Shown piece after piece: positions 1 through 64,000 of a stretch of 64,000 bases of DNA. Made by a program: the position numbers and the translations under genes. The stretch's first letter is position 1. The number at the start of each line of letters is the position of its first letter. Location of the stretch: the IMG/VR virus record IMGVR_UViG_3300037067_013617, positions 27,943-91,942 of that record; one strand, 5' to 3'. The DNA comes from a virus (taxonomy: Duplodnaviria > Caudoviricetes). Under the pieces are notes generated by a model that was not told the DNA's origin, searched no databases, and saw nothing but the letters and a program-made list of their open reading frames with translations.

Positions 1-303
1 TTTAGTTTCTAAAAAAATATTTCTTAAAAAGGAAAGTGATTCCGCGACGTTTCTCTGGAACTGAGTAGTAGGATCATCCCGGTCTACAAAGATATGCGAA
101 ACATGTATATTCCGATGGACATTTATACTTTTTATAATATCTTTAATTCGTTCAGCGTAACTGGCATGAATTGTATTATCAACAACGTGGATAGATGCAT
201 CACCAATATCGGATTGTAAAAGATTTTTAAAAAATTGTTCATCGCAGTAGCTTTTGCACTCGTGGCTATATATAGCAATAAAAAAATCAGTATAATTTAT
301 CAT
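1..303 (-). CDS. Putative glycosyltransferase (GT-A/GT2-like), runs off the window edge
   Basis: Hand translation from ATG at 303: MINYTDFFIAIYSHECKSYC...SIHVVDNTIH...AESLSFLRNIFLETK; open to position 1; VVDN motif; AGGGG RBS upstream. Confidence 0.45.
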   Translation of the reverse strand, partial: MINYTDFFIAIYSHECKSYCDEQFFKNLLQSDIGDASIHVVDNTIHASYAERIKDIIKSINVHRNIHVSHIFVDRDDPTTQFQRNVAESLSFLRNIFLETK

Positions 304-330
304 AGGATATAGCCCCTTATTAATGTTTTA

Positions 331-2712
331 TTATTTTTTGATCTTAAATATTTGATTCTTATATCTATAGAAACCTTTTAATAGAGCGTCATTATTTTGC
401 AAGAACTTATCTATTGATGGCATAATTTTTTCAACAAAAATTTCTTCTGTCGGATGATTCGGACTTTTTACATCCATAATATCATTATTTTTTGTTTTAA
501 TCGCCCAATATTGTTCCATAGCACGTGCGAAACATTCACAAGTCCTATTTTGATATTTAGATGTCTGTTTTTTTACCATATTTTTTCTAAATGTACTAGC
601 TATTTCACCTGCAATATCTTCCGGATTATCTGATGCATAATGTCTGCCTGTTTTTTCACCGATATAATAATCCATAAAATGTCCCCACTCATGGGAGATA
701 ATAAAACCTGTTCCTTTGTCTCCATGTGCAGTTACACCAATTGCGTGCATAGAAGGAATAAACAATCCGATAGCCTTTCTTGCGTGCATCATCTTATCAC
801 CAGCATGGGATATCTTTAGCCCAAATGTTTTAGCCATTGATGATTTATTCCCGAAAACGGAAAAAAGATCATCCATTGCAGATTTAATTTCCTGAATTTC
901 TAACTCATTTATTTCTGCTCCGTTTTGACGTTTTACTTTTACGCCGTAATCCTGTAATAAATTATCTTTAGTTCCTTTGTCGCCGTATGCAGTTTCTTTT
1001 CCCTTCGTATATGTACTGTAATAATCTTCAAGCTGAATTTCCATATCTTCTGTTTTCTGTTTTAAATCCTGACGCAACCAACGATAAATTTCCCATAAAT
1101 TTTTAGTTTCATAACGGCTCCCGCCGGTAAAGCTATTGATAAGATCCATTTGATGGTAAGAAATTTTATTCTCAGGCAGCATCGTAATACGCTTTTTCCT
1201 TGTACGCAATGCCTGGTCTTCTTTTAATTTAGCCTTTGCTTTCTTTAGATAATAATCCTGCGTTGCGGCGAATACATCTCTATTAACTATCGCAAAATTA
1301 TTTTCACCTATTTCTTTTCCCCAATCTCTGATACTCGGAGCCATTCTTTTAGCATTAAGCGCTAACAAATATTTATCTTCACCGAGTTTATATGCAGGAA
1401 TAAAATAATTTGACGATCTGAAATACGCTTCGTCAACTTCAGGAATATATGCCGGACGGGGATCGGTTAAAATAGTCTTTTCCTTTGCTAGATATATATC
1501 TTTCGGCCTTACCGCTGTATAATCTTTGGCTATATATTTTACAGGCTGTTTATCTTTGCCGCTGAATGGAATTTCAACCTCTGTATCAGTAGGATTAAAT
1601 TTTGATACCGGCATTATTACATCCTCCTGTTTTATTTCAGGAATATCCAATATCTCACGTTCAACTTCATTCCGTGTTTCCGGAGTCGCTTTATTTATAG
1701 CTTCTGCGATTTTAATGTCTTTTTTCTTCTGCTCAGGAGTTTCTTCTGTTGACATTTCGGCTGTCTCTTCCTCCTCCTCCGCCGGTTGTGCAGGAGCAGA
1801 TTCTATAACCGGTTCGGCAGGAGTTTCTATCTTTTCTATGATTTTTTCTTTTTCAAATCTTTTTAATTGTTCATTTTGACCATTTAAAACCTGAGTCCAT
1901 TTATTAATATAATCAGTATAAACAGATTTTGTATCGAATGGAACTTCCCCTCTTTTTTCTCTATATCCTTTTATGGTTTTTTCCGTGTCTTTAATGTTTC
2001 TTTTTAAATTTTCTATTAAAAGAGATTGTTCACTGCTATCCATTTTATAAAAATTTTGTTTTATTTCATAAGATGATGGATTATCTTGTCCAGTTAATTC
2101 TTTTGCCCTTTCTTTTGAAATATCCGGTAAAATAGATGATTCTTCCAATATCTCAATAGCAGGTGTTTCCTTTTTCCCATAAATATTAAATATCTCCCGC
2201 ATAACCTGCAATTTGAGCCCGGTCATACTCTCTTTCTTTTCTTTCTTTTCGGCAGGCTTTTCTTCTTTCTTTTCTTTTTTCTCAGGCGTTGTTTTTTGTT
2301 CTTTCTTTCCGGAAAAGAATTTATCCCACTTTTCTTTATTCATGAAATAAGCAGATACATGAGACTTCCAACTGTCCCAAGTTAAATTATATTTCTTCCC
2401 GATCTCATGCGATTCGTAATCTTTCATTACCTGTTTCATCGCCTGATTCTTATCCTTGAAATTAAAGAATCCGGCTATTTTTGACAACCAGCCTTCCTGT
2501 TGATCTGCTTTAAATTGATTATATTCTGCTTGAGTATAGAAATAACTGAATCCTTTACCGTTGGCTTTCGGGACTCGTTTGACATATTTATGTCCGGGAC
2601 GAATATCGCCGGAGGCTTTCTGTATATTTTGTGATTTAATATTATTTTTTTTACGATAGAATCCGAATGGAATATCTAAATAGTTATTTATAATTTTATT
2701 AATATCTTTCAT
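331..2712 (-). CDS. Large polyvalent virion/head-associated protein with C-terminal zincin-like (LPD1-type) domain
   Basis: N-terminal KASGDIRPGHKYVKRVPKANGKGFSYFY motif, charged linkers, C-terminal HEWGH plus ECFARAMEQY. Confidence 0.65.
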   Translation of the reverse strand: MKDINKIINNYLDIPFGFYRKKNNIKSQNIQKASGDIRPGHKYVKRVPKANGKGFSYFYTQAEYNQFKADQQEGWLSKIAGFFNFKDKNQAMKQVMKDYESHEIGKKYNLTWDSWKSHVSAYFMNKEKWDKFFSGKKEQKTTPEKKEKKEEKPAEKKEKKESMTGLKLQVMREIFNIYGKKETPAIEILEESSILPDISKERAKELTGQDNPSSYEIKQNFYKMDSSEQSLLIENLKRNIKDTEKTIKGYREKRGEVPFDTKSVYTDYINKWTQVLNGQNEQLKRFEKEKIIEKIETPAEPVIESAPAQPAEEEEETAEMSTEETPEQKKKDIKIAEAINKATPETRNEVEREILDIPEIKQEDVIMPVSKFNPTDTEVEIPFSGKDKQPVKYIAKDYTAVRPKDIYLAKEKTILTDPRPAYIPEVDEAYFRSSNYFIPAYKLGEDKYLLALNAKRMAPSIRDWGKEIGENNFAIVNRDVFAATQDYYLKKAKAKLKEDQALRTRKKRITMLPENKISYHQMDLINSFTGGSRYETKNLWEIYRWLRQDLKQKTEDMEIQLEDYYSTYTKGKETAYGDKGTKDNLLQDYGVKVKRQNGAEINELEIQEIKSAMDDLFSVFGNKSSMAKTFGLKISHAGDKMMHARKAIGLFIPSMHAIGVTAHGDKGTGFIISHEWGHFMDYYIGEKTGRHYASDNPEDIAGEIASTFRKNMVKKQTSKYQNRTCECFARAMEQYWAIKTKNNDIMDVKSPNHPTEEIFVEKIMPSIDKFLQNNDALLKGFYRYKNQIFKIKK

Positions 2713-3603
2713 TTAATCAATCTCCTCTAAATATATTATCGTTTTGTCGAACCATTCCTTTTCTATTTTTTCTTTTTTTATTATTTTATATTTTCCTTTA
2801 GGAATTACAATTTCTTTTTCATGCTTATATAATGAAAATGGACTTATGTCTACACCACGAGTATTATTTGCAATTATAAATTTTAAATTGAATCGTTCTT
2901 TTGAACCATGTTTTAAATATCCTCCCGGAGCAGAAAATGAAGACATAGAATCAATTTCAAATATATCATTTTCTTTAACTGAATCGTATAATTGATCTTT
3001 GAAATCTTCAAATACTCTAAAAATTTCACCATTATATTTAGGAGCATTTTGAATATATTTTTTTAATGTATTATATATTTCAAAATGATTTTTTTTTAAA
3101 CCTATATTTTTTTCTTTATCAATAATTCCTTTATCTATCTTTTTAACAATACTGCTATTCGCTATACCATCATTATCTTCAGTCCATGCCATTATATTAA
3201 AAAAATTTTCTTCATTTATATCTATTTTATCTTTTTGATTATTAATTAAAACTTTTTTTCCTGTACCCAATCCTATATTTTCCTCTGCTTTCCCTCCCTT
3301 TTTCCCTTGTCCTTCCCTATACCAATATTTCCAACCGCCTTTCCCGTCCGGTTCTCTGCGGATATACTTTGTCGGACGAGCCTTAGTCATATCAATTTCA
3401 TAATCTTCATAACCAGTCTCTTCTATTCGTTTTATTTTAAGTACGGGTTTGTGATACCAATCATATGTAACCTGTTTATTAACCTGTTCAGTAATTTTTT
3501 GTTTTTCATCTTCAGATAATGTTTTAGTAGAATTATTATTCGGAAGATCAGCGTACATGCTATGAATAATATTATTTTTACCATCTAAATATATTTTACT
3601 CAT
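2713..3603 (-). CDS. Putative ADP-ribosyltransferase (R-S-E, VIP2/Alt-like) with head-cargo motif
   Basis: IFRV (R), MSSFS (S-x-S), HEKEIVIP (ExE); KARPTKYIRREPDGKGGWKYWY motif upstream. Confidence 0.65.
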   Translation of the reverse strand: MSKIYLDGKNNIIHSMYADLPNNNSTKTLSEDEKQKITEQVNKQVTYDWYHKPVLKIKRIEETGYEDYEIDMTKARPTKYIRREPDGKGGWKYWYREGQGKKGGKAEENIGLGTGKKVLINNQKDKIDINEENFFNIMAWTEDNDGIANSSIVKKIDKGIIDKEKNIGLKKNHFEIYNTLKKYIQNAPKYNGEIFRVFEDFKDQLYDSVKENDIFEIDSMSSFSAPGGYLKHGSKERFNLKFIIANNTRGVDISPFSLYKHEKEIVIPKGKYKIIKKEKIEKEWFDKTIIYLEEID

Positions 3604-5594
3604 TTTGTTACCTTTTTATATTCAATATTAAAATCATTTTTTAAAACAGAAGATTCTTGTACCAAATCCCAAAATATTTCCCGATGTATTTTCTCCGCTT
3701 TATATGGAGTTATTTCTTTTGATTTAACTTTAGGAGTTAAAATACTAAAAACTTTTTCATTAATGCTATTTAAGACATTTATAAAAGTAGTATTTTTATT
3801 CTTCAAATCATAAGATTCTCCAAATTCATCTGAATTTCTTGATTTTTTTTTGTGACTAATTTTAAAAGAATAAATATCATTTGGAGTCTTTACTCTTATT
3901 TCTTTTATTCCCAAACTCAGCGCTAAAAATACATCCTCAACACTAAATGATACATCTTCAGGATGAGTATGCGTCAATATTTCAATATTTCTTAATTGCT
4001 TTACCTCGTTCTCATCAAATTCTATTTTATCATATATTCCTTCTTTATGGAATAAAATATTTCCATCTCTATCGATAACATTTACTTTTTCCTTTCCTGA
4101 AGGATTTATATCTTTTTCTATATTGTTTGTTGTTAATAAAGATGCTTTAGAAGTTTCTGAATGACCGATTCTTTCCTCAAACCCGATTAAGTTATAATTA
4201 AATAATAAATTATGACTATCAAATTTCATTTTTAACTTTATATTTTCTTCATCATTTTCACCTTTAAATTTTTTTTTTATGTCTTCTTTATAAAAATATC
4301 TATACCCGCCTTTCCCATCGGGAGACCTGCGGACATATTTATGACCGGGGCGGATGTCACCGATGGCTTTAGCAAGAGATTCTTTTTTTAAATCAGGATA
4401 ATCTTTTAATACTTCATCAGGAACACTTTTACCTATTTTAAGAGCATTTTTAACTGCGTCTTTATGTCCTTTATATTTTTTCCAATCATTGGTAATAAAA
4501 ATCACAGGTTCGTCATCGCCGCCTGTTCCGATCTGTCTTCCTTTTCCATAATGAGTAATATTCCCACCTGCCATGCTTCCAGATATTGGCGTTACATATA
4601 CACTTACGCCTCGTTCTTGTTTATTGTCCATGTGATTATAGCTTCTTCCGCTTTTCGGAGGTTGCCCTGATCTATAAAAATCTCGTTCCTCACCTAAAAC
4701 ATAAACATCGCCATCATTGTCTTTTGCATATTTTTTTGCTTCTTCGGCGTTATCAAACATTTTTATTCTTTCTTGTTCGTTCCATCCTCGGAATAACCAT
4801 TCTGCTTTATTCTTCTTAGCAAAATCTATCTGTTCATCATAATTAGTGACGACTTGCATGTCAGCATAAGTTATTGGAGTACTTGCTTCATCTTTTGTTA
4901 ATTGCCAAATTTCTTTTTTCGGAGTTAATTTTTTTAAATGACTTTTATATTCCTGTTTAGTTCTATTTTTTTCTTTTTCTATATCTTCCGATTTATCTAT
5001 TTCATATGCTTTGCTTTCCATTGCAAACGGTTGTAAATCTGATGCAAAATATCCTCCTCCGAATATATAATGTTTCTCTGGATCATACGTGATCGTTTCT
5101 TTACCATTATTATATTTGGCCTCAAACGATTTATTATTTAGAATTGCTTCTGATAATTTTTTACCAATATCAACATTGGCTTTATCTTCTTCATCTTTTA
5201 TTTTATAATTTTTAATTTTTCCTAAAAATTCATTTTGTAACCTTTGAAGTTCAGGCTTAATTTCATTAAATTTATTTTCTTTAATTTTCAACAAAGAAGA
5301 CGGTTCTTTTAATTCATTGTATAATCTTTGTTTTTCTTTATGAAAATCCACTTTCGCTCCTTTTGCTTCACCCTGCCCCTCCCTATAAAAATACCTCCAT
5401 CCACCTTTGCCGTCAGCCTCTCTGCGAATATATTTTGTTATCCGAGCTTTCTCCATATCCTCATAATAATCAGGATCTTCGTCAAGGCGCTTTATAGCCA
5501 TTCTTGTCGCAATCAATACATTGCCTGCTTTCTGCAGCTCAATTTCTATGGCATCGCGAAGCTGACGCGGTGAGTAATTTTTAAAGAGTTTCAT
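3600..5594 (-). CDS. Modular polyvalent protein with two cargo motifs and a C-terminal JAB/MPN-like domain
   Basis: Two KA..KY.RR..DGKGG motifs; C-terminal E...THTHPEDVSFSVED; N-terminal IEIE...LDEDPDYY segment. Confidence 0.55.
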   Translation of the reverse strand: MKLFKNYSPRQLRDAIEIELQKAGNVLIATRMAIKRLDEDPDYYEDMEKARITKYIRREADGKGGWRYFYREGQGEAKGAKVDFHKEKQRLYNELKEPSSLLKIKENKFNEIKPELQRLQNEFLGKIKNYKIKDEEDKANVDIGKKLSEAILNNKSFEAKYNNGKETITYDPEKHYIFGGGYFASDLQPFAMESKAYEIDKSEDIEKEKNRTKQEYKSHLKKLTPKKEIWQLTKDEASTPITYADMQVVTNYDEQIDFAKKNKAEWLFRGWNEQERIKMFDNAEEAKKYAKDNDGDVYVLGEERDFYRSGQPPKSGRSYNHMDNKQERGVSVYVTPISGSMAGGNITHYGKGRQIGTGGDDEPVIFITNDWKKYKGHKDAVKNALKIGKSVPDEVLKDYPDLKKESLAKAIGDIRPGHKYVRRSPDGKGGYRYFYKEDIKKKFKGENDEENIKLKMKFDSHNLLFNYNLIGFEERIGHSETSKASLLTTNNIEKDINPSGKEKVNVIDRDGNILFHKEGIYDKIEFDENEVKQLRNIEILTHTHPEDVSFSVEDVFLALSLGIKEIRVKTPNDIYSFKISHKKKSRNSDEFGESYDLKNKNTTFINVLNSINEKVFSILTPKVKSKEITPYKAEKIHREIFWDLVQESSVLKNDFNIEYKKVTK

Positions 5595-5598
5595 AATT

Positions 5599-5961
5599 TT
5601 ACCTTAACTTAAAATCAAAATTTATTGCTTTTGCATTAAAAAATTGCTGACTAAAAATAATAACTTTTTCAGGATCAAATTCCTTACAGGAAAATAAATT
5701 TATATAGCAATCATTATGTCTATTATCTTCTCTGCAATGTATCGTAATGCTGGATGTCATTAAAAACTGGAATGCAGAAATTCCTTCTATGTCGCCTTCT
5801 CCGAATCTCTCCACGATGCATTCACCATAAGGCTTCATTTTTATTAATTGCAATATATCATAAATATATTTTTTTATTGGTTCTTTTTGTGTTATGCATA
5901 ATCTATCGCAGTCGAATAAATCAAGTATCAGTTCATAGCCCCAGTGCTTTTTCTGCTCCAT
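5599..5961 (-). CDS. speD: S-adenosylmethionine decarboxylase-like proenzyme
   Basis: WGYELILDLFDC, FGEGDIEGISAFQFLMTSSITIH, INLFSCKEFD; start moved to MEQKK with GGGGA RBS. Confidence 0.7.
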   Translation of the reverse strand: MEQKKHWGYELILDLFDCDRLCITQKEPIKKYIYDILQLIKMKPYGECIVERFGEGDIEGISAFQFLMTSSITIHCREDNRHNDCYINLFSCKEFDPEKVIIFSQQFFNAKAINFDFKLR

Positions 5962-5965
5962 GCTT

Positions 5966-6955
5966 TTATTCCCCCAAAGATTTAATTTCTGTTTTATATC
6001 CAAACGGCTCATTTAAATTGCCGGACTGAATCCATTCCCTGATTTTTTTCGTATTGGTCTGTCTTATCGAAATTAATCCGTCCCATCCTTTTTGGTAATT
6101 TGATAGATAAGCAGCCTCGGCCTCTTCTATATTGTCAAAGCCTAACATGATTTTATGCTCATCGAACAAATTATTTTTTCCCTGGTTGACAACGAAAGCT
6201 CTCGATGCCCCAATTTTATCTCCTATAAAAACATCAATAGGATCATTGTCAGCGGCCTCCGTTCCTATAATATAACCGTAATGATTTTTCATCTTCGTCA
6301 ACCATTTCCGGCCAGATTCGTCAAACCCCCAGCGGACACTTCCTTTCGGATTTTCAATGCGAATACGAAGTCCCTTATATTCAATTAATCCTTTACGGTA
6401 GTTACCGCTTTCTTTCTGCGCGGGAGTCGGATCGGTATCAGTATCAATATGCTTTAATTGAAATTTTACCTTCTGTATTTCTTTCGTCGGATTCAATGTC
6501 TCTTCGATAATTGCCAGTATCTTATCTATCTTTTGCGGGAACAGAATTGCCGTCCCTCCGGCATCCTTCCACGGCTTCAGGTTCCTATCCATGTCATCGA
6601 TCAATATACTTTTCTCGTCAATTACATACGGCGATTTATCAACTGCAAAAATAACGTCAAATTCTTTTCCGACATTTTCCTCCAACCACGAAATTTTATC
6701 CCATTTACAATACTGCATATTTTCCATCGGAGTCGTCAAGAATACGATTTTATATTTATTCCGCAGCTGATTCAATAATTCCATGCCTTCAGGGACAACT
6801 TTCAATTTCCGGAAAAAATGAGGGTCTTGCAAACAGACCTGATTTATGGTAAAGGAATCGTCTGCGTATGCGTTGCGGCCAAAGAATTCTTTATATCCGC
6901 GGGCGAAGTCAGCGATTACGCCATCGAGATCGAAAAATATTATTTGTTGTGTCAT
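5966..6955 (-). CDS. Fusion of HAD 5'(3')-deoxyribonucleotidase (NT5C-like) and inorganic pyrophosphatase-like (InPase) domain
   Basis: FFDLDGVIADF, LTTP, K..W, LIDD; then PTPAQKESGNYRKG, IENPKGSVR, HYGYI.GT..AD.DPIDVF, FDEHKIMLGF. Confidence 0.75.
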   Translation of the reverse strand: MTQQIIFFDLDGVIADFARGYKEFFGRNAYADDSFTINQVCLQDPHFFRKLKVVPEGMELLNQLRNKYKIVFLTTPMENMQYCKWDKISWLEENVGKEFDVIFAVDKSPYVIDEKSILIDDMDRNLKPWKDAGGTAILFPQKIDKILAIIEETLNPTKEIQKVKFQLKHIDTDTDPTPAQKESGNYRKGLIEYKGLRIRIENPKGSVRWGFDESGRKWLTKMKNHYGYIIGTEAADNDPIDVFIGDKIGASRAFVVNQGKNNLFDEHKIMLGFDNIEEAEAAYLSNYQKGWDGLISIRQTNTKKIREWIQSGNLNEPFGYKTEIKSLGE

Positions 6956-7104
6956 ATTATCTTGCCTTATTCTTATATATTCGTATAGTTTCTTCATCTA
7001 CCTGATTGTACCAAAATTTACGAGCAAATCGGGCAACTTCGGTTTCCCATACAGGAGCATATTGTTTGAATATATCGATCATTTATCAATTTACATAATC
7101 ATAA

Positions 7105-9021
7105 TTAATTTTTTATTTTAGGAAATTTACAAATTGCTAATATCTTAGCATTTGTCATCTCAATTTCTCCAGGATCGTTTCCTTCGTTTGTATTATTATT
7201 AGTTCCTAATAATAATATTTCATCTCCTAAACTTTTATATTTTTCTATTTCATCCATAATTTCATCTATAGAATTTGAATCTGCTAACCATAATGCAGAA
7301 GTTCCATGTTCTGTATCTGTTATTTTTCCATCTGGTTGATAATAGGACGATTCAGCAATATCTCCTATTTTAACTTTAACATGTTTTCCAGTTTTTGGAT
7401 TTTTACTATTAATTCTTAATCCATAAATGTTATATTCATTCGATTTTAAAATATTTTTTATTTGTTTTTTAAATTGGTCTTTATAAGGTTTTTCTTTCTT
7501 CTTTTCTTCCCCTTTTAATTTTTTATATAATTCTTTTTCTAATTCATAAGCTCTATTATATAAATTATCCATTTCATTTGTATCTTTTTCAGGCCATAAT
7601 TCAGTCCTATAACCTTTTTCATCTTTTCCATATTTTTCTCGTAACCTTTCTTCAATTTCTAGTGCTTTATCTCTATATTCTTTTTCTCTTTTTTTTAATT
7701 TTTCCATATTGGCTTCATTTTCATTTTTTTCTCCTCCATGTTTTTCTTTTAATTCCTTAACTTTATCTTCCACGGTTTCACCTTCCTTTAATGAAATATG
7801 CATCCCATGAATAGTATTTCCTAAAGATAAAGTATCTCTTCCATAATCATAAATCCAACCGCCCTTGCCGTCCGGCTTCTTATTCTTATATTTATGATTC
7901 GCTTTCGCCTTTTTCATCTCGTCCCAATCGATCCTGCCGTTGACGACCGGAACCATCGCCTTGCCTAACGTAATCCATTTATGACCGTCCTCATATCTAT
8001 TCATTGCCTCAGCCTGCACTTCCTCCGGCACCTCTATATCTTTAATCTCGTCAAATAGCCCTTTCTTGAGGATAAAGCTATTGCTAGTAATATCGAATTT
8101 CGGTTGCAAATATTCGAATAATTGTTCCTTGCGGAGATCCCACATATCCTTGATAATGGCTTCTTTTCTTTTGCGGTCGAATATTGCCTCCAACAAATTG
8201 AGTCCTTTTTCGTCTTCAAATGCTAGGATATTATAAAAAGATTTACTTATAAGTAAACTCTTGAGATACCATTTATAGACAGTGCAGAATACTTCTTCCT
8301 CGGATGATTTCTCCCACTCAAATTCATAGATAGCACCCGGCCTGAGCAATTTGAAATGTTCATAAAATTTCTTTCTCTCATCGAATTTAACACAATCGCG
8401 CCAGAAGATATGCCCGATCTCATGCATGGTATTATCGATATATTCCCTGTCATCATATAGGCTGATATTGTTTCCAAGTATCATTGATACTATTTTTTTC
8501 TTTTTCTGGTCGTCTGTCGACTCTAAAAAATTAACAATTACGCTATGCGGAGGGAGAAAAAGTTCTCCGACCTTCAGATTGCCGAAAACCATATTAAACC
8601 GGTTAATTTGGTCGCCAAGAGAATCTTTCGGCCAGTCCTGCTTTCCCATAATAATGAAGGGATCGCGATTATCATTCGGTACTGGCGCAGTGGAATTCTC
8701 ATCATCAGAAAGACGTAAAGGGGGTCTATCTTCAAAATCTTTCTCATCTTCAATTATAACTGCTTTGACAAGGCGCTCAATACTGATTTTTTCTTTTTTA
8801 TCGGATATGAATTTATCGTCTGTGGGGTCGAATCCGATTATTAAATTATTTTGAATAAAAAACGGGCTGGAATCTACAATCGCTTTTTTTAATTCTCCAT
8901 GAGAATATTTTCCATAAGAAATATTATATTTTTTTTCTAAACTTTTTTTTATTTCTTCTATGGATGTTTCAGGAGAATATTTATTTTTTTCTGATAGTTT
9001 TAAAATTTTTTCTTTATCCAT
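7105..9021 (-). CDS. Modular head-associated protein with zincin-like HEIGH domain and cargo motif
   Basis: MHEIGH...EEVF; KAKANHKYKNKKPDGKGGWIYDY followed by Lys-rich linker and an unknown C-terminal domain. Confidence 0.5.
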   Translation of the reverse strand: MDKEKILKLSEKNKYSPETSIEEIKKSLEKKYNISYGKYSHGELKKAIVDSSPFFIQNNLIIGFDPTDDKFISDKKEKISIERLVKAVIIEDEKDFEDRPPLRLSDDENSTAPVPNDNRDPFIIMGKQDWPKDSLGDQINRFNMVFGNLKVGELFLPPHSVIVNFLESTDDQKKKKIVSMILGNNISLYDDREYIDNTMHEIGHIFWRDCVKFDERKKFYEHFKLLRPGAIYEFEWEKSSEEEVFCTVYKWYLKSLLISKSFYNILAFEDEKGLNLLEAIFDRKRKEAIIKDMWDLRKEQLFEYLQPKFDITSNSFILKKGLFDEIKDIEVPEEVQAEAMNRYEDGHKWITLGKAMVPVVNGRIDWDEMKKAKANHKYKNKKPDGKGGWIYDYGRDTLSLGNTIHGMHISLKEGETVEDKVKELKEKHGGEKNENEANMEKLKKREKEYRDKALEIEERLREKYGKDEKGYRTELWPEKDTNEMDNLYNRAYELEKELYKKLKGEEKKKEKPYKDQFKKQIKNILKSNEYNIYGLRINSKNPKTGKHVKVKIGDIAESSYYQPDGKITDTEHGTSALWLADSNSIDEIMDEIEKYKSLGDEILLLGTNNNTNEGNDPGEIEMTNAKILAICKFPKIKN

Positions 9022-9111
9022 TTATTTTTTTCCTGCTGAGATTTATTTATTATATGAGAAAAAAAAATAAATTTTGTCAAGAATTAAAAAATTTTAAAAA
9101 AAATAAAAATT

Positions 9112-9888
9112 TCACATTGTATATTCTTTTACTATCTCGCGGCAAAAAGAAGAAACGACTTCATGTATCTGTTTATTGACTTCAGCCAATACTTTAGGGA
9201 AAACCGGCTCGGCAGCCACGCCCGGATGTATCCATCCCGTAGACTTTTCGCTTACTACCCGGAATATTCCATATTGTTCATGATGCTGCCGGGTAACGAA
9301 ACGGGATAAACCGGTAACATCCACATCTTTTCCTTTAATGGTTAAAGTACCAGATTTTAATCTTTTGCCGGATTTGACAATATTATGCATTTCTTGTGTC
9401 ATTTCCCTGCCACCGAATTTAGATTGCATTGAGCCCTGTTCGGTCTTGCGCGGCGCGGCCACGGGGAAGGGAATGACCATGTATTTTACTCCGTCTGAGG
9501 ATACTTTTGCCTTTTCGCTTTTGAGCAAGGCATCCTTGATACTAAACGATTTCATCCCCGTCTCGACCATTCGAACATACATCATATTCGGTTTATTTGA
9601 TGTTTTATCGATTAAATCTTCGTCAACATATATCTCCCCGACATTTCCTGTAACTTTAGCTTTTATTGCAGCAGCATATTTGTCACCCCATCCTGTACTT
9701 ACGTTTCTGGCCTCTGATTTCCAACTCTCTTGCATACCATACGTTAAAACAGCCACAACAGAAGGAAAAGCCTCATCAATAGCTTCAACTATTTTTATAA
9801 ATTGTTCTTCTGATAATTGAGAACCGACCGATTCTAATGTTTCTGCAATCGAATTCATAATCATATTTTCATCTATATTAAAAATCAT
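9112..9888 (-). CDS. Putative neck/head-completion virion protein
   Basis: KYMVIPF and FRVVSEKSTGWIHPG motifs typical of large-myovirus morphogenesis proteins; context next to MuF. Confidence 0.5.
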   Translation of the reverse strand: MIFNIDENMIMNSIAETLESVGSQLSEEQFIKIVEAIDEAFPSVVAVLTYGMQESWKSEARNVSTGWGDKYAAAIKAKVTGNVGEIYVDEDLIDKTSNKPNMMYVRMVETGMKSFSIKDALLKSEKAKVSSDGVKYMVIPFPVAAPRKTEQGSMQSKFGGREMTQEMHNIVKSGKRLKSGTLTIKGKDVDVTGLSRFVTRQHHEQYGIFRVVSEKSTGWIHPGVAAEPVFPKVLAEVNKQIHEVVSSFCREIVKEYTM

Positions 9889-9959
9889 ATAATATCCCTT
9901 TAAAATAATTGATTTTTATTTATTATATAAATACAATGGATAAAAAATCAAGGAATATT

Positions 9960-10823
9960 ATGAAAAAATATAATACTGGTATATATCAAATTGTAAATCA
10001 AATTAATAATAAAAGATATATCGGAAGTGCAGTAGATTTATATAATCGAAAACATATTCATTTTTCTACTTTAAAAAATAATAACCATAAGAATAAACAT
10101 TTACAACAGGCATATAATAAATATGGAAAAAATAATTTTACATTTAAAATTTTATTATTATGTGATAAAAAAAATTTATTATTTTATGAACAGCGAATTA
10201 TTGATAGTTACTATTTTAATAGTTTATATAATTTACTTCCAAAAGCAGGAAATTGGTTAGGGCATAAACACACAGAAGAAACAAAACAAAAAATATCTAT
10301 AATAAAAACAGGGAAAAAATTATCACAAGAAACTCGGAATAAAATGTCTAAGAGTAGAAAAGGTAGAAAAATATCAGAATATCAAAAACAAGCACTTATA
10401 CAAGGCAAACGAAATGCTACCATATCATTAGAAACAAGAAAAAAATTATCTACTATAGCTAAAAATAGAATATTATCATTCGAAACAAAACAAAAAATTA
10501 GTAATAGTTTAAAAGGACGCATATTTACAAAAGAAACTAGAAGAAAAAAATCTTTAGCACAAATGGGAAACAAAAATCATAGATTTGGAAAACATCCTTC
10601 GAAAAAAACCATAAAGAAGATGCAAGAGTCTCAAAAGAGAAGTAAACATCATTGTGCAAAAGCTATATATCAAATTGATAAAAATACAAATTCTGTAATA
10701 AAAACATGGTTTTGTATTAATGATGCGGCTGATTTTATATCTATATCTAGTACATGTATTTCTATAGCTTGTAAAGATAATTCAAAAACCGCTGGCGGAT
10801 ATAAATGGCAATATGTTAAATAA
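9960..10823 (+). CDS. Free-standing GIY-YIG homing endonuclease with NUMOD3/NUMOD1 repeats
   Basis: NTGIYQI..KRYIGSA; repeated HTEETKQKIS-type units; CK...KTAGGYKWQY; antisense to flanking genes. Confidence 0.9.
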   Translation: MKKYNTGIYQIVNQINNKRYIGSAVDLYNRKHIHFSTLKNNNHKNKHLQQAYNKYGKNNFTFKILLLCDKKNLLFYEQRIIDSYYFNSLYNLLPKAGNWLGHKHTEETKQKISIIKTGKKLSQETRNKMSKSRKGRKISEYQKQALIQGKRNATISLETRKKLSTIAKNRILSFETKQKISNSLKGRIFTKETRRKKSLAQMGNKNHRFGKHPSKKTIKKMQESQKRSKHHCAKAIYQIDKNTNSVIKTWFCINDAADFISISSTCISIACKDNSKTAGGYKWQYVK

Positions 10824-10827
10824 AATC

Positions 10828-12225
10828 TTATTCTATAGCCTCCTCGAATATTCGACGGAACGAAGGACTTTCTCTATTTACAGGAATTGGATTAGATGTA
10901 TTCCGTTTCCATTCGTCTAATTTAAAATTATATTGAGCTGCATCAACTGCTTGATAAATATTATTATTAAATTGCACAATGTCATTACCAATTTTTTTTG
11001 GATTATTGGAGTCTATTTCTTCTTTTGTTTTTTCGGCATAATCTATTTGTTGTGGAACGAATTTATATTTTTTTTGTTTATGCTCTACATCGTCTGTTTT
11101 GGAATTATAATATTCTTCATCTAAATTTATAGGTTGCATTGTAGCTTTATTATGGGGATGGGCAGGACACACTGCATGAAACCATTCTTGTTTTTTTCTT
11201 CCAATATTATTTTTTCCGATCCACAATGCATAATTTGTATTTGGATCTTTAATCCCAATATCGGATAATAATTCAGTATTTTCTCCAGCGATAATTGACG
11301 ATGGAATCAATCGAGCAATAGTTCCTCGAACACTTACACAGAAATCACACGTCCCACCTATCCTAACGAAATATTGTGCCCTACTTGGATCTTTCAACGA
11401 TGCCATTGCATCTGCTTCATAAGGTGCGAGTATCCCCATTTCATATATAGATGCCATTTCAGTCGAGGCAATTCTATTCCAGTTTTTCTTTAATGTTTCA
11501 GCACTGTATCTATTCGTTAAATTTTCATCTCTTTCTATATTCCAAAATAATTGACTTCCCACTTCTACCGGGCTCTTATTTTCTTTTATCCCAGTCTCAA
11601 TCTGCTGCCGGATAGCTTCCTGTAACTCGTTGTTCGATTGTTTAACGTACATGGCGATGGATGAATACGTCTTGTTCAGTGCATTCTTTTCCGATTTATT
11701 AAAGTCATATTTTTTATAGGCCTGAGCGAGCGCGGACGGCATTTTTCCGTTGTATTGATCTGCAATAACCTGATGCAAGGATTGATTCTGATATGGTTTT
11801 TTCTTCTTTCTGAAGGCAGTCGTCTGTTTTCCCAGGATATGTGCCTTGATGGTTACGTCCTCGGCCACCGTGTCCGCGTATTCACTCCAATAATTATCAA
11901 TAGCATTATTGAATTTACGCCATTGCCTCGGCGTTAGCGGTTTCCCCGATCCATATATCTTTTCTTTATATCTAAATTTCGGAACTTTATAATGAAAAAT
12001 ATTTTTAAATCGGCTGAGAATAGAATCCCATAATTCGGCTTTCTGCATTGTCGCAGGATGCTTTGTCGCTAATTTATATGCTTCTGATTCCTTTAATCCT
12101 AAATTAACAGCAACGCCGGTATAAATTTCATCGATAAGAGCAGACATATATGCGTTCCAATATTGCAATAATTCTGCTACATATTTAACGTCGTATTGTT
12201 CCTGCTCTTCCTGTTTCTTGTCCAT
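10828..12225 (-). CDS. Minor head morphogenesis protein (MuF/SPP1 gp7-like)
   Basis: RIASTE, TCDFC, CPAHPHN pattern; head-gene context. Confidence 0.7.
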   Translation of the reverse strand: MDKKQEEQEQYDVKYVAELLQYWNAYMSALIDEIYTGVAVNLGLKESEAYKLATKHPATMQKAELWDSILSRFKNIFHYKVPKFRYKEKIYGSGKPLTPRQWRKFNNAIDNYWSEYADTVAEDVTIKAHILGKQTTAFRKKKKPYQNQSLHQVIADQYNGKMPSALAQAYKKYDFNKSEKNALNKTYSSIAMYVKQSNNELQEAIRQQIETGIKENKSPVEVGSQLFWNIERDENLTNRYSAETLKKNWNRIASTEMASIYEMGILAPYEADAMASLKDPSRAQYFVRIGGTCDFCVSVRGTIARLIPSSIIAGENTELLSDIGIKDPNTNYALWIGKNNIGRKKQEWFHAVCPAHPHNKATMQPINLDEEYYNSKTDDVEHKQKKYKFVPQQIDYAEKTKEEIDSNNPKKIGNDIVQFNNNIYQAVDAAQYNFKLDEWKRNTSNPIPVNRESPSFRRIFEEAIE

Positions 12226-12267
12226 GCTTCAGATTAAAAACAGATAATAAAAAAAGTCAATTATAAA

Positions 12268-12305
12268 ATAGGAAACCCCTTATCGGGAGTGAATAAGGGG
12301 TTTCC
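12268..12305 (-). terminator. Intrinsic terminator-like hairpin
   Basis: GGAAACCCCTTAT / ATAAGGGGTTTCC 13-bp stem followed by TATTTT on the minus strand. Confidence 0.55.
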
Positions 12306-12447
12306 GTGGAACATTAAAGCAAGCTGTAAAGATCGTATAACTTTACGCATCTCATATAAGCAGGAGTCTTATATGAGGGTAAATTAATATATATCAAAAC
12401 ACAGCAATTCTTTTTGTCAATTATTTTTTTTAAATATTTTTAAATAA

Positions 12448-12481
12448 AATGCTTGACAAATTGAGAGCAATAAAATAATAT
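12448..12481 (+). promoter_or_regulatory. Sigma70-type early promoter with overlapping palindrome (copy 1)
   Basis: TTGACA-17-TAATAT; AATGCT-N12-AGCAAT. Confidence 0.7.
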
Positions 12482-12516
12482 CTTTATATTAAGAAATTAA
12501 AAAATGAGAAAAGACG

Positions 12517-12786
12517 ATGACAACTTACAAAACAATCAATGAAGCAATCGAAGCCGCAAAAAACCCGACGGAAGCAAACAATGGACAAAAAAATGCTTAT
12601 GAAATATCGATTGAATTAGCCGAAACAGCTAAAAATTTAGTTGGAAAAACATTGAGCAAAGATGGAAAATCTATGAAAATTGAAAAATGGGTAAATCAGA
12701 ATTATGTTGTATCCGCTAATGGCATATACATGATAAGCCCAGTAATGTACACAATCCAGATGTCAAAAAATTTTGAAATTAATTAA
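12517..12786 (+). CDS. Hypothetical early protein
   Basis: First ORF after the early promoter. Confidence 0.6.
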   Translation: MTTYKTINEAIEAAKNPTEANNGQKNAYEISIELAETAKNLVGKTLSKDGKSMKIEKWVNQNYVVSANGIYMISPVMYTIQMSKNFEIN

Positions 12787-12839
12787 CAAATTCCGTCCGA
12801 GTCCGGCGGGCGTAAAATATCGGACAAAAAAGAGGGGAT

Positions 12840-13067
12840 ATGACACAAGTGCAATTAAACGAATGGAAAAAACAAGCCGAAAAAGATAATTTACTTGATG
12901 ATTATGAATATCATATCGGTATGGTAAGCAATCCATTGCCTTATCAACAATGGAAATTAAAATTTAACACTCTCAATGCAATACAGGCACGAGCCGATTA
13001 TTATGATAATATGTCTCAATCATTAATAGATAAAGAAACAAAACTTTGCAATGAATTGGGTTATTAG
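12840..13067 (+). CDS. Hypothetical early protein
   Basis: GAGGGG RBS; operon context. Confidence 0.6.
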   Translation: MTQVQLNEWKKQAEKDNLLDDYEYHIGMVSNPLPYQQWKLKFNTLNAIQARADYYDNMSQSLIDKETKLCNELGY

Positions 13068-13137
13068 CAGAGTCAAGCGGGCATTAGTCCCGCTGTAATG
13101 CGCAAGATCAGTGACAAGCCCTTGCAATCTTAATACC
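13059..13137 (+). ncRNA. Twister ribozyme-like RNA (P5-type circular permutation), irregular P4
   Basis: GCAGAGUCA - P1 hairpin AGCGGG/CCCGCU - GUAAUGC - GUGACAAGC; UGC/GCA P2, UGAC/GUCA pseudoknot, UAUUA/UAAUA terminal stem. Confidence 0.6.
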
Positions 13138-13167
13138 GGAATAAATACCGGACAAAAAAGAGGATGT

Positions 13168-13335
13168 ATGGAAAGACAAAAAAATATTGAAAAGCTTATA
13201 GCATGGGCAAAAAATCAAGGGTATGTTTTTTGTGAAGAAGCTCTTGATGAATATGCAAAATTGATTGATAGAAATTTAACTCTTTTAACCGATTGGCATA
13301 ATTCATTTGGTCAATATATAATAAGAGAAGAATAG
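13168..13335 (+). CDS. Hypothetical early protein (MERQKNIEK...)
   Basis: GAGG RBS before ATG at 13168; the longer track start overlaps the ribozyme. Confidence 0.55.
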   Translation: MERQKNIEKLIAWAKNQGYVFCEEALDEYAKLIDRNLTLLTDWHNSFGQYIIREE

Positions 13336-13367
13336 CAGAGTCAAGCGGGCAATAAGTCCGCTGTAAT
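13335..13367 (+). repeat. Truncated second copy of the twister-like element
   Basis: GCAGAGTCAAGCGGGCAATAAGTCCGCTGTAAT versus 13067-13099. Confidence 0.7.
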
Positions 13368-13414
13368 ATATTAACTTGTCTGCAAATCAAAATTTTTGAT
13401 AAAGGCTGGTAATT

Positions 13415-13846
13415 ATGAAAATAATAATTATTGTACTTATCCTTTTGCTTCCGTCAATGTCATTTGAATCCATTAGCATTAAAGAATTTGTCCGGCAAGA
13501 ATGCCGCCGAAATAAAATATCTCCTGCATTATTTATGAATCTTATTCATGCGGAATCAAGCTGGCGACCACACGCTATGGGAAAACTTATTAAAATCAAA
13601 TACAAAGGAAAATATATTCACACGCGGGCTATTGGATTATGTCAAATTATTCCTGAACTACATTATCAAGGAAATAAATATGATTTATTTAATCCAAAAC
13701 TTAATATCAAAATAGGTATCAGAATATATAAAAATTGTCTGAGAAAAGCAAAAGGAAATCGCGTTCAGGCATTAAGATATTATAACGGTCAGGTCAAAAA
13801 TAAAAATAATAAATATATCGAAAAAATTTTAAAAAGGAGAATTTAA
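13415..13846 (+). CDS. Lytic transglycosylase (SLT domain) with N-terminal signal/anchor
   Basis: HAESSW, AIGLCQI, LFNPKLNI, ALRYYNG; hydrophobic N-terminus. Confidence 0.85.
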   Translation: MKIIIIVLILLLPSMSFESISIKEFVRQECRRNKISPALFMNLIHAESSWRPHAMGKLIKIKYKGKYIHTRAIGLCQIIPELHYQGNKYDLFNPKLNIKIGIRIYKNCLRKAKGNRVQALRYYNGQVKNKNNKYIEKILKRRI

Positions 13847-14001
13847 TATTATGCCGATTATTATATTTGGAATTCTTTTTACTTGTTTTATCGTATTATT
13901 GCTGGCTGGAATATACGGATTTATAATGTTAATTCATGGTCCACTTCACCGCTCAGATAAAGCAGACCATGAAATAAAATTATTATATGGAATTGATTTT
14001 A

Positions 14002-15762
14002 CTAAGCTTTAACGTAAACCGAACCATCAATATTTTTAGTCGTCAGAACTTCTCTTATATCTTCATTCTGAATCAATGCCGCAGGCAGATCCAGTGCAAC
14101 ACCAATATCCTCATTCGCGAGCGCCCATTCCTGCAATACATCATTAACCTGATCCAGTGTATCAACGGCTATAATTACATCATAGTATTCTGTGCCATGT
14201 AATACCTGGCAATATCTAAGATTCTTGACGTTAGCCGTAGACGCTGCCGTTCCAGTATAAGTCTCGGCTTCCGCACCATCGACAACTAATGTTTCATCGT
14301 CGAAACTATATCCGGCCTTATGAATTTTAACGATATATGTACCATCGTCCAGATTAAAGGTTACTTGTCCTGAACTATCGCTTAATTCCCTCGCGTATAA
14401 TACTGTACCACCTGCATCAAATAATTCAACACTGGCTTCTACGATATTAGCGCCTATTGCATCATGGAGTGTTAAAACAACTACATTGCTGCCGGTTGGA
14501 CCGCTTCCACCGCCGCCAACCCAAGTCGTATCGCCATGGTCACGAATAGCTTCATTAGAGTCATCCGCCGGATCAAAATTCCCAACAGGAGTAATCAATG
14601 TATGATTCTTGCTCATTAAACCTTTGAGTTTATCAACTATGTCATTATATTTTGTTAAAGCATCTGTAAGTGTTGCGAGGGTCGTAATATTAGCCTTAAA
14701 ATCATCAGGAGTTGTAACGGCGTTACTGCCGACGTAATCAACTCTGGCATCAACTTTACCCGTTGTTGTAAATATCAATTGATCCGTTTTAGTTTTAATG
14801 GCTCCCACTTCAGAATCAATATATCCGGCTATTGCGCCTAATGCCGATATAATACTGTCAATATCCGTATTTGCGGATATTGCAGCATCGGCAGCAGCTT
14901 GTGCCTGAGCGCTTGAAAGATTATTCAATGCCGCAATTAATGTTTGTAAAGCGGCATTGCCATAAGTGACTGAACTAACAATGGCTCCGGCATCAGCTGT
15001 TTGCTTAGTATTACCAGTATATGTATCAATAGTACCAACGACCCAATCCGCTAATTTCTTACCAATTGAACCAACGGCTGTTAAACCGGAAAGTAGCTGA
15101 TTCCATATCGCAAGAATACCGGCAGAGGATAAGCTGAATCCGGTCTTATCAGATACGGCGATACTCTGTCCCGCCGTCAAATCAACAGTCTGATTAACTT
15201 TCGTCCCATTCGTTGTGGGAATGCCTCCGTTCGCTCCGGCTACGGCATCGGGTAAACTATTGATGGTTCCCGTTGGCGTTGCCTTATTAAAAAATTTGGT
15301 AAAAGCTGCTGCAATTTGTCCTGCTGTTTCCGTTATCGCAGTACCAAGAATTTGGATTAAGTTTGCCTTAACAACGGTATCGGGGTCCCATCCGATTGTA
15401 GGCGGATCGGCTTTGACAGCGGCAGCAATATCTAAATCTGTCGCTATTGCAGTAGTTGTGAATTCTCCTATAAACCCTGTCGGATTAACCGAACTAACAG
15501 CCAATGTACAAAATACCGCATATTCAGAATTAGCAAGAAACCCATTAGCAGTTGTACCTGGAACCGCTACCTCAGCGCATCCATTGGGATAGCTTACATG
15601 AGTTAATATATACGGAGTTGCGGTATAGACAGGAGCTGCCGAAGCGGCCGCGCCTTTCAGCCTTACATACGCGGCATGGTCTGTGCCATCGGCGCCTGTA
15701 CCTGTGATATCATTGATACCAAAATTAAAAATAAATGTACTTTCAAGAGCTTTATATTGCAT
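14002..15762 (-). CDS. Virion fibre/appendage-like structural protein
   Basis: Ala/Gly/Thr-rich, Ig/Cna-like segment near the C-terminus, C-terminal domain shared with the 20816 ORF. Confidence 0.55.
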   Translation of the reverse strand: MQYKALESTFIFNFGINDITGTGADGTDHAAYVRLKGAAASAAPVYTATPYILTHVSYPNGCAEVAVPGTTANGFLANSEYAVFCTLAVSSVNPTGFIGEFTTTAIATDLDIAAAVKADPPTIGWDPDTVVKANLIQILGTAITETAGQIAAAFTKFFNKATPTGTINSLPDAVAGANGGIPTTNGTKVNQTVDLTAGQSIAVSDKTGFSLSSAGILAIWNQLLSGLTAVGSIGKKLADWVVGTIDTYTGNTKQTADAGAIVSSVTYGNAALQTLIAALNNLSSAQAQAAADAAISANTDIDSIISALGAIAGYIDSEVGAIKTKTDQLIFTTTGKVDARVDYVGSNAVTTPDDFKANITTLATLTDALTKYNDIVDKLKGLMSKNHTLITPVGNFDPADDSNEAIRDHGDTTWVGGGGSGPTGSNVVVLTLHDAIGANIVEASVELFDAGGTVLYARELSDSSGQVTFNLDDGTYIVKIHKAGYSFDDETLVVDGAEAETYTGTAASTANVKNLRYCQVLHGTEYYDVIIAVDTLDQVNDVLQEWALANEDIGVALDLPAALIQNEDIREVLTTKNIDGSVYVKA

Positions 15763-17269
15763 TGATCAGTCCTCCGTTTATTCCTACCATTGCTCCCCCG
15801 CCTGTTCCGCTTATTGTAATTGGATTTTCCAAAACTACGGTTACGCCGTAAGCTGTTACATAATTTCCATTTGGAATTTTATTAACGATAGAATCTCCAC
15901 CCGAAGCAGATGCAATTTCGGCCTCGGTATAAGTCGCAAGAGCCCCGCCGACAGCAACATCAAGATCAGCATTACTTCCAAGTCCTATTCCAATAAGAAT
16001 GCCATCGTCATCTGCATCTTGTACGTAATATCTTGATCGGATCCATTCTCCTGCGCCGCCTTCCGTAATTAAAGCCCATGCTTCTTTTGCACCTATACCG
16101 AATAATCCTGTTTTTCGTACCCAACCTGTTGCCGTATCATAAGCACATCCAGTCACAGAATATAATGGTTCGCCATTTGCACCTTGAAAACTGCTATATG
16201 CACCTCCGGAACTATAGGCACCGCCATTGTTATCTGACATTCCAGAGCGATCACCTTGTCCGCCGACTACGATTGTTTTTGCAGGGTAAGAAGGAGATGG
16301 GGCGGTAGGAGCAAGCTCATAAACCCCCACATCCCAACTTCCAGTTCTAGTTGTATTTAAAAAATCGTAATTAAATGGATAAGTTACGTCACCTGATAAG
16401 TCAACACCTATATCTTTTAATCCAGAACTTGATCCTATTGTAGCGTTACAAGCTCCCGCAGTTACATTGGTAAAATAAGCCCCAGAGCCAATAGCACATG
16501 CAACTACTGTTGAACTAAAAGAACCGTCTGAAGAAGCATTATTGGAATGGTTTTGAGTGCCATTATAATATCCGGCAGTAAATGATCCAGAAGTACCCGC
16601 GTAGCAATTTTTTAACGTATTCGTTCCATTTGTAGAACCATAAAATCCATACACTGAAGCATTTATTGATACACAATTATATATCGTTATTGCAGAGGAA
16701 CTTGCACACGTAAAACCTCTTTTTCCGCCATATGCTACGCAGTTTATAAATATATTTCCAGTACCGTAGTTATAAAAACAATATCCATTGCTTCCTACTC
16801 CTATATCATATCCAACACAATTTATTATTTTGCAATATGATGAGTTATTTATACTTAAGCAATTATCTCCGTTAGCGGAAGAATTTTTAATTCCTATACC
16901 TTTAATTACAGTATAAGATACTGCCGATATATCTAGAACACTAGTATAAGCTCTACTAACTATCAGTCTATATCCAGCCGTTCTATTAATATTGCATTTT
17001 GCATCGCCAAGCGTTTGTATTGTAATGAATCTAGTTGCATCTGTAGTAAAACCTGTTATATTACAATAAGCTGTATCGTTTAGGGCATCCCATCCGGTAC
17101 CGCCTATAATTTCGCATACTTCTAATTCATCAGCAGTTACTAAGTTTCTAGCCCTAGCTGCAACCCATGCAGCCATTGATGTATATGCATAAGCTCCGTA
17201 TTTAGTAGTCTCAGCTCCACTTAAAGAATATCCGGTTGGATAAATACAACTATATACTGTAGTAGCCAT
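15752..17269 (-). CDS. Right-handed beta-helix virion protein (spike/adhesin-like)
   Basis: Repeated (I/F)xNC..Y..GF coils, WDVGVYE. Confidence 0.6.
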   Translation of the reverse strand: MATTVYSCIYPTGYSLSGAETTKYGAYAYTSMAAWVAARARNLVTADELEVCEIIGGTGWDALNDTAYCNITGFTTDATRFITIQTLGDAKCNINRTAGYRLIVSRAYTSVLDISAVSYTVIKGIGIKNSSANGDNCLSINNSSYCKIINCVGYDIGVGSNGYCFYNYGTGNIFINCVAYGGKRGFTCASSSAITIYNCVSINASVYGFYGSTNGTNTLKNCYAGTSGSFTAGYYNGTQNHSNNASSDGSFSSTVVACAIGSGAYFTNVTAGACNATIGSSSGLKDIGVDLSGDVTYPFNYDFLNTTRTGSWDVGVYELAPTAPSPSYPAKTIVVGGQGDRSGMSDNNGGAYSSGGAYSSFQGANGEPLYSVTGCAYDTATGWVRKTGLFGIGAKEAWALITEGGAGEWIRSRYYVQDADDDGILIGIGLGSNADLDVAVGGALATYTEAEIASASGGDSIVNKIPNGNYVTAYGVTVVLENPITISGTGGGAMVGINGGLINAI

Positions 17270-17647
17270 TTATTCCTCGGAAAATAAAACTTTATTATTC
17301 TTTATAGATAAGTTTTCTTTGAATTTCTCATCTTCATATCTTGCTAAATGATTTGGCATGTCTGTTATTTCAATCCAGTCTTTTCCTGATTTATATACAT
17401 GTTTTATCTCTGGTTCGTCAAAAGTCCATTCTATAGTTCTTGATTTTCGTACAACTCTTATTTCTGGTATAGACGTATCATGGTTCGATTTAGTTAATAA
17501 AAAAGAATCTGATATCTTTACAATATTAAATTGTATTTTTTCAGAAGAGCTAAATTGATGATTATCGGGAAAAATTCCTATAACATCATTCACTTCAGCC
17601 TTTCCTTCTTTTTTTGTAATATTATTTATAAGTAATATCTGAGACAT
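17270..17647 (-). CDS. Hypothetical protein
   Basis: ORF with GGGGGG RBS, in operon. Confidence 0.6.
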   Translation of the reverse strand: MSQILLINNITKKEGKAEVNDVIGIFPDNHQFSSSEKIQFNIVKISDSFLLTKSNHDTSIPEIRVVRKSRTIEWTFDEPEIKHVYKSGKDWIEITDMPNHLARYEDEKFKENLSIKNNKVLFSEE

Positions 17648-17667
17648 ATTTTTTAAACCCCCCCTTT

Positions 17668-18660
17668 TTATATTGTTATTAAAGTTCCCTTACCATCGGG
17701 ATCGTTTTCATCATAAACATAATTCTCCGACCATTCCGGTGTTATCGTATTTGTCGCAAAGTATCCCCATGCACTATCACTCGGTAACAAAGTAAGTCTA
17801 TTATTTGTTATAGAATAAGGCAATGTAGTGCCAGTTGTACCAGTCAAATGTATAACATATGAAGATGATTCAAATAAATTCCCTGTTACTGAAACCCCAT
17901 TTGTTATAACATACCCACTAGCAGGTTGATTAAAAAATGCTCCAGTACAGTGCACACGAACAAGTTCATCATCCATTAAAATTCTATTATTTGATACTAT
18001 TACTCCATCACCTTCACTTGACCAAATACTCATTCCCACGCAATGATCGTTTGAATCTACTTTATATAAAACATCATGTATGTAGTTTTGAGATATAATC
18101 GTTTGCCCATTTGTATTATATGCCATTACTCCGGCATCACAATGATGTAAATTATTTCGTCTTAAAATACTATTTGTAAGAGATAGACAATTATGCGCCC
18201 AATCTTCATTTAATAATTCTCCCGAAACTTCACAATCCTCCATAGTCCCACCAACTAATTCAACAAAATACATTCCTGATTGTAAAGCTGTTGGACGAAA
18301 TAAACAATTTTTAAAAACCGTCCCGCCTTCAGGCGCACGTAAATATTTTGTATAAGTAAAAATTTTATTCTCAATAGTCTGATTCCCATAAACATATAAA
18401 TAACCACCAGTGCCCCCGATCCATTGTGCCTTGCCGGCATCAGCACCATTTAAATCAAAATCCGTTAAAGCCGAATAATCTCCCTTTAATCCTATATTTA
18501 AAGTAGTTAAATTCCATCCATAAAGAGTACCTGGGGGTGGAGTACTACCACTCTTCAAAAACATTCCATATTTAGAATATATCCCCTTCTTAAATTTCCA
18601 TAATGGACTCGGAGGAAATACTGACTTATCTATTTGGTATAATTTATCTAACATTTTCAT
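17668..18660 (-). CDS. Right-handed beta-helix protein
   Basis: Repeats such as ILRRNNLHH, IISQNYIHD, VIVSNNRI, VTGNLF. Confidence 0.6.
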   Translation of the reverse strand: MKMLDKLYQIDKSVFPPSPLWKFKKGIYSKYGMFLKSGSTPPPGTLYGWNLTTLNIGLKGDYSALTDFDLNGADAGKAQWIGGTGGYLYVYGNQTIENKIFTYTKYLRAPEGGTVFKNCLFRPTALQSGMYFVELVGGTMEDCEVSGELLNEDWAHNCLSLTNSILRRNNLHHCDAGVMAYNTNGQTIISQNYIHDVLYKVDSNDHCVGMSIWSSEGDGVIVSNNRILMDDELVRVHCTGAFFNQPASGYVITNGVSVTGNLFESSSYVIHLTGTTGTTLPYSITNNRLTLLPSDSAWGYFATNTITPEWSENYVYDENDPDGKGTLITI

Positions 18661-18712
18661 AAGAAATCTTCTTTATCTGATTTTCCGGTGTTCTGAAAGA
18701 ATATTTATTCAT

Positions 18713-19201
18713 TTACTTAAAAGCCTTCTGAGCCACAATTTCTACACCAAAACTTCCTTTATCTTTAGGAATAATAAAACTGCATCCAATTGCTGCAAAA
18801 TCCAATTGATATAAATACCCAGGATGAGCGAAATATCCTATTTTATTATTCCATCCCATTCCTAATTGAATAATATGCCGTGTCGTATTTTGTGCCTCAA
18901 ATTCAAACATAAAATCTGCTGATTTACAATCGTCATAAGCTCTGCCATATAATTTATTCCCTTTTGTGTCTGCGACTACTTTAATATCCGAATTTGCACA
19001 ATCCTTAGCTATTTGACAATCGGCGGGATTATTAATATCGGTATTTGCAGTATTTGTTTGATGTTGTGTCGGTCCAATTTCCGAATTCACAATTTTTAAT
19101 TTTATATTCGGAAAATATATTTTAGTTGTTAAAACAGCAATAATTATTGAACAAATCCAACATCCGGCTATAATTTTATTTTTCATTTTCTTCTTCTTCA
19201 T
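18713..19201 (-). CDS. Membrane-anchored protein in lysis cassette (spanin-like candidate)
   Basis: N-terminal TM helix; downstream of holin-like and amidase genes. Confidence 0.4.
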   Translation of the reverse strand: MKKKKMKNKIIAGCWICSIIIAVLTTKIYFPNIKLKIVNSEIGPTQHQTNTANTDINNPADCQIAKDCANSDIKVVADTKGNKLYGRAYDDCKSADFMFEFEAQNTTRHIIQLGMGWNNKIGYFAHPGYLYQLDFAAIGCSFIIPKDKGSFGVEIVAQKAFK

Positions 19202-19448
19202 TGTTTAATGTTTTTAATTTATCTAAAAATTCCTTTTTATCGCTTTCCCGTCTATCATTTTTTTTTCTAAAAGGCCTGTTTGCAAAATGTTCTCCTACGT
19301 TCCCGCCAATCATTATCCCTGCCAAAAAAATCATAAATTGGATCATTAAATCCAATTTATTAATAGCGGCACTGGTAATATATAAAATATTAGCATTTAA
19401 TAAAAAAATAAGACCAATTATAATTTTTCTTAGTCCGGTTAATTTCAT
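19176..19448 (-). CDS. Putative holin
   Basis: Two TM segments, GNVGEH, charged C-terminal tail. Confidence 0.55.
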   Translation of the reverse strand: MKLTGLRKIIIGLIFLLNANILYITSAAINKLDLMIQFMIFLAGIMIGGNVGEHFANRPFRKKNDRRESDKKEFLDKLKTLNNEEEENEK

Positions 19449-19663
19449 CTGACTATATCCTTGACATCAGAAATACGAACAGGAGAACAGCCAAAATTAT
19501 ATTCAATATGTCCGTTGCTATTTGTGCATTCCCATTTTACAGTAAGTAATAAAATAATAAATGCCCAAACGATAATTTTATTCTCACGAATAAAATTCCA
19601 GTATTTTGAAATAGAAACCGATGCATTATAATTTTTTTTCATATTCTTGTTATTCCGTAACAT
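19445..19663 (-). CDS. Small membrane protein of lysis cassette
   Basis: One TM segment; overlaps amidase and holin-like genes. Confidence 0.4.
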   Translation of the reverse strand: MLRNNKNMKKNYNASVSISKYWNFIRENKIIVWAFIILLLTVKWECTNSNGHIEYNFGCSPVRISDVKDIVR

Positions 19664-20226
19664 TCTTTATCAATTTTTATAATATTAAATTCCTTACTAA
19701 AATATTCCTGCAATTTATCCCAATTAAAATTTCCAGGGCAATTTTTATATTTCCCGCTGTATTTCTGCCCGTTATAACCATGTCCACAAATGGTTCCGAC
19801 CGGAAACAACCCTGAATAAGCATCAATCATATTAAATAGAGATTGATACTGCTCATTAGTATATTCAAATTTATTATCTACTTCGCCATTGATAAGTTCA
19901 ATACCCAATGTAAATCGATCATGATGTCCGGAACTCGAATGATAACAAAAGAAAAGAGGAGATAAAATATTATAGACATTCCCATTCCTGTCTATTTCGG
20001 AATGGAATAATGATATTCCCTTTTTATACTGTTCTTCACGAGTGGTACCATCCGGCATAATACCACCTCTAGCCATCCAATTTAATACTCCTGTTGCTGA
20101 CGATGCTATACCGGCTCCATGTATAACAATTTCTTTAATATCTTCGACGGAACGAGTAAGTACGTTTTCAATCTCTTGATCTTTTATATATTTTTTATAA
20201 ATTCTGTTATCGTTTATTATATTCAT
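19639..20226 (-). CDS. N-acetylmuramoyl-L-alanine amidase endolysin (Amidase_2)
   Basis: IVIH, YH, LGIEL, QYQSL, GH, KNCPG. Confidence 0.85.
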   Translation of the reverse strand: MNIINDNRIYKKYIKDQEIENVLTRSVEDIKEIVIHGAGIASSATGVLNWMARGGIMPDGTTREEQYKKGISLFHSEIDRNGNVYNILSPLFFCYHSSSGHHDRFTLGIELINGEVDNKFEYTNEQYQSLFNMIDAYSGLFPVGTICGHGYNGQKYSGKYKNCPGNFNWDKLQEYFSKEFNIIKIDKECYGITRI

Positions 20227-20230
20227 GTTA

Positions 20231-20500
20231 TTATTCCTTTTTTCCGTTTATTACCCCTTGATGATATTGTAAATGCCCACTGATAATGGAATGAGTATTT
20301 TCAATTTCAGAATGGATTTCTTTTATTTCTTCATTTATACGTAAACTATCTTTTTCATAATTATTTTTATTATCTCTTTCCATTTTAAAAAGATTATCTA
20401 GTTGTTTATCATAAGAAGAAATTATTTTGGCAAGCAATGCAGAAAATATAACCCCAGCAGTGCAAACCCAAAACCTAACATCATTGAATAAGCTATCCAT
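20231..20500 (-). CDS. Single-TM coiled-coil protein (holin/antiholin-like)
   Basis: N-terminal TM plus coiled coil immediately upstream of the amidase. Confidence 0.45.
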   Translation of the reverse strand: MDSLFNDVRFWVCTAGVIFSALLAKIISSYDKQLDNLFKMERDNKNNYEKDSLRINEEIKEIHSEIENTHSIISGHLQYHQGVINGKKE

Positions 20501-20512
20501 TTATTTAATTTC

Positions 20513-20752
20513 CTATTGATCTGCCTTTTCTCGTAATTCATTTCGCCTTCTTTTATTTACTTCTATATTAAATATTTGTAAAAATTTATCAATGAATAAT
20601 TCTCTATCTTTATACTCTACCGGATAAGCATACCGAAAATCAAAACCATCAAACAGAGCATCGATAAATCCCATACATAAATCCTCAGCAGACCTATTAT
20701 GGTCAGCGAAATACAACTGATTTGCAACCCGTAAATATAAATTTTTCGCCAT
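20513..20752 (-). CDS. Hypothetical protein
   Basis: AGGGG RBS. Confidence 0.55.
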   Translation of the reverse strand: MAKNLYLRVANQLYFADHNRSAEDLCMGFIDALFDGFDFRYAYPVEYKDRELFIDKFLQIFNIEVNKRRRNELREKADQ

Positions 20753-20815
20753 GCCAACCCCTTACTTCTTATCATAATTTTACCATCCGATAATTATAAT
20801 TTTAGATGCTTATTA

Positions 20816-21925
20816 TTAAGAAACTGTTCCAAAAGACCTCACTCTTTGAATTTTCTGTACCGTAGGAGAAGATGAATCTTTTTCGACTATCATCCTGCCA
20901 ACCAATACGCAGCCTTCTTTAATTGCATCTGGCAAATCAGTAATCATATCAGATTCTTTCGCTTCTGCTAACGTACTGAATTTACCTGATAGAACATTAA
21001 ACATAACTTTATTCGCGCTATCAATTGCCCGAAATAAGTAATTTATAACAAACTCTCCACCGGCCAGAGATGCCAATCCTGACCCGCTTTGATATTGAGT
21101 ATTATTTATTTGATTATCAGCGGATGTCTGCCAATCCCCGCCAGTATCTTTATACCAGAGATGCATATCCGCATCAGAATCTTCAGTATCCATCGCGAGA
21201 CAAGTAATGTCGCCTGTTCCGGTATTAACTACAATAGCATCAACATCGACATATAATGTAACGGCAGCAAGATCGAAATCATCAACTATAATAAATTCCT
21301 GCCGACTTTTTTGATTTTGTAATAATTTTTCCGGAAGAGCGTATCCGGCCTGGCCAATAGGAATTACATTTACTTCGCTATCAAAATATAAAATAGCACA
21401 TACCGGAATAATTGAACTATAATTAAAACTTGCTGCGGATGTATATAATTTATAAACAGGCGCCCCTGCGGTATAATCAATTCCAATAAAATTAACTTCA
21501 TCTGCTACAAGAGTAAAGCTGGCTGTTGCAATAGTATATTCACCGAATATCCCTGTAAATAATGCAGTTGACCATAAAAAGGCAGTACAGGCCGGCATAA
21601 CATATAATCCACTGACTAAAACTTTCGGAAGAGTCGGGAACGTCCCGGATACTCCGGCATATCTCGGAAAATCCATATAAGCGCTAACTGCCGACTTTAC
21701 ATAAACATAATTATCGAGATCAAGATTTGTAAGCAGTTCGCTAATATCTTTATTTTGGATCAATTCCGCAGGGAGAGTCAGCTCTTCACCGATGTCAGTG
21801 TTTGCCAATGCCCATTCCTGCAATACATCATCCAATTCATCAAGATCGGTAAGTCCGACTAATACGTCATAATACTCTTCATCGTGTAATATCTGACAGT
21901 ATCTTATATTCTTTGCTGTTGCCAT
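20816..21925 (-). CDS. Virion structural protein; N-terminal domain paralogous to the C-terminus of the 14002 ORF
   Basis: Acidic beta-rich composition; KNIRYCQILH...VLQEWALAN match. Confidence 0.55.
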   Translation of the reverse strand: MATAKNIRYCQILHDEEYYDVLVGLTDLDELDDVLQEWALANTDIGEELTLPAELIQNKDISELLTNLDLDNYVYVKSAVSAYMDFPRYAGVSGTFPTLPKVLVSGLYVMPACTAFLWSTALFTGIFGEYTIATASFTLVADEVNFIGIDYTAGAPVYKLYTSAASFNYSSIIPVCAILYFDSEVNVIPIGQAGYALPEKLLQNQKSRQEFIIVDDFDLAAVTLYVDVDAIVVNTGTGDITCLAMDTEDSDADMHLWYKDTGGDWQTSADNQINNTQYQSGSGLASLAGGEFVINYLFRAIDSANKVMFNVLSGKFSTLAEAKESDMITDLPDAIKEGCVLVGRMIVEKDSSSPTVQKIQRVRSFGTVS

Positions 21926-21939
21926 ATTATTGTATCCTC

Positions 21940-23520
21940 TTATATTAACATAATTGCTTTATTCATAGCTTCATCGGCTATGTCATCTATTTCTTCATCA
22001 GAAAAATTATCAGGGTTGCCTTCACCGCCCTGTGATTGCATTGATTGTGCCTGTTTAAATTGTAAAAATACGGGATCAAGAATAATATCTCCCATGCCAT
22101 CCTTAAGCGGCGGTAAATCTTCTTCTGCCCGAATTTCATTAATCGTATGCGTTGTTTTAACTTTCTTTTCTCGAAGTTCTACCTCGAAACTTTTATCTTC
22201 GGTAGATAATCCGTTAAATTTAAAAATAAAATCTTTAGCAAAATCATATCCGCTAACTTTTGCAAATTTATTTACTATGTATGCAAATCCACCAAGCAGT
22301 TCACGCACACCGCGATTCTTAGAGAATAATTGTTTTGCGTCCTGATTTTCGGAAAGTACGGCCTGCGCCTGGTTTAATCGAAGTCCTAACTCCGCAGCAT
22401 CAACTCCCATAACGGAACATGTAAGCGCCCCTACAAATTCCATATATTTCTGATATTCCATGTCCCGATTATTCGGAAACATATTAAGAACTTTGGCGTC
22501 ACCATTAAGCAGCGGAATATTCCATTGCCCGTCCATAGCCTCAAAATTAGCTGCCCATTCGTCCTGTGCGTCTTCTAGTTCCTCAACAGTATATCCGGAT
22601 TCCTTGCCCATCGCAATAGCTATTTTAGGGATAGACCCGCGGGAAAGGCCGTTACTGTTAAATGTAACAGCATTCATAAAAGCTACTATCGCTATATTCG
22701 CTTTCTCCGTGACAGATAGACCTTGTTTATAATATCGGACTTCGTTTAATTCATTGCCGAGATCATAAACAACATCATTTTCACGAAAAGCTGCTGTAAC
22801 ACCTCCACCGGCGCTACCATATAATAATTCCTGGATATATGCAATTTCTTCCATCGGCGGGACCTGTTCGAGTTTTGCCTTTCTTAATGCATCACTGACT
22901 TTACTTAATCCGTTTGGTATGCCGAAGCCTATTTGAGATAACGATCCGTAAAATCCTCCAGGAAGAACGGGAAGAATCGTTGCACCGTCAAGCACCCACA
23001 GTGCCACCGTTTTGCCTGAGCGATCTCTTTCAATTTCCCATACGACTTTATCAATTAAAATTCTATCCCGAACATATTTAACTAATAAATCTTTAAAATC
23101 ATCGTGTTTAGGTTCAGCACCCTGATAATCCGGCCGGTATGTTTCCTGAACTAAATTTTCTAAGAATTCTTTTTGTTTTTTTTGATTAGAATTGAGTGTT
23201 GCTTTCGGATCTTTTAAAACGAATTCCCATCCGGGAACGTCTTTATCATGGGATATATGAGAAAATTCAAGAGCTTGCTGAATGCGAAGAGTTATAATCG
23301 CCCCGACAATACCATTACGCCTTTCGATAAGGCGCAATAGTCTATCAGGTATTTTATCTTTTGGATAAACAACATGATTAAAAGAAGTGTTATTGAGCCA
23401 GTCGTACTGAACGCCTTTCGCAACAGTTTTAAAAACCCTTTTATCGAGTCTTTTGACTGCCGATTTAGCTTCTTTTATTGCTTTATCATAATCAATTAGT
23501 TGCTGTTCCTTCGTTGCCAT
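21940..23520 (-). CDS. Portal protein
   Basis: LWVLDGATI, GLS..E, NRDMEY, FKFNGL, TINEIRAEEDLPPL..GDIIL; near terminase. Confidence 0.9.
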   Translation of the reverse strand: MATKEQQLIDYDKAIKEAKSAVKRLDKRVFKTVAKGVQYDWLNNTSFNHVVYPKDKIPDRLLRLIERRNGIVGAIITLRIQQALEFSHISHDKDVPGWEFVLKDPKATLNSNQKKQKEFLENLVQETYRPDYQGAEPKHDDFKDLLVKYVRDRILIDKVVWEIERDRSGKTVALWVLDGATILPVLPGGFYGSLSQIGFGIPNGLSKVSDALRKAKLEQVPPMEEIAYIQELLYGSAGGGVTAAFRENDVVYDLGNELNEVRYYKQGLSVTEKANIAIVAFMNAVTFNSNGLSRGSIPKIAIAMGKESGYTVEELEDAQDEWAANFEAMDGQWNIPLLNGDAKVLNMFPNNRDMEYQKYMEFVGALTCSVMGVDAAELGLRLNQAQAVLSENQDAKQLFSKNRGVRELLGGFAYIVNKFAKVSGYDFAKDFIFKFNGLSTEDKSFEVELREKKVKTTHTINEIRAEEDLPPLKDGMGDIILDPVFLQFKQAQSMQSQGGEGNPDNFSDEEIDDIADEAMNKAIMLI

Positions 23521-23914
23521 TTTCGCCTATTGACTTATCATCAACCGGCGGATTCGGATATGAAGGCGGAACATCTTTTTTGGATTTGTCTTTTTTGGCA
23601 GCATTTTCTTTCACCTTCCCGTCCTTACCTTTTCCGGTAGACGTAGAATTTTTATCGGGTGCTGCCTTTTCTTTATCGATATCATCATCTGCGGATGCAT
23701 CGGGAGACTTCTGCACGGGTATAGATACAATATTAGAATTAGAATTAATATATACCGTGTCGTCAAGCACAATTTTGCCACCCTCCTCAGAAATTACTAT
23801 CGCCATCATCGTCCAAAAGAAAGCCAATATTTTCGGGACGTTATTATCTCCTTTCGGCAAAGAATCTTTAGGTGTTCTCGCCCAGGCCTGTTCAAAAGTT
23901 TCCTGAAATTTCAT
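23492..23914 (-). CDS. Hypothetical protein
   Basis: AGGAG RBS; low-complexity C-terminus. Confidence 0.55.
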   Translation of the reverse strand: MKFQETFEQAWARTPKDSLPKGDNNVPKILAFFWTMMAIVISEEGGKIVLDDTVYINSNSNIVSIPVQKSPDASADDDIDKEKAAPDKNSTSTGKGKDGKVKENAAKKDKSKKDVPPSYPNPPVDDKSIGENGNEGTATN

Positions 23915-23929
23915 AATTATTTTTTCTCC

Positions 23930-24097
23930 TTATATTTTTGTTTTTAAATCATCGACTATTTTTTTAGGATCGTATTCATGGCGATCTGCAAATTCTGATT
24001 GTTTGCCCTTATTAAATTGATCAACGGAAGCGTAATACCCCACAACTCTTGAAAAAATAAGACAAGGAATTTTCTTTTCGATTGCAATATCATTCAT
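23930..24097 (-). CDS. Stand-alone NrdD C-terminal glycyl-radical-like peptide (55 aa; missed by ORF track)
   Basis: Hand translation MNDIAIEKKIPCLIFSRVVGYYASVDQFNKGKQSEFADRHEYDPKKIVDDLKTKI; ATGA coupling to the upstream ORF. Confidence 0.75.
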   Translation of the reverse strand: MNDIAIEKKIPCLIFSRVVGYYASVDQFNKGKQSEFADRHEYDPKKIVDDLKTKI

Positions 24098-24360
24098 TTC
24101 ATTACCTTCCTCAACGCTGTATTTATTCGTTTATGATTAAACGATTTATCAAATAGTTCCTCAATAGCATGATAAATTTCATGCGTAACTGTCTCCGTAA
24201 ACAAATCTTTAAATGCTAATTCTTTATTTTCGGCGCAACAATTTAACATAGTATCAATATCAATAACAACCTGCGCAATTCCTTTTTTCTTTACTGAACC
24301 TTTAATATATCCACCGAATCCGCGACCAAGTAATTGTTTAAAATTAACGGTAACTTTCAA
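24094..24360 (-). CDS. Small HExxH protein
   Basis: TVTHEIYH. Confidence 0.5.
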   Translation of the reverse strand: MKVTVNFKQLLGRGFGGYIKGSVKKKGIAQVVIDIDTMLNCCAENKELAFKDLFTETVTHEIYHAIEELFDKSFNHKRINTALRKVMK

Positions 24361-25355
24361 ACTACCCTGCCTTCAATAATTTTTTTATTATCTATATGCC
24401 AAAAATTTTCATCATATCTTTCGTATTTTGCAAATCCATTATTCCATTTATTAAGCGGCATATATTTTGGATGCAAATCACAAAGACATCCAATTGACCA
24501 GCAAGTTATTAACTTACCTTTTATACTCGGCTCCGGATGTTCTGAAGTTTGATGATAATGACCACCTGCTGTATTATCTTTTGTTCTTAAAAAGAAAGTA
24601 CGCGCAGGGTTTGCCGGGCTAGTAATCGCGTTCTTGTATTCATGACCATGTATCACATAAAGTCCAGATATATCAATATATCTATCTTCTGGGATATATT
24701 CAATTCCCATGTTAAATAAATCAAGTAATACTTCAAGTCTGAATTCAGTTAATCCATATAATTCGGGAGCTTTATTCTGTAAATATAATTCAAATCTTTT
24801 TTCATGATTTCCAAATTTATAATATATTTTAGTTCGTGGATAAACTCGTTTTAATTCTAAAAGAAAAGATTTCATTCTATCTCTTTCTTCAGGAAAAGTT
24901 ATTATTGTTGGATCCTTACAAAAATTAGATATTTCAAAACAATCCATCCCGTCCCCATCAATAATAAAAAAATCAGGATTAAAATCATGTGTATTATTAA
25001 ACATTGTTTCTATCGCTGATATACTATGAAATGGGACATGTGAATCAGCAATAATTATTCCCTTATCTCCAGTAATAAAAAAAGGTTGATAATCGCTTTC
25101 GATACTTTCTGGTAAATTATATTTCTCAGCTCGTTTCTCAGGAATTAAATATTTATCAGATATTATTTTTTTTAAATGAGTCTTACCGAATGCTCCCTTA
25201 CGATATCTTATCATCGATCTAACGGAATCAACATCTTTAAATAATAATTTATTTTCTTTATATATTTTTTTGGCGAGTGTTAATTTTTCCAGATTAGGAA
25301 ATTTATCCAAATAATTTTCAATAATTTGTTGCTTGTCTTTTGTATTCGAGGCCAT
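24357..25355 (-). CDS. Calcineurin-like metallophosphoesterase
   Basis: DSH, GDGMD, GNHE, HGH, GHYH. Confidence 0.85.
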   Translation of the reverse strand: MASNTKDKQQIIENYLDKFPNLEKLTLAKKIYKENKLLFKDVDSVRSMIRYRKGAFGKTHLKKIISDKYLIPEKRAEKYNLPESIESDYQPFFITGDKGIIIADSHVPFHSISAIETMFNNTHDFNPDFFIIDGDGMDCFEISNFCKDPTIITFPEERDRMKSFLLELKRVYPRTKIYYKFGNHEKRFELYLQNKAPELYGLTEFRLEVLLDLFNMGIEYIPEDRYIDISGLYVIHGHEYKNAITSPANPARTFFLRTKDNTAGGHYHQTSEHPEPSIKGKLITCWSIGCLCDLHPKYMPLNKWNNGFAKYERYDENFWHIDNKKIIEGRVV

Positions 25356-25365
25356 TTAAGCTCCT

Positions 25366-25722
25366 TTAATCTAATTTATTTTTAAATAACATTAAATTTT
25401 CTAAATTATTAAAAACAGGAATGCCTAATTCGTTTGCTCTTGCTATTTCCATCTGTGTACCTTTACTGTTTTCCCATCCGGGAACTAAAAATATGCAATC
25501 GCTAACTTCGAGCCATGGTTGGCCATTATCAAAATAATCATTGTATTCATAGTCTCCTATTTGAAGTCCTATTAAAAAATCAACACAAGGCACATAAACA
25601 CAAAATCCAGCACTTCTAACTTTATCTGCCCATTCAATCATCCGATGCATATTTTTGATATAACCAATTGCATCAGAATTAAGAGCGCCAGCGATATAAA
25701 CTTTAATCAATTTCTTCATCAA
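25366..25722 (-). CDS. Nucleoside 2-deoxyribosyltransferase-like (DUF4406/DUF1937-type) protein
   Basis: VYIAG, P, SD, LVPGWENSKGTQME..A..LGIPV. Confidence 0.75.
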   Translation of the reverse strand: MMKKLIKVYIAGALNSDAIGYIKNMHRMIEWADKVRSAGFCVYVPCVDFLIGLQIGDYEYNDYFDNGQPWLEVSDCIFLVPGWENSKGTQMEIARANELGIPVFNNLENLMLFKNKLD

Positions 25723-25984
25723 ATTTTAACCAACCTTTTTTAATCATAATTAAAGATATATAACCAAATAAATCACACGTATCTGATTTTCTTAAACCTT
25801 CTTTACTGTTTTTTATTCTCGAACATTTATCATTAGCTCGTACACATAATTCTAATATTTCAGGATCATCAATCGGAAATATCTGCAAAGGATTAATCGC
25901 AGAATCACCATATCGCCTGTTTTTTTCTTTTAAAAATTCTTTGAAATTATTAAATAGTATATCTATTTTTTCCTGTGTCTCCAT
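25703..25984 (-). CDS. Nucleotide-modification-associated (Nmad1/DUF1599-like) protein
   Basis: KNRRYGDSA, RANDKCSRI, DLFGY. Confidence 0.7.
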   Translation of the reverse strand: METQEKIDILFNNFKEFLKEKNRRYGDSAINPLQIFPIDDPEILELCVRANDKCSRIKNSKEGLRKSDTCDLFGYISLIMIKKGWLKFDEEID

Positions 25985-25987
25985 TTA

Positions 25988-26347
25988 TTAGTTCCCCCTC
26001 ATCGCTATGTCATATTGCTTAGCTTTAATTGATTCATAGATCACAATGTCGGTAAGTTTAACGAGATGCGTCTGCGCAAACGCCCGGTCGAAGAAAGGTA
26101 CAAACTTTAACTCTTTAATAAATGATAGCAGTTCCCGTCCCTTGAGCGGTACCACATTCGGATTATTCTCCATGCCTAATTTATTGCGTTCTTTGACGCG
26201 AAGCAGCTCTGGGAGTTGTAATGTTTTATTCCATTCTTTCTGCTGTTTCTCTGGTAATAATCTTTTCCCACCTGCATAACAAAGAAAGTAGTTTTCTGAT
26301 AAATAAATTCTGAAACCCAAAATATCTTCATAACTGTTATTCGACAT
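25988..26347 (-). CDS. Hypothetical protein
   Basis: AGGAG RBS. Confidence 0.55.
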   Translation of the reverse strand: MSNNSYEDILGFRIYLSENYFLCYAGGKRLLPEKQQKEWNKTLQLPELLRVKERNKLGMENNPNVVPLKGRELLSFIKELKFVPFFDRAFAQTHLVKLTDIVIYESIKAKQYDIAMRGN

Positions 26348-26393
26348 TATTTTTCTCCTTTGCTCTCTTTTTTGAAATACTATACTTATTTTG

Positions 26394-27875
26394 TCAAGAA
26401 TCTTTTTTTATTACGCCCATCCCTATCTGTAAACTCAAGTCGTCGCCGCGGATAACTTGCTTTCGTTTCTTCTCACCTCGAAGCTCTTTCATTATCTCTT
26501 TTTTCTTTTTCCGTTCTGTTTTAAATATATCCCTTATTTTTTTACGCTCTGCTTTCTTAGCATCTAATAAAGTTTTTTTCTCTTCTGTTTTATTTCCTGA
26601 TAAGACCGAAGGCTTTCCAAAAGATGGTAATACAAATTTTCCATATTTAATCATACTCGCAAGGGAGTCCGGTGCATCATCGGGCTCAGCGCCTTCCTCA
26701 TAATCTGTAATTTGTACTAGATAGTTCAAATCCGTTTCATTCGCCCATCTGATTTTTTTCCATATTTTATAAATATAATTTGTAATTTTAATATGTTTAT
26801 TCTCGCTTTCGTGATAAGCAATTGCTTTCATCCCTTTCTCAATTAAAGCCTTAACTACATATCCCTTGTCATCATTTTTTTCTTTATATATTACACTACA
26901 ATGATATTTATTATAATATTCCTGTATCTTATCCATGTAGTCATCTATATGACAATTAAAATTAAATCCAATAGCCTGAAAAGGATGATCGGGATCAGTA
27001 GTCCTTGAAAAAAATGTCAATGCTCCTGTATCTGTCCCTTCGTATTTTGCATCAATATGTCCGAAGCAGGACTCCCTATAATCCCAATCTCCAAAGAAGG
27101 GATTCGTAAATAATTGATTATCACTTGCAATATGTTTTAACTGATAATTAATTGCAAACAATACAGGTGTAGTAATTTCAATTAAATGTTTGATATGCTC
27201 AGGAGTAAATGCTGCTAATCCGCTTTCATACACTGTAACTTTTTTAGGTTCCGGTAATAATCTCCAGCCATCCATTTTATGCCACGGCGTGCCGTTGAAA
27301 GCAATAGCTTGTCCAGGATCAATAATATTTGTTCTTAACTCCCGAATAAACTCATCTGTATTTTCTCGTTCAGCCTGAGACAATCGATCCTTTAAAGTAA
27401 TAATGTCGTCACATAATACTTTATCTCCATGCGTACCCGTAATATTTGGAGACATTCCAAAGGCATTGATATTACCTTCTTTCGTTTGTGTTTCTTTCAA
27501 ACTCCATTGAAATTTATCTGCACGATCCATAATAATTTCATAATCAAACCCATAAATTTCATAAAAAAGAGTATGCATTGCTGATGATTTCATCTGCCGC
27601 GTTATTACTTTCAAAATATCACTTGCGGCAGTAAAATCTTTTCTGATAAGGATGATACGGTCATTGAAATGGAATAAAAGCCACCAGATAGAGCCTACAA
27701 TGGCTACAGCGGTTGTTTTATAGCTTCCACGATGTGCTTGCATTGAAACATCTTCCTCGGCTGTCCAACAATACTTAATCCAATCCGAATGGATGTCTAC
27801 TAATTTAGTGTATCCTAAATAAGTTCCTAACAAGTGAGGTTTATTTGTCAGTTTTTTCGCTAGCGAGCGATTCAT
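26394..27875 (-). CDS. terL: Terminase large subunit
   Basis: HRGSYKTT Walker A, TGTHGD.VLCDDI, GTPWH..D, nuclease HIDA...PDDAPDSL. Confidence 0.9.
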   Translation of the reverse strand: MNRSLAKKLTNKPHLLGTYLGYTKLVDIHSDWIKYCWTAEEDVSMQAHRGSYKTTAVAIVGSIWWLLFHFNDRIILIRKDFTAASDILKVITRQMKSSAMHTLFYEIYGFDYEIIMDRADKFQWSLKETQTKEGNINAFGMSPNITGTHGDKVLCDDIITLKDRLSQAERENTDEFIRELRTNIIDPGQAIAFNGTPWHKMDGWRLLPEPKKVTVYESGLAAFTPEHIKHLIEITTPVLFAINYQLKHIASDNQLFTNPFFGDWDYRESCFGHIDAKYEGTDTGALTFFSRTTDPDHPFQAIGFNFNCHIDDYMDKIQEYYNKYHCSVIYKEKNDDKGYVVKALIEKGMKAIAYHESENKHIKITNYIYKIWKKIRWANETDLNYLVQITDYEEGAEPDDAPDSLASMIKYGKFVLPSFGKPSVLSGNKTEEKKTLLDAKKAERKKIRDIFKTERKKKKEIMKELRGEKKRKQVIRGDDLSLQIGMGVIKKDS

Positions 27876-28443
27876 TAAAAATGTCCTTTATAGCTTGAGC
27901 GCTTTCTTTGTCATAATTAAAAGTTACTTTTAATTTTTCTTGGATCATTCCGAGTACACGGAGCAGGTCCGTACTTACTTTTTCTTTATCAACTATTTCA
28001 ATTGTATTCTGAACATTCTCGCCGAACTGATTGATAGTCTTTTTCTGTCCTATCTTTTTAATAATAAAAGTATTGATCTTATTAAAATCTTTAATTTTCA
28101 TCTCGCCGTCTTCATCAAATTCAACGACATCATGTATATCGGCATTCGCCATCTTTAACAAATTCTCAAATGTCTTACCAATCATATCCTCTTTATTTTT
28201 CCAGAGATTATCATAATGCTCTCTTAGCGCAGCTGCAATCTTAACATTTCTTAATGTAGCACTTGCTCGAACAGCAGCAGATTCAATAGTAACATTCGAA
28301 TAAACCGATTGATATGCCTTTGTTGCGTTCCCGCTAAATTTAAGATAAGCTAAAAAGAATTCTTTATGTTTCCCCGATAATTTATCAAACGCCGTCTTGC
28401 TCTCAGTGGATTCTGACGACTTTACTTTCTTCTTTCTTGCCAT
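27841..28443 (-). CDS. terS: Terminase small subunit
   Basis: KHKEFFLAYL..GNATKAY...AAVRASATLRNVKI; directly upstream of TerL. Confidence 0.85.
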   Translation of the reverse strand: MARKKKVKSSESTESKTAFDKLSGKHKEFFLAYLKFSGNATKAYQSVYSNVTIESAAVRASATLRNVKIAAALREHYDNLWKNKEDMIGKTFENLLKMANADIHDVVEFDEDGEMKIKDFNKINTFIIKKIGQKKTINQFGENVQNTIEIVDKEKVSTDLLRVLGMIQEKLKVTFNYDKESAQAIKDIFNESLASEKTDK

Positions 28444-28603
28444 CCGGCACACCTCTATACAATATATAAATATTCTTTAATAATTCTTCAGGAACTTTTA
28501 CTTTTGCTTCCGTTATTATTTTCAATAATTCCTGTACGATAAAATCTTTTATTTCAATTTCTTTTTTTAATTTAAGAATTTTTTCCGATTTGTTGCGTTT
28601 CAT
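28403..28603 (-). CDS. Hypothetical protein
   Basis: Coupled ORF between RusA and TerS. Confidence 0.5.
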   Translation of the reverse strand: MKRNKSEKILKLKKEIEIKDFIVQELLKIITEAKVKVPEELLKNIYILYRGVPDGKKEESKVVRIH

Positions 28604-29011
28604 TCATTCCTCCCAGCTAACAGTAATTTCCGTCCGCGGATTATTCGAATAATATTTTAAAATTTCCCCGGCATATACCTGAGCGTCATCATACCATATC
28701 AATTTGCTTCCAGAGTCCAAAAAAAATTTGTCCAAATTATCGCGATCCTTCTTCTTTAGGAACGGGGCCATATCCGATTCTATATTCTTAATCTTTTCAG
28801 TCTTCGCCGGCGCAAAGAAAAAAGTATTATCAACCCGCGTTGGCACATTCTTTGGAATCATTTTAAATCCATCCGGCAATTGCTCCGCCATTTGTCGCCG
28901 GCATTGCGCCATATCAGCGGCCGACGGGTTATACCAGTTCCCGTGGGCGCCCTTCCTGGCACGTTGCTTCGGAACAGGATTGCCTGTAATGGTTATTGTT
29001 AAGGAGTTCAT
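28604..29011 (-). CDS. rusA: RusA-family Holliday junction resolvase
   Basis: G.PVPKQRAR, KDRDNLDK..LD, W.DDAQV, PRTEI. Confidence 0.85.
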   Translation of the reverse strand: MNSLTITITGNPVPKQRARKGAHGNWYNPSAADMAQCRRQMAEQLPDGFKMIPKNVPTRVDNTFFFAPAKTEKIKNIESDMAPFLKKKDRDNLDKFFLDSGSKLIWYDDAQVYAGEILKYYSNNPRTEITVSWEE

Positions 29012-29622
29012 TATGCGTTATTATATTTATAAAGAGTTTTAATTCGACTCTTACCGGAAATATCATGTTGTTTAATAATTTTCTTCTCTTGAACCAATTC
29101 ATATAAAATTTTATGCCGGAGCATAGGATCTTTTAATCCTCTTGTTCCATGAACAATATTTGTAAGATCAGTCCATTCCTCTCTAACTAAAAGAAAAGTA
29201 TATATTTTATTCTTCCATTTTAAATAATATATTTCATCTTTTTTTTCTTTATATTTTTTAGCTGATATTTCTCCAATATTTATAAATTCATTTTCCTTAA
29301 TTATTTTATACATAATAATATCAATAAAATAAGACGAACCCTGATCAGCATTAAAAATTAAATTTTTTATTCTATTATGCATCAAATCTTGAGAAACGGT
29401 TTCTTCTACAAAACATTCTATTTGATGAATCATAAATTGTTCATGGGAACCATTAATCATTCTGTCATCAAAAGAAGACTTAATTAATTCTGTAAAAATA
29501 TCCAAAAAATAATAAATATGTTCATTCAAAGCAAAAATTTTTCTTTCTGAATACGCATTACCTTCTTGTCTATTTTTAAAGACTACGTGTTCAATTACTG
29601 GGATCAATTCATTTATTAACAT
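29011..29622 (-). CDS. Hypothetical protein with C-terminal winged-helix-like region resembling the primase C-terminus
   Basis: RHKILYELVQEKKI versus RNDVLETLQQSKQI in the 36488 ORF. Confidence 0.45.
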   Translation of the reverse strand: MLINELIPVIEHVVFKNRQEGNAYSERKIFALNEHIYYFLDIFTELIKSSFDDRMINGSHEQFMIHQIECFVEETVSQDLMHNRIKNLIFNADQGSSYFIDIIMYKIIKENEFINIGEISAKKYKEKKDEIYYLKWKNKIYTFLLVREEWTDLTNIVHGTRGLKDPMLRHKILYELVQEKKIIKQHDISGKSRIKTLYKYNNA

Positions 29623-29806
29623 AATACTCCTCTACTTTTAAAATATTTTCTTTTACAAGATAAGCAGCTATGATATTTTCAATTAAATCAGATCTACTAC
29701 AATGTTTTTCTTCTGCTATTTTATTGATTTTAGGAATTAAAAAATTTTGAATAGTTATAGGCATCAATATCCTTTTTTTATCTGGATCAACTTTTCTATT
29801 AGCCAT
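29609..29806 (-). CDS. Ribbon-helix-helix (CopG-like) DNA-binding protein
   Basis: ITIQ..LIPKINKIAEEKHCSRSDLIE. Confidence 0.7.
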   Translation of the reverse strand: MANRKVDPDKKRILMPITIQNFLIPKINKIAEEKHCSRSDLIENIIAAYLVKENILKVEEYYVNK

Positions 29807-29879
29807 TTCTTTTATCCTTTATATTTATATTGAATTATAATATAGATATAAATATATAATTTTAAGTCAACCAAAAAAA

Positions 29880-30270
29880 TACGAAAGTGTAAAAAAAATA
29901 CAAAAGACAAAATAATACACTTATGTTTTATTAAATTTTAATTATTAGTCGCATCTAACTTTTTTATGAAGAAAAAATATAATCATTAGTAATGCATATT
30001 TTTACACTTTTGTATTACTGTTATTATATTTTCTTCCTTATTAATAGTTCTTAATATATAAAAAATATATATTATAAAATATATATAAAAGTGTAAAAAA
30101 AGATAAGTGTCTATCTTATTAGGATAAATTGAAAAAAGATATTAATAAAAAAACGCCATTTCTTACACTTAGTTATTAGTTTATTATTAGGTGTAAAAAG
30201 TGTGAAATGCAGGGGTATATTTTCTTAAAATCTCCTGATAAGGTAAACACTTTTGTTTTTTTACACTTAA
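29880..30270. repeat. AT-rich intergenic region with repeated AGTGTAA/TTACACT (putative replication origin)
   Basis: Copies near 29884, 30001, 30088, 30163, 30191, 30261 in both orientations. Confidence 0.55.
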
Positions 30271-30276
30271 GTTTAG

Positions 30277-30307
30277 AAAAAACCCTGTCGGTATTCCCGG
30301 CAGGGTT
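30277..30307 (-). terminator. Intrinsic terminator
   Basis: AACCCTGCCGG-loop-CCGACAGGGTT followed by a T-run on the minus strand. Confidence 0.65.
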
Positions 30308-30430
30308 AAAGTTAAACTGGGAGGTTTTAAATGAAAATAGTTTCACATTTCATCATCCTTTGAAGGATAATAGTTTTGGTAAAATAAAATTATTACTTTA
30401 TCAATGTTTCCTGTCAAGCTGTTTTTAAAA

Positions 30431-30646
30431 TTAAGTTTGTTTTAGATAAGACTTATTGCTGGCATACCCTGTTTTGCTGTTGCCGGTCCGCCCCTGGACG
30501 ACTCTAACCGCGATATTAGTCTTTGAGTAGTCTCTATGCATGAGCGCCCGGCAGGCATCACATATTATATGCTCAGGGAACTCTCCTGCCGTCCATTCCT
30601 CTTTCTCTCTATCGCATTTAGGACAAACATAATCAGCTCGTTTCAT
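30431..30646 (-). CDS. FmdB-like zinc-ribbon protein
   Basis: YVCPKC...CDAC..MHR. Confidence 0.65.
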   Translation of the reverse strand: MKRADYVCPKCDREKEEWTAGEFPEHIICDACRALMHRDYSKTNIAVRVVQGRTGNSKTGYASNKSYLKQT

Positions 30647-31623
30647 TTGATACCCTCGATTATTTCTAATCTCTTTTTATTTATTTGACTAAGTAATAAA
30701 TTGTCCCAGATGTATTCATAACTCTGGAGATAATTACTATGCCGGAAATCTTTGCTTTTGATAACTTTCTCCAATAAATAAGAGAAATTATCAATATCTT
30801 TATATCGGATAGTGCCCGGCTTATCAAATTCAGGAAAGTCCGGAACAATAGACACGGATCCCGCGTATGTCGCCTCTAACCAGCTGATATTGCTTTTCCC
30901 TCTATTAAATATATTATCCAGTAAGGGATTAATTTGAATAGCCGATTTAAGTTCTCTTATAAATTTAAAATAATCAATGATGTCGCATTCTTTAAAACTG
31001 AAAAATGTCTTAATGCCTTCTGTAATGTACCATAAATCGCTGCCCATAAACGTCCACGCCCATTCGGGATAAGTTTTTGCCAGACTGAATATCTTTTCCT
31101 TGACTGACCGAATATCTTCCCTGTGAGTGTTGGACCCGCGCCAATTGATAGAATTAACCGTTTCCGTAACTTCTTTAAAAGGATACTGATAATCATTATG
31201 AGCATTATTGATCACAATTATATTAGGATTAAATTTTGAATAATAATCCTTCATCGCCTGCGTAGATACCGTTACAATATCGGAAAATTTAATACATTCT
31301 TCTATGTTTTTTAATAATTTAGGCTGGACCTTATGCATTTCCCATACCGGGTTATATCGTGGAATTTCATGCAGAATATCATCATAATCTACCCATATCG
31401 GGATATTAAAGTCCCTGGCCATGTGAAATGCCTGCATATCGGGATCGCGGGAAGGCCGCTCCATATAGAAAAGATCGACTCCGGCCAGCGACGGCCAGGT
31501 AATCTGCGCGGGTACCTTGATTTCGATATTTTTACTAAGTCTGTTTAAATACTGGAAAACACCAAGGCTGCGGTAATAGGATACGCCTGAATATGGAATT
31601 GACTCATAGATTGATAATATCAT
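30643..31623 (-). CDS. Glycosyltransferase-like protein (GT-B type)
   Basis: YYR, VDYDD, DIVTVST, WRGSNTH..D, PLLDNIFNRGKSNISWLE. Confidence 0.75.
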   Translation of the reverse strand: MILSIYESIPYSGVSYYRSLGVFQYLNRLSKNIEIKVPAQITWPSLAGVDLFYMERPSRDPDMQAFHMARDFNIPIWVDYDDILHEIPRYNPVWEMHKVQPKLLKNIEECIKFSDIVTVSTQAMKDYYSKFNPNIIVINNAHNDYQYPFKEVTETVNSINWRGSNTHREDIRSVKEKIFSLAKTYPEWAWTFMGSDLWYITEGIKTFFSFKECDIIDYFKFIRELKSAIQINPLLDNIFNRGKSNISWLEATYAGSVSIVPDFPEFDKPGTIRYKDIDNFSYLLEKVIKSKDFRHSNYLQSYEYIWDNLLLSQINKKRLEIIEGIK

Positions 31624-32699
31624 TTGTCTTTTCTCCTCGTCTTTTTTTAGAGAGTATGAAAAGTAAATGATAATCTGTCAAGGAAAAATCTAATTCAAAA
31701 ATCCGAAACCAATAATTTCGGTCAATTTCGAATACATATTCCCGATAAGATCCTGCTTATTTGACAGCCTCTTTGAAATATCTTCTATGAAACCGCTTTC
31801 CCACTCGTTTAAAAGTCTGCCTGAGCAATGCTCATTTGCCTCTAATGCATCCTGAATAGCGTTTATGAGTGCAATTCTTCGAGATTCACTGAATGGCTTA
31901 TTCATATTCTTACTTCTTAATCGTGCCTTTTACATCCGGCACTAATTACTTTCCCATACGGCGCATAGTATCCACATTCACAAAACCAGTACCGGACATC
32001 AATAATGTTTAGTATATTGCATTCCCATCGTTTATACTGTTTTGGCTTGATATTATTTATTGCCCGGTTGAATTCTTTTTTAGTGTCTTTGATGATTTTG
32101 TTATTTTGCGCGATAGCTTGATCGCATATTTTATTTATGATTGCTGTTGTCATTGTTTTTATTCCTCTATTTCTTCGATTTTCATTCCGGTTGCGCGTTC
32201 GATCAAATCACGCGTTTCTCTTAAAAAATATTTATCTGTTGAATCATTATTCGAATAATTATAAATATTTATCAACGCCTTTAACATTTCCGGCGCTGCG
32301 GCAATAAGACGGGCGTTGGCTTCACTTTCTTCTAATTTATCTAAATCATTCGGCGGTATTCCGTTTGAGTTTAAATCAAATTTAAAACTATGTTCTGAGG
32401 GAATACCGACATGCCATTCTCGATATTTATGTTTAAAAAATACTACCCACTTTCCCGGTGTATGTTTTAAATTACTCATTGTTTTTCCCTTAATCCTCTA
32501 TCAAATAACTAGCTGTAAAACAACAGGCTATTATTCCTATACAATTCAAGAAAAACCATAAGAGGACTTTTATATAATCATCCTTTGATATAAATAGGCA
32601 CCAATATGATAGCCCTATGAACCATATCAAGCAACCAACATATACCATATAACCTAAATTTTTCTTACTCATTCTTTTCTTTTCTCCTTTTTCCCTTGT

Positions 32700-32727
32700 T
32701 TACGACATAACCCCCCTTTTGTCGTAG
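32700..32727. repeat. dif-like 11-6-11 site A (spacer CCCCCC)
   Basis: TTACGACATAA CCCCCC TTTTGTCGTAG. Confidence 0.8.
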
Positions 32728-32732
32728 TTAAA

Positions 32733-32924
32733 TTATGCATCTAATTCTAATGGCTTATGATCTTTTTGTTCGTGATGAAAGACTTGTCCTAAATCACGCA
32801 TATCAACTGATTGCCCGCACGCTTTACAAATATAATAATTTTCTATTTCGGGGACATCTATTTTATTCCCATTTTCATCCACCGGATGCCCGGTTATTCC
32901 TGTCGCAATGTTATTTGTTTTCAT
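32733..32924 (-). CDS. 63-aa Zn-finger-like protein, duplicated at 48283
   Basis: CxxC...HH; 55/63 identical to 48283..48474. Confidence 0.75.
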   Translation of the reverse strand: MKTNNIATGITGHPVDENGNKIDVPEIENYYICKACGQSVDMRDLGQVFHHEQKDHKPLELDA

Positions 32925-32936
32925 CTTTGCTTTCTT

Positions 32937-32953
32937 CCCCCCTTTTGTCGTAG
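32937..32953. repeat. Partial dif-like site B (spacer CCCCCC plus right arm)
   Basis: CCCCCC TTTTGTCGTAG abutting a TAG stop. Confidence 0.7.
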
Positions 32954-35900
32954 CTATTTAAATGGTAAAATAGCAAATTCTTTCATAATTTTTCTTCGTT
33001 CCAAGGCTTCATTAATTTTCTTTTCAATAATTTTATCAATTTTCTCATCCAGGATTTTATCTTCTATTTGAGGAATACCAACCTGATTTTTGCCTGCGGC
33101 CTTTTCAAATACCCGAACGTGATCTACATCTGTCTGTTCAGTTAATGCTTTTAATTTTTTTAAGAAAATCATTTTTATCATCAACTGATATTTCTAGTCC
33201 TAAATTTCCATCTTTATAAACTGCTTGCATAAATATTTTTCCTTTTCTATATTTGTCGTAGCTATATAATCGATAAAGCATGTATTAAATCTTTTTGAGA
33301 TTCAAAAACTTTTCCTTCCCTACGAATATGTCGTAGCTATTTTTCCCTTAAAAATAATAACTTAAATTTTTCTTTAAAAGATAAGCTATCAATATATTGG
33401 ATCAATAATTCTTTTGAGAAATTATAATTATTTAATTGAATTGAATTTTGTAATTTTTCTTGTAATTTATTAGAAAGCTCTTTTTGATTTTTTAAGATTT
33501 CTAATACAAAATTCATTAAATATGACACACTTGCTTTATCATCCCCACCGGTTGCACAAATATCCCGTAAACCATGGAATAGGCGATGAAGAAATGGATC
33601 GACATAAAACAATTCCTTCCATTCTTTTGTTCTAAAAATTATTTTATTTAATTCTTGAAATATTATATATGGCATTATTTTTTTCCTTTTCTCTCTGTCA
33701 ACAGACCGCATTGACAGTAATATTAAAACATAAATTTTTATTTTTCCCTTGCTTCCAGCATGGCATCGGCGATGAGATAAGCGTATTTTGTAACGTCATT
33801 TATATTAATTGCTTTGAAAGATGTATTTGGCATTCTGCCTCCATAGATTCCCTGCATAGCTGCCGCCGCGAAATAATCCCGCTTAGTTATCCCTTCCTGT
33901 CCATCTTCTGCAAAATCAAAATCATTATCGACAGTCTGCTGCCCCATCTGTTTCAGCGATTGAACCGGAAACGCCGATCCGCCGTTTTTTTTGTTAGCCA
34001 TAATTTTATTTCTCCTTTATTTTCTATTCCGTTAAAATATTATTTCCCTTAAAATCGAAATGTAAAAGTTTTTCGATTTTAGGAGTTATTTCGATCAATC
34101 CCCGCTCTAATCCTTCAAATCCATCCTCGGCGCTGTTTACTGTTTTTAATTGCCGGGTAATTTCCTGTTGCTTGGTAAATAATTCCGTTTTAAGAATATT
34201 AGCATAATCCATTGCTTTTGGAATAAAATTTTTATATTTCAACCATGCCGATTGAGCATCAGCTACATATTGATTTGCTTCAACAACTCTTTGCTTCCAT
34301 TGTGATATTTCTTCATCGCATTTATCTTTTACTTTTTTAATTTCATTTTTAGTTTTTTTCTCTGCCGCTTCCTTTTGCATTTCGATTGCATCTGCGTATC
34401 TGGCTCGCTGTTCGTCCAATTGCTTCATCCAGTATTTTTCATCTTCGATGCGCTGTTTCGATCTCGCTTCGATCTCTATTTGCTTTTCGGACTTGCTCTT
34501 TAGGAAATTAAACATCAGCCCTCCTTTATACCCATTTTCTTACTGTGCATCTTGCATAATCTTTATTATCCCTTCTGAAAAAAGAATCCTGTGAATTAAA
34601 AGAAAGATCGGGTTCCCAATCCGGCGTTAAATGCTGTAAACAATATTCTTTTGCTTTTTCATAACAAACTTTATCTTGATCTTTGTAGTTAATATTTTCA
34701 GGTATTTCAAATTCAATTTTATCCCATTCCATTTTTTTGCCAATTCTATCTAATCCATAAATCTCCATATCGCAATGGATATTAGATCGCCGGGATAATA
34801 ATTGACAGGTTTGTTTTTCATCAAAATGAATATCTAAAAATTTTATGGATGCATTATCGTCCCTAATTTCTAAATGTAATCCTTCCGCATTAAATAATAA
34901 AGTAGCTTCTCCTTTAATAATGTTCATATTATTCATTTCCTTTTGTATAATTTAATAATTTAGGCATTTTTCCTGAAGCAGCTATTTGCTTTAAATCGGG
35001 AATAAGATGGGATCCCAATGTTTGTCCATCCGGCATTATTACTTTCATGCCGAATTCTTCCTCAAAGGTTGAAATTCCATCATTTATAAATTCAAGTTTA
35101 GCCTTGACGCCGATAACCATTGCCCGCCATCTCTGCCGGATAGCCTGCTCATACGTAGCTTGTGCCTGATTTTGTTTTCTATTTCGTCCCATATCTGTTT
35201 TAAGAAATTCTTCTTTTTTAGGCAATGGGACATCGTATTGGATCGATAAATTATTATATTCGAACATTAAATATAATTTATCTTCGTCTTCCATCGTACC
35301 AAATCTTTTTGCGCCATAATTCCGAAGTATTTTTTGGATTTCTGCTTGTGATCTTTCGATGGAAACGCTGGTATTTTGTGCATATTTAGCCATTGTTGTC
35401 ATCTTCTCCCTTTCTCTCGACTTTTTTTTCTTCCTGTTCCATCGGCAGTTTACATTTTTTGCAAGTTACGGTCTGAGGCAAACTACCGATATCGTATTCG
35501 AACTTAATCACTCCCCCGCATTTCTTACACTTAAAAGTCTCTGTTTTGAATTTCATTCTTTGATCTTTACGAAAAATGAAGCGTCCATGTCTTTTATCGG
35601 GGTACCGCGCATTCCGCAGACATCACAAAATTCACCCTCATTCGCGGATATAAGATATTTACTCCGGGTAAATTTAGACTCGGTAACACAGGTTACTTTT
35701 CGGATAATTTTACTTTCTTTCGGCAGAAGATTACTTCTAACCAAATCTCCTACTGCAAAAATTTCATGTGTAACGGAATTTGGTTTTATAATCTTATTCT
35801 TTTCTTTTCTCTTGTTTCTGCCGAGTATTTGAAACGCCAATTTAATTCGTAGACCATAGAGCCAGCTATGCACGGCTCCTAAAAAATCATTGATTAAAGC

Positions 35901-36177
35901 ATTCCGGCTTTTTCTTATCGCACGACGTAACCGTTTAACATTTTTACCGCTCATGTTTTATCCTCGTTATTGTAATTGTTGTTGCAATGATGCAATTTTC
36001 TCCCATGTCCGGGAATAATCAAAAAGATGAATAGCAGGGAGTTGACCTATTCTTTTGGGATCCACATTGCTAAATTTTTCTGATTTATTCAGCAGATACA
36101 TCAGCTCGTGTTTAATTTTAATTGATTTTCGTTTAGATATTGCCATAAAATTTCTCCTGAAAATTTTATTTTATTTG

Positions 36178-36405
36178 TTATTTGATAATATTTCTATCGA
36201 TAATCTCTTTGCATATTTTTTTAAGCTGAGATATTTTTTGCCGTGACAAAGCATTAGTAATATAAACTTCTCCCTTGCTTAATGCCCGCGAAAGCGCCCG
36301 ATATCCCTTTGTCTCTTTTGCTGCTTTTTCGATAATATCAACATAGAATTTGACATCATCTTTTTCCCGCTGCATTTTGTCTTGAAAATCTTTTTGAAGT
36401 GTCAT
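36178..36405 (-). CDS. Possible Cro-like HTH regulator
   Basis: GYRALSRALSKGEVYITNALSR; first gene after promoter copy 3. Confidence 0.4.
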   Translation of the reverse strand: MTLQKDFQDKMQREKDDVKFYVDIIEKAAKETKGYRALSRALSKGEVYITNALSRQKISQLKKICKEIIDRNIIK

Positions 36406-36438
36406 TCTGTATAGAACTCCTTTTTTAATATAATTTAG

Positions 36439-36472
36439 ACATTAATATAATGCTCTAAATACGTCAAGCATT
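36439..36472 (-). promoter_or_regulatory. Sigma70-type promoter with overlapping palindrome (copy 3)
   Basis: TTGACG-17-TAATGT; perfect AATGCT-N12-AGCATT. Confidence 0.65.
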
Positions 36473-36487
36473 TTATTTAAAAAAAAT

Positions 36488-38677
36488 TCATATCGCCACA
36501 AAAACTTTGTGTGCATATATTCCTTTACCGACGAGTCTTTCTTCTATTTGTTTTGACTGCTGTAATGTCTCCAATACGTCATTTCTAATATGTCCCGGCA
36601 AATTCTGTGTCTTCCTTGATATTTCCGACAACGCGATATATCCTGATTCCTGTATCAGCCGAAGTATTCTTTTCACTTCGTGTTCGTAATCATTCTTTGC
36701 CATATAATTTTCAACAATATATTGCATATTATCTGACAAATATTTTGATAATTTAATAGAATAAAGCATTTCCTCCCTGGTAATAACCGGATTATCTACG
36801 TTATTGCCTATACTGAGTATTAAAGCGATTTGTTCGGCCAATTGCGCCGACCGGTTATAAGTCGATTCTGCTTTACCTTTTTCTCTTAATTCATTTCTAA
36901 AATTAAATAAATGTTCATCGAATTCAATGATTAAATTATGCGCGTCTTCATCCATTTCAACTACTAACGGTTTCGGATTCAATGCTCCGTCTACGTCGCC
37001 ATCAGGACTATGATTTATCGGCTTTCTCTTGAGCGCTTTTATCTGGCTGACTAATTCCGCACTTGGTTTTTTTAGAAATTTTTTATTGCGTTGTTTTCTG
37101 ACAATATTTTCATCAGTCTCAAATATAAGCATACGCGATAAAAATCCATCCGTTGCGGCTTCATAATTTAATCCTTTATAAAGAGTATCCGGGACGGTAC
37201 TGCCGAGCAGACATAGATTCGGCTGGATAATCTTGACTCTTTTATCCTCGCTGGCATAGATTTTTCCATAATATATCTGATCCGCAGACGAGTATAATTT
37301 TAATAATACCGAGACAACATTAAATAAATGTGTAGCGCCTTTTTTAGTTGTTTCAAGAAAACGGCCGACTTCATCCAATAAAAATAATTGCGATTCCGCG
37401 GTCGTAAGCGCCGTTACAATAGCGGAGTCACTCGCAATATCCTCGACACAGGCCATGTTCCCACAACCGGATTCTTCGAATAAATCCTTGACCGCTTTTC
37501 TTGGCGCTTCTTTCCCTGAGCCGGACCCGCCTATGTTCAGGCAATAGATATTCGTGCGAATGCCGGTCGAAGTCTGATATTTACGTCCGGCCAGTGTCCC
37601 CACCGCGCATAATGCAGCTGATAACGCGAAAATAGGCTGAGGAATAATTGCCCGATCCATGATAAAATCGATAATATTACCGACAATGCCTCCCGTTTTA
37701 AGTAAATCCGATGGAAAAGGTTCCTTCTTAAAGACGGCCTTCATTTTAGTTAAAGTTTCAATATCAGGCAAAGTGGGAAGAACAATTATCTGCTTGTCGT
37801 TTTTTTCCTCTTTTTTGTTATATTTATGCTCATAAGTTGTTATCCAACCTGCCCGCTGCGCCTCATGGAATAAACTCGCAATAGTAATATCAGCAGGTTT
37901 CAGTCCGTTCCAGCGGTTTTCCATATCGTCCGGTTTATATTTATCACTGGTTTTGGACCATTCGTTCCAGAGGCCATAAGCTGAAGGTGAATTTGTGCTT
38001 TTCAGCGCCATGCCTATCCGTACCCATGTATCACGGTCGTCGCTGCTGAGATATGCCAGGGCAGAACGTATTTCCCTGATTTCCTCTTCCGGTAATATAT
38101 TCGTTAATGTTTCTTCAGATGCGTTGGATTTTATCTTAGTAAAATTAACAATCCATTCCGGAAGGGGAGCGCATCGTCCTTTAATATTGTCAATTCCGAG
38201 ATCGTCAACGTCATCATAAACGATATATTTATTATTATCTACGGTGACGCAATATCCGCCATCGCCGCGGATATCCACCGGTAAAAACTTATCAATAAAT
38301 CTGGTTTTTGATCGAATTTCGGCATTTTCCGGCAGCAAATAATAGAAGTGCCGGCCGCCGCTGGGAGTTTGTACTTGGAAGGTGTCTGGCAATTCACCGT
38401 GGTTTTCTTTTACTTCCTCTATTAGTTCATCAACGGATCTGGTATCAATATCTTCAGTTCCGGGAATTTTTTTGTTTACATCAAAATCTATGACAACTAT
38501 TTCGTTTTTTTTTCCAGTAGGCAATCCTATCAATAATTCCGGCTTAAAAAATTGCTTTTTTATGGTCTCAAAATCATTGACGGCATCGTAAAAGCCTCTT
38601 TTAGTAAGCGGAGTCTTATCCAGCCAGCATGGGAAAATATAAAAACCTTGATCTGTATATTTTTGAAGGCAATCCAT
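36488..38677 (-). CDS. Bifunctional primase-polymerase with PriCT-2 and C-terminal P-loop (DUF3987-like) domain
   Basis: IGLPTG...VIDFD, TPSGGRHFY, DIRGDGGY; DRDTWVRIGMAL..W..WS; GSGSGKE, LLDE. Confidence 0.9.
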   Translation of the reverse strand: MDCLQKYTDQGFYIFPCWLDKTPLTKRGFYDAVNDFETIKKQFFKPELLIGLPTGKKNEIVVIDFDVNKKIPGTEDIDTRSVDELIEEVKENHGELPDTFQVQTPSGGRHFYYLLPENAEIRSKTRFIDKFLPVDIRGDGGYCVTVDNNKYIVYDDVDDLGIDNIKGRCAPLPEWIVNFTKIKSNASEETLTNILPEEEIREIRSALAYLSSDDRDTWVRIGMALKSTNSPSAYGLWNEWSKTSDKYKPDDMENRWNGLKPADITIASLFHEAQRAGWITTYEHKYNKKEEKNDKQIIVLPTLPDIETLTKMKAVFKKEPFPSDLLKTGGIVGNIIDFIMDRAIIPQPIFALSAALCAVGTLAGRKYQTSTGIRTNIYCLNIGGSGSGKEAPRKAVKDLFEESGCGNMACVEDIASDSAIVTALTTAESQLFLLDEVGRFLETTKKGATHLFNVVSVLLKLYSSADQIYYGKIYASEDKRVKIIQPNLCLLGSTVPDTLYKGLNYEAATDGFLSRMLIFETDENIVRKQRNKKFLKKPSAELVSQIKALKRKPINHSPDGDVDGALNPKPLVVEMDEDAHNLIIEFDEHLFNFRNELREKGKAESTYNRSAQLAEQIALILSIGNNVDNPVITREEMLYSIKLSKYLSDNMQYIVENYMAKNDYEHEVKRILRLIQESGYIALSEISRKTQNLPGHIRNDVLETLQQSKQIEERLVGKGIYAHKVFVAI

Positions 38678-38700
38678 TTATTTGTCCAAGGTATAATTTT

Positions 38701-39264
38701 TTATTTCTTTTTAACGCTTTTTTTTAAATTCTTTACCTTCTGATACAATAACATTTCCGCTTTGACATCTTCGATAGCGGAATGAGCTTTGAATTTTATT
38801 CCGAAATATTCGCATAAAGTAGAAAGTCTATAATTATCGAACACTTCTATCTGCCCGGAAATAATTTTTTCTGCGATAAAGGGATAAATATCCAATAATA
38901 TATTAAAGAAATAGGATCCAAAATACTTATCCTGATTACGGGCGAAAAGAGCCCGGACAAAATTATTATCGAATGAAGTATTAAATCCTGCGAATATCAT
39001 TTTATCTTTAACATTGTATTTGTCAACAAGAGTGTCTAAAAACCGGATAAAATCATACAATAATACTATTTCTTTCTTGCCGTTGGCTTTTAGCCATTCC
39101 CATGTTATGCCGGTCAAGGCCTCAATAATTTCATAATCCGCCGGTTTATAAGCAGGGAGGCAGTATTCGTGAAATTCTGCGCCTGTATCCGGACAAATAG
39201 CCGCCAATTCTATAATCGTGTCTTTCTCAGAATTTAATCCCGTAGTTTCTACGTCTACCCACAA
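38701..39264 (-). CDS. DEDDh 3'-5' exonuclease (DnaQ-like)
   Basis: DVETTG, FN..FD, AHSAIEDV. Confidence 0.9.
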   Translation of the reverse strand: MWVDVETTGLNSEKDTIIELAAICPDTGAEFHEYCLPAYKPADYEIIEALTGITWEWLKANGKKEIVLLYDFIRFLDTLVDKYNVKDKMIFAGFNTSFDNNFVRALFARNQDKYFGSYFFNILLDIYPFIAEKIISGQIEVFDNYRLSTLCEYFGIKFKAHSAIEDVKAEMLLYQKVKNLKKSVKKK

Positions 39265-39277
39265 CGCTTTTATTTTA

Positions 39278-40359
39278 TTAATTTTGCATCACCTCATGTA
39301 TTTTTATATCTTTTTTTAATTCATTTGCTTTTCCGTGTAAAGGACAGTGTTTAGAGAACCAGAATATAGGTTGCCCGTTGGCTTTTATATATGCTCCTTG
39401 CCCGTTATTATTCTTTTCCACGGGACAAATACAGCCTGCTTTTATAGCGTCCGGCGATCCCGGCGCGTATGGTTTTATTTTTATTGTCGGCATATTTTGA
39501 TTTTTCCTTATCTTAATAAATGCTTGCTTTTTGTCAACGGTTTAATTTATTATTTATTTGTATTGTAAAATCCCAAAATAAAAGGTTTAAATTTATTTCC
39601 CATATATATTTACTGGCAAACGCATTATAAAATCTGCCTATTTCTAAATTTATTATTAACAATCCCAAACGAATAAAATTATAATGATTCAAAAAAAATA
39701 CTTTCATCGCCTTTTCCCCCGCTCCTTATATCTTCGATATCGTGCATCATTACTATTCCTATCGATAGGTCGCCAGTCCTCAGCCGTCGCGACAACGTGT
39801 CCGCATAGAAAACATTCCGCGAAATAATCATTTACGGGGCCGGGAAGCGTAATAATTTTCCCTGGAAGAATGCGGTTGCATCGCGGACAGCGAACGTCTT
39901 GTTTCCGGACTTTAATCGACGGCTGAGATAATGATGGTTGTGGGTACATTATTTATTTCATCCCGAACATTTTTTTTAAATATTCAATCGACTCGTCATC
40001 ACTCAATCTAAAATAATAATTACATTTGCCGTCCCGAAGTTTATATCTGCCTGGCGCAGTCGCAGAATAGCGCAGGCAGGAAGTCTTTAACGTGCAATCT
40101 GTATTTCTGCATTTAGTCAGATTTCTGATATAATCGTTAATGGCTGGCATTGTTATGGCTCCGTTTGTTCTTTTTGTTTTCGACTATATCTAAAAATTAC
40201 TTCATTTCGCAATCTGCGAGATAAATTACTTTTTTTCTGTTGAATTTTATAATATTCTTTTTCTATATCAATATCTTTTAATTCATCCTCTTTTTTGGAG
40301 TTCCCATAAAATTCATTAAGTCCGCTCAATACACCCATAAATGGTAATAATTTATTCAT
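39278..40359 (-). other. Four small hypothetical ORFs (39278, 39704, 39953, 40153), three of them Cys-rich
   Basis: PGS.DAIKAGCICP..CPLH; CPRC..CFLC; C..C..C patterns. Confidence 0.55.
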
Positions 40360-40407
40360 AATAAAAACCTCCTTTTAAATAATTATTTAACAGCATTTTT
40401 TACCATA

Positions 40408-40435
40408 TTACGACATAAGGTCTCTTTTGTGGTAG
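40408..40435. repeat. dif-like site E (spacer GGTCTC)
   Basis: TTACGACATAA GGTCTC TTTTGTGGTAG abutting the methyltransferase stop. Confidence 0.8.
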
Positions 40436-40855
40436 CTAATTTCCTTTCAAAATAAAACAACATATTGAGCTTGGACCTTTTTGAGGTTCCTTTGTTTCAG
40501 TATCAAGGAATTTTATTCTACCCATAGACCGTAATTCTGCCCCAGCTTCTAATAATAGATTTACATAAGACTGTACTGGCAATAATAATACCGACGATTT
40601 ACCTTGTTTGTTTTCTTCAATTGCTTTTCTTACAAAGGCCGTTGGACCGCCGAATGGAGAATCTTTTTTGCGAAAAGGCGGATTGATATAATTTGAACTT
40701 CCCCACGGAATAATTAGTCCATTATAATTATCCGGCAAAGGACAAGGACAAGGATCAAAATCAAAATTAAATTCATCATCTAACTTTTGATATACATCCA
40801 GAGGTGTAAGCCAATAATGCTTACCATCGCCTTTATTTCCTTTTTCAAAACTCAT
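40436..40855 (-). CDS. Phage DNA N6-adenine methyltransferase
   Basis: W.TP, FDFDPC, NPPF. Confidence 0.8.
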   Translation of the reverse strand: MSFEKGNKGDGKHYWLTPLDVYQKLDDEFNFDFDPCPCPLPDNYNGLIIPWGSSNYINPPFRKKDSPFGGPTAFVRKAIEENKQGKSSVLLLPVQSYVNLLLEAGAELRSMGRIKFLDTETKEPQKGPSSICCFILKGN

Positions 40856-41019
40856 ATTCTTCTCCCCACTCCCTCCCTCGATTCTATTCCTGAACTATTC
40901 CCCTCGCCAAAAGGGCAATATATTTTATCATCTTCGACAACAAATTCAAATTCCTGATATTCTATCTGCCGCGTTACGGTATTCCATACCGGGCAGCGTT
41001 GTTTGATTAGTCGCATAAA

Positions 41020-41919
41020 TTAAATTTTAATCATTGCATCATCAACATTTAATTCAGTATCAATATAAAATGAAAGGGTAGTCGAGATCGAAGCGTGACC
41101 CAAAAATTTTGATACAGCATGAATATCTTTTTTTTCAACCGATATTTTATAGGTTGCAAACCAGTGTCTCAACAAATGCGGATGCACGATCTTTCCCGCT
41201 TTCCTTTCAAAAATATTATGTATTTCCATCCATAGATTTTTTCTGTCGTATTTTTTCCCGGCATTATTGTAGAACAAATACGGAATATCTTTAACTTCAG
41301 GAAATACTTTGCGTATATCAGATAGAAGGATATTGGATACATAAATCTTCCTCTCCTTTTTCCCTTTTCCGATAATTTTAATAATATAATTTTTATCATC
41401 GAATACACTAATATCTGAATTTTTAATATTTATGCACTCGGAAATTCTCATACCCGTTGCGGCCAGCACGCGGACAAAGATAATAATTTTTTTTTCTTTA
41501 GCCATTGTATCCGGCATTATCTTTGTTACTTTTTTAATGTCTTCAATGGTAAGGGCAATATTTATTCCTTTTGATGTCTTAAATGAAATTCGTCTAACTT
41601 GCTTCAGCGCATCTACCGGATTCTGTTTAATCTCTCCGGCTATCATCATTATTTTAAACATTTTTGATAGGCTAGCTGCTTTGCGGTTAATCGAATTATT
41701 CTTATAATTATTTTTTTCAAGATGTTGGATATATGCTAGTATGTCCGAAGCCGTTATATCTTTAGGATTTTTTTTGATAAAATCAAAAAATAATTTATAA
41801 TCCGCGGTATAACTGCGCTGTGTCTCTATTGATAAAGATCTCCATGCCGTATCTTTGAGCTGCATCATCCGGCTATTTTTATCAATAATCGCTAATTCTT
41901 TTCCGGTACTTTTGGGCAT
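41020..41919 (-). CDS. Xer-like tyrosine recombinase
   Basis: N-terminal core-binding domain, TGMRISE (R), GKGKKER (K), HPHLLRH (HxxR), LGH, TTLSFY (Y); about 300 aa with no arm-binding domain. Confidence 0.92.
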   Translation of the reverse strand: MPKSTGKELAIIDKNSRMMQLKDTAWRSLSIETQRSYTADYKLFFDFIKKNPKDITASDILAYIQHLEKNNYKNNSINRKAASLSKMFKIMMIAGEIKQNPVDALKQVRRISFKTSKGINIALTIEDIKKVTKIMPDTMAKEKKIIIFVRVLAATGMRISECINIKNSDISVFDDKNYIIKIIGKGKKERKIYVSNILLSDIRKVFPEVKDIPYLFYNNAGKKYDRKNLWMEIHNIFERKAGKIVHPHLLRHWFATYKISVEKKDIHAVSKFLGHASISTTLSFYIDTELNVDDAMIKI

Positions 41920-41928
41920 AATGTTCCT

Positions 41929-43653
41929 TTACAGTATATTCATTAATTGTTCATCTATTCTAGCTTCTTCTTCTTTTGAAATTTCGTCAATTCTATTTTT
42001 ATATTCAGTATCATTTTCCAGAACATAACCGACAATAGTTGGAAATTTTCCGTTGGCATCAACTATGATCTGTTTCGTTTTTTTAAAATATATTTGATTT
42101 TTTAAAGCATCTTCAATCGTTTCTATCTGCATATTTGTCCGAGTTCGCAGCCATTTCGTTGCTTTTTTCTTGGCATATCCGTCATGGAGAATGCATATCC
42201 ATTCACTGAAATCACTGCCGTAAAATCCTATCCCGCAATCGTAATCTACTTTCAAACTGTCCGGTTTTCCTGCTTTCTGATGACGCGAATAAGACACGTC
42301 CTCGACATCATAAGGCTTTGGTTTCTGCCATTCCGAAAGGATTGCTGCCGTACTCGCTTCGTCATCATGTGAGGGATTGCTCGGAAATTCATATCCGCAG
42401 GTCGGGCAGGTTCGAGTAGATAAGGCAACCAAGGCCTGACATTCAGGACATTCTTTTTGCGGGGTACCTTTTGTAACTTCATTTCCTTTTCCATTTTTTT
42501 TCTTTCTTATTTCAATAGCATCAAGTTTCCCATGATATAAAATATTGCCACCATAATCTAAGATCAAACAATTTTTTTTATCTGAATGCATTCTTAGACC
42601 GCGTCCTAATACTTGAACATAGAGACCAGGACTTTTAGTTGCGAATAATAAACAAATACAATCTATTGCTTTTTCATTGAAACCTTCTGTCAAAATACCT
42701 ATATTAATTAGAGCTTTTATTTGTCCATTTTTAAAATTTTTAATATTTTGTTCATTTATTTTTTTATCTTGTTTTGAATGAATAACTTTTGCAGATATTC
42801 CTATATTATTCATCTCTTTCTCTATTTCTATCGCATGATTAATGCCAGCAGCAAAAACTAATATTTTTTTTCTATCTTGAGTTAATATTTTTATTTCTGA
42901 AACGGCTCTCGCAACTAATCCTTGAACGCGGAAAGCTTCCTCCATCTCTCCCTGTATATATTCTCCTCCGCGTGTATGGACATTGGATAAATCAGCCTGT
43001 GCTTGTATCGTACCATTTTTAGAAATTAATTCACATAGATATTGTTTGTGATCTCTATTTTTGAAATGATTTGGATTTATAAGTTCAGGGATATTAACAG
43101 AATAAATTATATCATGGAAAATAGCATTTTTCCCTTCACAAATTAGTCCTGTTTTCATTCGATAGCATGTCGCACTTAATCCAATAATTAATAAATTTGG
43201 ATTTATTTTCAACAATTCATTAATAAATTTTCTATATATACCCATTTGTTCGCTATCTACTCGATGTACTTCGTCTATAATAAGACAATCTTGCCAGCCA
43301 GCAATTTCATAAGCACGTTTATAAATAGATTGAATACTCGCAAACATTATTCTTTGTCCTGAATTTCTTAGACCTAATCCGGCAGAATATATACCTATAT
43401 TAGAAAATAATCCATTATTATCTAACAAATCTGTTAATTCGATATAATTTTGTTTGAGTAATTCAGCCCTATGTGCAAGCAACAATACCCGTGTATGATC
43501 CCATTCTAATAACCATTTTACGATTAATGCTTGTATATAAGATTTCCCGCTTCCTGTACACATAGAAATTAAAGGATGTTTGCCTGGATTATTAATTATA
43601 TATGTTTTTAAGGCTTCCATTGCATCAATTTGATAATAACGTGGCGTAATCAT
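41929..43653 (-). CDS. SF2 helicase (RadD/YejH-like) with Zn finger
   Basis: TGSGKS, DEVH, SAT, Q..GRGLR, CPEC..CPTC. Confidence 0.9.
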   Translation of the reverse strand: MITPRYYQIDAMEALKTYIINNPGKHPLISMCTGSGKSYIQALIVKWLLEWDHTRVLLLAHRAELLKQNYIELTDLLDNNGLFSNIGIYSAGLGLRNSGQRIMFASIQSIYKRAYEIAGWQDCLIIDEVHRVDSEQMGIYRKFINELLKINPNLLIIGLSATCYRMKTGLICEGKNAIFHDIIYSVNIPELINPNHFKNRDHKQYLCELISKNGTIQAQADLSNVHTRGGEYIQGEMEEAFRVQGLVARAVSEIKILTQDRKKILVFAAGINHAIEIEKEMNNIGISAKVIHSKQDKKINEQNIKNFKNGQIKALINIGILTEGFNEKAIDCICLLFATKSPGLYVQVLGRGLRMHSDKKNCLILDYGGNILYHGKLDAIEIRKKKNGKGNEVTKGTPQKECPECQALVALSTRTCPTCGYEFPSNPSHDDEASTAAILSEWQKPKPYDVEDVSYSRHQKAGKPDSLKVDYDCGIGFYGSDFSEWICILHDGYAKKKATKWLRTRTNMQIETIEDALKNQIYFKKTKQIIVDANGKFPTIVGYVLENDTEYKNRIDEISKEEEARIDEQLMNIL

Positions 43654-44588
43654 AGTTTAAATCCTTCTGGTAATAAATGTTCTATTTTGTGTTGTTTTAT
43701 AAGTTCTATATCTATTTTATTACTTTTTGATTTATTCTCTTGAGTTAATAAAATCCTTAAATTTTTAGGATTCCAACATTTTTCAATATCAGAATTATTC
43801 AAAAAATTATATGAAGAACGTGGAATAATATGATCGATTTGATATAATTTTTTATTTTTTATATATTTTTCCCACAATGGATCTTGTTGAAATTGTTCAA
43901 AATAATTTTCTTTTGTTTGTTTTGCATAATAATAAAAACAATTTTTTTTTGTAATATTTTTGGTTTTTAGATATGTCCGAAATAATGTATGCAATAATTC
44001 ATTGATATAATATATCGGATCTTGTTGCATTTTTTTTTGTTTATACACTTTCCACTTTTGTATAACTTCTTTTTTATTGTTTTGATAATATATTTTACGT
44101 TTTTCTTGAATTTCTTTTTTATTATTTTGATAATATTCTTTCGCATATTGTTTCTTCCGTTCTTTATGCTTTTCTTGGTATTTTTTCTTCCGACTTAAAA
44201 TTTTTTCTTTATTGTTATGATAATAATTAGTTCTTTTAATTTTATAATATTCAGGATTGGCATAATATTTTTCCATTTGAATTTTTAAAAGATTTATCTT
44301 ATTATCATCGTAATATTTTTTTGATTTTTGATTTAATCTTTTTTTGTTTCTTAAATACCATCCTTTTTTATATTTTTTACCGTTACTTAATTCTATTTCT
44401 TTATGTGATTCATAATATTCTTTTCTTTTCAATTTTATATAATTTGCATTATTTTTTTTGTATATTCTAGTACAATTCTTACAAGAAGAATATAACCCAT
44501 CTATTTTAGTCTTATCTCTATAAAATTCTGTTAATGATTTCTCTATCTCGCACTTACTACAAATTTTAATTTCCATCTCTTCCGCCAA
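43650..44588 (-). CDS. HNH homing endonuclease
   Basis: CSKC..CKNC, Y..NK repeats, IDHIIP..NLRIL..ENKSKSN. Confidence 0.85.
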   Translation of the reverse strand: MAEEMEIKICSKCEIEKSLTEFYRDKTKIDGLYSSCKNCTRIYKKNNANYIKLKRKEYYESHKEIELSNGKKYKKGWYLRNKKRLNQKSKKYYDDNKINLLKIQMEKYYANPEYYKIKRTNYYHNNKEKILSRKKKYQEKHKERKKQYAKEYYQNNKKEIQEKRKIYYQNNKKEVIQKWKVYKQKKMQQDPIYYINELLHTLFRTYLKTKNITKKNCFYYYAKQTKENYFEQFQQDPLWEKYIKNKKLYQIDHIIPRSSYNFLNNSDIEKCWNPKNLRILLTQENKSKSNKIDIELIKQHKIEHLLPEGFKL

Positions 44589-44750
44589 TAAAAAAAGCCT
44601 ATTCCCTTGTTCCCATCATTTCTAATGGCTTGACCGAACAAGAAAATAAGCTTTTAAAGTTTCTTTATTTTATTAAAGAAACATATAACCGGTCAAGTAT
44701 TTATATGTTTCTTTAATATGAGAGAAACATATAAAGAAGAGATTTATAGG

Positions 44751-44816
44751 TCAAGTATTTTTTAGAAAAATATTATGCCCGTTCAGTGCTAATTGTATTG
44801 CTTGTTCCTGTGTCAT
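44751..44816 (-). pseudogene. Orphan 5' stub resembling a Pif1-family helicase N-terminus
   Basis: GGGAG RBS then MTQEQAIQLALNGHNIFL followed by KNT and a stop. Confidence 0.5.
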
Positions 44817-44837
44817 TAAGTTCTCCCGTTATATTTT

Positions 44838-45989
44838 TTATATATCCTTCAGCCCGCTTTTTTCCCATGCTTTTCGCGGGATGTCTTTTTCATCAACAAT
44901 TTCTCCCTGGAATGCTTGCTGCGTTTTGACTATTCCGCGAGTTAGATTATTGACTGATTTAATTTTATTGAATAAGTAATCACTGGGGAAAATCGCGTCA
45001 AGTTCGCCCTTTAATTCGGGAAGGCCGGTTGAATAAACATTTGCAAATTTATATCCTGCGTCTGTTTGATAAATGCATCCATCTTCCTGCTGTTCGATTA
45101 ACTTTGCCTGAATAAGTGCAGGATTATAAACATGGTATTGACAGCCTTTCATTAAAAAATCATCTGTGATATCAATTTCTTTTTTTAAGCATTTACGAAT
45201 GCCGCCATTGATCGGCTCTGAGTACCGGCAGGTCTTACAATTCACTAACGGAAAGTCTCCGTCGTGGCATACTTTCTGGAACGCGCAAAATTTGCATTTA
45301 TAAAATTCGCGTTTATCAGAAAGACGTGCAGGGATGGTCCAGTTATCAAAAATAATTATTTTTGCTTTTTCGATTATGCCTTCAGCGTATTTTTTATCGT
45401 AATCGGTACGGCAAGATGTATGTCCTCTCCCGCCTGGAAGCGATGCAACTAAATAATGTCTTTCCAATTGGAAGGCGTGCATATAAATTTGAGCTTGCGA
45501 AAAATAAATAATATCAAAATTTCGCAATGCTCCTTTTTCTCCTTTTTCTTGAATTGATTTATTTAATTCATTAAATCTTTTTTCATTTATAGCCTTGTGT
45601 TCAAAAATATGATATGTCTTAGGAGATTGAAGAAGCCCTTTGATAATTCCATCGACGTGCCCTCGAAAATGAGAAAGGAGTAGTTCAAAACCGAGCTGAT
45701 TACCATTTCCATCATCATTATGCAACTCAATATTTTTTAATGCTCTCAGCCTTTTTATAGTAGTTTCTTCCTGTTGATAACCATCTTGAATAGCTTTAAT
45801 TCCTGATATTGAAATTATTCTTTTTGCTACACCGCGAAAAGAATAAAAAAGTTTACGGTAACATTCGTCACCGATTTCCGATGCACCTAAATAATGTCTT
45901 GATTGTTCTAAAGTTTGTTCATATTCAAGTTGTTTATTCATTGCTTCCAAAGTTGGATCGGAATAAATATTTAAATTTAATTCAGCCAT
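44838..45989 (-). CDS. Cas4-like PD-(D/E)XK exonuclease
   Basis: LGAS.IG.EC.R, GHVDG, EHK, Q..YM, CKFC..C; start moved to MAELNL with GGAG RBS. Confidence 0.85.
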   Translation of the reverse strand: MAELNLNIYSDPTLEAMNKQLEYEQTLEQSRHYLGASEIGDECYRKLFYSFRGVAKRIISISGIKAIQDGYQQEETTIKRLRALKNIELHNDDGNGNQLGFELLLSHFRGHVDGIIKGLLQSPKTYHIFEHKAINEKRFNELNKSIQEKGEKGALRNFDIIYFSQAQIYMHAFQLERHYLVASLPGGRGHTSCRTDYDKKYAEGIIEKAKIIIFDNWTIPARLSDKREFYKCKFCAFQKVCHDGDFPLVNCKTCRYSEPINGGIRKCLKKEIDITDDFLMKGCQYHVYNPALIQAKLIEQQEDGCIYQTDAGYKFANVYSTGLPELKGELDAIFPSDYLFNKIKSVNNLTRGIVKTQQAFQGEIVDEKDIPRKAWEKSGLKDI

Positions 45990-46920
45990 TGTTATTTTCT
46001 CCTGTAATTTTTTTATTAGCATATTTCCATTTAAAACCACCGGCTTCATTACGTTTGTTATTACAACATCGAGAAATATCAGCACTACTAATTTTTAATT
46101 TTTTTTCAACAATTCTTAATCCGTTCCATTTTTTTATTATTTTATTAGTGTGAATGTTAATTTGATAAACATCTATTCTTTTTAACCACCTTTTGTCTTT
46201 TCTGATTTTAAAAGGATTGTAATTATTCACGAATGCCCATCTAAAACCACCTACTGTTATAATTTTTTTCCTACATGCTTTAGAAATAGATGATGCATCT
46301 ATTTTTAGTATTTTTTGTATATTTATTTGACTTTCCCATTTTTTTATAATTTTATTAGTTTTTTTATCAATTTGATAAATTGCTTTTGATTGTGGATTTT
46401 TTTCTCCATGTAATCCATATCGAGGATGATTTTCTCCATGATGTCCTCTTTTCGCATTTGGAATACCTATCTGAGCTTTTCTTATCTTTTTTTTATGCTC
46501 TAAAGATAATTTTTTTCCTCTAAAAAAATTTGCCATTTTTTCTATCTGTTCAATTGATTTTTTTTTACCTTTTAAAGCATCACTTAATTTTTTTCTTGTT
46601 TCTTTAGACCGTTTTATCCCTAATGGACTATTAACAATTTGATGTAAATTATATAACTCTTTTTTAAATTTATACGCATTGACCATTCTCTGTTCATAAA
46701 AAAATAAATTTTCCTTGTTGCAATATAATAGAATTTCAAATTTAAAATTTAATTCGCCATGTTTGTTGTAAGCTCTTTGTAAATAAGAATTATAATGTTT
46801 CTTGTTTTTTAAATCAAAAAAATGTTGATTTTGTCTTCTTTTTAAATCAATAGCACTCCCGATATATCTTTTCCCATTGATTCGATTAATAATTTGATAA
46901 ATGCCAGTATTGTATTCCAT
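45982..46920 (-). CDS. GIY-YIG homing endonuclease (NUMOD3, two NUMOD1)
   Basis: NTGIYQI..KRYIGSA; two GGF.W repeats. Confidence 0.9.
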   Translation of the reverse strand: MEYNTGIYQIINRINGKRYIGSAIDLKRRQNQHFFDLKNKKHYNSYLQRAYNKHGELNFKFEILLYCNKENLFFYEQRMVNAYKFKKELYNLHQIVNSPLGIKRSKETRKKLSDALKGKKKSIEQIEKMANFFRGKKLSLEHKKKIRKAQIGIPNAKRGHHGENHPRYGLHGEKNPQSKAIYQIDKKTNKIIKKWESQINIQKILKIDASSISKACRKKIITVGGFRWAFVNNYNPFKIRKDKRWLKRIDVYQINIHTNKIIKKWNGLRIVEKKLKISSADISRCCNNKRNEAGGFKWKYANKKITGENNNG

Positions 46921-47671
46921 TAGAATAACATTATATCAATCTTTTGCTCAGGTATTGCAGCCATATTATATTCTCCCTATTTATTTATATTAATTATGAC
47001 GATGCTGGCGCATCTTCGATTTTTTCTGCCATGACAGCTTCGCATGTAATCCCTAATTTTTGATTTAAAGAAAAAATAGCTTCGGCCTCTATTCTATTCC
47101 TTAAATCATCGGAAATAAAATCTTTAATTTCTACTTTGCCGAGTCCGGGAACATCGATAGACGCTGAACAATGCTTAAATTCCGTTGTCCCGCTTTTCCA
47201 TGTGATGTGAGCACTTTCTATTTGCATACAAACGGTCTCCTGTTTTTTAATGATTTTTTATACGCTTCGATACATTTCGTTAAACGTGCTAAATAAAGAT
47301 TTCGCTCACGGTTGGAAGCGAACCAAAAAGAATAAGAAGCATTATCATGTATCCGCCCTGTTCCCCTCAAACATATTTCGCCAAAATGATGATTATATAA
47401 TGCGTTTTCGCTGTAATATAACGCAGGAGCAGCCAGAGATAATATTGCAAAACAATATCTTTTTTCTTTTAATTCAAAAATCTGTCTTTTCCCTCTCAAC
47501 CCTTCGTCCATCTCCAATACTTGCATTGACAATTGACGATCCGATTTAATGATTTTAATTTTAAAATATCCGGGATACATGATTTTACCTCCTGTTTGTT
47601 ATGAAGACATTAATTTAATGCTCTATATCCGTCAAGCAATTATTTTAAAATATTATAATTTTTTCAGAATT

Positions 47672-47731
47672 CAGACGCGGAGCGAATTGAACGCTCAGCC
47701 TTGGGATCCAAAGTCTCACGCTCTACCAGTT
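47672..47731 (-). tRNA. Pseudo-tRNA-Gln(UUG), 5' end lost
   Basis: CTGGTAGAGC, anticodon arm TGAGA-CTTTGGA-TCCCA, T arm GAGCG-TTCAATT-CGCTC, 3' acceptor CGCGTCT-G; no complementary 5' acceptor strand. Confidence 0.7.
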
Positions 47732-47971
47732 CTATTTGTTTATGGATATGATATAAATATATCATAATTTTCTATTTTATCATCATAACATTTTGATAAT
47801 CCATTATTTTCCGTAGAAGACATAAATGACAAACTTTCATTTTCGATATCTATCCATGCTTTATCTAATATGATAACAGTCTTGCTTGTTTTGTGTATTA
47901 ATTTAAATTTTAAAAGTAGCTTAGATTCTTTTTGATTTAATTTGTTCATATTTTTCTCCTTTTTTTGTATT

Positions 47972-47999
47972 TTACGACATAAGCGGACTTTTGTCGTAA
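47972..47999. repeat. dif-like site F (spacer GCGGAC)
   Basis: TTACGACATAA GCGGAC TTTTGTCGTAA abutting the stop at 48000. Confidence 0.8.
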
Positions 48000-48282
48000 T
48001 TATAATTGACGAATTTTATTCCATTCGGATTCACATTCATTTTGAAATTCTTCATCATCTATATGCGGAGTGAATCCTCCGAATTGATCCAATTTCCCGC
48101 CATTCTTGTATTTTGATTTTCCCGAACTGAAATCATATTCGGGATCACTTGACCATGCACAATTTGGACATCCCCAAGGACCATGTATAACACCTACTCC
48201 TATATCAACGGTATCTCTATGGCAACCATTCCCGCATTTAGGACATTTCATGTTTTCCATATATTTTTCTCCTTCTCACTCT

Positions 48283-48474
48283 TTACGCATCTAATTCCAA
48301 AGGCTCATGCTCTTCTTGTTCGTGATGAAATAATTCTCCCAAATCGCGCATATCGACTGACTGCCCGCAGATTTTACAAGTATAATAATTCTCTATCTCT
48401 GGAATATCTATTTTATTTCCATTCTCGTCTACCGGGTGGCCGGTGATCCCTGTTGCAATATTATTTGTTTTCAT
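48283..48474 (-). CDS. 63-aa Zn-finger-like protein, paralog of 32733
   Basis: 55/63 identical residues. Confidence 0.75.
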   Translation of the reverse strand: MKTNNIATGITGHPVDENGNKIDIPEIENYYTCKICGQSVDMRDLGELFHHEQEEHEPLELDA

Positions 48475-51449
48475 ATATTCTCCTCAATAAAATTACTATC
48501 TGCATTTTCAATCTTATAATAAGATTCCGGTTCTCCGATATTTGGAATATTATCTACATAATGAGATCGGAGAAATGAAGCAGCACGATCTCTACTGAAT
48601 TCCTTATCGAAAAATTTTTTATGCTCCCATCTATCCGGCTGATAAAAAATATTGCCATCATAATCTTTCCGCGGCATCTGTTTAATCGGACTGGCAATAA
48701 ATAGCTTCATCCTTTCAACTTCTTCTTTATGCTTGAAAAGAAAGCTGCGTTTAAATTTCCTGCGCTGCGCCGAGTTCATATATTATTCTCTTCAATAACA
48801 TTTATATATCTTTCACATTTTTGATAAAAAATATTTATTCCCATTGTGGTTCTATCAGCGAATCCCTTTGCATCAAAGGGATTCGACATTCCAAAAGATA
48901 TTCCTTTACTTAATAAATATTCTATCATATAACCAAAGAGCATTTGCTTTGTTGCTTTAATTGCAGTTTCTCCTTCATCTCCTATGACTATAATGAAACC
49001 TGTTAAATTCATGCTCGGTGCGTATTTTTTTTCCGTCATCCATTCCCAAAATTTATTCATATTTCCTCCCGAACGGTGAAATTATTTCTACCGCCATTAC
49101 TATAAATTTACAATCCGTACAAATAGTCTGTTCTTTTTTTAGCTTGAGCAATCTCTTTTGCTCTTCGTTATCCAACAAATTTGAGAATCCGGCGTTATGT
49201 CTGGTAATTTTTGTACCGCAAATTTGACAATTTTTCATAATATTTATTTCTCCTTTTCTTTTATTGTCGGAGACTCCTGAAAAAATACTTTAATGTTTTT
49301 TATAAATTATTATTAATCCTTAATTCTTCTGATAGTTTACTTTCAAATTTTATATGTTCCATCCCAAAAATATTTTTTATTGGTTCTTGTAATTGACCGA
49401 AATATTTTTGCCATTCCACATTATGAGGATTATTATAAAAAATATTTTGCGCTGAAGTAATATTAGGTGTAAAATAAAAATTTAAAGCGTGGGCAAGTTC
49501 ATGTGCAAGAATAATTGCAGTAAAATAAATATCATTGTTTGCGGATATTCTTATCATGCAACCTATTCCTGGATGTACTATAAAATCTCCATGTATCCTT
49601 TCTTCTTTTTCTAAATCGGGAACAAATTTTATATTTATATCAAAATGATTATTGCATCCTATTATTAAATCAAAATTTGCTAAAACAATATCAATCGGAT
49701 TATTTTTTATTGATGTTTTATTCATTGGTTTTATTTTATTTGTAGAACCTATATTCAATTGTGTTATGTTTAACATTTGTCTTCCTATTTTTTTATAATA
49801 CCGTGCCCGATTTTTTTGCCAGGACGAGCACAGGAGGAGGAAATCCTTTTTCATAAGTGTCTTCTAAAAACTTCCTTGCCCACTCTTCAGTAACTTGATC
49901 TTCTTGGATTTCTTCTGCATTAAATTTCATATTGACTCCTTTAGACTACAATTAAATCCATAATCTATAATTGTTTTAGTATATTTATCAGGATGAGTGC
50001 AATAATACCATTGTTCGTTATGTTGTTCATTCCATTTCTTTTTTAGATATTTACAGTCATTGCAATAAGTCATTCTATTACCTCCGAGATTTTCTTTTGT
50101 GTGATGGAATTGATTAAGGGTTTTAATCTATCTGCATAAATATACAATTTATCCTCTTCTCCTCTATTGTTATATATTTTTATCAATGCTTCCAGCATCT
50201 GTTTGTTTTGCTGTTTGAGATATTCGTTAAAACAAGTTTCATAACACCCTGATATTTCACAAACTCCCCTATTACCATCACACTTATTACTATTACATTT
50301 ATTTTTTTCAAAAGCATTTTCTGGATTATATTCCATCTTCTTTCTCCTTATAAGATTCTATTGTCTTATACAATCTTTTATCAATGGGAAGATCAACCCG
50401 ATGTAGATATAAAGCACAACCCGGAGTATGACACTCCTTGCCTATTCCTTTTAAGCAATCATCACAAATAATTATTTCTATTTTTCTTAACATATAATTA
50501 TTTCTCCTGTTGATTAATTAAAATAACAATCTTTAAATCCTTGCCAATACCAATCTTGCATTTCCCATTTTTTCCAACCATAAGGTTTCCAGTTAAAAGG
50601 AAAGTCCCAAATTTTTCTATACCAACGCCTGAAAAATCTTTTTATCATATTATTTCTCCTTTATATATAACAGCCTTCGTTTGGTTCAGTACATTGAAGC
50701 AATCCTTCATCCTGATTAGTTGCAAATCCCCAACAATAACCTAATGGATGCTGCCATTCCTTATCGGATATAGGGCAATGTTTTGGTTTAACATATTCCG
50801 CTATTGTTCCATCGCTTAGTCTAACTTTTATACTTACCATATTATTTCTCCTGCAATTTAACCAACGCAAAATGTAAATCAACAGCATCTCTATATTTAT
50901 TTAAGTTATCTGTTATTGTACGGGATTGTTCTTTAGAGATTTTATAATATTCGCAAAGTCGGTTATGGCAATCAGTTCGCCTATTTTCCAATACGTACAT
51001 TCCGGGATTATTTTGCATCGTTTCGATCCACCCCCAGTATTCCCATGTGATTTTTGGTACGTTAGATGCTCCTGTTAGACTTTGACTCATATTATTTCTC
51101 CTTGTTTAATTATTTAAAATATTGGACTAAACTATAATCATGCATATCAGCTATTACAGTATCGCCTTCATAAATTCTATAAAATGTTACATTGCAAAAT
51201 TCCGCCGGACTATATAAAATTGGTTCTATTTCAGTAACACCTTTTTTGCCCACTTCATAATTTAATTCGGAACAATCTTCTGTATTTTTCCAAAATAAAG
51301 TTACAGATTTTATTTTCATCTTTTAACCTCCGTATTTTACTAATGGATAATAAATACATTCATTATGTTTTCTATCTGAAATCCATACAGTCCGCAATAC
51401 TTCCATCTTCTTTCTCCTACCCTCCTAAATATTTAAGTAAGTCTTTGAA

Positions 51450-52223
51450 TTATTCAAACATTACTTGTTGGTCTGGATCATCTGCCTGTACTCGATCTTC
51501 ATTCATCCACCAGATAAACATTTCTTCGCCGTTCTTCCAACGATCAACTGATGTTTTTCCTTCTGCTTGTCTTTTATTATATAATTTTACAAACGCTCTT
51601 TTAAATGCTTCGATATATTTCGGATAACGCTCAGCTTCAACAAGCCTATGCTTTCCAGCCATAGGACATAAGAGACAACCGATCCGCTTCCAGCCTTCAT
51701 CATATAGTTTACAATATGGCATTTTATTGATCTTTATAAATTCCCATACATCTTCGTCTGTCCAATCGATAATAGGATTTATATATATTTTGCTGGCATC
51801 TTTCGTACAATGTTCAACAGTTTTCCGTTTAGATCTCTGTTGTGATTCAGCCCATCGGACACCCGTTATTACTCGCCTACCAGCTCCGCCACCTTCTTTG
51901 AGATATTCACAACACCACCGTCTATGTCGTTGTGGAAAACCTTTCTGTACCAATTTGTTAAAAAATGATTTTTCCGGTAATTCAAAAATTACGTCTTTAT
52001 GATACTGCCGAATATATTTAACAAGATCAGGTGGATCAATTGTTGTTACGTTATAATGAGCGTCATACTTTACGCCTGCCATGTCTGCTAGTTTCTTAAT
52101 TACGATTGAGTCTTTACCGCCGGAGAAAGCCAGATAATAACCTTCCGCCGGTTCAAAAGTTTGCAGTCTTTTTATTGATACGTAAATCAAATCGACTTTA
52201 TCAAATAAGGATTCTCTTATCAT
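51450..52223 (-). CDS. PAPS-reductase-family protein
   Basis: FSGGKDS, RWCC..LKE, GVRWAES..R, PIIDW, RIGCLLCP; start moved to MIRESL. Confidence 0.85.
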   Translation of the reverse strand: MIRESLFDKVDLIYVSIKRLQTFEPAEGYYLAFSGGKDSIVIKKLADMAGVKYDAHYNVTTIDPPDLVKYIRQYHKDVIFELPEKSFFNKLVQKGFPQRHRRWCCEYLKEGGGAGRRVITGVRWAESQQRSKRKTVEHCTKDASKIYINPIIDWTDEDVWEFIKINKMPYCKLYDEGWKRIGCLLCPMAGKHRLVEAERYPKYIEAFKRAFVKLYNKRQAEGKTSVDRWKNGEEMFIWWMNEDRVQADDPDQQVMFE

Positions 52224-52379
52224 ATCTGTCCGTTGGTTAATGAGATTGAGCGTTTCATAGATGCCGTTCTGCCATGTGCCGTTCGTCTTTCTTGAGGACT
52301 GCAACAGCTACCAATCTTCATTTTATTTTTCCGCCTATATTAAACGAGCATCGCCCGTGTTAATATCAAAATTAGCCAT

Positions 52380-52562
52380 CTAATTATTTTGTGTTTCTCG
52401 TAGCCTCTTTTCATATTCTGTCTGTAAACAAAATTCACATGGGTCTACTATCAATTCATTATATCTATTTGTAGTGGTATTTAAAGAATGACCGCAGACA
52501 TTACACGATACATCAAATTCTATATCCACATCGACCGCTACTTCTTTGCTAACTATTGCCAT
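52380..52562 (-). CDS. Small Zn-ribbon protein
   Basis: CNVC..PCEFC; GGAGG RBS. Confidence 0.55.
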   Translation of the reverse strand: MAIVSKEVAVDVDIEFDVSCNVCGHSLNTTTNRYNELIVDPCEFCLQTEYEKRLRETQNN

Positions 52563-52615
52563 AAAACATTCCTCCTGTTATAATTTAACGCTCTATCTGA
52601 GCGTGTGAAGACTTA

Positions 52616-52993
52616 TTAAAGACATAACTGTTCTTTTGTCGTTGCTAATAATTTTATTATTTTACCCGTTTCACAGATAACTAATTCTTTTATCCCGTAT
52701 TTTTTCATAATTTCAATGCAATTATTACACGCATAAGAATGACCAATCAGATATAGAGTTCCTCCATGAGCTCTTCCTCTAGCATGATTACAAGCGTCTA
52801 CTTCTGCATGATTTACTTGCTTACATATATCCTTACATTTTTCATAGCCTTCGCCGGTTTTCATCCCTTCTCTTGGGCAAACTTTAATTTCTTTGTTCCG
52901 GATGCTATTATTTCCAATATCAATAAATTTACCATCCTTCATTATTACTGCTATCGTAGTTTGTTTTAAGCATTGTGGCATATTCAACTCCAC
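52616..52993 (-). CDS. dCMP/cytidine deaminase-family protein
   Basis: HAE..A, C..C, CPR. Confidence 0.8.
   Translation of the reverse strand: MELNMPQCLKQTTIAVIMKDGKFIDIGNNSIRNKEIKVCPREGMKTGEGYEKCKDICKQVNHAEVDACNHARGRAHGGTLYLIGHSYACNNCIEIMKKYGIKELVICETGKIIKLLATTKEQLCL
52617..52644. repeat. dif-like site J (spacer CTGTTC) inside the deaminase 3' end
   Basis: TAAAGACATAA CTGTTC TTTTGTCGTTG. Confidence 0.7.
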
Positions 52994-53532
52994 TGCTCGG
53001 CCATAGCAGCAGCAATTCCGGAATAAAATATTGACCTTAATTTTCCACGCTCAGGAGACGGTGACATCTTCCATATTCTTTGTTCTCTGCCATCAACTAT
53101 ATTTGTCGGTTTAAGCAAAGGTAAATTTTTCAACCAGAGGCAAGTTTTTTTAGTTTCTCCGTGTCCATATTGCCAAGGCTGAATATATTGATCTGGTTTC
53201 CTATATTTCGTTGACATTATCCCTACTGGATTTTCAATTGCAATTTTTGGAATATTTGCATTTACTAATTGCATAAAAAATGCAATTGCCTGTTTCTGTT
53301 GTTCTTGTTTATAAATAAAATGTTTTGCGCCACATACTGCAATATCTGTACAAGGAGGATGTGCAATCATCATATCCCAACAATCATCGTCTAAATAATA
53401 TAAAACATCGTCTTGGATATGTTGCCCTGGAATTTCGGTAGGCGATAAATCACATGACCAAGCATTGTGTCCTCTAGCTTTAAATGCCTCGCGGACTATT
53501 CCAGAAAATTCACAAGCAATTAAAATATTCAT
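52984..53532 (-). CDS. DNA C5-cytosine methyltransferase (short phage type)
   Basis: ACEFSG, HPPCT, IENP, K.TCLWL. Confidence 0.8.
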   Translation of the reverse strand: MNILIACEFSGIVREAFKARGHNAWSCDLSPTEIPGQHIQDDVLYYLDDDCWDMMIAHPPCTDIAVCGAKHFIYKQEQQKQAIAFFMQLVNANIPKIAIENPVGIMSTKYRKPDQYIQPWQYGHGETKKTCLWLKNLPLLKPTNIVDGREQRIWKMSPSPERGKLRSIFYSGIAAAMAEQWS

Positions 53533-53542
53533 AAATTATCCT

Positions 53543-53570
53543 TTACGACATAATGTCTGTTTTGTCGAAG
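53543..53570. repeat. dif-like site G (spacer TGTCTG)
   Basis: TTACGACATAA TGTCTG TTTTGTCGAAG, filling most of the intergenic gap. Confidence 0.8.
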
Positions 53571-53574
53571 CTAT

Positions 53575-53907
53575 TTATAATATACTTTCTTCATAATAAA
53601 TTGACTTATTATTTTTTTTAGCATATTCAATTTCAGATCGAGTTGAATCTCCTATGTAACCATTAATATTTAATACAAAAATTTCATCTGATAAATCAAT
53701 TTTTCTTTTATGAACTTCATCTACAATCTCTTTTACATTCTCTTGATCTCCAATATGCGTTTTATTTTCCCCTTGAAAATATGAATCCGGTAAAGCACAC
53801 CAAGATAAAACAACATGTCCCTGTTTTGTAAATTCCCATTGTTTAATAAGCATTTGTTCTGCAAATCGAGTTGAACCACATAAAGTAATTATTTTATAAT
53901 TTTTCAT
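53575..53907 (-). CDS. NDT-like/DUF4406-type protein
   Basis: ITLCGSTRF, HKRKIDLSD, GYIGDSTRSEIEYA. Confidence 0.7.
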   Translation of the reverse strand: MKNYKIITLCGSTRFAEQMLIKQWEFTKQGHVVLSWCALPDSYFQGENKTHIGDQENVKEIVDEVHKRKIDLSDEIFVLNINGYIGDSTRSEIEYAKKNNKSIYYEESIL

Positions 53908-53940
53908 TCTTTTCTTCTTTATAATATTATAGCAATTTAA

Positions 53941-54252
53941 TTAAATATTTATTCCAACAAAATGAGACCAAGCTAAGAAAAAACAAATAAATTTTTTATT
54001 ATATCCCCACGATCCAGTAAGAATAAAATTTATAGGTAAACCTATTACAAATAATAAATAAATTATACCAAAAAATGGTAAAGTTAATCTCCACAAGAAA
54101 GAGGATTTAATTTTATCTTTACGTTTATAAAAATAATATGGACTATAAATATCATCAAGTTTAGAATATTGATAAGGTGTAAGTTCAATTTCTTTGTTAA
54201 GCCAACTTTTAACCTCTAAAAAATCTGCTCTTTGTAATTGTGACAAATTCAT
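53941..54252 (-). CDS. Hypothetical membrane protein
   Basis: Hydrophobic C-terminal half; first gene of the leftward operon. Confidence 0.55.
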   Translation of the reverse strand: MNLSQLQRADFLEVKSWLNKEIELTPYQYSKLDDIYSPYYFYKRKDKIKSSFLWRLTLPFFGIIYLLFVIGLPINFILTGSWGYNKKFICFFLAWSHFVGINI

Positions 54253-54265
54253 TTCTTTTTTCCTT

Positions 54266-54293
54266 CAACGACATAAGTCGCCTTTTGTGGTTG
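54266..54293. repeat. dif-like site H (spacer GTCGCC)
   Basis: CAACGACATAA GTCGCC TTTTGTGGTTG. Confidence 0.8.
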
Positions 54294-54475
54294 ATTTTCT
54301 TTTTTTTATTCCGTACTCAATAAATAGAGCATACGCAAATTCTTGTCAAGAAAAAAATAAAATTTTTTCCGTTTTTTTATTTTTCCCGTTTTTTTGCAAA
54401 ATTGTGTTGACAAAAATTATATTATTTATTTATGTCTCTTAATGTATTTAAAAATTTAAATAAGGAGGTGGATGA

Positions 54476-54655
54476 ATGTCTGATGACCAGGCAAAAATAA
54501 CTATTGTATGCAGCCGTGAACTTAAGAGAAAAGCTAAGCAGGCAATGTTGAATCAGGAGATCGATTCAGTGCAGGACGGCTATCTGAAAATTTTTGAACT
54601 CGGCCTGAAGCATTTCAATAAGGAAAGTCCGAAAAAAGGAGGTGAGGGTAAATGA
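54476..54655 (+). CDS. RHH-like small DNA-binding protein (missed by ORF track)
   Basis: MSDDQAKITIVCSRELKRKAKQAMLNQEIDSVQDGYLKIFELGLKHF...; AGGAGG RBS; TTGACA upstream. Confidence 0.6.
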   Translation: MSDDQAKITIVCSRELKRKAKQAMLNQEIDSVQDGYLKIFELGLKHFNKESPKKGGEGK

Positions 54656-54843
54656 CGAATTGCGCGATGGAAGTCAAGGGAGATATTTTGACGATTACAG
54701 TCGATTTATCGAAGCGATATGGTCCAAGCAAGTCAGGGAAAACGGAAACTATTGCAACAACATCCGGCAATATCTCTGCGCCTGAACATCCTGATATTAA
54801 AATCGGGCTGAATGTTTACGCTAAAGGAGAAGCAAAGAAATGA
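54652..54843 (+). CDS. Conserved small phage protein
   Basis: LTITVDLSKRYGPSKSGKT..IATTSGN; coupled overlap. Confidence 0.65.
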   Translation: MTNCAMEVKGDILTITVDLSKRYGPSKSGKTETIATTSGNISAPEHPDIKIGLNVYAKGEAKK

Positions 54844-55232
54844 TAGAACTGAATAAGGCAGACCTTTTAAAAAAATGGTTAAAAGCCAAAAAAGCGGAAA
54901 CAAAAGCAAAAGATGATCGTGTCGCAGTCGAAGATGACATTATTAAAATCTATGGCATAGATTTCGATGGAACATCTAGAACCTTTAAAGAAGATGATCT
55001 CGGTTTTTCTGTAAATATTAAAAAGAATGTTATACATCAATTCGATCAGGACGCATGGAAATCGGTTCGGGCGGATATTCCCGTAGATTTACGTCCAGAA
55101 AAAGTTAAGTTTGAAGTTGATGTCAAAGGCTTTGAATATTTAAAGGAAAACAATAAAGAAGTCTATCTCAAAGTCAGCGATTGCGTAACGGTGAAAGAAA
55201 ACAAAACAACCGTCAAGGTTGAAAAAATTTAA
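54840..55232 (+). CDS. Hypothetical protein (recombination-module associated)
   Basis: W..AK..E..A...R..VE pattern; coupled overlap. Confidence 0.6.
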   Translation: MIELNKADLLKKWLKAKKAETKAKDDRVAVEDDIIKIYGIDFDGTSRTFKEDDLGFSVNIKKNVIHQFDQDAWKSVRADIPVDLRPEKVKFEVDVKGFEYLKENNKEVYLKVSDCVTVKENKTTVKVEKI

Positions 55233-55241
55233 TTAAAAATA

Positions 55242-55952
55242 TTATTCTGCTTTATTTTTAAATAAAGCAGAATCTTTATATAATAAAATTTCTTCTACTG
55301 TAGCATATCGCCATTTATATCCTTTGATTGTTTTACGTCCATATTTATTCTTGCAACAAGCTGAAATATTACATCTATATGCTTTTACTGCATTTGCAGC
55401 ATTTTTTATGCAAATAAAAAAACTGATAACTTCATTAGTATTTTTATCTATTTGTAATACTGGTTTGATCCCAGGATGTTGCCATCCTGTCATTTTTCCT
55501 TTATGTGCAATACTTTGATTTTTTCTTCTTTGTAATGTGTGTTTTACTCCAATCATGGTTTTCTTTATTTTTTTGATAGTTTGCTTTGATGTCTTATGAC
55601 CTTTTTGTCTTTCACTTTTAGCTCTATTCGCTTCTTCGGAATGTTTTATCCCTAAAGTACTTCCTGCAATTCTACAAGTATTATATAATTTTGATTTAGA
55701 ATATGTATCAAGAAATTTTTGTTCATAATATAATAAATCTGTTATTTCGCAAAATAATATAATTTCAAATATAAAATTATGTTCTCCATACTTATTATAA
55801 GCATATTGCAATAAAATTCCATGATGTTTATTTTTTCTTAATAATCTGAAATGATCTTTTTTTCTTTTCGTTAAATCTTTAGAACTTCCGATATATCTTT
55901 TCCCGTTTATTTTATTTATTATTTGGTAAATGCCTGTATTATTATGTTTCAT
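55242..55952 (-). CDS. GIY-YIG homing endonuclease
   Basis: NTGIYQI..KRYIGSS, GYKWRY; antisense insertion. Confidence 0.9.
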   Translation of the reverse strand: MKHNNTGIYQIINKINGKRYIGSSKDLTKRKKDHFRLLRKNKHHGILLQYAYNKYGEHNFIFEIILFCEITDLLYYEQKFLDTYSKSKLYNTCRIAGSTLGIKHSEEANRAKSERQKGHKTSKQTIKKIKKTMIGVKHTLQRRKNQSIAHKGKMTGWQHPGIKPVLQIDKNTNEVISFFICIKNAANAVKAYRCNISACCKNKYGRKTIKGYKWRYATVEEILLYKDSALFKNKAE

Positions 55953-56091
55953 AACACTATTTGTAGAATAATATAGAAAAAAATCAAATATTTTTTTATT
56001 TTTTTATTAAAAAAATTATTATTTTCTTGACAAAAATAGAATTATAATTTTGAATGTTATTTAGTTAAATAAATCAAATAAGGAGGTGTGC

Positions 56092-56271
56092 ATGGCAACA
56101 GAAAAAAATACCGTTTCTCTTTATCTGGATACAACAACCAGAAAAGAAATTGAAAGTTTTTTTCTTGATTGCAGAATTAAAAATTTTCAAAAAGGATATC
56201 GAGAAATAATTACACTCGGTTTCAAAGAATTTAAAAAACAACAACAAGGGAGGAACAAAAATTCAAAATGA
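56092..56271 (+). CDS. RHH-like small protein, paralog of 54476
   Basis: NFQKGYREIITLGFKEF versus SVQDGYLKIFELGLKHF. Confidence 0.55.
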   Translation: MATEKNTVSLYLDTTTRKEIESFFLDCRIKNFQKGYREIITLGFKEFKKQQQGRNKNSK

Positions 56272-57104
56272 GTTTAAAATTTAAAATGCGACAGGTGTAT
56301 TCTCCTCCAGTTATGGTTATTTATGGAGGGCCAGGGATCGGAAAAACATCTTTTGGAATAGGCGCCGATGCTTCCACAAAGTATAGTGTTGGGAAGGAAA
56401 ATCATTTACTGATTAACATTGATTATCGGGGAGCAGACAGATTAGTTTGTAATCGTGCAACAGACTTATTAAATAAGCCTATTCAATCAGTTGCAGACAT
56501 TGATTTAATCTTCAAATATATCGCTGAAAACGATCATGATATTGAATGGCTTGTATTTGACGATTTATCCACAATGGAAGAAATGTTTGTTACCGAAGTA
56601 TGCACGGATAATAAAGTATCTGCAATTAATCAAATAGAATATGGAAGAGGCTATGAATTAGCAAGAGCTAAATGGTATCATCTATTTCTTTTGATTAAGG
56701 ATTTACAGGAAGTAAAGCCTATAGGGATTATTTTGATTGGTCATACAAAAGTTGAAAATGTTAAAGACCCCGTTTCTGAATCATATTCACGGCATGATTT
56801 ACAACTTGATAAAAGATCAAAAGAAATAATTAAGAAATCAGTTGATCTTATAGGTTTTGCTCACAAAAAAGTTTTAACAAAGAAAAGTGATGCTGCATTC
56901 GGAAAAAAAGAAAATGTACCAGTAGGCAAATCCGAAAGAGTATTAACTATCGCTCCGGATTTAGAAGGATTTGAATCAAAAGACAGATTCAATCTGCCGG
57001 AAGAAATTCAATTGGATTGGTCAATTTTTATTGCCGAATTAAATAAATCTTTAAATGCAAATAAAGAAACCAATTCGGTTGAAAAAAAATCTAAAATCAA
57101 ATAA
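56268..57104 (+). CDS. Sak4-like AAA ATPase (phage recombination protein)
   Basis: YGGPGIGKT, LVFD, YGRGY, LIGH, K.RFNLP. Confidence 0.85.
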   Translation: MSLKFKMRQVYSPPVMVIYGGPGIGKTSFGIGADASTKYSVGKENHLLINIDYRGADRLVCNRATDLLNKPIQSVADIDLIFKYIAENDHDIEWLVFDDLSTMEEMFVTEVCTDNKVSAINQIEYGRGYELARAKWYHLFLLIKDLQEVKPIGIILIGHTKVENVKDPVSESYSRHDLQLDKRSKEIIKKSVDLIGFAHKKVLTKKSDAAFGKKENVPVGKSERVLTIAPDLEGFESKDRFNLPEEIQLDWSIFIAELNKSLNANKETNSVEKKSKIK

Positions 57105-57138
57105 TTAAAAAATTAAAATACAAGGAGAAAAATAAAAT

Positions 57139-57669
57139 ATGGCAGAGTTAAATTATCAAGCCGATGTCAATGACACTAAAGAAAATCAATTTGATCCTGT
57201 CCCTGCGGCAATTTATACTGTAGTTGTAGAGGATAGTGATTATGCTGACAACAAAAATCAAACAGGCAGAATTCTCAAGATAACTTATCAAATAATAGAT
57301 GGCCCGATGAAAGGCAAAAAAATATTTGAAAATTTAAATCTTGAAAATGAAAGTGCACAGGCGGAACAAATTTCAAGGCGAGCTCTTAATGCATTATGTG
57401 TTGCCTGCGATGTAACTAATCTTAAGGATAGTGCGATGTTGCATAACATTCCATTAAAGATCGATGTCGGCATAAAACCGCCGGTAATGGCAAAAGATGC
57501 CGCGGGAAATGAATATGAGCAATATCCGATGGGAAATAAAATCAAAAAGCATTTGCCTTTAGATGATAAAAAATCCGTTGCAGCAAATACTACGGAAGAA
57601 AAATCTGCTCCAGCAACTCAATCAAAAGGAAAAGCAGCATCAGCAAAGAAGCATCCCTGGGAAAAGTAA
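57139..57669 (+). CDS. DUF669-type single-stranded DNA-binding protein
   Basis: FDPVPA..Y, G.KIFENLNL, C-terminal PW; follows Sak4. Confidence 0.8.
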   Translation: MAELNYQADVNDTKENQFDPVPAAIYTVVVEDSDYADNKNQTGRILKITYQIIDGPMKGKKIFENLNLENESAQAEQISRRALNALCVACDVTNLKDSAMLHNIPLKIDVGIKPPVMAKDAAGNEYEQYPMGNKIKKHLPLDDKKSVAANTTEEKSAPATQSKGKAASAKKHPWEK

Positions 57670-57692
57670 AAAATTTTTAAAATTTTAAATTT

Positions 57693-57726
57693 AAAAAAGC
57701 CACATTTATAATGTGGCTTTTATTTT
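57693..57726. terminator. Bidirectional intrinsic terminator
   Basis: AAAAAAGCCACATT-TAT-AATGTGGCTTTT between convergent genes. Confidence 0.75.
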
Positions 57727-58366
57727 ATGTTGATTTAATTTCTAAATAATAAGTAATACCGGCAGCAATAATTTTCCTTAAAATATTTTGTACCGTCCAG
57801 ATATCCACCGAAGCAGTATCATATAATGTTATTTTAATTGTGTAATAGGAACTGTCATAGCTCCCGGCCAGCGCGGGGACATATACAATAATTGTTCCAT
57901 CCGGCATAGTATAAGTACCGGCATCATATCGTCCGGCGAAGCAAAAACCGGCAAAAGCTGAGGATGTTAATACATTAGATATTTCAGGCTCAAGACTTGA
58001 ATAAGGCCGTAACCAATAAATGATTGCGGCGCGGGATACTTTCTGTTGGAATACGGTTGCGATAGTTCGCTGTACCCATTCCGCATCACTTTCGTCTTCG
58101 AATTGCAGACTATTAAAAAATTCATTAAGTTGATATTTTAAAAATTCGCTTGCGGCTTCATCGAGATATAATTGTTTAATTAAAGTAATAGAAAGCAATC
58201 GTAAATATTCAATCTGGCTGGCTATGGCACCGATATCAATATCAGTTGGTTTTGAGATAGTGCTGGGAATAGTTCCATTTCTATCGCAAATTAAACTTTT
58301 ATAGACGGGATCATCTATATTGAATAAAGTTTTAAGATTATTATTTATTTTATCTGTTATTGCCAT
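57725..58366 (-). CDS. Baseplate wedge protein (gpI-like candidate)
   Basis: Follows baseplate J; LYLDEA, ESD...R, AAGI motifs. Confidence 0.6.
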   Translation of the reverse strand: MAITDKINNNLKTLFNIDDPVYKSLICDRNGTIPSTISKPTDIDIGAIASQIEYLRLLSITLIKQLYLDEAASEFLKYQLNEFFNSLQFEDESDAEWVQRTIATVFQQKVSRAAIIYWLRPYSSLEPEISNVLTSSAFAGFCFAGRYDAGTYTMPDGTIIVYVPALAGSYDSSYYTIKITLYDTASVDIWTVQNILRKIIAAGITYYLEIKST

Positions 58367-58375
58367 ATTATTATT

Positions 58376-59803
58376 TTAGAAAGTTGATGTTACGGATACG
58401 GCTACCGTTACCGTACCACCTGTACCTGTGCCTGTTTTTGCAAATTCATTGTCACTGATAACAGTATCTATTGTTGGATTATTGACAATAACATTATAAA
58501 CAGCTGCATTTGAATCCATAGCCACCCTTATAATTTGAGATAAAAGAACATTCTCACCGAGTATTCTTGTATTGATATATTGTTCAATTGCGGTCTGTAC
58601 TGCTGTTTGAATTTCTGTCAGGTCTACATTTACATTCGATAATCTATAAACGGATATAGAAACATCTACAGGAACGATAGTTGGAGTATCAATGATATAG
58701 CCTATTCCTTCAGCATTCTTTCCAGGATAATTATAAAAATCATTAGGATCTCCATATAATACTTTTGTAATTTCAGCTAATAATGTTGCCGATAACGAGC
58801 CCGACCCTGAACCGTCATCGATAATAATTGTATTCGTGCCCTTAAAAGGATATGATGTCCGCATCCCTGCGCTTCGGATGCCGGATATGGCACGCAGAGC
58901 ATTTAAAATCCCTTCTTTTGTCCCGGCATTTAATGAATTAACGGTATCCGCAAATCTTGTCTTTCTCGCTGCGTTTGTTTCTTCAGCCGCGCCGCCGCTA
59001 AAAGCCGAATCATTTATAACTTGTTCTATGCCGTCAATTGTTGAATTAATAAATCCTTTTCCGTTTAATGTATCGATGGCTTCAGCAGCTATATTCCCGA
59101 TAATTCCGGCCAACGCCGGTTCTGCCGCAATGGTAACGCTGGATTGTCCTGCTTCTAATGTCCCGTCGGCTGTTGTTAAAATGGATAATTGATTGATAGT
59201 AATGGAATATCCGGTTGGAATAGATATTTCCGCGTCAGTTGCAAATAATATATCTAATCCATCGACATTTAAATAATTTACTATTCCGATAACTTCTTCC
59301 GCAGTATATTGATACAAAGTATTAGACGCAATCGATCCGTCTTTAACCAATGTCGCTTCCCAATTCGTTAAAGCGTCAATAGCTGTTGCCAGATCATCAA
59401 GAGTCGGATATGAAGCATAATCAAAATCAAAAGCATCCGATGGCGCACCCGTAACTGATGCCGTAAAATTTGTAGAATTTGATGTAACTAAAGCGCTTGT
59501 TCCTGCACCTGTATAATTTATAATTATTGCCGGCTTCCGGTATAACCGTAAATATCCGGCTGATTTTAATGCTTCTGTCCTTCCGAATCCAAATCCTTCA
59601 TACAAAGCTACCGGAATAGATTTATATAATGCCTCTTTGAAATCTGAAGCGATGCTAGCAATAATTTCAGAATTAGATTCAAGTAATGCCCGTTGAGGAC
59701 TACCCTCGTTAAAATCAGTAAGTCCAATTCCATCAGCTAATATTGCTTTTTCATACATTGTATATAATTGATCGGCGGTATAAACTTTTAATATATCAGC
59801 CAT
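58376..59803 (-). CDS. Baseplate J-like protein
   Basis: TDFNEGS..RALLE, G..GNIAA..I, GGAAEET...R, GT..GI, LGE. Confidence 0.85.
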   Translation of the reverse strand: MADILKVYTADQLYTMYEKAILADGIGLTDFNEGSPQRALLESNSEIIASIASDFKEALYKSIPVALYEGFGFGRTEALKSAGYLRLYRKPAIIINYTGAGTSALVTSNSTNFTASVTGAPSDAFDFDYASYPTLDDLATAIDALTNWEATLVKDGSIASNTLYQYTAEEVIGIVNYLNVDGLDILFATDAEISIPTGYSITINQLSILTTADGTLEAGQSSVTIAAEPALAGIIGNIAAEAIDTLNGKGFINSTIDGIEQVINDSAFSGGAAEETNAARKTRFADTVNSLNAGTKEGILNALRAISGIRSAGMRTSYPFKGTNTIIIDDGSGSGSLSATLLAEITKVLYGDPNDFYNYPGKNAEGIGYIIDTPTIVPVDVSISVYRLSNVNVDLTEIQTAVQTAIEQYINTRILGENVLLSQIIRVAMDSNAAVYNVIVNNPTIDTVISDNEFAKTGTGTGGTVTVAVSVTSTF

Positions 59804-61578
59804 TATACTGTTACCTCTCTGGTCTGTTCAGAGTTGATAAAAAATATTTTAGTCGGAACGGATATGGATTCACCGTCCCACACTAATTTTTTTAAATCCA
59901 TTTTAGCGGACTCAACTCTTGGATCTGATTGAATTTGATTCAGCATATCCGTTAAGTATCTATCAATTTTAACCAGCATTGGTGTATTGCTGTCATCAAG
60001 CGCGAATGTTCCCCAATTCGGATTAAAAACATTGAGCGATCCTTTTTTATTTTTAATTCTATTCTCAACAGCTTTAAATGCATTCTCTATCCCAGTACAA
60101 ATTTTTAGCTTGCCCGATGCAAGTAATAATTCATTATTCAATCCAAAAGCAAATCCTGATCCGAATACAAATTTTTCGGGATCGCTGTAATCTGTTTCAT
60201 AAACCAGATTATCATCACCGCGGGCAGTTGTACCAATCGGAAAAGGAATTTTTATTTTTTGTCCGATAAGTGTTCCATCGATAAAATCATTTTCCGATAT
60301 GCCGTTAAATTTTAAAATTTGAATATACTTTTCTTGATCCTTTAATTCTTTCAATGCGATGCTTCTTAAAGTATCACCTTCCATCACTTCATAATAATAA
60401 AAATTTGTAGTATTCTCGGTACGGCCAGCATCAGGCGAAGTGAACTGCTCCTCCGTTAATGTATAATCATCAGCATCAGAATAATATTTTAATTCATTGA
60501 TAATAACTGTTGACTTGATAATACCGTTTAAAATATTAGCCTGTAATTTTATTTTTTTGATAGTATTATAAAAAGTTAATAAATCAATATTAACGACTTC
60601 ATCAATAGTTAAATCTCCGTTGTCATAATCTGTGCGCTGACCAATAGACAGGAAAGTAGTAATAAAATTAGAAGATGCCAGATCAAGACTGGTCAATAAA
60701 TCATTAACATAAATCGGCATATTTACGCTTAACGTAGATTTCCCTGCTTGTATATTTTCATTCTCAGCAGATATTTTAGTTAATAGATCAGTAATATTTA
60801 CAATCGTATTCAGGAAAGAATAATTATATCCTATTTCTCCCTGGATGTCATTAAATACTGTTTCAAAAGGTATCTGTTGAATTTGCGTATTTGTTCTGTC
60901 AAGACTTTCATTTACTGACGGCTTGACTTTTAATTCAGAATTTCTTTGAATAGTATCCGGCTCATAACATTCAATTTCAATGGTATAATCAATCGCAAGA
61001 TGTTTTGTATCGGATTGATTACTGGTAAAGCTGGCAATTCTTGAAAAGAAATGATCGTTCATGTCGTAGTCATGGAATATCAATCGAATCTCATCCATCA
61101 ATGCGCCGGTTTTATTTTTTATCTTTGATGCTACTTTTTTATATAATTGTGCTATTTCCGGAATTTGCATTAAATCGGTAGGCGTATCGACGCGAGCCTT
61201 AGACATCATCGTGTAGTCACGAAACCGGATAAGCATCCATCTCAGTTTAAAAAATTCTTCCAGGCCCGAAAGAGTATTTTGCAGACCGGTATTGTCACGG
61301 GCGACGGGGTTGTCCGGGCTGCCGATATAAGGAAAATAAAGACATCCGTTCAGAGTAATTGATTTTGTCGCGTTTCCGCCGTCTATGTTATAATTTCCGC
61401 CGAGTGTTGGAACGGTTGCGGAACGAGTTGATTCCGATACGGTTTTTCCTTTCGGAGGAGTTAAAAAGAATATTTCAGCTATCGTATTACGGTTTTTATT
61501 TACGAATTCGAACGAATATAATCCTGTAAATATAAAGGTGCCTTTATATAAATGCTGTATAAGTGTGGGTAAGTTCAT
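59803..61578 (-). CDS. Baseplate protein with LysM and C-terminal gp25-like domain
   Basis: YEVMEGDTLRSIA...IL..N..IGQKIKIP; G.L..FNPNWG...DPRVES. Confidence 0.75.
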   Translation of the reverse strand: MNLPTLIQHLYKGTFIFTGLYSFEFVNKNRNTIAEIFFLTPPKGKTVSESTRSATVPTLGGNYNIDGGNATKSITLNGCLYFPYIGSPDNPVARDNTGLQNTLSGLEEFFKLRWMLIRFRDYTMMSKARVDTPTDLMQIPEIAQLYKKVASKIKNKTGALMDEIRLIFHDYDMNDHFFSRIASFTSNQSDTKHLAIDYTIEIECYEPDTIQRNSELKVKPSVNESLDRTNTQIQQIPFETVFNDIQGEIGYNYSFLNTIVNITDLLTKISAENENIQAGKSTLSVNMPIYVNDLLTSLDLASSNFITTFLSIGQRTDYDNGDLTIDEVVNIDLLTFYNTIKKIKLQANILNGIIKSTVIINELKYYSDADDYTLTEEQFTSPDAGRTENTTNFYYYEVMEGDTLRSIALKELKDQEKYIQILKFNGISENDFIDGTLIGQKIKIPFPIGTTARGDDNLVYETDYSDPEKFVFGSGFAFGLNNELLLASGKLKICTGIENAFKAVENRIKNKKGSLNVFNPNWGTFALDDSNTPMLVKIDRYLTDMLNQIQSDPRVESAKMDLKKLVWDGESISVPTKIFFINSEQTREVTV

Positions 61579-61583
61579 CGGCC

Positions 61584-61611
61584 TTACGACATAATTCCTC
61601 TTTTGTGGTAA
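61584..61611. repeat. dif-like site I (spacer TTCCTC)
   Basis: TTACGACATAA TTCCTC TTTTGTGGTAA, 5 bp from the baseplate gene start. Confidence 0.8.
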
Positions 61612-61687
61612 CGCCTTCTATTATCGGCTTTTGCTTAGAATATTAAAAAAATAAAAATTTTTGTCAATCATTAAAAAAAAGTAATAA

Positions 61688-61721
61688 AATGCTTGACAAA
61701 TATAGAGCGTTATATTATTGT
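61688..61721 (+). promoter_or_regulatory. Sigma70-type early promoter with palindrome (copy 2)
   Basis: TTGACA-17-TATTGT; AATGCT-N12-AGCGTT. Confidence 0.7.
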
Positions 61722-61754
61722 CTTAATATAGAGAATAAAAATAGAGGGAATAAA

Positions 61755-62012
61755 ATGAGTGCAAGAGGTCATCACGCAAGAAGAACGGATCCCGATATAT
61801 CGAAATTTTTCATAACAGGAAAAGATCATCTTGGAATCTTTTTAAAGAATAAAGATTATTTTCAACCCAAATCCAAATTGTATTATATGATGAAAAAAAT
61901 AGAATCTGGAAAAATTACATTACCTATTCCAAATAAATATTTTAATATAAAAGGATATTTTGGTTTTGATGTTACCAATGATAATAAACTTGAATTTTTA
62001 TATATAATATAA
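61755..62012 (+). CDS. Hypothetical early protein
   Basis: GAGGG RBS before MSARGHH. Confidence 0.55.
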   Translation: MSARGHHARRTDPDISKFFITGKDHLGIFLKNKDYFQPKSKLYYMMKKIESGKITLPIPNKYFNIKGYFGFDVTNDNKLEFLYII

Positions 62013-62595
62013 AGGAACTCAAATGATCCAAATAATCCTAAAAGATAAATGGAATCCGGCACGGCATGAGGACTGTATATTCGAGACATTCTCTACCGCA
62101 AAAGCCGCAAAATTTATTAAAGGGATGATCAAAATTCTGGATTATAACCAATGGGAAATTAAAACAATTATCGGAGGGATATGATGGGAACAGCAATTTC
62201 TATTATAATCGCATTTATCGCTTTATTTATTGTGTGTATATTATCATTGTTAAAGGCATCGACAAAGGACAATCGATGTTATATCTGCGGGAAAAGTATT
62301 AAGGAAGGACAGGTTGCGTGTGATGGATGCGAAGGTAAAAACGGGACGGAAGATTAAAAATATATGTTGGATGATCGGGCGGGTATAATGGGGAAAAAAG
62401 ATTGCGGCGTGGGGAATGTTGGATAAGTTAGAAGATGCGTATTATTTTGGGAAAAAATAAAATTTTAAAAGAGAAAAAATGTTAATTGTAATTTGTATTT
62501 TAATTTTAATTTAAATTATAGGACTTGTAATAAATATAAAAAATTTAATTGATTTAAATAAAATAGTAAAAAAATTAAAATAGAGGTAAAAGAAA

Positions 62596-63069
62596 ATGAA
62601 AAAAATAATAATGATATTTATTATATTGTTGGTTGGATTGGTTGGTTCGGGAGTATTTGCTTATACTCCTGATCCATGGACAACCCAAGACACAATATTA
62701 CAATCTGCCTTTACTGGAATCACTTTAATTGATATATGGCAAACATATAATTTTTTATATACCTCACAACATACTTACCAATATACTACAGAACAAGAAT
62801 ATACGAATATAAAAACTGGTAATAAAGAAAATAGGACGCAAACACATACTGGACAATATTATGAAACAAATTTTTTCTTAGGAGAAAATCCCTCCAAGTT
62901 TAAATTTTTTACTTTGACATCTTTAGCTTTATTAAGCCACCTATTTATTTCATATATTCTTCCTTACCCTTTCAGAACCATTTGGCAAATAGCATGGAGT
63001 TGTATAGAAATAAAATATGTTTACCATAATTACCAAATGGGTATAAGGATTGGAATAGCCTCATTTTAA
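62596..63069 (+). CDS. Secreted/membrane hypothetical protein
   Basis: Signal peptide (AYTPDPW), D..QT, E.NFFLG..P. Confidence 0.65.
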   Translation: MKKIIMIFIILLVGLVGSGVFAYTPDPWTTQDTILQSAFTGITLIDIWQTYNFLYTSQHTYQYTTEQEYTNIKTGNKENRTQTHTGQYYETNFFLGENPSKFKFFTLTSLALLSHLFISYILPYPFRTIWQIAWSCIEIKYVYHNYQMGIRIGIASF

Positions 63070-63199
63070 GTAAATACACTTGGACAAGATACTTTATTTG
63101 TTACTTGAGCATCCACTGTATCTATCCAATCATTAATTACATTGTTCGCTTCATCAGTAAATATTGCTGCTCCGTATAAACATTTACTTTCCTTTATAA

Positions 63200-63413
63200 A
63201 GATACTAAATATGAAGAAGCTAATCCTTTCATGAGTCCGCATCCTTCTAAAAAAAGATTTTATACGGTCGGAGGTGGATGGACCATATTAAGCACTGGAA
63301 TATCTTACATGTTACCTTCTAAATTTAGAACTATTTGGCAAACAATTTGGATAGCGGATGAAATAAATTCCATCCATCATAATTATGTTGCTGGAGTAAG
63401 AATTAGATTTTAA
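63200..63413 (+). pseudogene. Partial paralog of the 62596 ORF C-terminal half
   Basis: YEEANPFMSPHPS...SYMLPSKFRTIWQ...HHNY..GVRI versus YETNFFLGENPS...SYILPYPFRTIWQ...YHNY..GIRI. Confidence 0.55.
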
Positions 63414-63425
63414 TCCTATTCTCTT

Positions 63426-64000
63426 TTATAAATATTGACATATTGCTTTAATAATTAATTTTACATTTGCATTATCATTATATAAAGTAGTATTCTCCCC
63501 AGCCGCAGTTGCTCTTGTAAGTAAATAATAAGTTGTTTTAGAAACTAAATTTAATATTTTATTCACCCAATTTGTAGATTGGAATTGAGTAGCCGTAGTG
63601 CTGGAAGTAATATAATATCCTAACCTACTCCTAAAATCATTATCTGATTCAGAATTATTTGATGTAGATAATGTTGTATCTAATTGACCGCTGTATGTAC
63701 TACCATTAGAATCTAAACCAAGGATAGGGGATACTTTATATCTCACATCCCATGATCCTATGGGTATTGCAATTGAAATTGAACCTAAATTATACAATGT
63801 TCCATTTACTAGTGAAGATTGACTTCTTAAAGTCACATCCGTCACAATATATGACCATGTATCCGGATTCATCGGGAAATCTAAAGGTCTCCATGTTGTT
63901 GCATAATAAGGATTTGTTATTGCGTTAGCTGACATCGCATAAGCAGGGCTGGAAGTATTACCTCCACCATAAATCGTTATATTAGTATATCCACCTGAAT
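63426..64000 (-). CDS. C-terminal part of a tail fibre-like protein (start beyond window)
   Basis: Ser/Thr-rich beta-strand composition, IAIPIGSWDV, KTTYYL; frame appears to continue to the window edge. Confidence 0.55.
   Translation of the reverse strand, partial: SGGYTNITIYGGGNTSSPAYAMSANAITNPYYATTWRPLDFPMNPDTWSYIVTDVTLRSQSSLVNGTLYNLGSISIAIPIGSWDVRYKVSPILGLDSNGSTYSGQLDTTLSTSNNSESDNDFRSRLGYYITSSTTATQFQSTNWVNKILNLVSKTTYYLLTRATAAGENTTLYNDNANVKLIIKAICQYL

Follow-up and report, generated by a model that had tools for sequence, protein, structure and literature searches.

The internal proteins IPI–III and Alt of phage T4 carry a capsid targeting sequence that is removed by the prohead protease gp21. 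Packaging of Alt has also been described in the context of the polyvalent proteins (Iyer, Burroughs, Anand, de Souza, Aravind 2017, PMC5512222), in which disparate enzymes, including ART, InPase, LPD1, zincin-like peptidase, ddrB-ParB, DarA, RelA-SpoT and JAB/RadC-like domains, are strung in one polypeptide and whose phage copies lie beside portal and head genes. The Dar system of phage P1 (DarA, DarB, DdrA, DdrB, Hdf, Ulx) comprises head-packaged anti-defence proteins, with DdrB being processed before packaging (PMC5512222), and in MuF- or portal-fused effectors, such as the MuF polymorphic toxins (PMC5512222), enzymatic 'weapon' domains are joined to a carrier entering the head. The locus analyzed here resembles the polyvalent proteins in domain repertoire, strung layout and head-gene neighbourhood, and delivery with the DNA as well as proteolytic processing are predicted in both. 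Its weapon domains are presumably joined to a head-entering carrier as well, which in contrast to the MuF and portal fusions would be a ~35-residue tag and not a structural head protein. Such a repeated inter-module tag is not described in the text of PMC5512222, whose 40 LPD domains are only partly checkable, some not being in Pfam.

The tag occurs in five copies in four neighbouring genes within the head-gene block of an uncultured 92-kb phage. It comprises a short helix that terminates in hydrophobic-x-K-A and is connected by a loop of 5 or 11 residues to a β-hairpin with the consensus HKYxRRxPDGKGGWxYxY, after which comes a polar linker. A loose pattern search in six frames of the window, the 64-kb stretch of DNA to which all coordinates refer, returned exactly five copies, all on the minus strand and at the places given in the initial annotation, each with the hydrophobic-x-K-A opening ascribed to it. 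A profile built from other phages only, without any window sequence, recovered these five copies and a sixth one in an 869-aa ORF upstream of the window (33–54 bits), and no further tag in the 91,942-bp genome scored above 0. Two subtypes were distinguished by the loop between K-A and H-K-Y, which is long in the tag of gene A and the second tag of gene C (C2) and short in B, C1, D and E.

Gene A (793 aa; 331..2712, like all genes given below on the minus strand) combines an N-terminal long-loop tag (aa 29–59, 2536–2628, 38.9 bits), whose IQK|A lies 11 residues before HKY, with a polar Lys/Glu linker and a conserved ~460-aa C-terminal domain carrying HEWGH (nt 679–693). Residues 335–779 match phrog_22901 (E 2e-83), and a weak LPD1 match fell below the cut-off. 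The start of gene A abuts the stop of gene B (296 aa; 2713..3603), in which a short N-terminal part and a short-loop tag (aa 72–95, 3319–3390, MTK|A, 47.5 bits) are followed by a Gly/Lys linker and an ADP-ribosyltransferase domain (PF03496, E 3e-5, 23.9 bits versus a cut-off of 23.4). Gene B in turn overlaps with its start the stop of gene C (ATGA). Gene C (664 aa; 3600..5594) begins with a helical leader only weakly resembling DUF5661 (14.3 bits, below cut-off), immediately followed by tag 1 (aa 47–70, 5385–5456, short-loop, MEK|A, 54.4 bits), an unknown ~335-aa module, the internal long-loop tag 2 (aa 407–435, 4290–4376, LAK|A, 49.9 bits) and a C-terminal module. This last module, which contains an HTHP...S..D motif (nt 3933–3971), reads as JAB-like; its look-alikes, Atlas leads only, are JAB/RadC and domains fused to MuF, minor capsid protein 2 or portal. 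Gene D (638 aa; 7105..9021) places a short-loop tag (aa 369–393, 7843–7917, MKK|A, 33.2 bits) between a zincin-like metallopeptidase domain and a Lys/Glu-rich linker leading into an unknown, variable C-terminal module. Its HEIGH (nt 8410–8424) belongs to an HExxH that is nearly invariant across 11 relatives, and the model (pLDDT 79.7) matches the fold of PPEP/M34-type zincins (E about 3e-3, probability about 1).

An AlphaFold2 model of tag 2 of gene C showed a helix followed by the hairpin (hairpin pLDDT ~86), and the tag does not pack against the adjoining domain in the model of gene D. The core has a net charge of ~+3 and four conserved aromatic residues on a two-stranded sheet. The tag is uncatalogued: it has no Pfam or NCBIfam model, the tags of genes B, C and D have no PHROGs match, and comparison with the PDB gave no sequence match and no likeness to a known DNA-binding fold or solved structure. 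Judged from sequence, the motif is genuine and is maintained by selection on the protein; the six copies of this genome differ at synonymous sites. The tag DNA is GC-richer than the following domains, as had been noticed initially, also at third codon positions (GC3 0.38–0.52 versus 0.11–0.28 for the downstream modules). The linker, initially described as Lys-rich, proved to be polar, with a mild excess of K, E, Q and P instead of Lys alone and a hydrophobic fraction of 0.19 versus 0.27 over the 30 residues following 301 tags.

Among 1.84 billion representatives, the tag was detected in 469 protein clusters at E ≤ 0.001, and the loci carrying it span a GC content of 0.30 to 0.72. It is usually N-terminal or between modules, the first tag beginning within residues 1–50 in 112 of 201 proteins, and a single protein can bear as many as six tags, spaced at a median of about 205 aa; this position fits that of a module head. 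DUF5661 was found as a recurrent leader before short-loop tags. The partners comprise RelA-SpoT, ddrB-ParB, ART-PolyVal, zeta toxin, InPase, SAM lyase and DarA_C as well as DpdA, NUDIX, GNAT, CCA-adding enzyme, SNF2 and N6-methylase, a set that by its domain matches is the repertoire of phage polyvalent proteins (Iyer 2017). DarA_C and ddrB-ParB behind the tag in other phages recall the P1 Dar system, which differs in its ordered, protein-dependent loading with no known shared peptide tag; Dar domains are absent from this 64-kb window. No tagged protein with a MuF or portal Pfam domain was found. Of 185,579 species genomes, no more than two, both MAGs, contained the canonical tag DNA pattern, indicating that the tag is essentially a phage feature, in contrast to the set of Iyer et al., about 40% of which derives from conjugative elements.

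In this phage, the tagged genes are flanked by the portal and MuF-like genes on one side and by the protease–scaffold–capsid genes on the other. Of 54 tag-bearing viral loci, 35 have homologues of a conserved virion-module gene of 258 aa (9112..9888), whereas 40 have a portal homologue and 34 a capsid-protein homologue no more than 10 kb from the tag. A single phage family accounts for 30 of the 54, so that these raw counts overstate independence; the order of the head-block genes around the tag is the same in at least eight distinct lineages. The association with head clusters, on which the initial annotation had made its interpretation depend, is thus also seen in other phages. The portal protein (21940..23520) contains MNK|A five residues from its carboxy-terminus, and a 465-aa ORF (10828..12225) kept in close relatives contains a single MQK|A. 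Both strings had been pointed out before and are present; the identity of the ORF as MuF is unconfirmed, since it matched no Pfam family at E ≤ 0.01, Phage_Mu_F included. The capsid protein of this phage has no match in a 96%-complete tag-bearing phage (G002) nor in two MAGs. Conversely, the tag is absent from A511 and Bacteroides phage DAC19, which share the capsid-protein family, so this head type does not require it; of these two, the A511-type protease is established for A511 only.

Comparison by hhalign (98.8%, E 8e-17) showed the product of a 294-aa ORF, located upstream of the scaffold, to be homologous to the head maturation protease of A511, and the capsid protein belongs to the SPO1/A511 family. 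As in these heads of the Herelleviridae, the gene order is protease–scaffold–capsid protein, the capsid protein has a K|S/A site about 23–25 residues from its start (A511 is cut after Lys23), and the protease bears a copy of the cut-site segment of the capsid protein. The annotation of the A511 capsid protein places its cut at ...ALK|S, after which the mat_peptide starts, and the capsid protein examined here, checked for the same string as had been suggested, has ...LAK|A in the corresponding position. A hydrophobic-hydrophobic-K-A string is retained 25–40 residues from the capsid-protein amino-terminus in all tag-bearing lineages. The scaffold of this phage contains seven [LM]xKA strings versus 0.45 expected, unlike the putative A511 scaffold gp85, which is not site-enriched (2 versus 1.25 expected). 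In scaffolds from ten lineages with the tag, hydrophobic-x-K-[S/A/G] shows a 6-fold enrichment, with Lys at P1 95 times versus 14.9 expected, Glu, Asp and Arg at or below expectation, and enrichment at P1' confined to Ser, Ala and Gly. The cargo proteins exhibit a 2.6-fold excess (P1 Lys 100 versus 38.7 expected), and the protease also shares the strong Lys-specific enrichment. A site lies within 22 residues upstream of the tag in 92 of 111 tags versus about 10 expected. The homologous protease, the capsid-protein string and the Lys-specific enrichment provide good indirect support for the proposed cleavage at K|A by the head protease. The tag itself is not 'the' cleavage signal, and the hairpin is not needed for it, because sites far outnumber tags (17 sites and one tag in locus L045, for example).

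We consider the motif to be a portable 'cargo-module head' of phage polyvalent (virion-delivered) proteins with a predicted role in cargo loading, a reading to which we assign a probability of roughly 0.57. Since it is also found in front of hundreds of other phage 'weapon' proteins, the tag most likely labels cargo that would be loaded into the capsid, cut up and injected. Its first part would be a site, hydrophobic-x-Lys|Ala/Ser, recognized by the A511-type prohead serine protease that the phage itself encodes, and its second part a basic, aromatic β-hairpin five or eleven residues later, followed by the polar linker. Late in infection, tagged proteins, each either one module or a string of tag–linker–enzyme units, would be synthesized and co-assembled with the scaffold in the prohead. 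There, the protease responsible for trimming the capsid protein and shredding the scaffold would also cut the K|A/S sites of the cargo. The hairpin would thereby remain at the newly formed amino-terminus of every liberated enzyme, where it may serve as an address or anchor that brings the module into the head or retains it there, bound to the scaffold, the inside of the capsid, the portal or the DNA, up to its ejection together with the genome. We infer packaging, cutting, ejection and the hairpin partner; targeting of the prohead or DNA by the tag, as initially suggested, is consistent with the evidence. The suggested processor thereby differs from the zincin domain of the polyvalent proteins in being a prohead serine protease with a K|A/S code.

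The T4 internal proteins resemble this predicted arrangement in having a short N-terminal signal on unrelated head-bound proteins, one protease site in capsid protein, scaffold and cargo, and cargo injected with the DNA. Their signal of about 10 residues has no sequence similarity to the tag, and their site is L/I-x-E| rather than hydrophobic-x-K|, with cargo consisting of single proteins, not module strings. The T4 signal is also upstream of the cut and is discarded, whereas the hairpin lies downstream of the predicted cut and would stay on the released module, a difference from the removed T4 targeting peptide that counts against the cargo-tag reading.

The retained hairpin is also what would be expected if it acted after cleavage as a tether, binding packaged DNA or the portal/tail channel so that modules exit with the genome, and not as a prohead address. 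This possibility, which we regard as unlikely though worth serious attention, would fit the charge and aromatic residues of the tag core and predicts a separate tag on every polyprotein module, as observed with up to six. Protein, however, fills the prohead before the DNA arrives, and loading would thus still call for a signal of its own; the core, moreover, resembles no known DNA-binding fold. That each module has its own tag hints at a function following cleavage, or may simply reflect descent from tagged genes that stood alone. A single tag per polyprotein would suffice for loading, which also speaks against a cargo tag. It is rather improbable that the helix-hairpin is only a structured spacer presenting the site for clean module separation to the prohead protease or to the zincin-like domains of genes A and D, with loading left to DUF5661 or DUF6496 leaders or the D-type head domain. 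The fixed distance of 5 or 11 residues between site and hairpin in the 92 of 111 tags would agree with this, as would the recurrent DUF5661 leader, the HExxH domains of genes A and D with the zincin fold in D, and the proposal of zincin-like peptidases as polyvalent-protein processors (Iyer 2017, PMC5512222); but most tags are located at the extreme amino-terminus of single-module proteins, where there is nothing to separate, and many sites in scaffolds and cargo lack a hairpin.

We see little chance that the injected hairpin directs the enzymes to the host nucleoid, ribosome, membrane or a shared host factor, even though it would stay on mature enzymes with very different targets, as with a common localisation device. 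The hairpin hardly changes across loci of GC 0.30–0.72, and thus across probably very different hosts, which fits a phage-internal partner better, and cellular genomes and conjugative elements bear the same effector domains while being nearly devoid of the tag. Slighter still is the chance that these are cytoplasmic phage enzymes, with the motif as a folding or solubility cap or oligomerisation element and incidental K-A strings. NUDIX, NT5C and the CCA-adding enzyme could work in the cytoplasm as well, but many lineages have these genes within the head-morphogenesis block, the Lys-specific enrichment is common to scaffold and protease, DarA_C, ddrB-ParB and ART-PolyVal are known from packaged proteins (PMC5512222), and a polyvalent protein was detected in phi24B virions (bioRxiv 10.64898/2026.04.10.717836).

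The protein architecture suggests swapping of effector domains at the tag, as the initial annotation had proposed; its further idea of the tag as a homology point finds no support in the DNA. The six copies share at most 16 identical bases, making them a poor substrate for homologous recombination within the genome. Homology to relatives breaks at the tags, and GC3 falls right after them. Two genes lying among the tagged ones, an AdoMet decarboxylase-like gene (5599–6012) and an NT5C + InPase gene (5966–6997), are untagged, which counts against the cargo-tag reading. In the relatives L054, L033 and L003 the NT5C-InPase unit forms one fused ORF behind a D-type head.

The window covers the right-hand part (64 kb) of the genome of an uncultured phage, which measures 91,942 bp and has a GC content of 34%. 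Positions 331–9021 hold six co-directional genes on the minus strand, four of which, A (331–2712), B (2713–3603), C (3600–5594) and D (7105–9021), carry the tag, with the two genes between C and D, encoding an AdoMet-decarboxylase-like protein (AdoMetDC-like; 5599–6012) and an NT5C plus InPase protein (5966–6997), being untagged. The initial annotation had counted five copies of the motif in these genes, and a loose pattern search in all six frames recovered exactly five in the window, at the positions given in that annotation and with two of them in gene C (C1 and C2). A sixth tag was located in an ORF of 869 residues, termed E (L056:7960–10569, minus strand, L056 denoting the DNA of this genome left of the window), about 7 kb past the left window edge. 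Using a profile built only from the tags of other phages, the six copies scored 33–54 bits and nothing in the rest of the genome scored above 0. The tag is real and far beyond chance.

Along the direction of transcription, the gene order starts with the portal (window 21940–23520, minus strand), followed by other genes, a MuF-like ORF, a conserved gene of 258 residues, D, the NT5C-InPase gene, the AdoMetDC-like gene, C, B and A. After A follow an eight-gene glycosyltransferase/radical-SAM block, E, an ORF of 294 residues (L056:6781–7665, genome 16781–17665), an acidic ORF of 291 residues and the major capsid protein (L056:4462–5964, genome 14462–15964), where the 294-residue ORF and the capsid protein gene are both on the minus strand left of the window. 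Translational coupling links genes C, B and A, with an ATGA overlap at 3600–3603 and a TAA directly followed by an ATG at 2710–2715, and L002, a close relative, has portions of C and A joined in one ORF of 1154 residues. The gene boundaries within this block are therefore fluid, resembling those of a split polyprotein. Two large minus-strand ORFs of 586 and 505 residues (window 14002–17269), located between portal and MuF-like ORF, yielded no match in Pfam or PHROGs, and a terminase was not identified.

The anatomy of the tag was derived by aligning 41 copies and examining 313 copies from 201 proteins. It starts with a short helix ending in hydrophobic-x-K-A, the residue behind the lysine being Ala at 79 and Ser at 13 of 92 sites, continues with a loop of one of two lengths, 5 residues as in B, C1, D and E or 11 as in A and C2, the long form often being K-G-x-E-R-x-G, and closes with the core H-K-Y-[ILV]-[RS]-[RK]-x-P-D-G-K-G-G-W-x-Y-x-Y, behind which the next 30 residues are polar. 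AlphaFold2 applied to the tag alignment predicted a helix for the K-A part and a two-stranded hairpin for the core, with a pLDDT of ~86 for the hairpin and a mean of 69. We discarded the possibility that the hairpin forms part of the fold of the adjoining domain, as the model of gene D shows it as a low-confidence appendage. At the DNA level, the six copies differ at synonymous sites and have at most 16 identical bases in common, indicating that they are kept by selection on the protein and not by recent duplication; on the same grounds, recent DNA duplicates and substrates of within-genome recombination were both rejected as descriptions of the tags. The tag has no model in Pfam (E up to 10) or NCBIfam and no meaningful sequence match in the PDB, and the sole PHROGs match was to the C-terminal domain of gene A, with none in B, C and D.

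The strongest new result concerns the cleavage code. The major capsid protein belongs to the SPO1/A511 family, and the family profile of the 294-residue ORF matched the A511 head maturation protease with a probability of 98.8% (E 7.6e-17, 155 aligned columns). In A511, where we took the cut position from the RefSeq mat_peptide annotation, the mature capsid protein is annotated as starting after ...E-D-A-L-K↓S, with the arrow marking the cut. The initial annotation had raised the question of the same string in the capsid protein of this phage, which indeed reads ...Q-A-L-A-K↓A at residue 25, and hydrophobic-hydrophobic-K-A is kept at the cut place of the capsid protein in all tag-bearing lineages. 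The protease homologue itself holds a near copy of the capsid cut-site segment (VLMK↓ALMAPGS..D.YNTPGGS compared to ALAK↓ALLAPGS..DLYNTPGGS), as is likewise the case for A511 (protease FMK↓SWTTGHGTTP, capsid ALK↓SFTTGYGITP); this copy may be a means of protease co-assembly or self-cutting.

Compared with the values expected from shuffles, [LM]xKA occurred in this genome 7 times instead of 0.45 in the 291-residue scaffold-like protein, 4 times instead of 0.32 in gene D, 3 times instead of 0.22 in the protease homologue, 3 times instead of 0.42 in gene C and 4 times instead of 1.06 in ORF E. Across lineages, the enriched proteins were the scaffold-like, the protease-like and the tagged ones. For the scaffolds of ten lineages, the residue before the cut (P1) in hydrophobic-x-X-[AS] was Lys in 95 cases with 14.9 expected, as opposed to 8 for Glu (12.3 expected) and 2 for Arg (2.7 expected), and after hydrophobic-x-K only Ser (64 vs. 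8.4 expected), Ala (31 vs. 6.4) and Gly (19 vs. 5.5) were enriched. Lys at P1 was also found in the cargo proteins 100 times with 38.7 expected, and a site lies at most 22 residues upstream of the K-Y in 92 of 111 tags, where ~10 would be expected. Coiled-coil or helix periodicity as well as composition were rejected as sources of the K-A enrichment, since only Lys at P1 and Ser/Ala/Gly at the residue after the cut (P1′) are enriched and not Glu, Asp or Arg. Read most simply, these patterns would make the tagged proteins substrates of the prohead protease, from which we infer that they would be inside the prohead when the protease acts.

The link of the motif to head gene clusters, proposed from this single genome, holds in other phages, where the order tagged protein(s), ~270-residue ORF, ~250-residue ORF and capsid protein recurs in at least 8 distinct lineages with GC contents of 0.30–0.72. 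A portal homologue was present within 10 kb of a tag in 40 of the 54 viral contigs and a capsid-protein homologue in 34, with 30 of the 54 tag-bearing viral loci representing one phage family. As A511 and the Bacteroides phage DAC19 have the same capsid-protein family without the tag, the tag is an add-on to this head type. With the capsid protein of this phage as query, no homologue was found in two tag-bearing MAGs, in the tag-bearing phage G002 or in the genomes G003 and G005.

Searched with a tag profile, 1.84 billion representative proteins yielded 469 clusters at E ≤ 0.001, including 75 at E ≤ 1e-10, and a word-seeded search of 5.8 billion proteins gave 84 tag matches. The first tag begins within the first 50 residues in 112 of the 201 proteins, 86 of which contain 2–6 tags at a median spacing of ~205 residues; C-terminal tags are few, and up to six modules were seen in the database matches. 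The diversity of unrelated effector domains behind the tag, noticed initially in four genes, was borne out by the database matches, covering RelA-SpoT, ddrB-ParB, ART-PolyVal, zeta toxin, InPase, SAM lyase and DarA_C as well as DpdA, NUDIX, GNAT, CCA-adding enzyme, SNF2 helicase and N6-methylase, a repertoire typical of the polyvalent proteins that virions deliver. Tag-bearing relatives contain the Pfam families PF18760, PF18763, PF18789, PF18796 and PF18823, and the majority of the tag partners lack any Pfam family.

For cultured phages, the profile search detected two divergent tags in Leptospira phage LE1, at the N-termini of LE1-0015 and LE1-0026. A tblastn search with one tag against 50,697 cultured-phage records gave no match, reflecting the sensitivity limit of this search as the profile search did find the divergent LE1 tag, and a megablast of the region against cultured phages also gave no match. 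Within 185,579 species genomes, the degenerate DNA pattern of the canonical tag was present in only two MAGs, and the tag is thus essentially a phage feature. One of these two assemblies, an Acidimicrobiia MAG, has on its contig CAWAEN010000015.1 (469 kb; loci L067 and L068) at least five tagged ORFs with eight tags in two nearby stretches, which may represent either an artefact of binning or a prophage whose head is of another type.

Turning to the effector domains, gene B ends in an ADP-ribosyltransferase domain. Gene D joins two disparate parts, an N-terminal domain of ~350 residues, in which the HExxH hardly varies and the fold is that of a zincin similar to the Pro-Pro endopeptidases, and an unrelated C-terminal module. 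The C-terminal end of gene A is a conserved 460-residue domain with HEWGH, and the last module of gene C carries a JAMM-like HxH...S..D motif; look-alikes of this last module are elsewhere fused to MuF, minor capsid protein 2 or the portal, which we regard as a lead only. DUF5661, the leader preceding short-loop tags, scored 14.3 bits in gene C and 17 bits in ORF E, both under the Pfam gathering cut-off of 27 bits, and matched 7 of 72 other tagged proteins (best E 1.6e-18).

By content, the tagged genes belong to the polyvalent-protein class of Iyer et al. 2017 (PMC5512222), with which they share two or more disparate activities in one polypeptide, a position beside portal/terminase-type head genes and signature domains in the window (PF03496 in B, PF18823 in the ORF 5966–6997 and a weak LPD1 match in A). 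The text of PMC5512222, as far as it was searched, describes no such tag, and the tag is not general to polyvalent proteins, a large share of which are carried by conjugative elements. In common with A511/HK97-type protease substrates, a homologous protease gene resides in the head module and the site in the tag is the same as the maturation site of the capsid protein itself. The likeness to the T4 internal proteins and Alt consists in a protease code common to capsid protein, scaffold and cargo, deduced here from sequence; however, the T4 targeting signal lies upstream of the cut and is removed, whereas the hairpin lies downstream and would stay. MuF-fused polymorphic toxins have an N-terminal Phage_Mu_F domain (PF04233), which in contrast gave no match in genes A–D or the 84 database matches; a scan of 72 tagged proteins listed 11 families at E ≤ 1e-5, and this domain was not one of them. 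The new element is a conserved helix–hairpin tag that would be coupled to the K↓A/S code of an A511-type protease.

When genes A–E were compared with their relatives, 16 of the 41 internal alignment ends, events that are not independent, lay at most 20 residues from a tag, with 12% expected. The D-type head domain and its tag are followed in different phages by ART-PolyVal-like, GNAT, JAB-like or NT5C-InPase modules, the latter being the separate, untagged gene in this window, and the tag at the D-type junction is degenerate or lost in the loci L033 and L003. The tags had been described as GC-richer than the domains behind them, and this extends to the third codon positions (GC3), with 0.38–0.52 for the tags and 0.11–0.15 for the modules behind the B, C2 and D tags, so that a mere effect of amino-acid composition was rejected. 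As homology breaks at tags, D-type partners vary and GC3 falls, module exchange appears to take place at the tags or immediately behind them. The proposed role of the tag as a homology point for swapping is retained for the place of exchange, but within this genome the DNA of the copies is too dissimilar to sustain ordinary homologous recombination. Within window 2713–9021, GC3 forms a mosaic of 0.36–0.52 for the tags and conserved head-type modules and 0.11–0.15 for the variable effector modules of B, C and D; by their composition, these AT-rich modules seem to be of foreign origin or a recent acquisition.

A 1483-residue protein in locus L045 contains 17 sites and one tag. Since sites outnumber tags, cleavage would not need the hairpin, which must therefore have a role of its own. 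The predicted cut is upstream of the hairpin by 5 or 11 residues, so the hairpin would stay on the released module, and in N-terminal tags only 5–25 poorly conserved residues precede the predicted cut. Were the tag purely a processing cassette separating modules, it would have nothing to separate in the single-module proteins that most tags head. The hairpin is near-invariant even though the phages differ widely in GC and hence probably in their hosts, which favours a phage-internal partner over one from the host. We favour the hairpin as an address or anchor bringing each module into the head or keeping it there; its main rival, a DNA tether or ejection handle, accounts well for the presence of a tag on each module. 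Taken further, the hairpin might be a general transferable capsid-loading or ejection signal, which together with the K↓A/S code would suffice for loading any protein into the heads of this large uncultured phage group and for host delivery, with effector domains exchanged behind it as plug-in cassettes, making it the phage equivalent of the peptide that loads cargo into encapsulins. We consider this extended reading tentative, with a probability of about 0.35.

The polyvalent proteins of phages form a large class of anti-defence enzymes that are predicted to be injected. If true, the combination of tag and head-protease code would give, for one large phage group, a concrete answer as to how such proteins enter the capsid and become separated, and the tag would account for the mosaic way in which these genes have evolved. 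The tag also offers a sequence-based route to further injected effectors and might serve to load proteins of choice into phage particles. With LE1 being both cultured and tag-bearing, a bench system exists in which these ideas are open to ordinary virion proteomics.

Two further observations concern the surroundings of the tagged genes. A GIY-YIG homing endonuclease with four NUMOD3 motifs (PF01541, PF07460; window 9909–10823, plus strand, GC 0.17–0.28) sits on the opposite strand between the 258-residue virion gene and the MuF-like ORF. In ORF E, residues ~735–790 contain two LQK↓A sites followed by a different Gly/Asp-turn motif, G-E-V-R-T-Y-K-D-G-T-K...A-D-G-T-W-K-S-V, which looks like a second, degenerate type of hairpin.

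Follow-up and report, generated by a model that had tools for sequence, protein, structure and literature searches.

Dispersed 28-bp dif-like elements as candidate core sites of a phage-encoded Xer-type recombinase

Why does a phage genome carry the same 28-bp dyad again and again, mostly at gene borders, along with a gene for a Xer-like tyrosine recombinase of its own? The question is raised by an uncultured phage with a 92-kb genome (G000; the virus record spans 91.9 kb), of which we studied a 64,000-nt part, called the window below. The original prediction saw in these elements a system for shuffling gene cassettes. Here we put forward a narrower reading. The 28-bp elements may be double-stranded DNA core sites of the phage's own Xer-type recombinase (41020..41919), a proposal that draws on sequence comparison and to which we give an even chance of being right.

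Eight sites in one phage genome

The window contains seven full 28-bp sites, at 32700, 40408, 47972, 52617, 53543, 54266 and 61584, all in one orientation. They are where they had first been reported, with 0–3 mismatches to the first consensus; by chance, 0 matches are expected in the window (100 dinucleotide shuffles) versus the 7 found. An eighth site of the same genome lies outside the window (genome positions 19130-19157), in frame within a large head-module gene.

All sites in the window are described here on the minus strand. The site at 32700..32727 (CTACGACAAAA-GGGGGG-TTATGTCGTAA) lies 5 nt past the stop of ORF63 and 27 nt ahead of the next ATG. Near it are three partial sites, which are all left-arm-only copies: 32937..32953, with the left arm and an identical GGGGGG spacer but without the right arm; 33251..33261, a solitary left-arm copy (CTACGACAAAT) preceded by ATAG; and 33320..33336, a short hairpin derived from the left arm (CTACGA-CATAT-TCGTAG) that abuts the TAG stop of a 124-amino acid ORF (33337-33711). 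A Dam-like methyltransferase ORF ends in a TAG stop that directly adjoins the site at 40408..40435 (spacer GAGACC), and the recombinase gene lies 585 bp upstream of this site. The best palindrome of the window, at 47972..47999 (spacer GTCCGC), follows directly on the TAA stop of the ORF upstream and leaves 22 nt to the next ATG. The final codons of a deaminase-like ORF (52616-52993) overlap with the site at 52617..52644 (spacer GAACAG), and the one at 53543..53570 (spacer CAGACA) is 4 nt past a stop and 10 nt before a methyltransferase gene (52984-53532).

The other two are in divergent intergenic regions. At 54266..54293 (spacer GGCGAC), the site lies where a conserved AAA_24 operon gives way to accessory genes, which is also the point of lowest cumulative GC skew. 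A promoter-like TTGACA-17-TATTTA (54321-54349) lies 27 nt upstream of the start of this site. The site at 61584..61611 (spacer GAGGAA) starts 28 nt downstream of a promoter-like TTGACA-16-TAATAT (61640-61667), and 5 nt separate its end from the ATG of a LysM/baseplate operon. The proximity to stop codons and next starts noted originally is confirmed: an upstream stop lies 0–5 nt before four sites (32700, 40408, 47972, 53543), and the next start codon follows the sites in the window at 5–54 nt.

Architecture of the site

The consensus on the coding (minus) strand is [T/C][G/C]ACAAAA-GRNNNV-TTATGT[C/A][A/G], where ACAAAA and TTATGT were fixed by the search pattern. All 31 distinct sites in G000 and its relatives fit the dif-type 11-6-11 architecture that had been proposed, the CATAA/CAAAA asymmetry of the arms is fixed in every one of them, and a position-weight scan shows very few intermediate variants. 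A dif site consists of two 11-nt inverted repeats around a 6-nt spacer, the ends of which are the cleavage points (PMC8371274). In Pyrococcus abyssi, the dif site of XerA is ATTGGATATAA-TCGGCC-TTATATCTAAA, with a GC-rich spacer (PMC2958812); counted on the oligonucleotide given there, 14 of 22 arm positions are alike in the phage consensus.

The spacer is 6 bp long in every full site, and the plus-strand spacers match those listed in the original prediction. Its sequence is not free. The first base is G in 26 of 31 sites, the second is a purine in 30 of 31, and the last is never T. By a hand count on an earlier subset of 15 sites, the spacers are approximately 66% GC, compared with 34% for the genome. 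Arm position 4 is uniform within each genome and differs among genomes (C:G in G000, T:A in G001), which fits a protein whose specificity co-evolves with its sites.

Sites in related phages

The 31 distinct sites occur in phages whose Xer-like recombinases belong to one and the same phage-specific clade. Recombinase-bearing records, 581 kb in all, contain 30 strict sites, against 0.44 expected from composition. Besides G000, sites are present in G001, G029, G034/35, G037, G039, G028, G033, G038, L034 and L036, and one-mismatch variants in L035 and G030. The number of copies per phage genome ranges from 1 to 8, versus the one terminus copy of dif. None of 25 more distant phages has a strict site; when 10 of these site-free phages were checked for the recombinase, nine gave no match and one a weak partial match. 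The sites thus go with the recombinase clade. However, the relatives share many other genes, so this co-occurrence does not single out the recombinase as the binding protein.

In most records checked, at least one site is 0–7 kb from the recombinase gene, and in the complete genome G037 the sole strict site is inside that gene. Two genomes (G029 and L034) have an array of short ORFs and sites beside it. In multi-site genomes the sites share one orientation, and 20 of 22 run along transcription, just upstream of genes. Seven of about 31 sites are oriented against local transcription. Some are located within ORFs, including one antisense in a recombinase gene and one in a head gene.

A phage-specific clade of Xer-like recombinases

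The gene at 41020..41919 (minus strand) encodes an intact tyrosine recombinase of 299 amino acids that matches PF00589, PF02899 and PF13495 above their cut-offs. As first described, it is a Xer-type protein of about 300 residues that lacks an arm-binding domain; an N-terminal SAM-like core-binding domain precedes the catalytic domain. Six residues (R158, K185, H248, R251, H275, Y285) are invariant among 56 homologues and align to the XerD and XerA motifs ATGxRxSE, GKGxKER, HxLRH and LGH. The conserved tyrosine is one residue farther from the LGH motif than that of XerD; allowing for this offset, Y285 is the probable nucleophile.

In family and structure comparisons the protein matches XerA, XerC and XerD best. 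The scores fall below the curated equivalog cut-offs for all three (XerA: 137.5 vs 220 bits; XerC: 135.6 vs 335 bits; XerD: 132.4 vs 330 bits), so the protein is Xer-like and no equivalog of any of them. It belongs to a distinct phage clade of approximately 67 proteins with 42–77% identity, separated by a gap from bacterial XerC (approximately 31%), and a search of 185,000 species genomes gave no homologue with more than 33% identity. Immediately upstream is an SF2 helicase gene (ResIII/Helicase_C; 41929..43653, minus strand), a neighbour conserved in the relatives examined, and a Prim-Pol/PriCT_2/DUF3987 primase-helicase gene (36488..38677, minus strand) places the recombinase in the replication module. 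In the relatives examined the recombinase is likewise in this module, in most of them directly after the SF2 helicase. There is no sign of lysogeny in the window or in the 185,000 species genomes.

Recombination or regulation

We infer binding and cleavage at the sites, and every biological outcome, from the features above. In the proposed mechanism, two inverted arms would flank a 6-bp crossover region and bind one recombinase monomer each, with the inner 7–8 bp of the arm ([T/C][G/C]ACA[A/T]AA) being read. Polarity would come from the fixed A/T difference between the arms and from the spacer's G-purine start. Since each site has its own spacer, a classical tyrosine recombinase would swap strands only between the same site on two copies of the genome. 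The outcome would be site-specific crossovers between sister or co-infecting genomes, which might make or resolve multimers in replication and packaging and might exchange the DNA on either side among relatives that share a site. The copy number of 1–8, the placement between a stop and the next RBS and, in some relatives, the arrays that directly follow the recombinase gene are in keeping with the idea that the sites spread alongside accessory genes.

The main rival is that the Xer-fold protein, or another DNA-binding protein of the phage, uses the sites as operators or roadblocks and controls downstream transcription without recombination, which we consider somewhat unlikely. The repressors of cluster-A mycobacteriophages, which bind stoperators, are a model for such control. 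A precedent for a recombinase-fold repressor on dispersed phage sites is MrpR, a protein with the fold of tyrosine recombinases whose repeated target element occurs in about 10 intergenic or promoter regions of SPbeta (PMC10516654). Taken with the promoter-proximal sites, this precedent makes regulation instead of recombination possible: the sites at 54266 and 61584 are in two operon leaders, 27–28 nt downstream of TTGACA-type promoter-like elements. The 20 co-directional sites just upstream of genes, among 22 in multi-site genomes, point the same way, as does the lack of rearrangement at the sites in 15 contigs (see below). However, such elements accompany two of the eight G000 sites, and no promoter is consistently beside the others. 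The sites inside ORFs and the seven against transcription do not suit an operator, and the element has the architecture and the inner-arm sequence of a crossover site. Furthermore, catalytic residues are missing from MrpR, whereas all six are invariant in the 56 homologues of the phage enzyme, which argues for selection on catalysis.

Double-stranded DNA or hairpin

Could the dyad act instead as an RNA or single-stranded DNA hairpin? As a stem-loop between cistrons or in 5' leaders, it would then act in processing, mRNA stability or translational control, perhaps together with an ATG-TCG-TAA or ATG-TAA mini-ORF. The outer arm positions do covary: 4:25 forms Watson-Crick pairs of three types in 24 of 31 sites (p-value < 1E-4), 2:27 is significant as well (p-value = 0.001), and the CAAC/GTTG covariation seen earlier at 54266 is real. 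In multi-site genomes the sites are mostly between genes and on the coding strand, the spacers are purine-rich, and the ATG of the right arm opens a frame of at least 45 codons at five sites, two of them within large ORFs. Nevertheless, the upstream ORF often has its last codon in outer positions 1–3, and pairing is poorly kept halfway along the stem. Position 5:24 pairs in 17 sites and is mismatched in 14; the recurring C.C mismatch of the original prediction (minus strand) is arm position 5 at 40408, 54266 and 61584. An A.A mismatch is fixed. The pairs that close the loop never change whereas the loop itself does, and the sequence is kept where pairing is not. Predicted hairpin energies range from -1.3 to -9.7 kcal/mol, and approximately 5 of 13 tested hairpins are no stabler than shuffled sequences, including 3 of 5 in G001. 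No Rfam family corresponds to the element. Given that hairpin stability is not conserved and that transcription runs opposite to 7 of about 31 sites, a double-stranded DNA site fits better, in agreement with the earlier preference for protein half-sites over an RNA stem, and we regard the hairpin as very unlikely.

Most improbable to us is that the elements are replication signals, i.e., a strand-specific motif such as an origin or a priming site for the Prim-Pol/D5-type primase-helicase encoded nearby: several sites and the recombinase gene are within the replication module, one site is 47–210 nt downstream of the primase gene in G034 and G028, one coincides with the cumulative GC-skew minimum and a strand switch in G000 and G039, and the sites of multi-site genomes have a common orientation, but GC skew here mainly tracks gene orientation, eight dispersed origins are unlikely, the primase is tied to the sites no more than any other shared gene, and the 11-6-11 dyad with its Xer-type inner arms would be left unexplained.

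Possible exchange of accessory genes

If the elements are core sites of the recombinase, do they serve the exchange of gene cassettes? From the original proposal, the dif architecture and the co-occurrence with the recombinase clade are supported, whereas spacer addresses, spacer retention and rearrangements are not. Eight random hexamers are expected to differ by chance, so the fact that all spacers are distinct carries no information, and their suggested role as addresses has no statistical weight. Orthologous slots had been expected to keep the same spacer; at matching positions in the three sets of relatives compared, the spacers differ. We found no rearrangement at the sites in 5 near-identical contigs of G000 and 10 of a relative, all from other samples. 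These 15 contigs are collinear across the sites and have no variants there, and no recombinant junction, deletion or circle was observed.

Exchange is partly supported, and what favours it is limited to the following. ORF63 (32733-32924) lies between 17-bp direct repeats, the site at 32700 and the partial site at 32937, which have the same spacer, and this is the one integration-like footprint. One site with the same spacer is retained in two phages with flanking genes that differ on both sides. A PAPS-reductase module follows a site at two different genome positions. Finally, the claim that the sites delimit accessory gene modules is reduced to a weak trend towards accessory regions (p-value = 0.076).

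It is tempting to go further and hypothesize that a catalytically active, self-encoded Xer-type recombinase uses the dispersed sites, each with its own spacer, as position-specific crossovers. Co-infecting relatives in this apparently lytic family (70–92 kb) might then exchange accessory genes slot by slot, and even protein domains through the in-frame site of the head module, while the same reaction links genome copies for packaging. Such a phage-borne counterpart of pdif modules or integrons seems unlikely to us in this full form.

Implications

We found no description, for tailed lytic-type phages, of a Xer-type system with a variable number of sites in the replication module. If the recombinase acts on the sites, the replication module of these phages would house a dedicated Xer-type system for site-specific recombination, with targets that vary in number, and this would offer a testable mechanism both for swapping accessory genes at precise junctions and for making or resolving genome multimers without host functions. 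Should the protein bind without recombining, it would add to MrpR a second, independent genome-wide phage regulator with the recombinase fold, in this case with the catalytic residues kept. In either case, a 299-amino acid enzyme and a 22–28-bp site with a free 4-bp centre make a compact pair that is easy to test in vitro and could serve as an orthogonal recombination tool.

Comparison with known systems

Several known systems share part of this arrangement. Cre of phage P1 is also a simple, phage-encoded tyrosine recombinase with its own dyad site. Cre/loxP acts on copies of the P1 genome in cyclisation and dimer resolution, and loxP is a 13-8-13 site present once; in contrast, the site described here is 11-6-11 and occurs in up to eight copies, each with its own spacer. 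Integrons resemble the phage system in having a Xer-related recombinase (IntI) and, where upstream ORFs end, imperfect inverted repeats with a common orientation, and the arrays beside the recombinase gene in G029 and L034 add to the likeness. The attC sites of integrons are variable in length and are recombined as folded single strands, whereas the phage sites have a fixed length of 28 bp, conserved inner arms and often unstable hairpins. No attI or Pc arrangement was found at them, and the recombinase scores 71 against a cut-off of 265 bits with the integron-integrase model TIGR02249.

A pdif module has a C/D site at one end and a D/C site, oppositely oriented, at the other, and it depends on the host XerCD. 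In Acinetobacter plasmids, such XerC/XerD sites flank accessory genes (PMC5790767, PMC7399989). The phage system is similar in its several dif-like 11-6-11 sites with differing spacers at accessory-gene borders of a mobile replicon; it differs in that the sites are co-oriented in the multi-site genomes (all one way in G000) and a single recombinase is self-encoded. Mobility of modules was not seen in our analysis.

MrpR (YopR) and the SPBRE elements of the Bacillus phage SPbeta likewise combine a tyrosine-recombinase-fold protein with short repeats dispersed in intergenic regions of its own phage. MrpR lacks the residues for catalysis, is a lysogeny repressor and recognizes a 15-bp motif in promoters (PMC10516654), whereas the recombinase described here has an invariant catalytic hexad, the repeated site is a full 28-bp dyad and there is no sign of lysogeny. 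The PeSL cassettes of T4-type phages, which have an early promoter and a stable stem-loop terminator per junction, recombine by homology (PMC2839356, PMC4122927). They too have a short conserved motif at junctions of small accessory genes in hyperplastic regions, for which modular shuffling has been proposed; the phage sites have no consistent promoter and a weak hairpin, and a dedicated site-specific recombinase is present.

Another relation is to Xer/dif, in particular archaeal XerA/dif and the single-recombinase systems XerH and XerS. Here the enzyme is phage-encoded in a replication module, is below the XerA, XerC and XerD cut-offs in a clade of its own, and is accompanied by 1–8 sites instead of one at the terminus. 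Nonetheless, both have 11-bp inverted arms around a 6-bp spacer, with inner arms ..A(A/T)AA and TTAT(G/A)T, and the GC-rich spacer recalls that of the XerA dif site. The enzymes are alike as well, with approximately 300 amino acids, SAM-like core-binding and catalytic domains, no arm-binding domain and, as predicted for the phage protein, one enzyme for both arms.

Dif-Like Sites in the Phage Genome

A pattern search recovered seven full 28-bp sites in the window (at 32700, 40408, 47972, 52617, 53543, 54266 and 61584), all in the same orientation and exactly where the original prediction had placed them, against an expectation of zero in 100 dinucleotide shuffles. Each has a left arm, a spacer and a right arm (11-6-11) and reads YWAC[G/C]ACAAAA-N6-TTATGTCGTWR on the minus (coding) strand. 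A search of the whole record adds an eighth site outside the window, at genome positions 19130-19157. The full-genome position-weight scan that had been proposed with the prediction scores these eight at 26-33 bits and the background at 16 bits or less; since nothing falls in between, the set of eight is discrete. Re-examination bore out that the spacer is always 6 bp long, that the CATAA/CAAAA difference between the arms is fixed, that a mismatch recurs at position 5 of the arm and that CAAC and GTTG covary. The elements described as partial sites exist as arm copies, all of them of the left arm only. At the four operon-internal sites the left arm lies 0-5 nt from the upstream stop codon, site 52617 overlaps the end of a deaminase-like ORF, and sites 54266 and 61584 occupy divergent intergenic regions. 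The next start codon downstream of the sites is 5-54 nt away.

The source IMG/VR virus record (91,942 bp, 33.8% GC, CheckV 100%) has no called terminal repeats, and its minus strand carries approximately 88% of the coding sequence. An INPHARED megablast against 50,697 deposited phage genomes returned no nucleotide-level relative, and the primase has protein matches at approximately 25% identity only. The window also contains two GIY-YIG homing-endonuclease-like genes (45982-46920 and 55242-55952, one also with NUMOD3), of which the second lies on the opposite strand within the AAA_24/DUF669 operon. Two perfect hairpins of 12-13 bp with T tracts on both strands (57695-57721 and 55244-55273) resemble bidirectional terminators where convergent genes end. 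Two overlapping ORFs of 47 and 76 aa (32954-33281), just downstream of a solitary left-arm copy, seem to be a single small gene interrupted by a frameshift.

Sites in Related Phages

We compared sites across 17 records that carry the recombinase clade. The exact ACAAAA-N6-TTATGT core occurs five times in G001, seven times in G029, twice each in G039, L034 and the single phage represented by G034, G035 and G036, and once each in G037, G028, G033, G038 and L036; one-mismatch variants are present in L035, G030, G028 and G037. The non-redundant sequence, 581 kb in all, contains 30 such strict sites, compared with 0.44 expected from base composition. The number per genome varies. The studied phage (G000) has eight, whereas G037, a complete genome with terminal repeats, has a single strict site, located in antisense orientation within its recombinase gene, plus two near-consensus ones. 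Through a conserved 493-aa protein we found 25 more distant phages (mostly 36-43% identity, with two fragments at 65-73%). These contain no strict sites, and their one-mismatch matches are at control level only. Nine of the ten searched for the recombinase gave no match, and the tenth, G007, has a weak partial one that covers a portion of the catalytic domain (E 2e-7, 31% identity). An exact-motif scan of IMG/VR found no match outside the G000 record.

Some further features of the relatives were recorded. G034 (1-400) and G035 (24770-25091) carry tandem repeats at their contig ends (approximately 80% identity, approximately 130 bp apart); outside the repeats these two contigs, parts of the same phage, are 100% identical. 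On L253, a contig of this phage type, an antisense block (17028-19562) comes after the site that lies downstream of the primase; the block encodes three pentapeptide-repeat proteins and an Imm5-like protein.

The Recombinase and Its Candidate Core Sites

The 299-aa product of 41020-41919 (minus strand) contains the Pfam Phage_integrase domain and a SAM-like N-terminal domain. Its top NCBIfam matches are XerA (137 bits), XerC (136) and XerD (132), all below the equivalog cut-offs, and its top structure matches are PDB 4A8E, 5HXY and 1A0P. In a collection of 5.8 billion proteins, approximately 67 homologues have 42-77% identity, after which there is a drop to approximately 31%, the level of bacterial XerC. 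Six residues (R158, K185, H248, R251, H275 and Y285) are invariant across 56 homologues and fall in the XerD/XerA motifs ATGxRxSE, GKGxKER, HxLRH and LGH; the conserved tyrosine is one residue farther from LGH than in XerD, so Y285 is the presumed nucleophile. This invariance argues that catalysis, and not binding alone, is under selection.

Wherever the context is readable, the gene lies within the replication module, with a Pif1 helicase and a Prim-Pol/DUF3987 primase nearby. In most records it comes immediately after an SF2 helicase gene; one record has a few small genes in between. The SF2 helicase carries an intein in L035 (6393-9989, with HNH), L037 (5120-7636) and a P0034 contig; the 574-aa G000 protein has none. 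A search of 185,579 bacterial and archaeal species genomes turned up no homologue of the recombinase above 33% identity and so gave no sign of a prophage state, a host or an attB site.

The site architecture is that of dif. The right arm begins with TTATGT, which we take to be also the start of the XerD arm in the E. coli and B. subtilis dif sites. The dif oligonucleotide of Pyrococcus abyssi XerA, ATTGGATATAA-TCGGCC-TTATATCTAAA (PMC2958812), agrees with the phage consensus, by our own count, at 14 of the 22 arm positions, and its spacer is GC-rich like those of the phage sites. The dif architecture, the Xer matches and the invariant residues together lead us to see the elements as core sites belonging to this recombinase, a reading to which we give roughly even chances; a caveat is that all the relatives have many other genes in common too.

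A Possible Regulatory Role for the Sites

The main rival explanation is that the sites are regulatory, with the recombinase-fold protein acting as a repressor. There is a precedent: MrpR of phage SPbeta, a protein with the tyrosine-recombinase fold that no longer functions as a recombinase, serves as master repressor, binding the SPBRE repeat in about ten SPbeta intergenic regions (PMC10516654). Two of the G000 sites, which follow TTGACA-type promoter-like elements at distances of 27 and 28 nt, would suit such a role, as would the orientation with transcription of 20 of the 22 sites in multi-site genomes. However, a repressor would not account for the invariant catalytic residues, seven of approximately 31 distinct sites are oriented against local transcription and some lie inside ORFs, and promoter scans at the sites return background levels, with no promoter consistently upstream or nearby.

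DNA-Binding Site or RNA Element

Readings of the site as an RNA element or a replication signal are weaker than regulation. The comparison of 31 distinct sites bears on the former; the search pattern itself fixes arm positions 6-11 and 18-23, but near-misses were very rare in the scans. G or C occupies position 5, and C or A (G once) position 24. The first spacer base is G in 26 sites, the second a purine in 30, and the last is never T; by a hand count on an earlier subset of 15 sites, spacers are approximately two-thirds G+C, compared with 26-43% GC for the genomes. The outer arm positions vary, with covariation between the arms: pair 4:25 is Watson-Crick in 24 of the 31 sites (T:A, C:G or A:T; permutation p < 1e-4), and pairs 2:27 (p = 0.001) and 3:26 (p = 0.005) also covary. 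Position 4 is constant inside each genome and varies among genomes (C:G in G000, T:A in G001). This is the pattern expected if a protein's specificity drifted along with its sites, and not if hairpins evolved independently. Positions 1-3 often make up the final sense codon of the ORF upstream, and at several G001 and G029 sites the TGA of TGACAAAA is its stop codon; since these outer positions coincide with upstream coding sequence, the functional half-site would be approximately 8 bp.

Folding 13 sites on both strands gave predicted hairpin energies from -9.7 to -1.3 kcal/mol. Approximately five of the 13 hairpins, including three of five from G001, are no more stable than shuffles, and an Rfam search with the site found no family; we therefore rejected an RNA hairpin. 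Fourteen of the 31 sites have a mismatch at the central pair 5:24, and an A.A mismatch is invariant. That the sequence is conserved where pairing is absent points to a double-stranded, protein-binding DNA element, in keeping with the original prediction, which had favored protein half-sites over an RNA stem.

Other expression signals were also rejected. For a sigma-70 promoter inside the site (xxGACA as -35, TAA... as -10), just the first two to three bases of the -10 element are conserved and the invariant TTATGT is unexplained. An intrinsic terminator would lack its T tract, and a terminator search picked up the mini-hairpin at 33320 alone. As a translation-initiation cassette or mini-ORF (ATG-TCG-TAA, ATG-TAA), the site has a 2-4 nt spacing to the ATG, about half of the spacers are by eye not Shine-Dalgarno-like, and the dyad is unexplained. 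At five sites a long open frame starts at the right-arm ATG. At G029 2445, G029 25714 and G035 17587 (the same as L253 6491), where the frame runs for 67-104 codons, the site may form a gene's first codons; at most other sites the ATG is followed immediately by TAA or TCG-TAA. The TGTCGTA and CCACA within the site presumably resemble a Spo0A-box or DnaA-box, a reading rejected because the CG is replaced in relatives; mapping a replication origin by GC skew is confounded by gene orientation.

Possible Gene Exchange at the Sites

If the elements are core sites of the recombinase, what would they do? A single site suffices for a resolution or multimerisation system, as with Cre/loxP and Xer/dif. 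By the mechanism of classical tyrosine recombinases, each site with a distinct spacer would recombine only with its counterpart on another genome copy. Such same-site crossovers would yield head-to-tail multimers or resolve them and, between co-infecting relatives, would exchange flanks reciprocally. Two samples (3300029288 and ERZ27247363) hold both G000-type contigs (L249, L251) and a G037-type phage (G037, L037); site-bearing relatives thus co-occur and could meet in one host.

The original prediction went further and proposed gene-cassette shuffling, with the spacers as addresses. Several observations favor exchange. A left arm at 32937-32953 carries the spacer GGGGGG, identical to that of site 32700, and the two form a 17-bp direct repeat enclosing a 63-codon ORF (32733-32924). 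This footprint, with the same left arm and spacer on either side of the ORF, holds the sole repeated spacer in any genome, and a search of the 17 records found no other. The sites G029-15569 and L034-2080 have the spacer GACGCC in common, as well as the right arm and approximately 8 nt beyond, whereas their left arms and the genes on either side are unrelated. In both G000 and G001 a PAPS-reductase module follows a site, at two different places in the genome. Between the recombinase and a 291-aa gene, G001 has a 3.8-kb block that ends in a site; in G029 this gene directly follows the recombinase (the G034 counterpart, 286 aa, is assigned by position and size only). Among the seven intergenic G000 sites, five are flanked on both sides by unique genes, two lie exactly at borders between a conserved operon and a unique gene, and none separates two conserved genes; the association with accessory regions is a trend only (p = 0.076). 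Finally, the site in a large head-module gene is kept in three genomes as a conserved nucleotide island where the surrounding proteins are unalignable. This gene, described as "cargo" or tape-measure-like, contains the site in frame at G000 genome positions 19130-19157 (L001), G001 29052-29079 (L024) and G037 21163-21190 (L149), with the right-arm ATG in frame (ACG in G037) and a sense codon instead of the usual TAA.

Other observations are neutral or speak against exchange. That all spacers differ is no sign of selection, since eight random hexamers are expected to differ, and the idea of distinct addresses gains nothing from it. Nor do orthologous slots keep their spacers, which differ in the three sets compared: downstream of the recombinase (GAGACC, TGAGCG, GAGAGA, CAGGTA, GGACGG), in the head-module gene (CAAGCG, GAGAAA, GCGCAG) and in the divergent region (GGCGAC, GAAGGG and, in an inverted site, GGTGAC). 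We sought strain variants at the sites and saw none, either in five contigs from other samples that cover 52617, 53543 and 54266, all 99.95-100% identical to and collinear with the window, or in ten contigs of the G034-type phage, all 100% identical and collinear. The 63-codon ORF has a paralogue at 48283-48474 (both have a CxxC...HH-like motif) with 83% nucleotide identity exactly from ATG to TAA, mostly third-position differences and unrelated flanks; because the identity is limited to the ORF, the duplication boundaries are uninformative. Cassette shuffling thus draws on the footprint, the GACGCC flank swap and the PAPS module, and runs against the fifteen collinear contigs and the unkept spacers. 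On these comparisons we regard gene exchange at the sites as plausible, if rather unlikely.

Comparison with Known Systems

We found no paper on a tailed phage with its own Xer-type recombinase in the replication module and several dispersed dif-like sites. Individual features of this combination recur in Xer/dif, pdif modules, Cre/loxP, integrons, MrpR/SPBRE and PeSL cassettes, but none of these systems fits on the defining ones. A phage-borne Xer-type recombinase with dispersed dif-like sites thus appears to be a variation on known systems, apparently undescribed in tailed phages.
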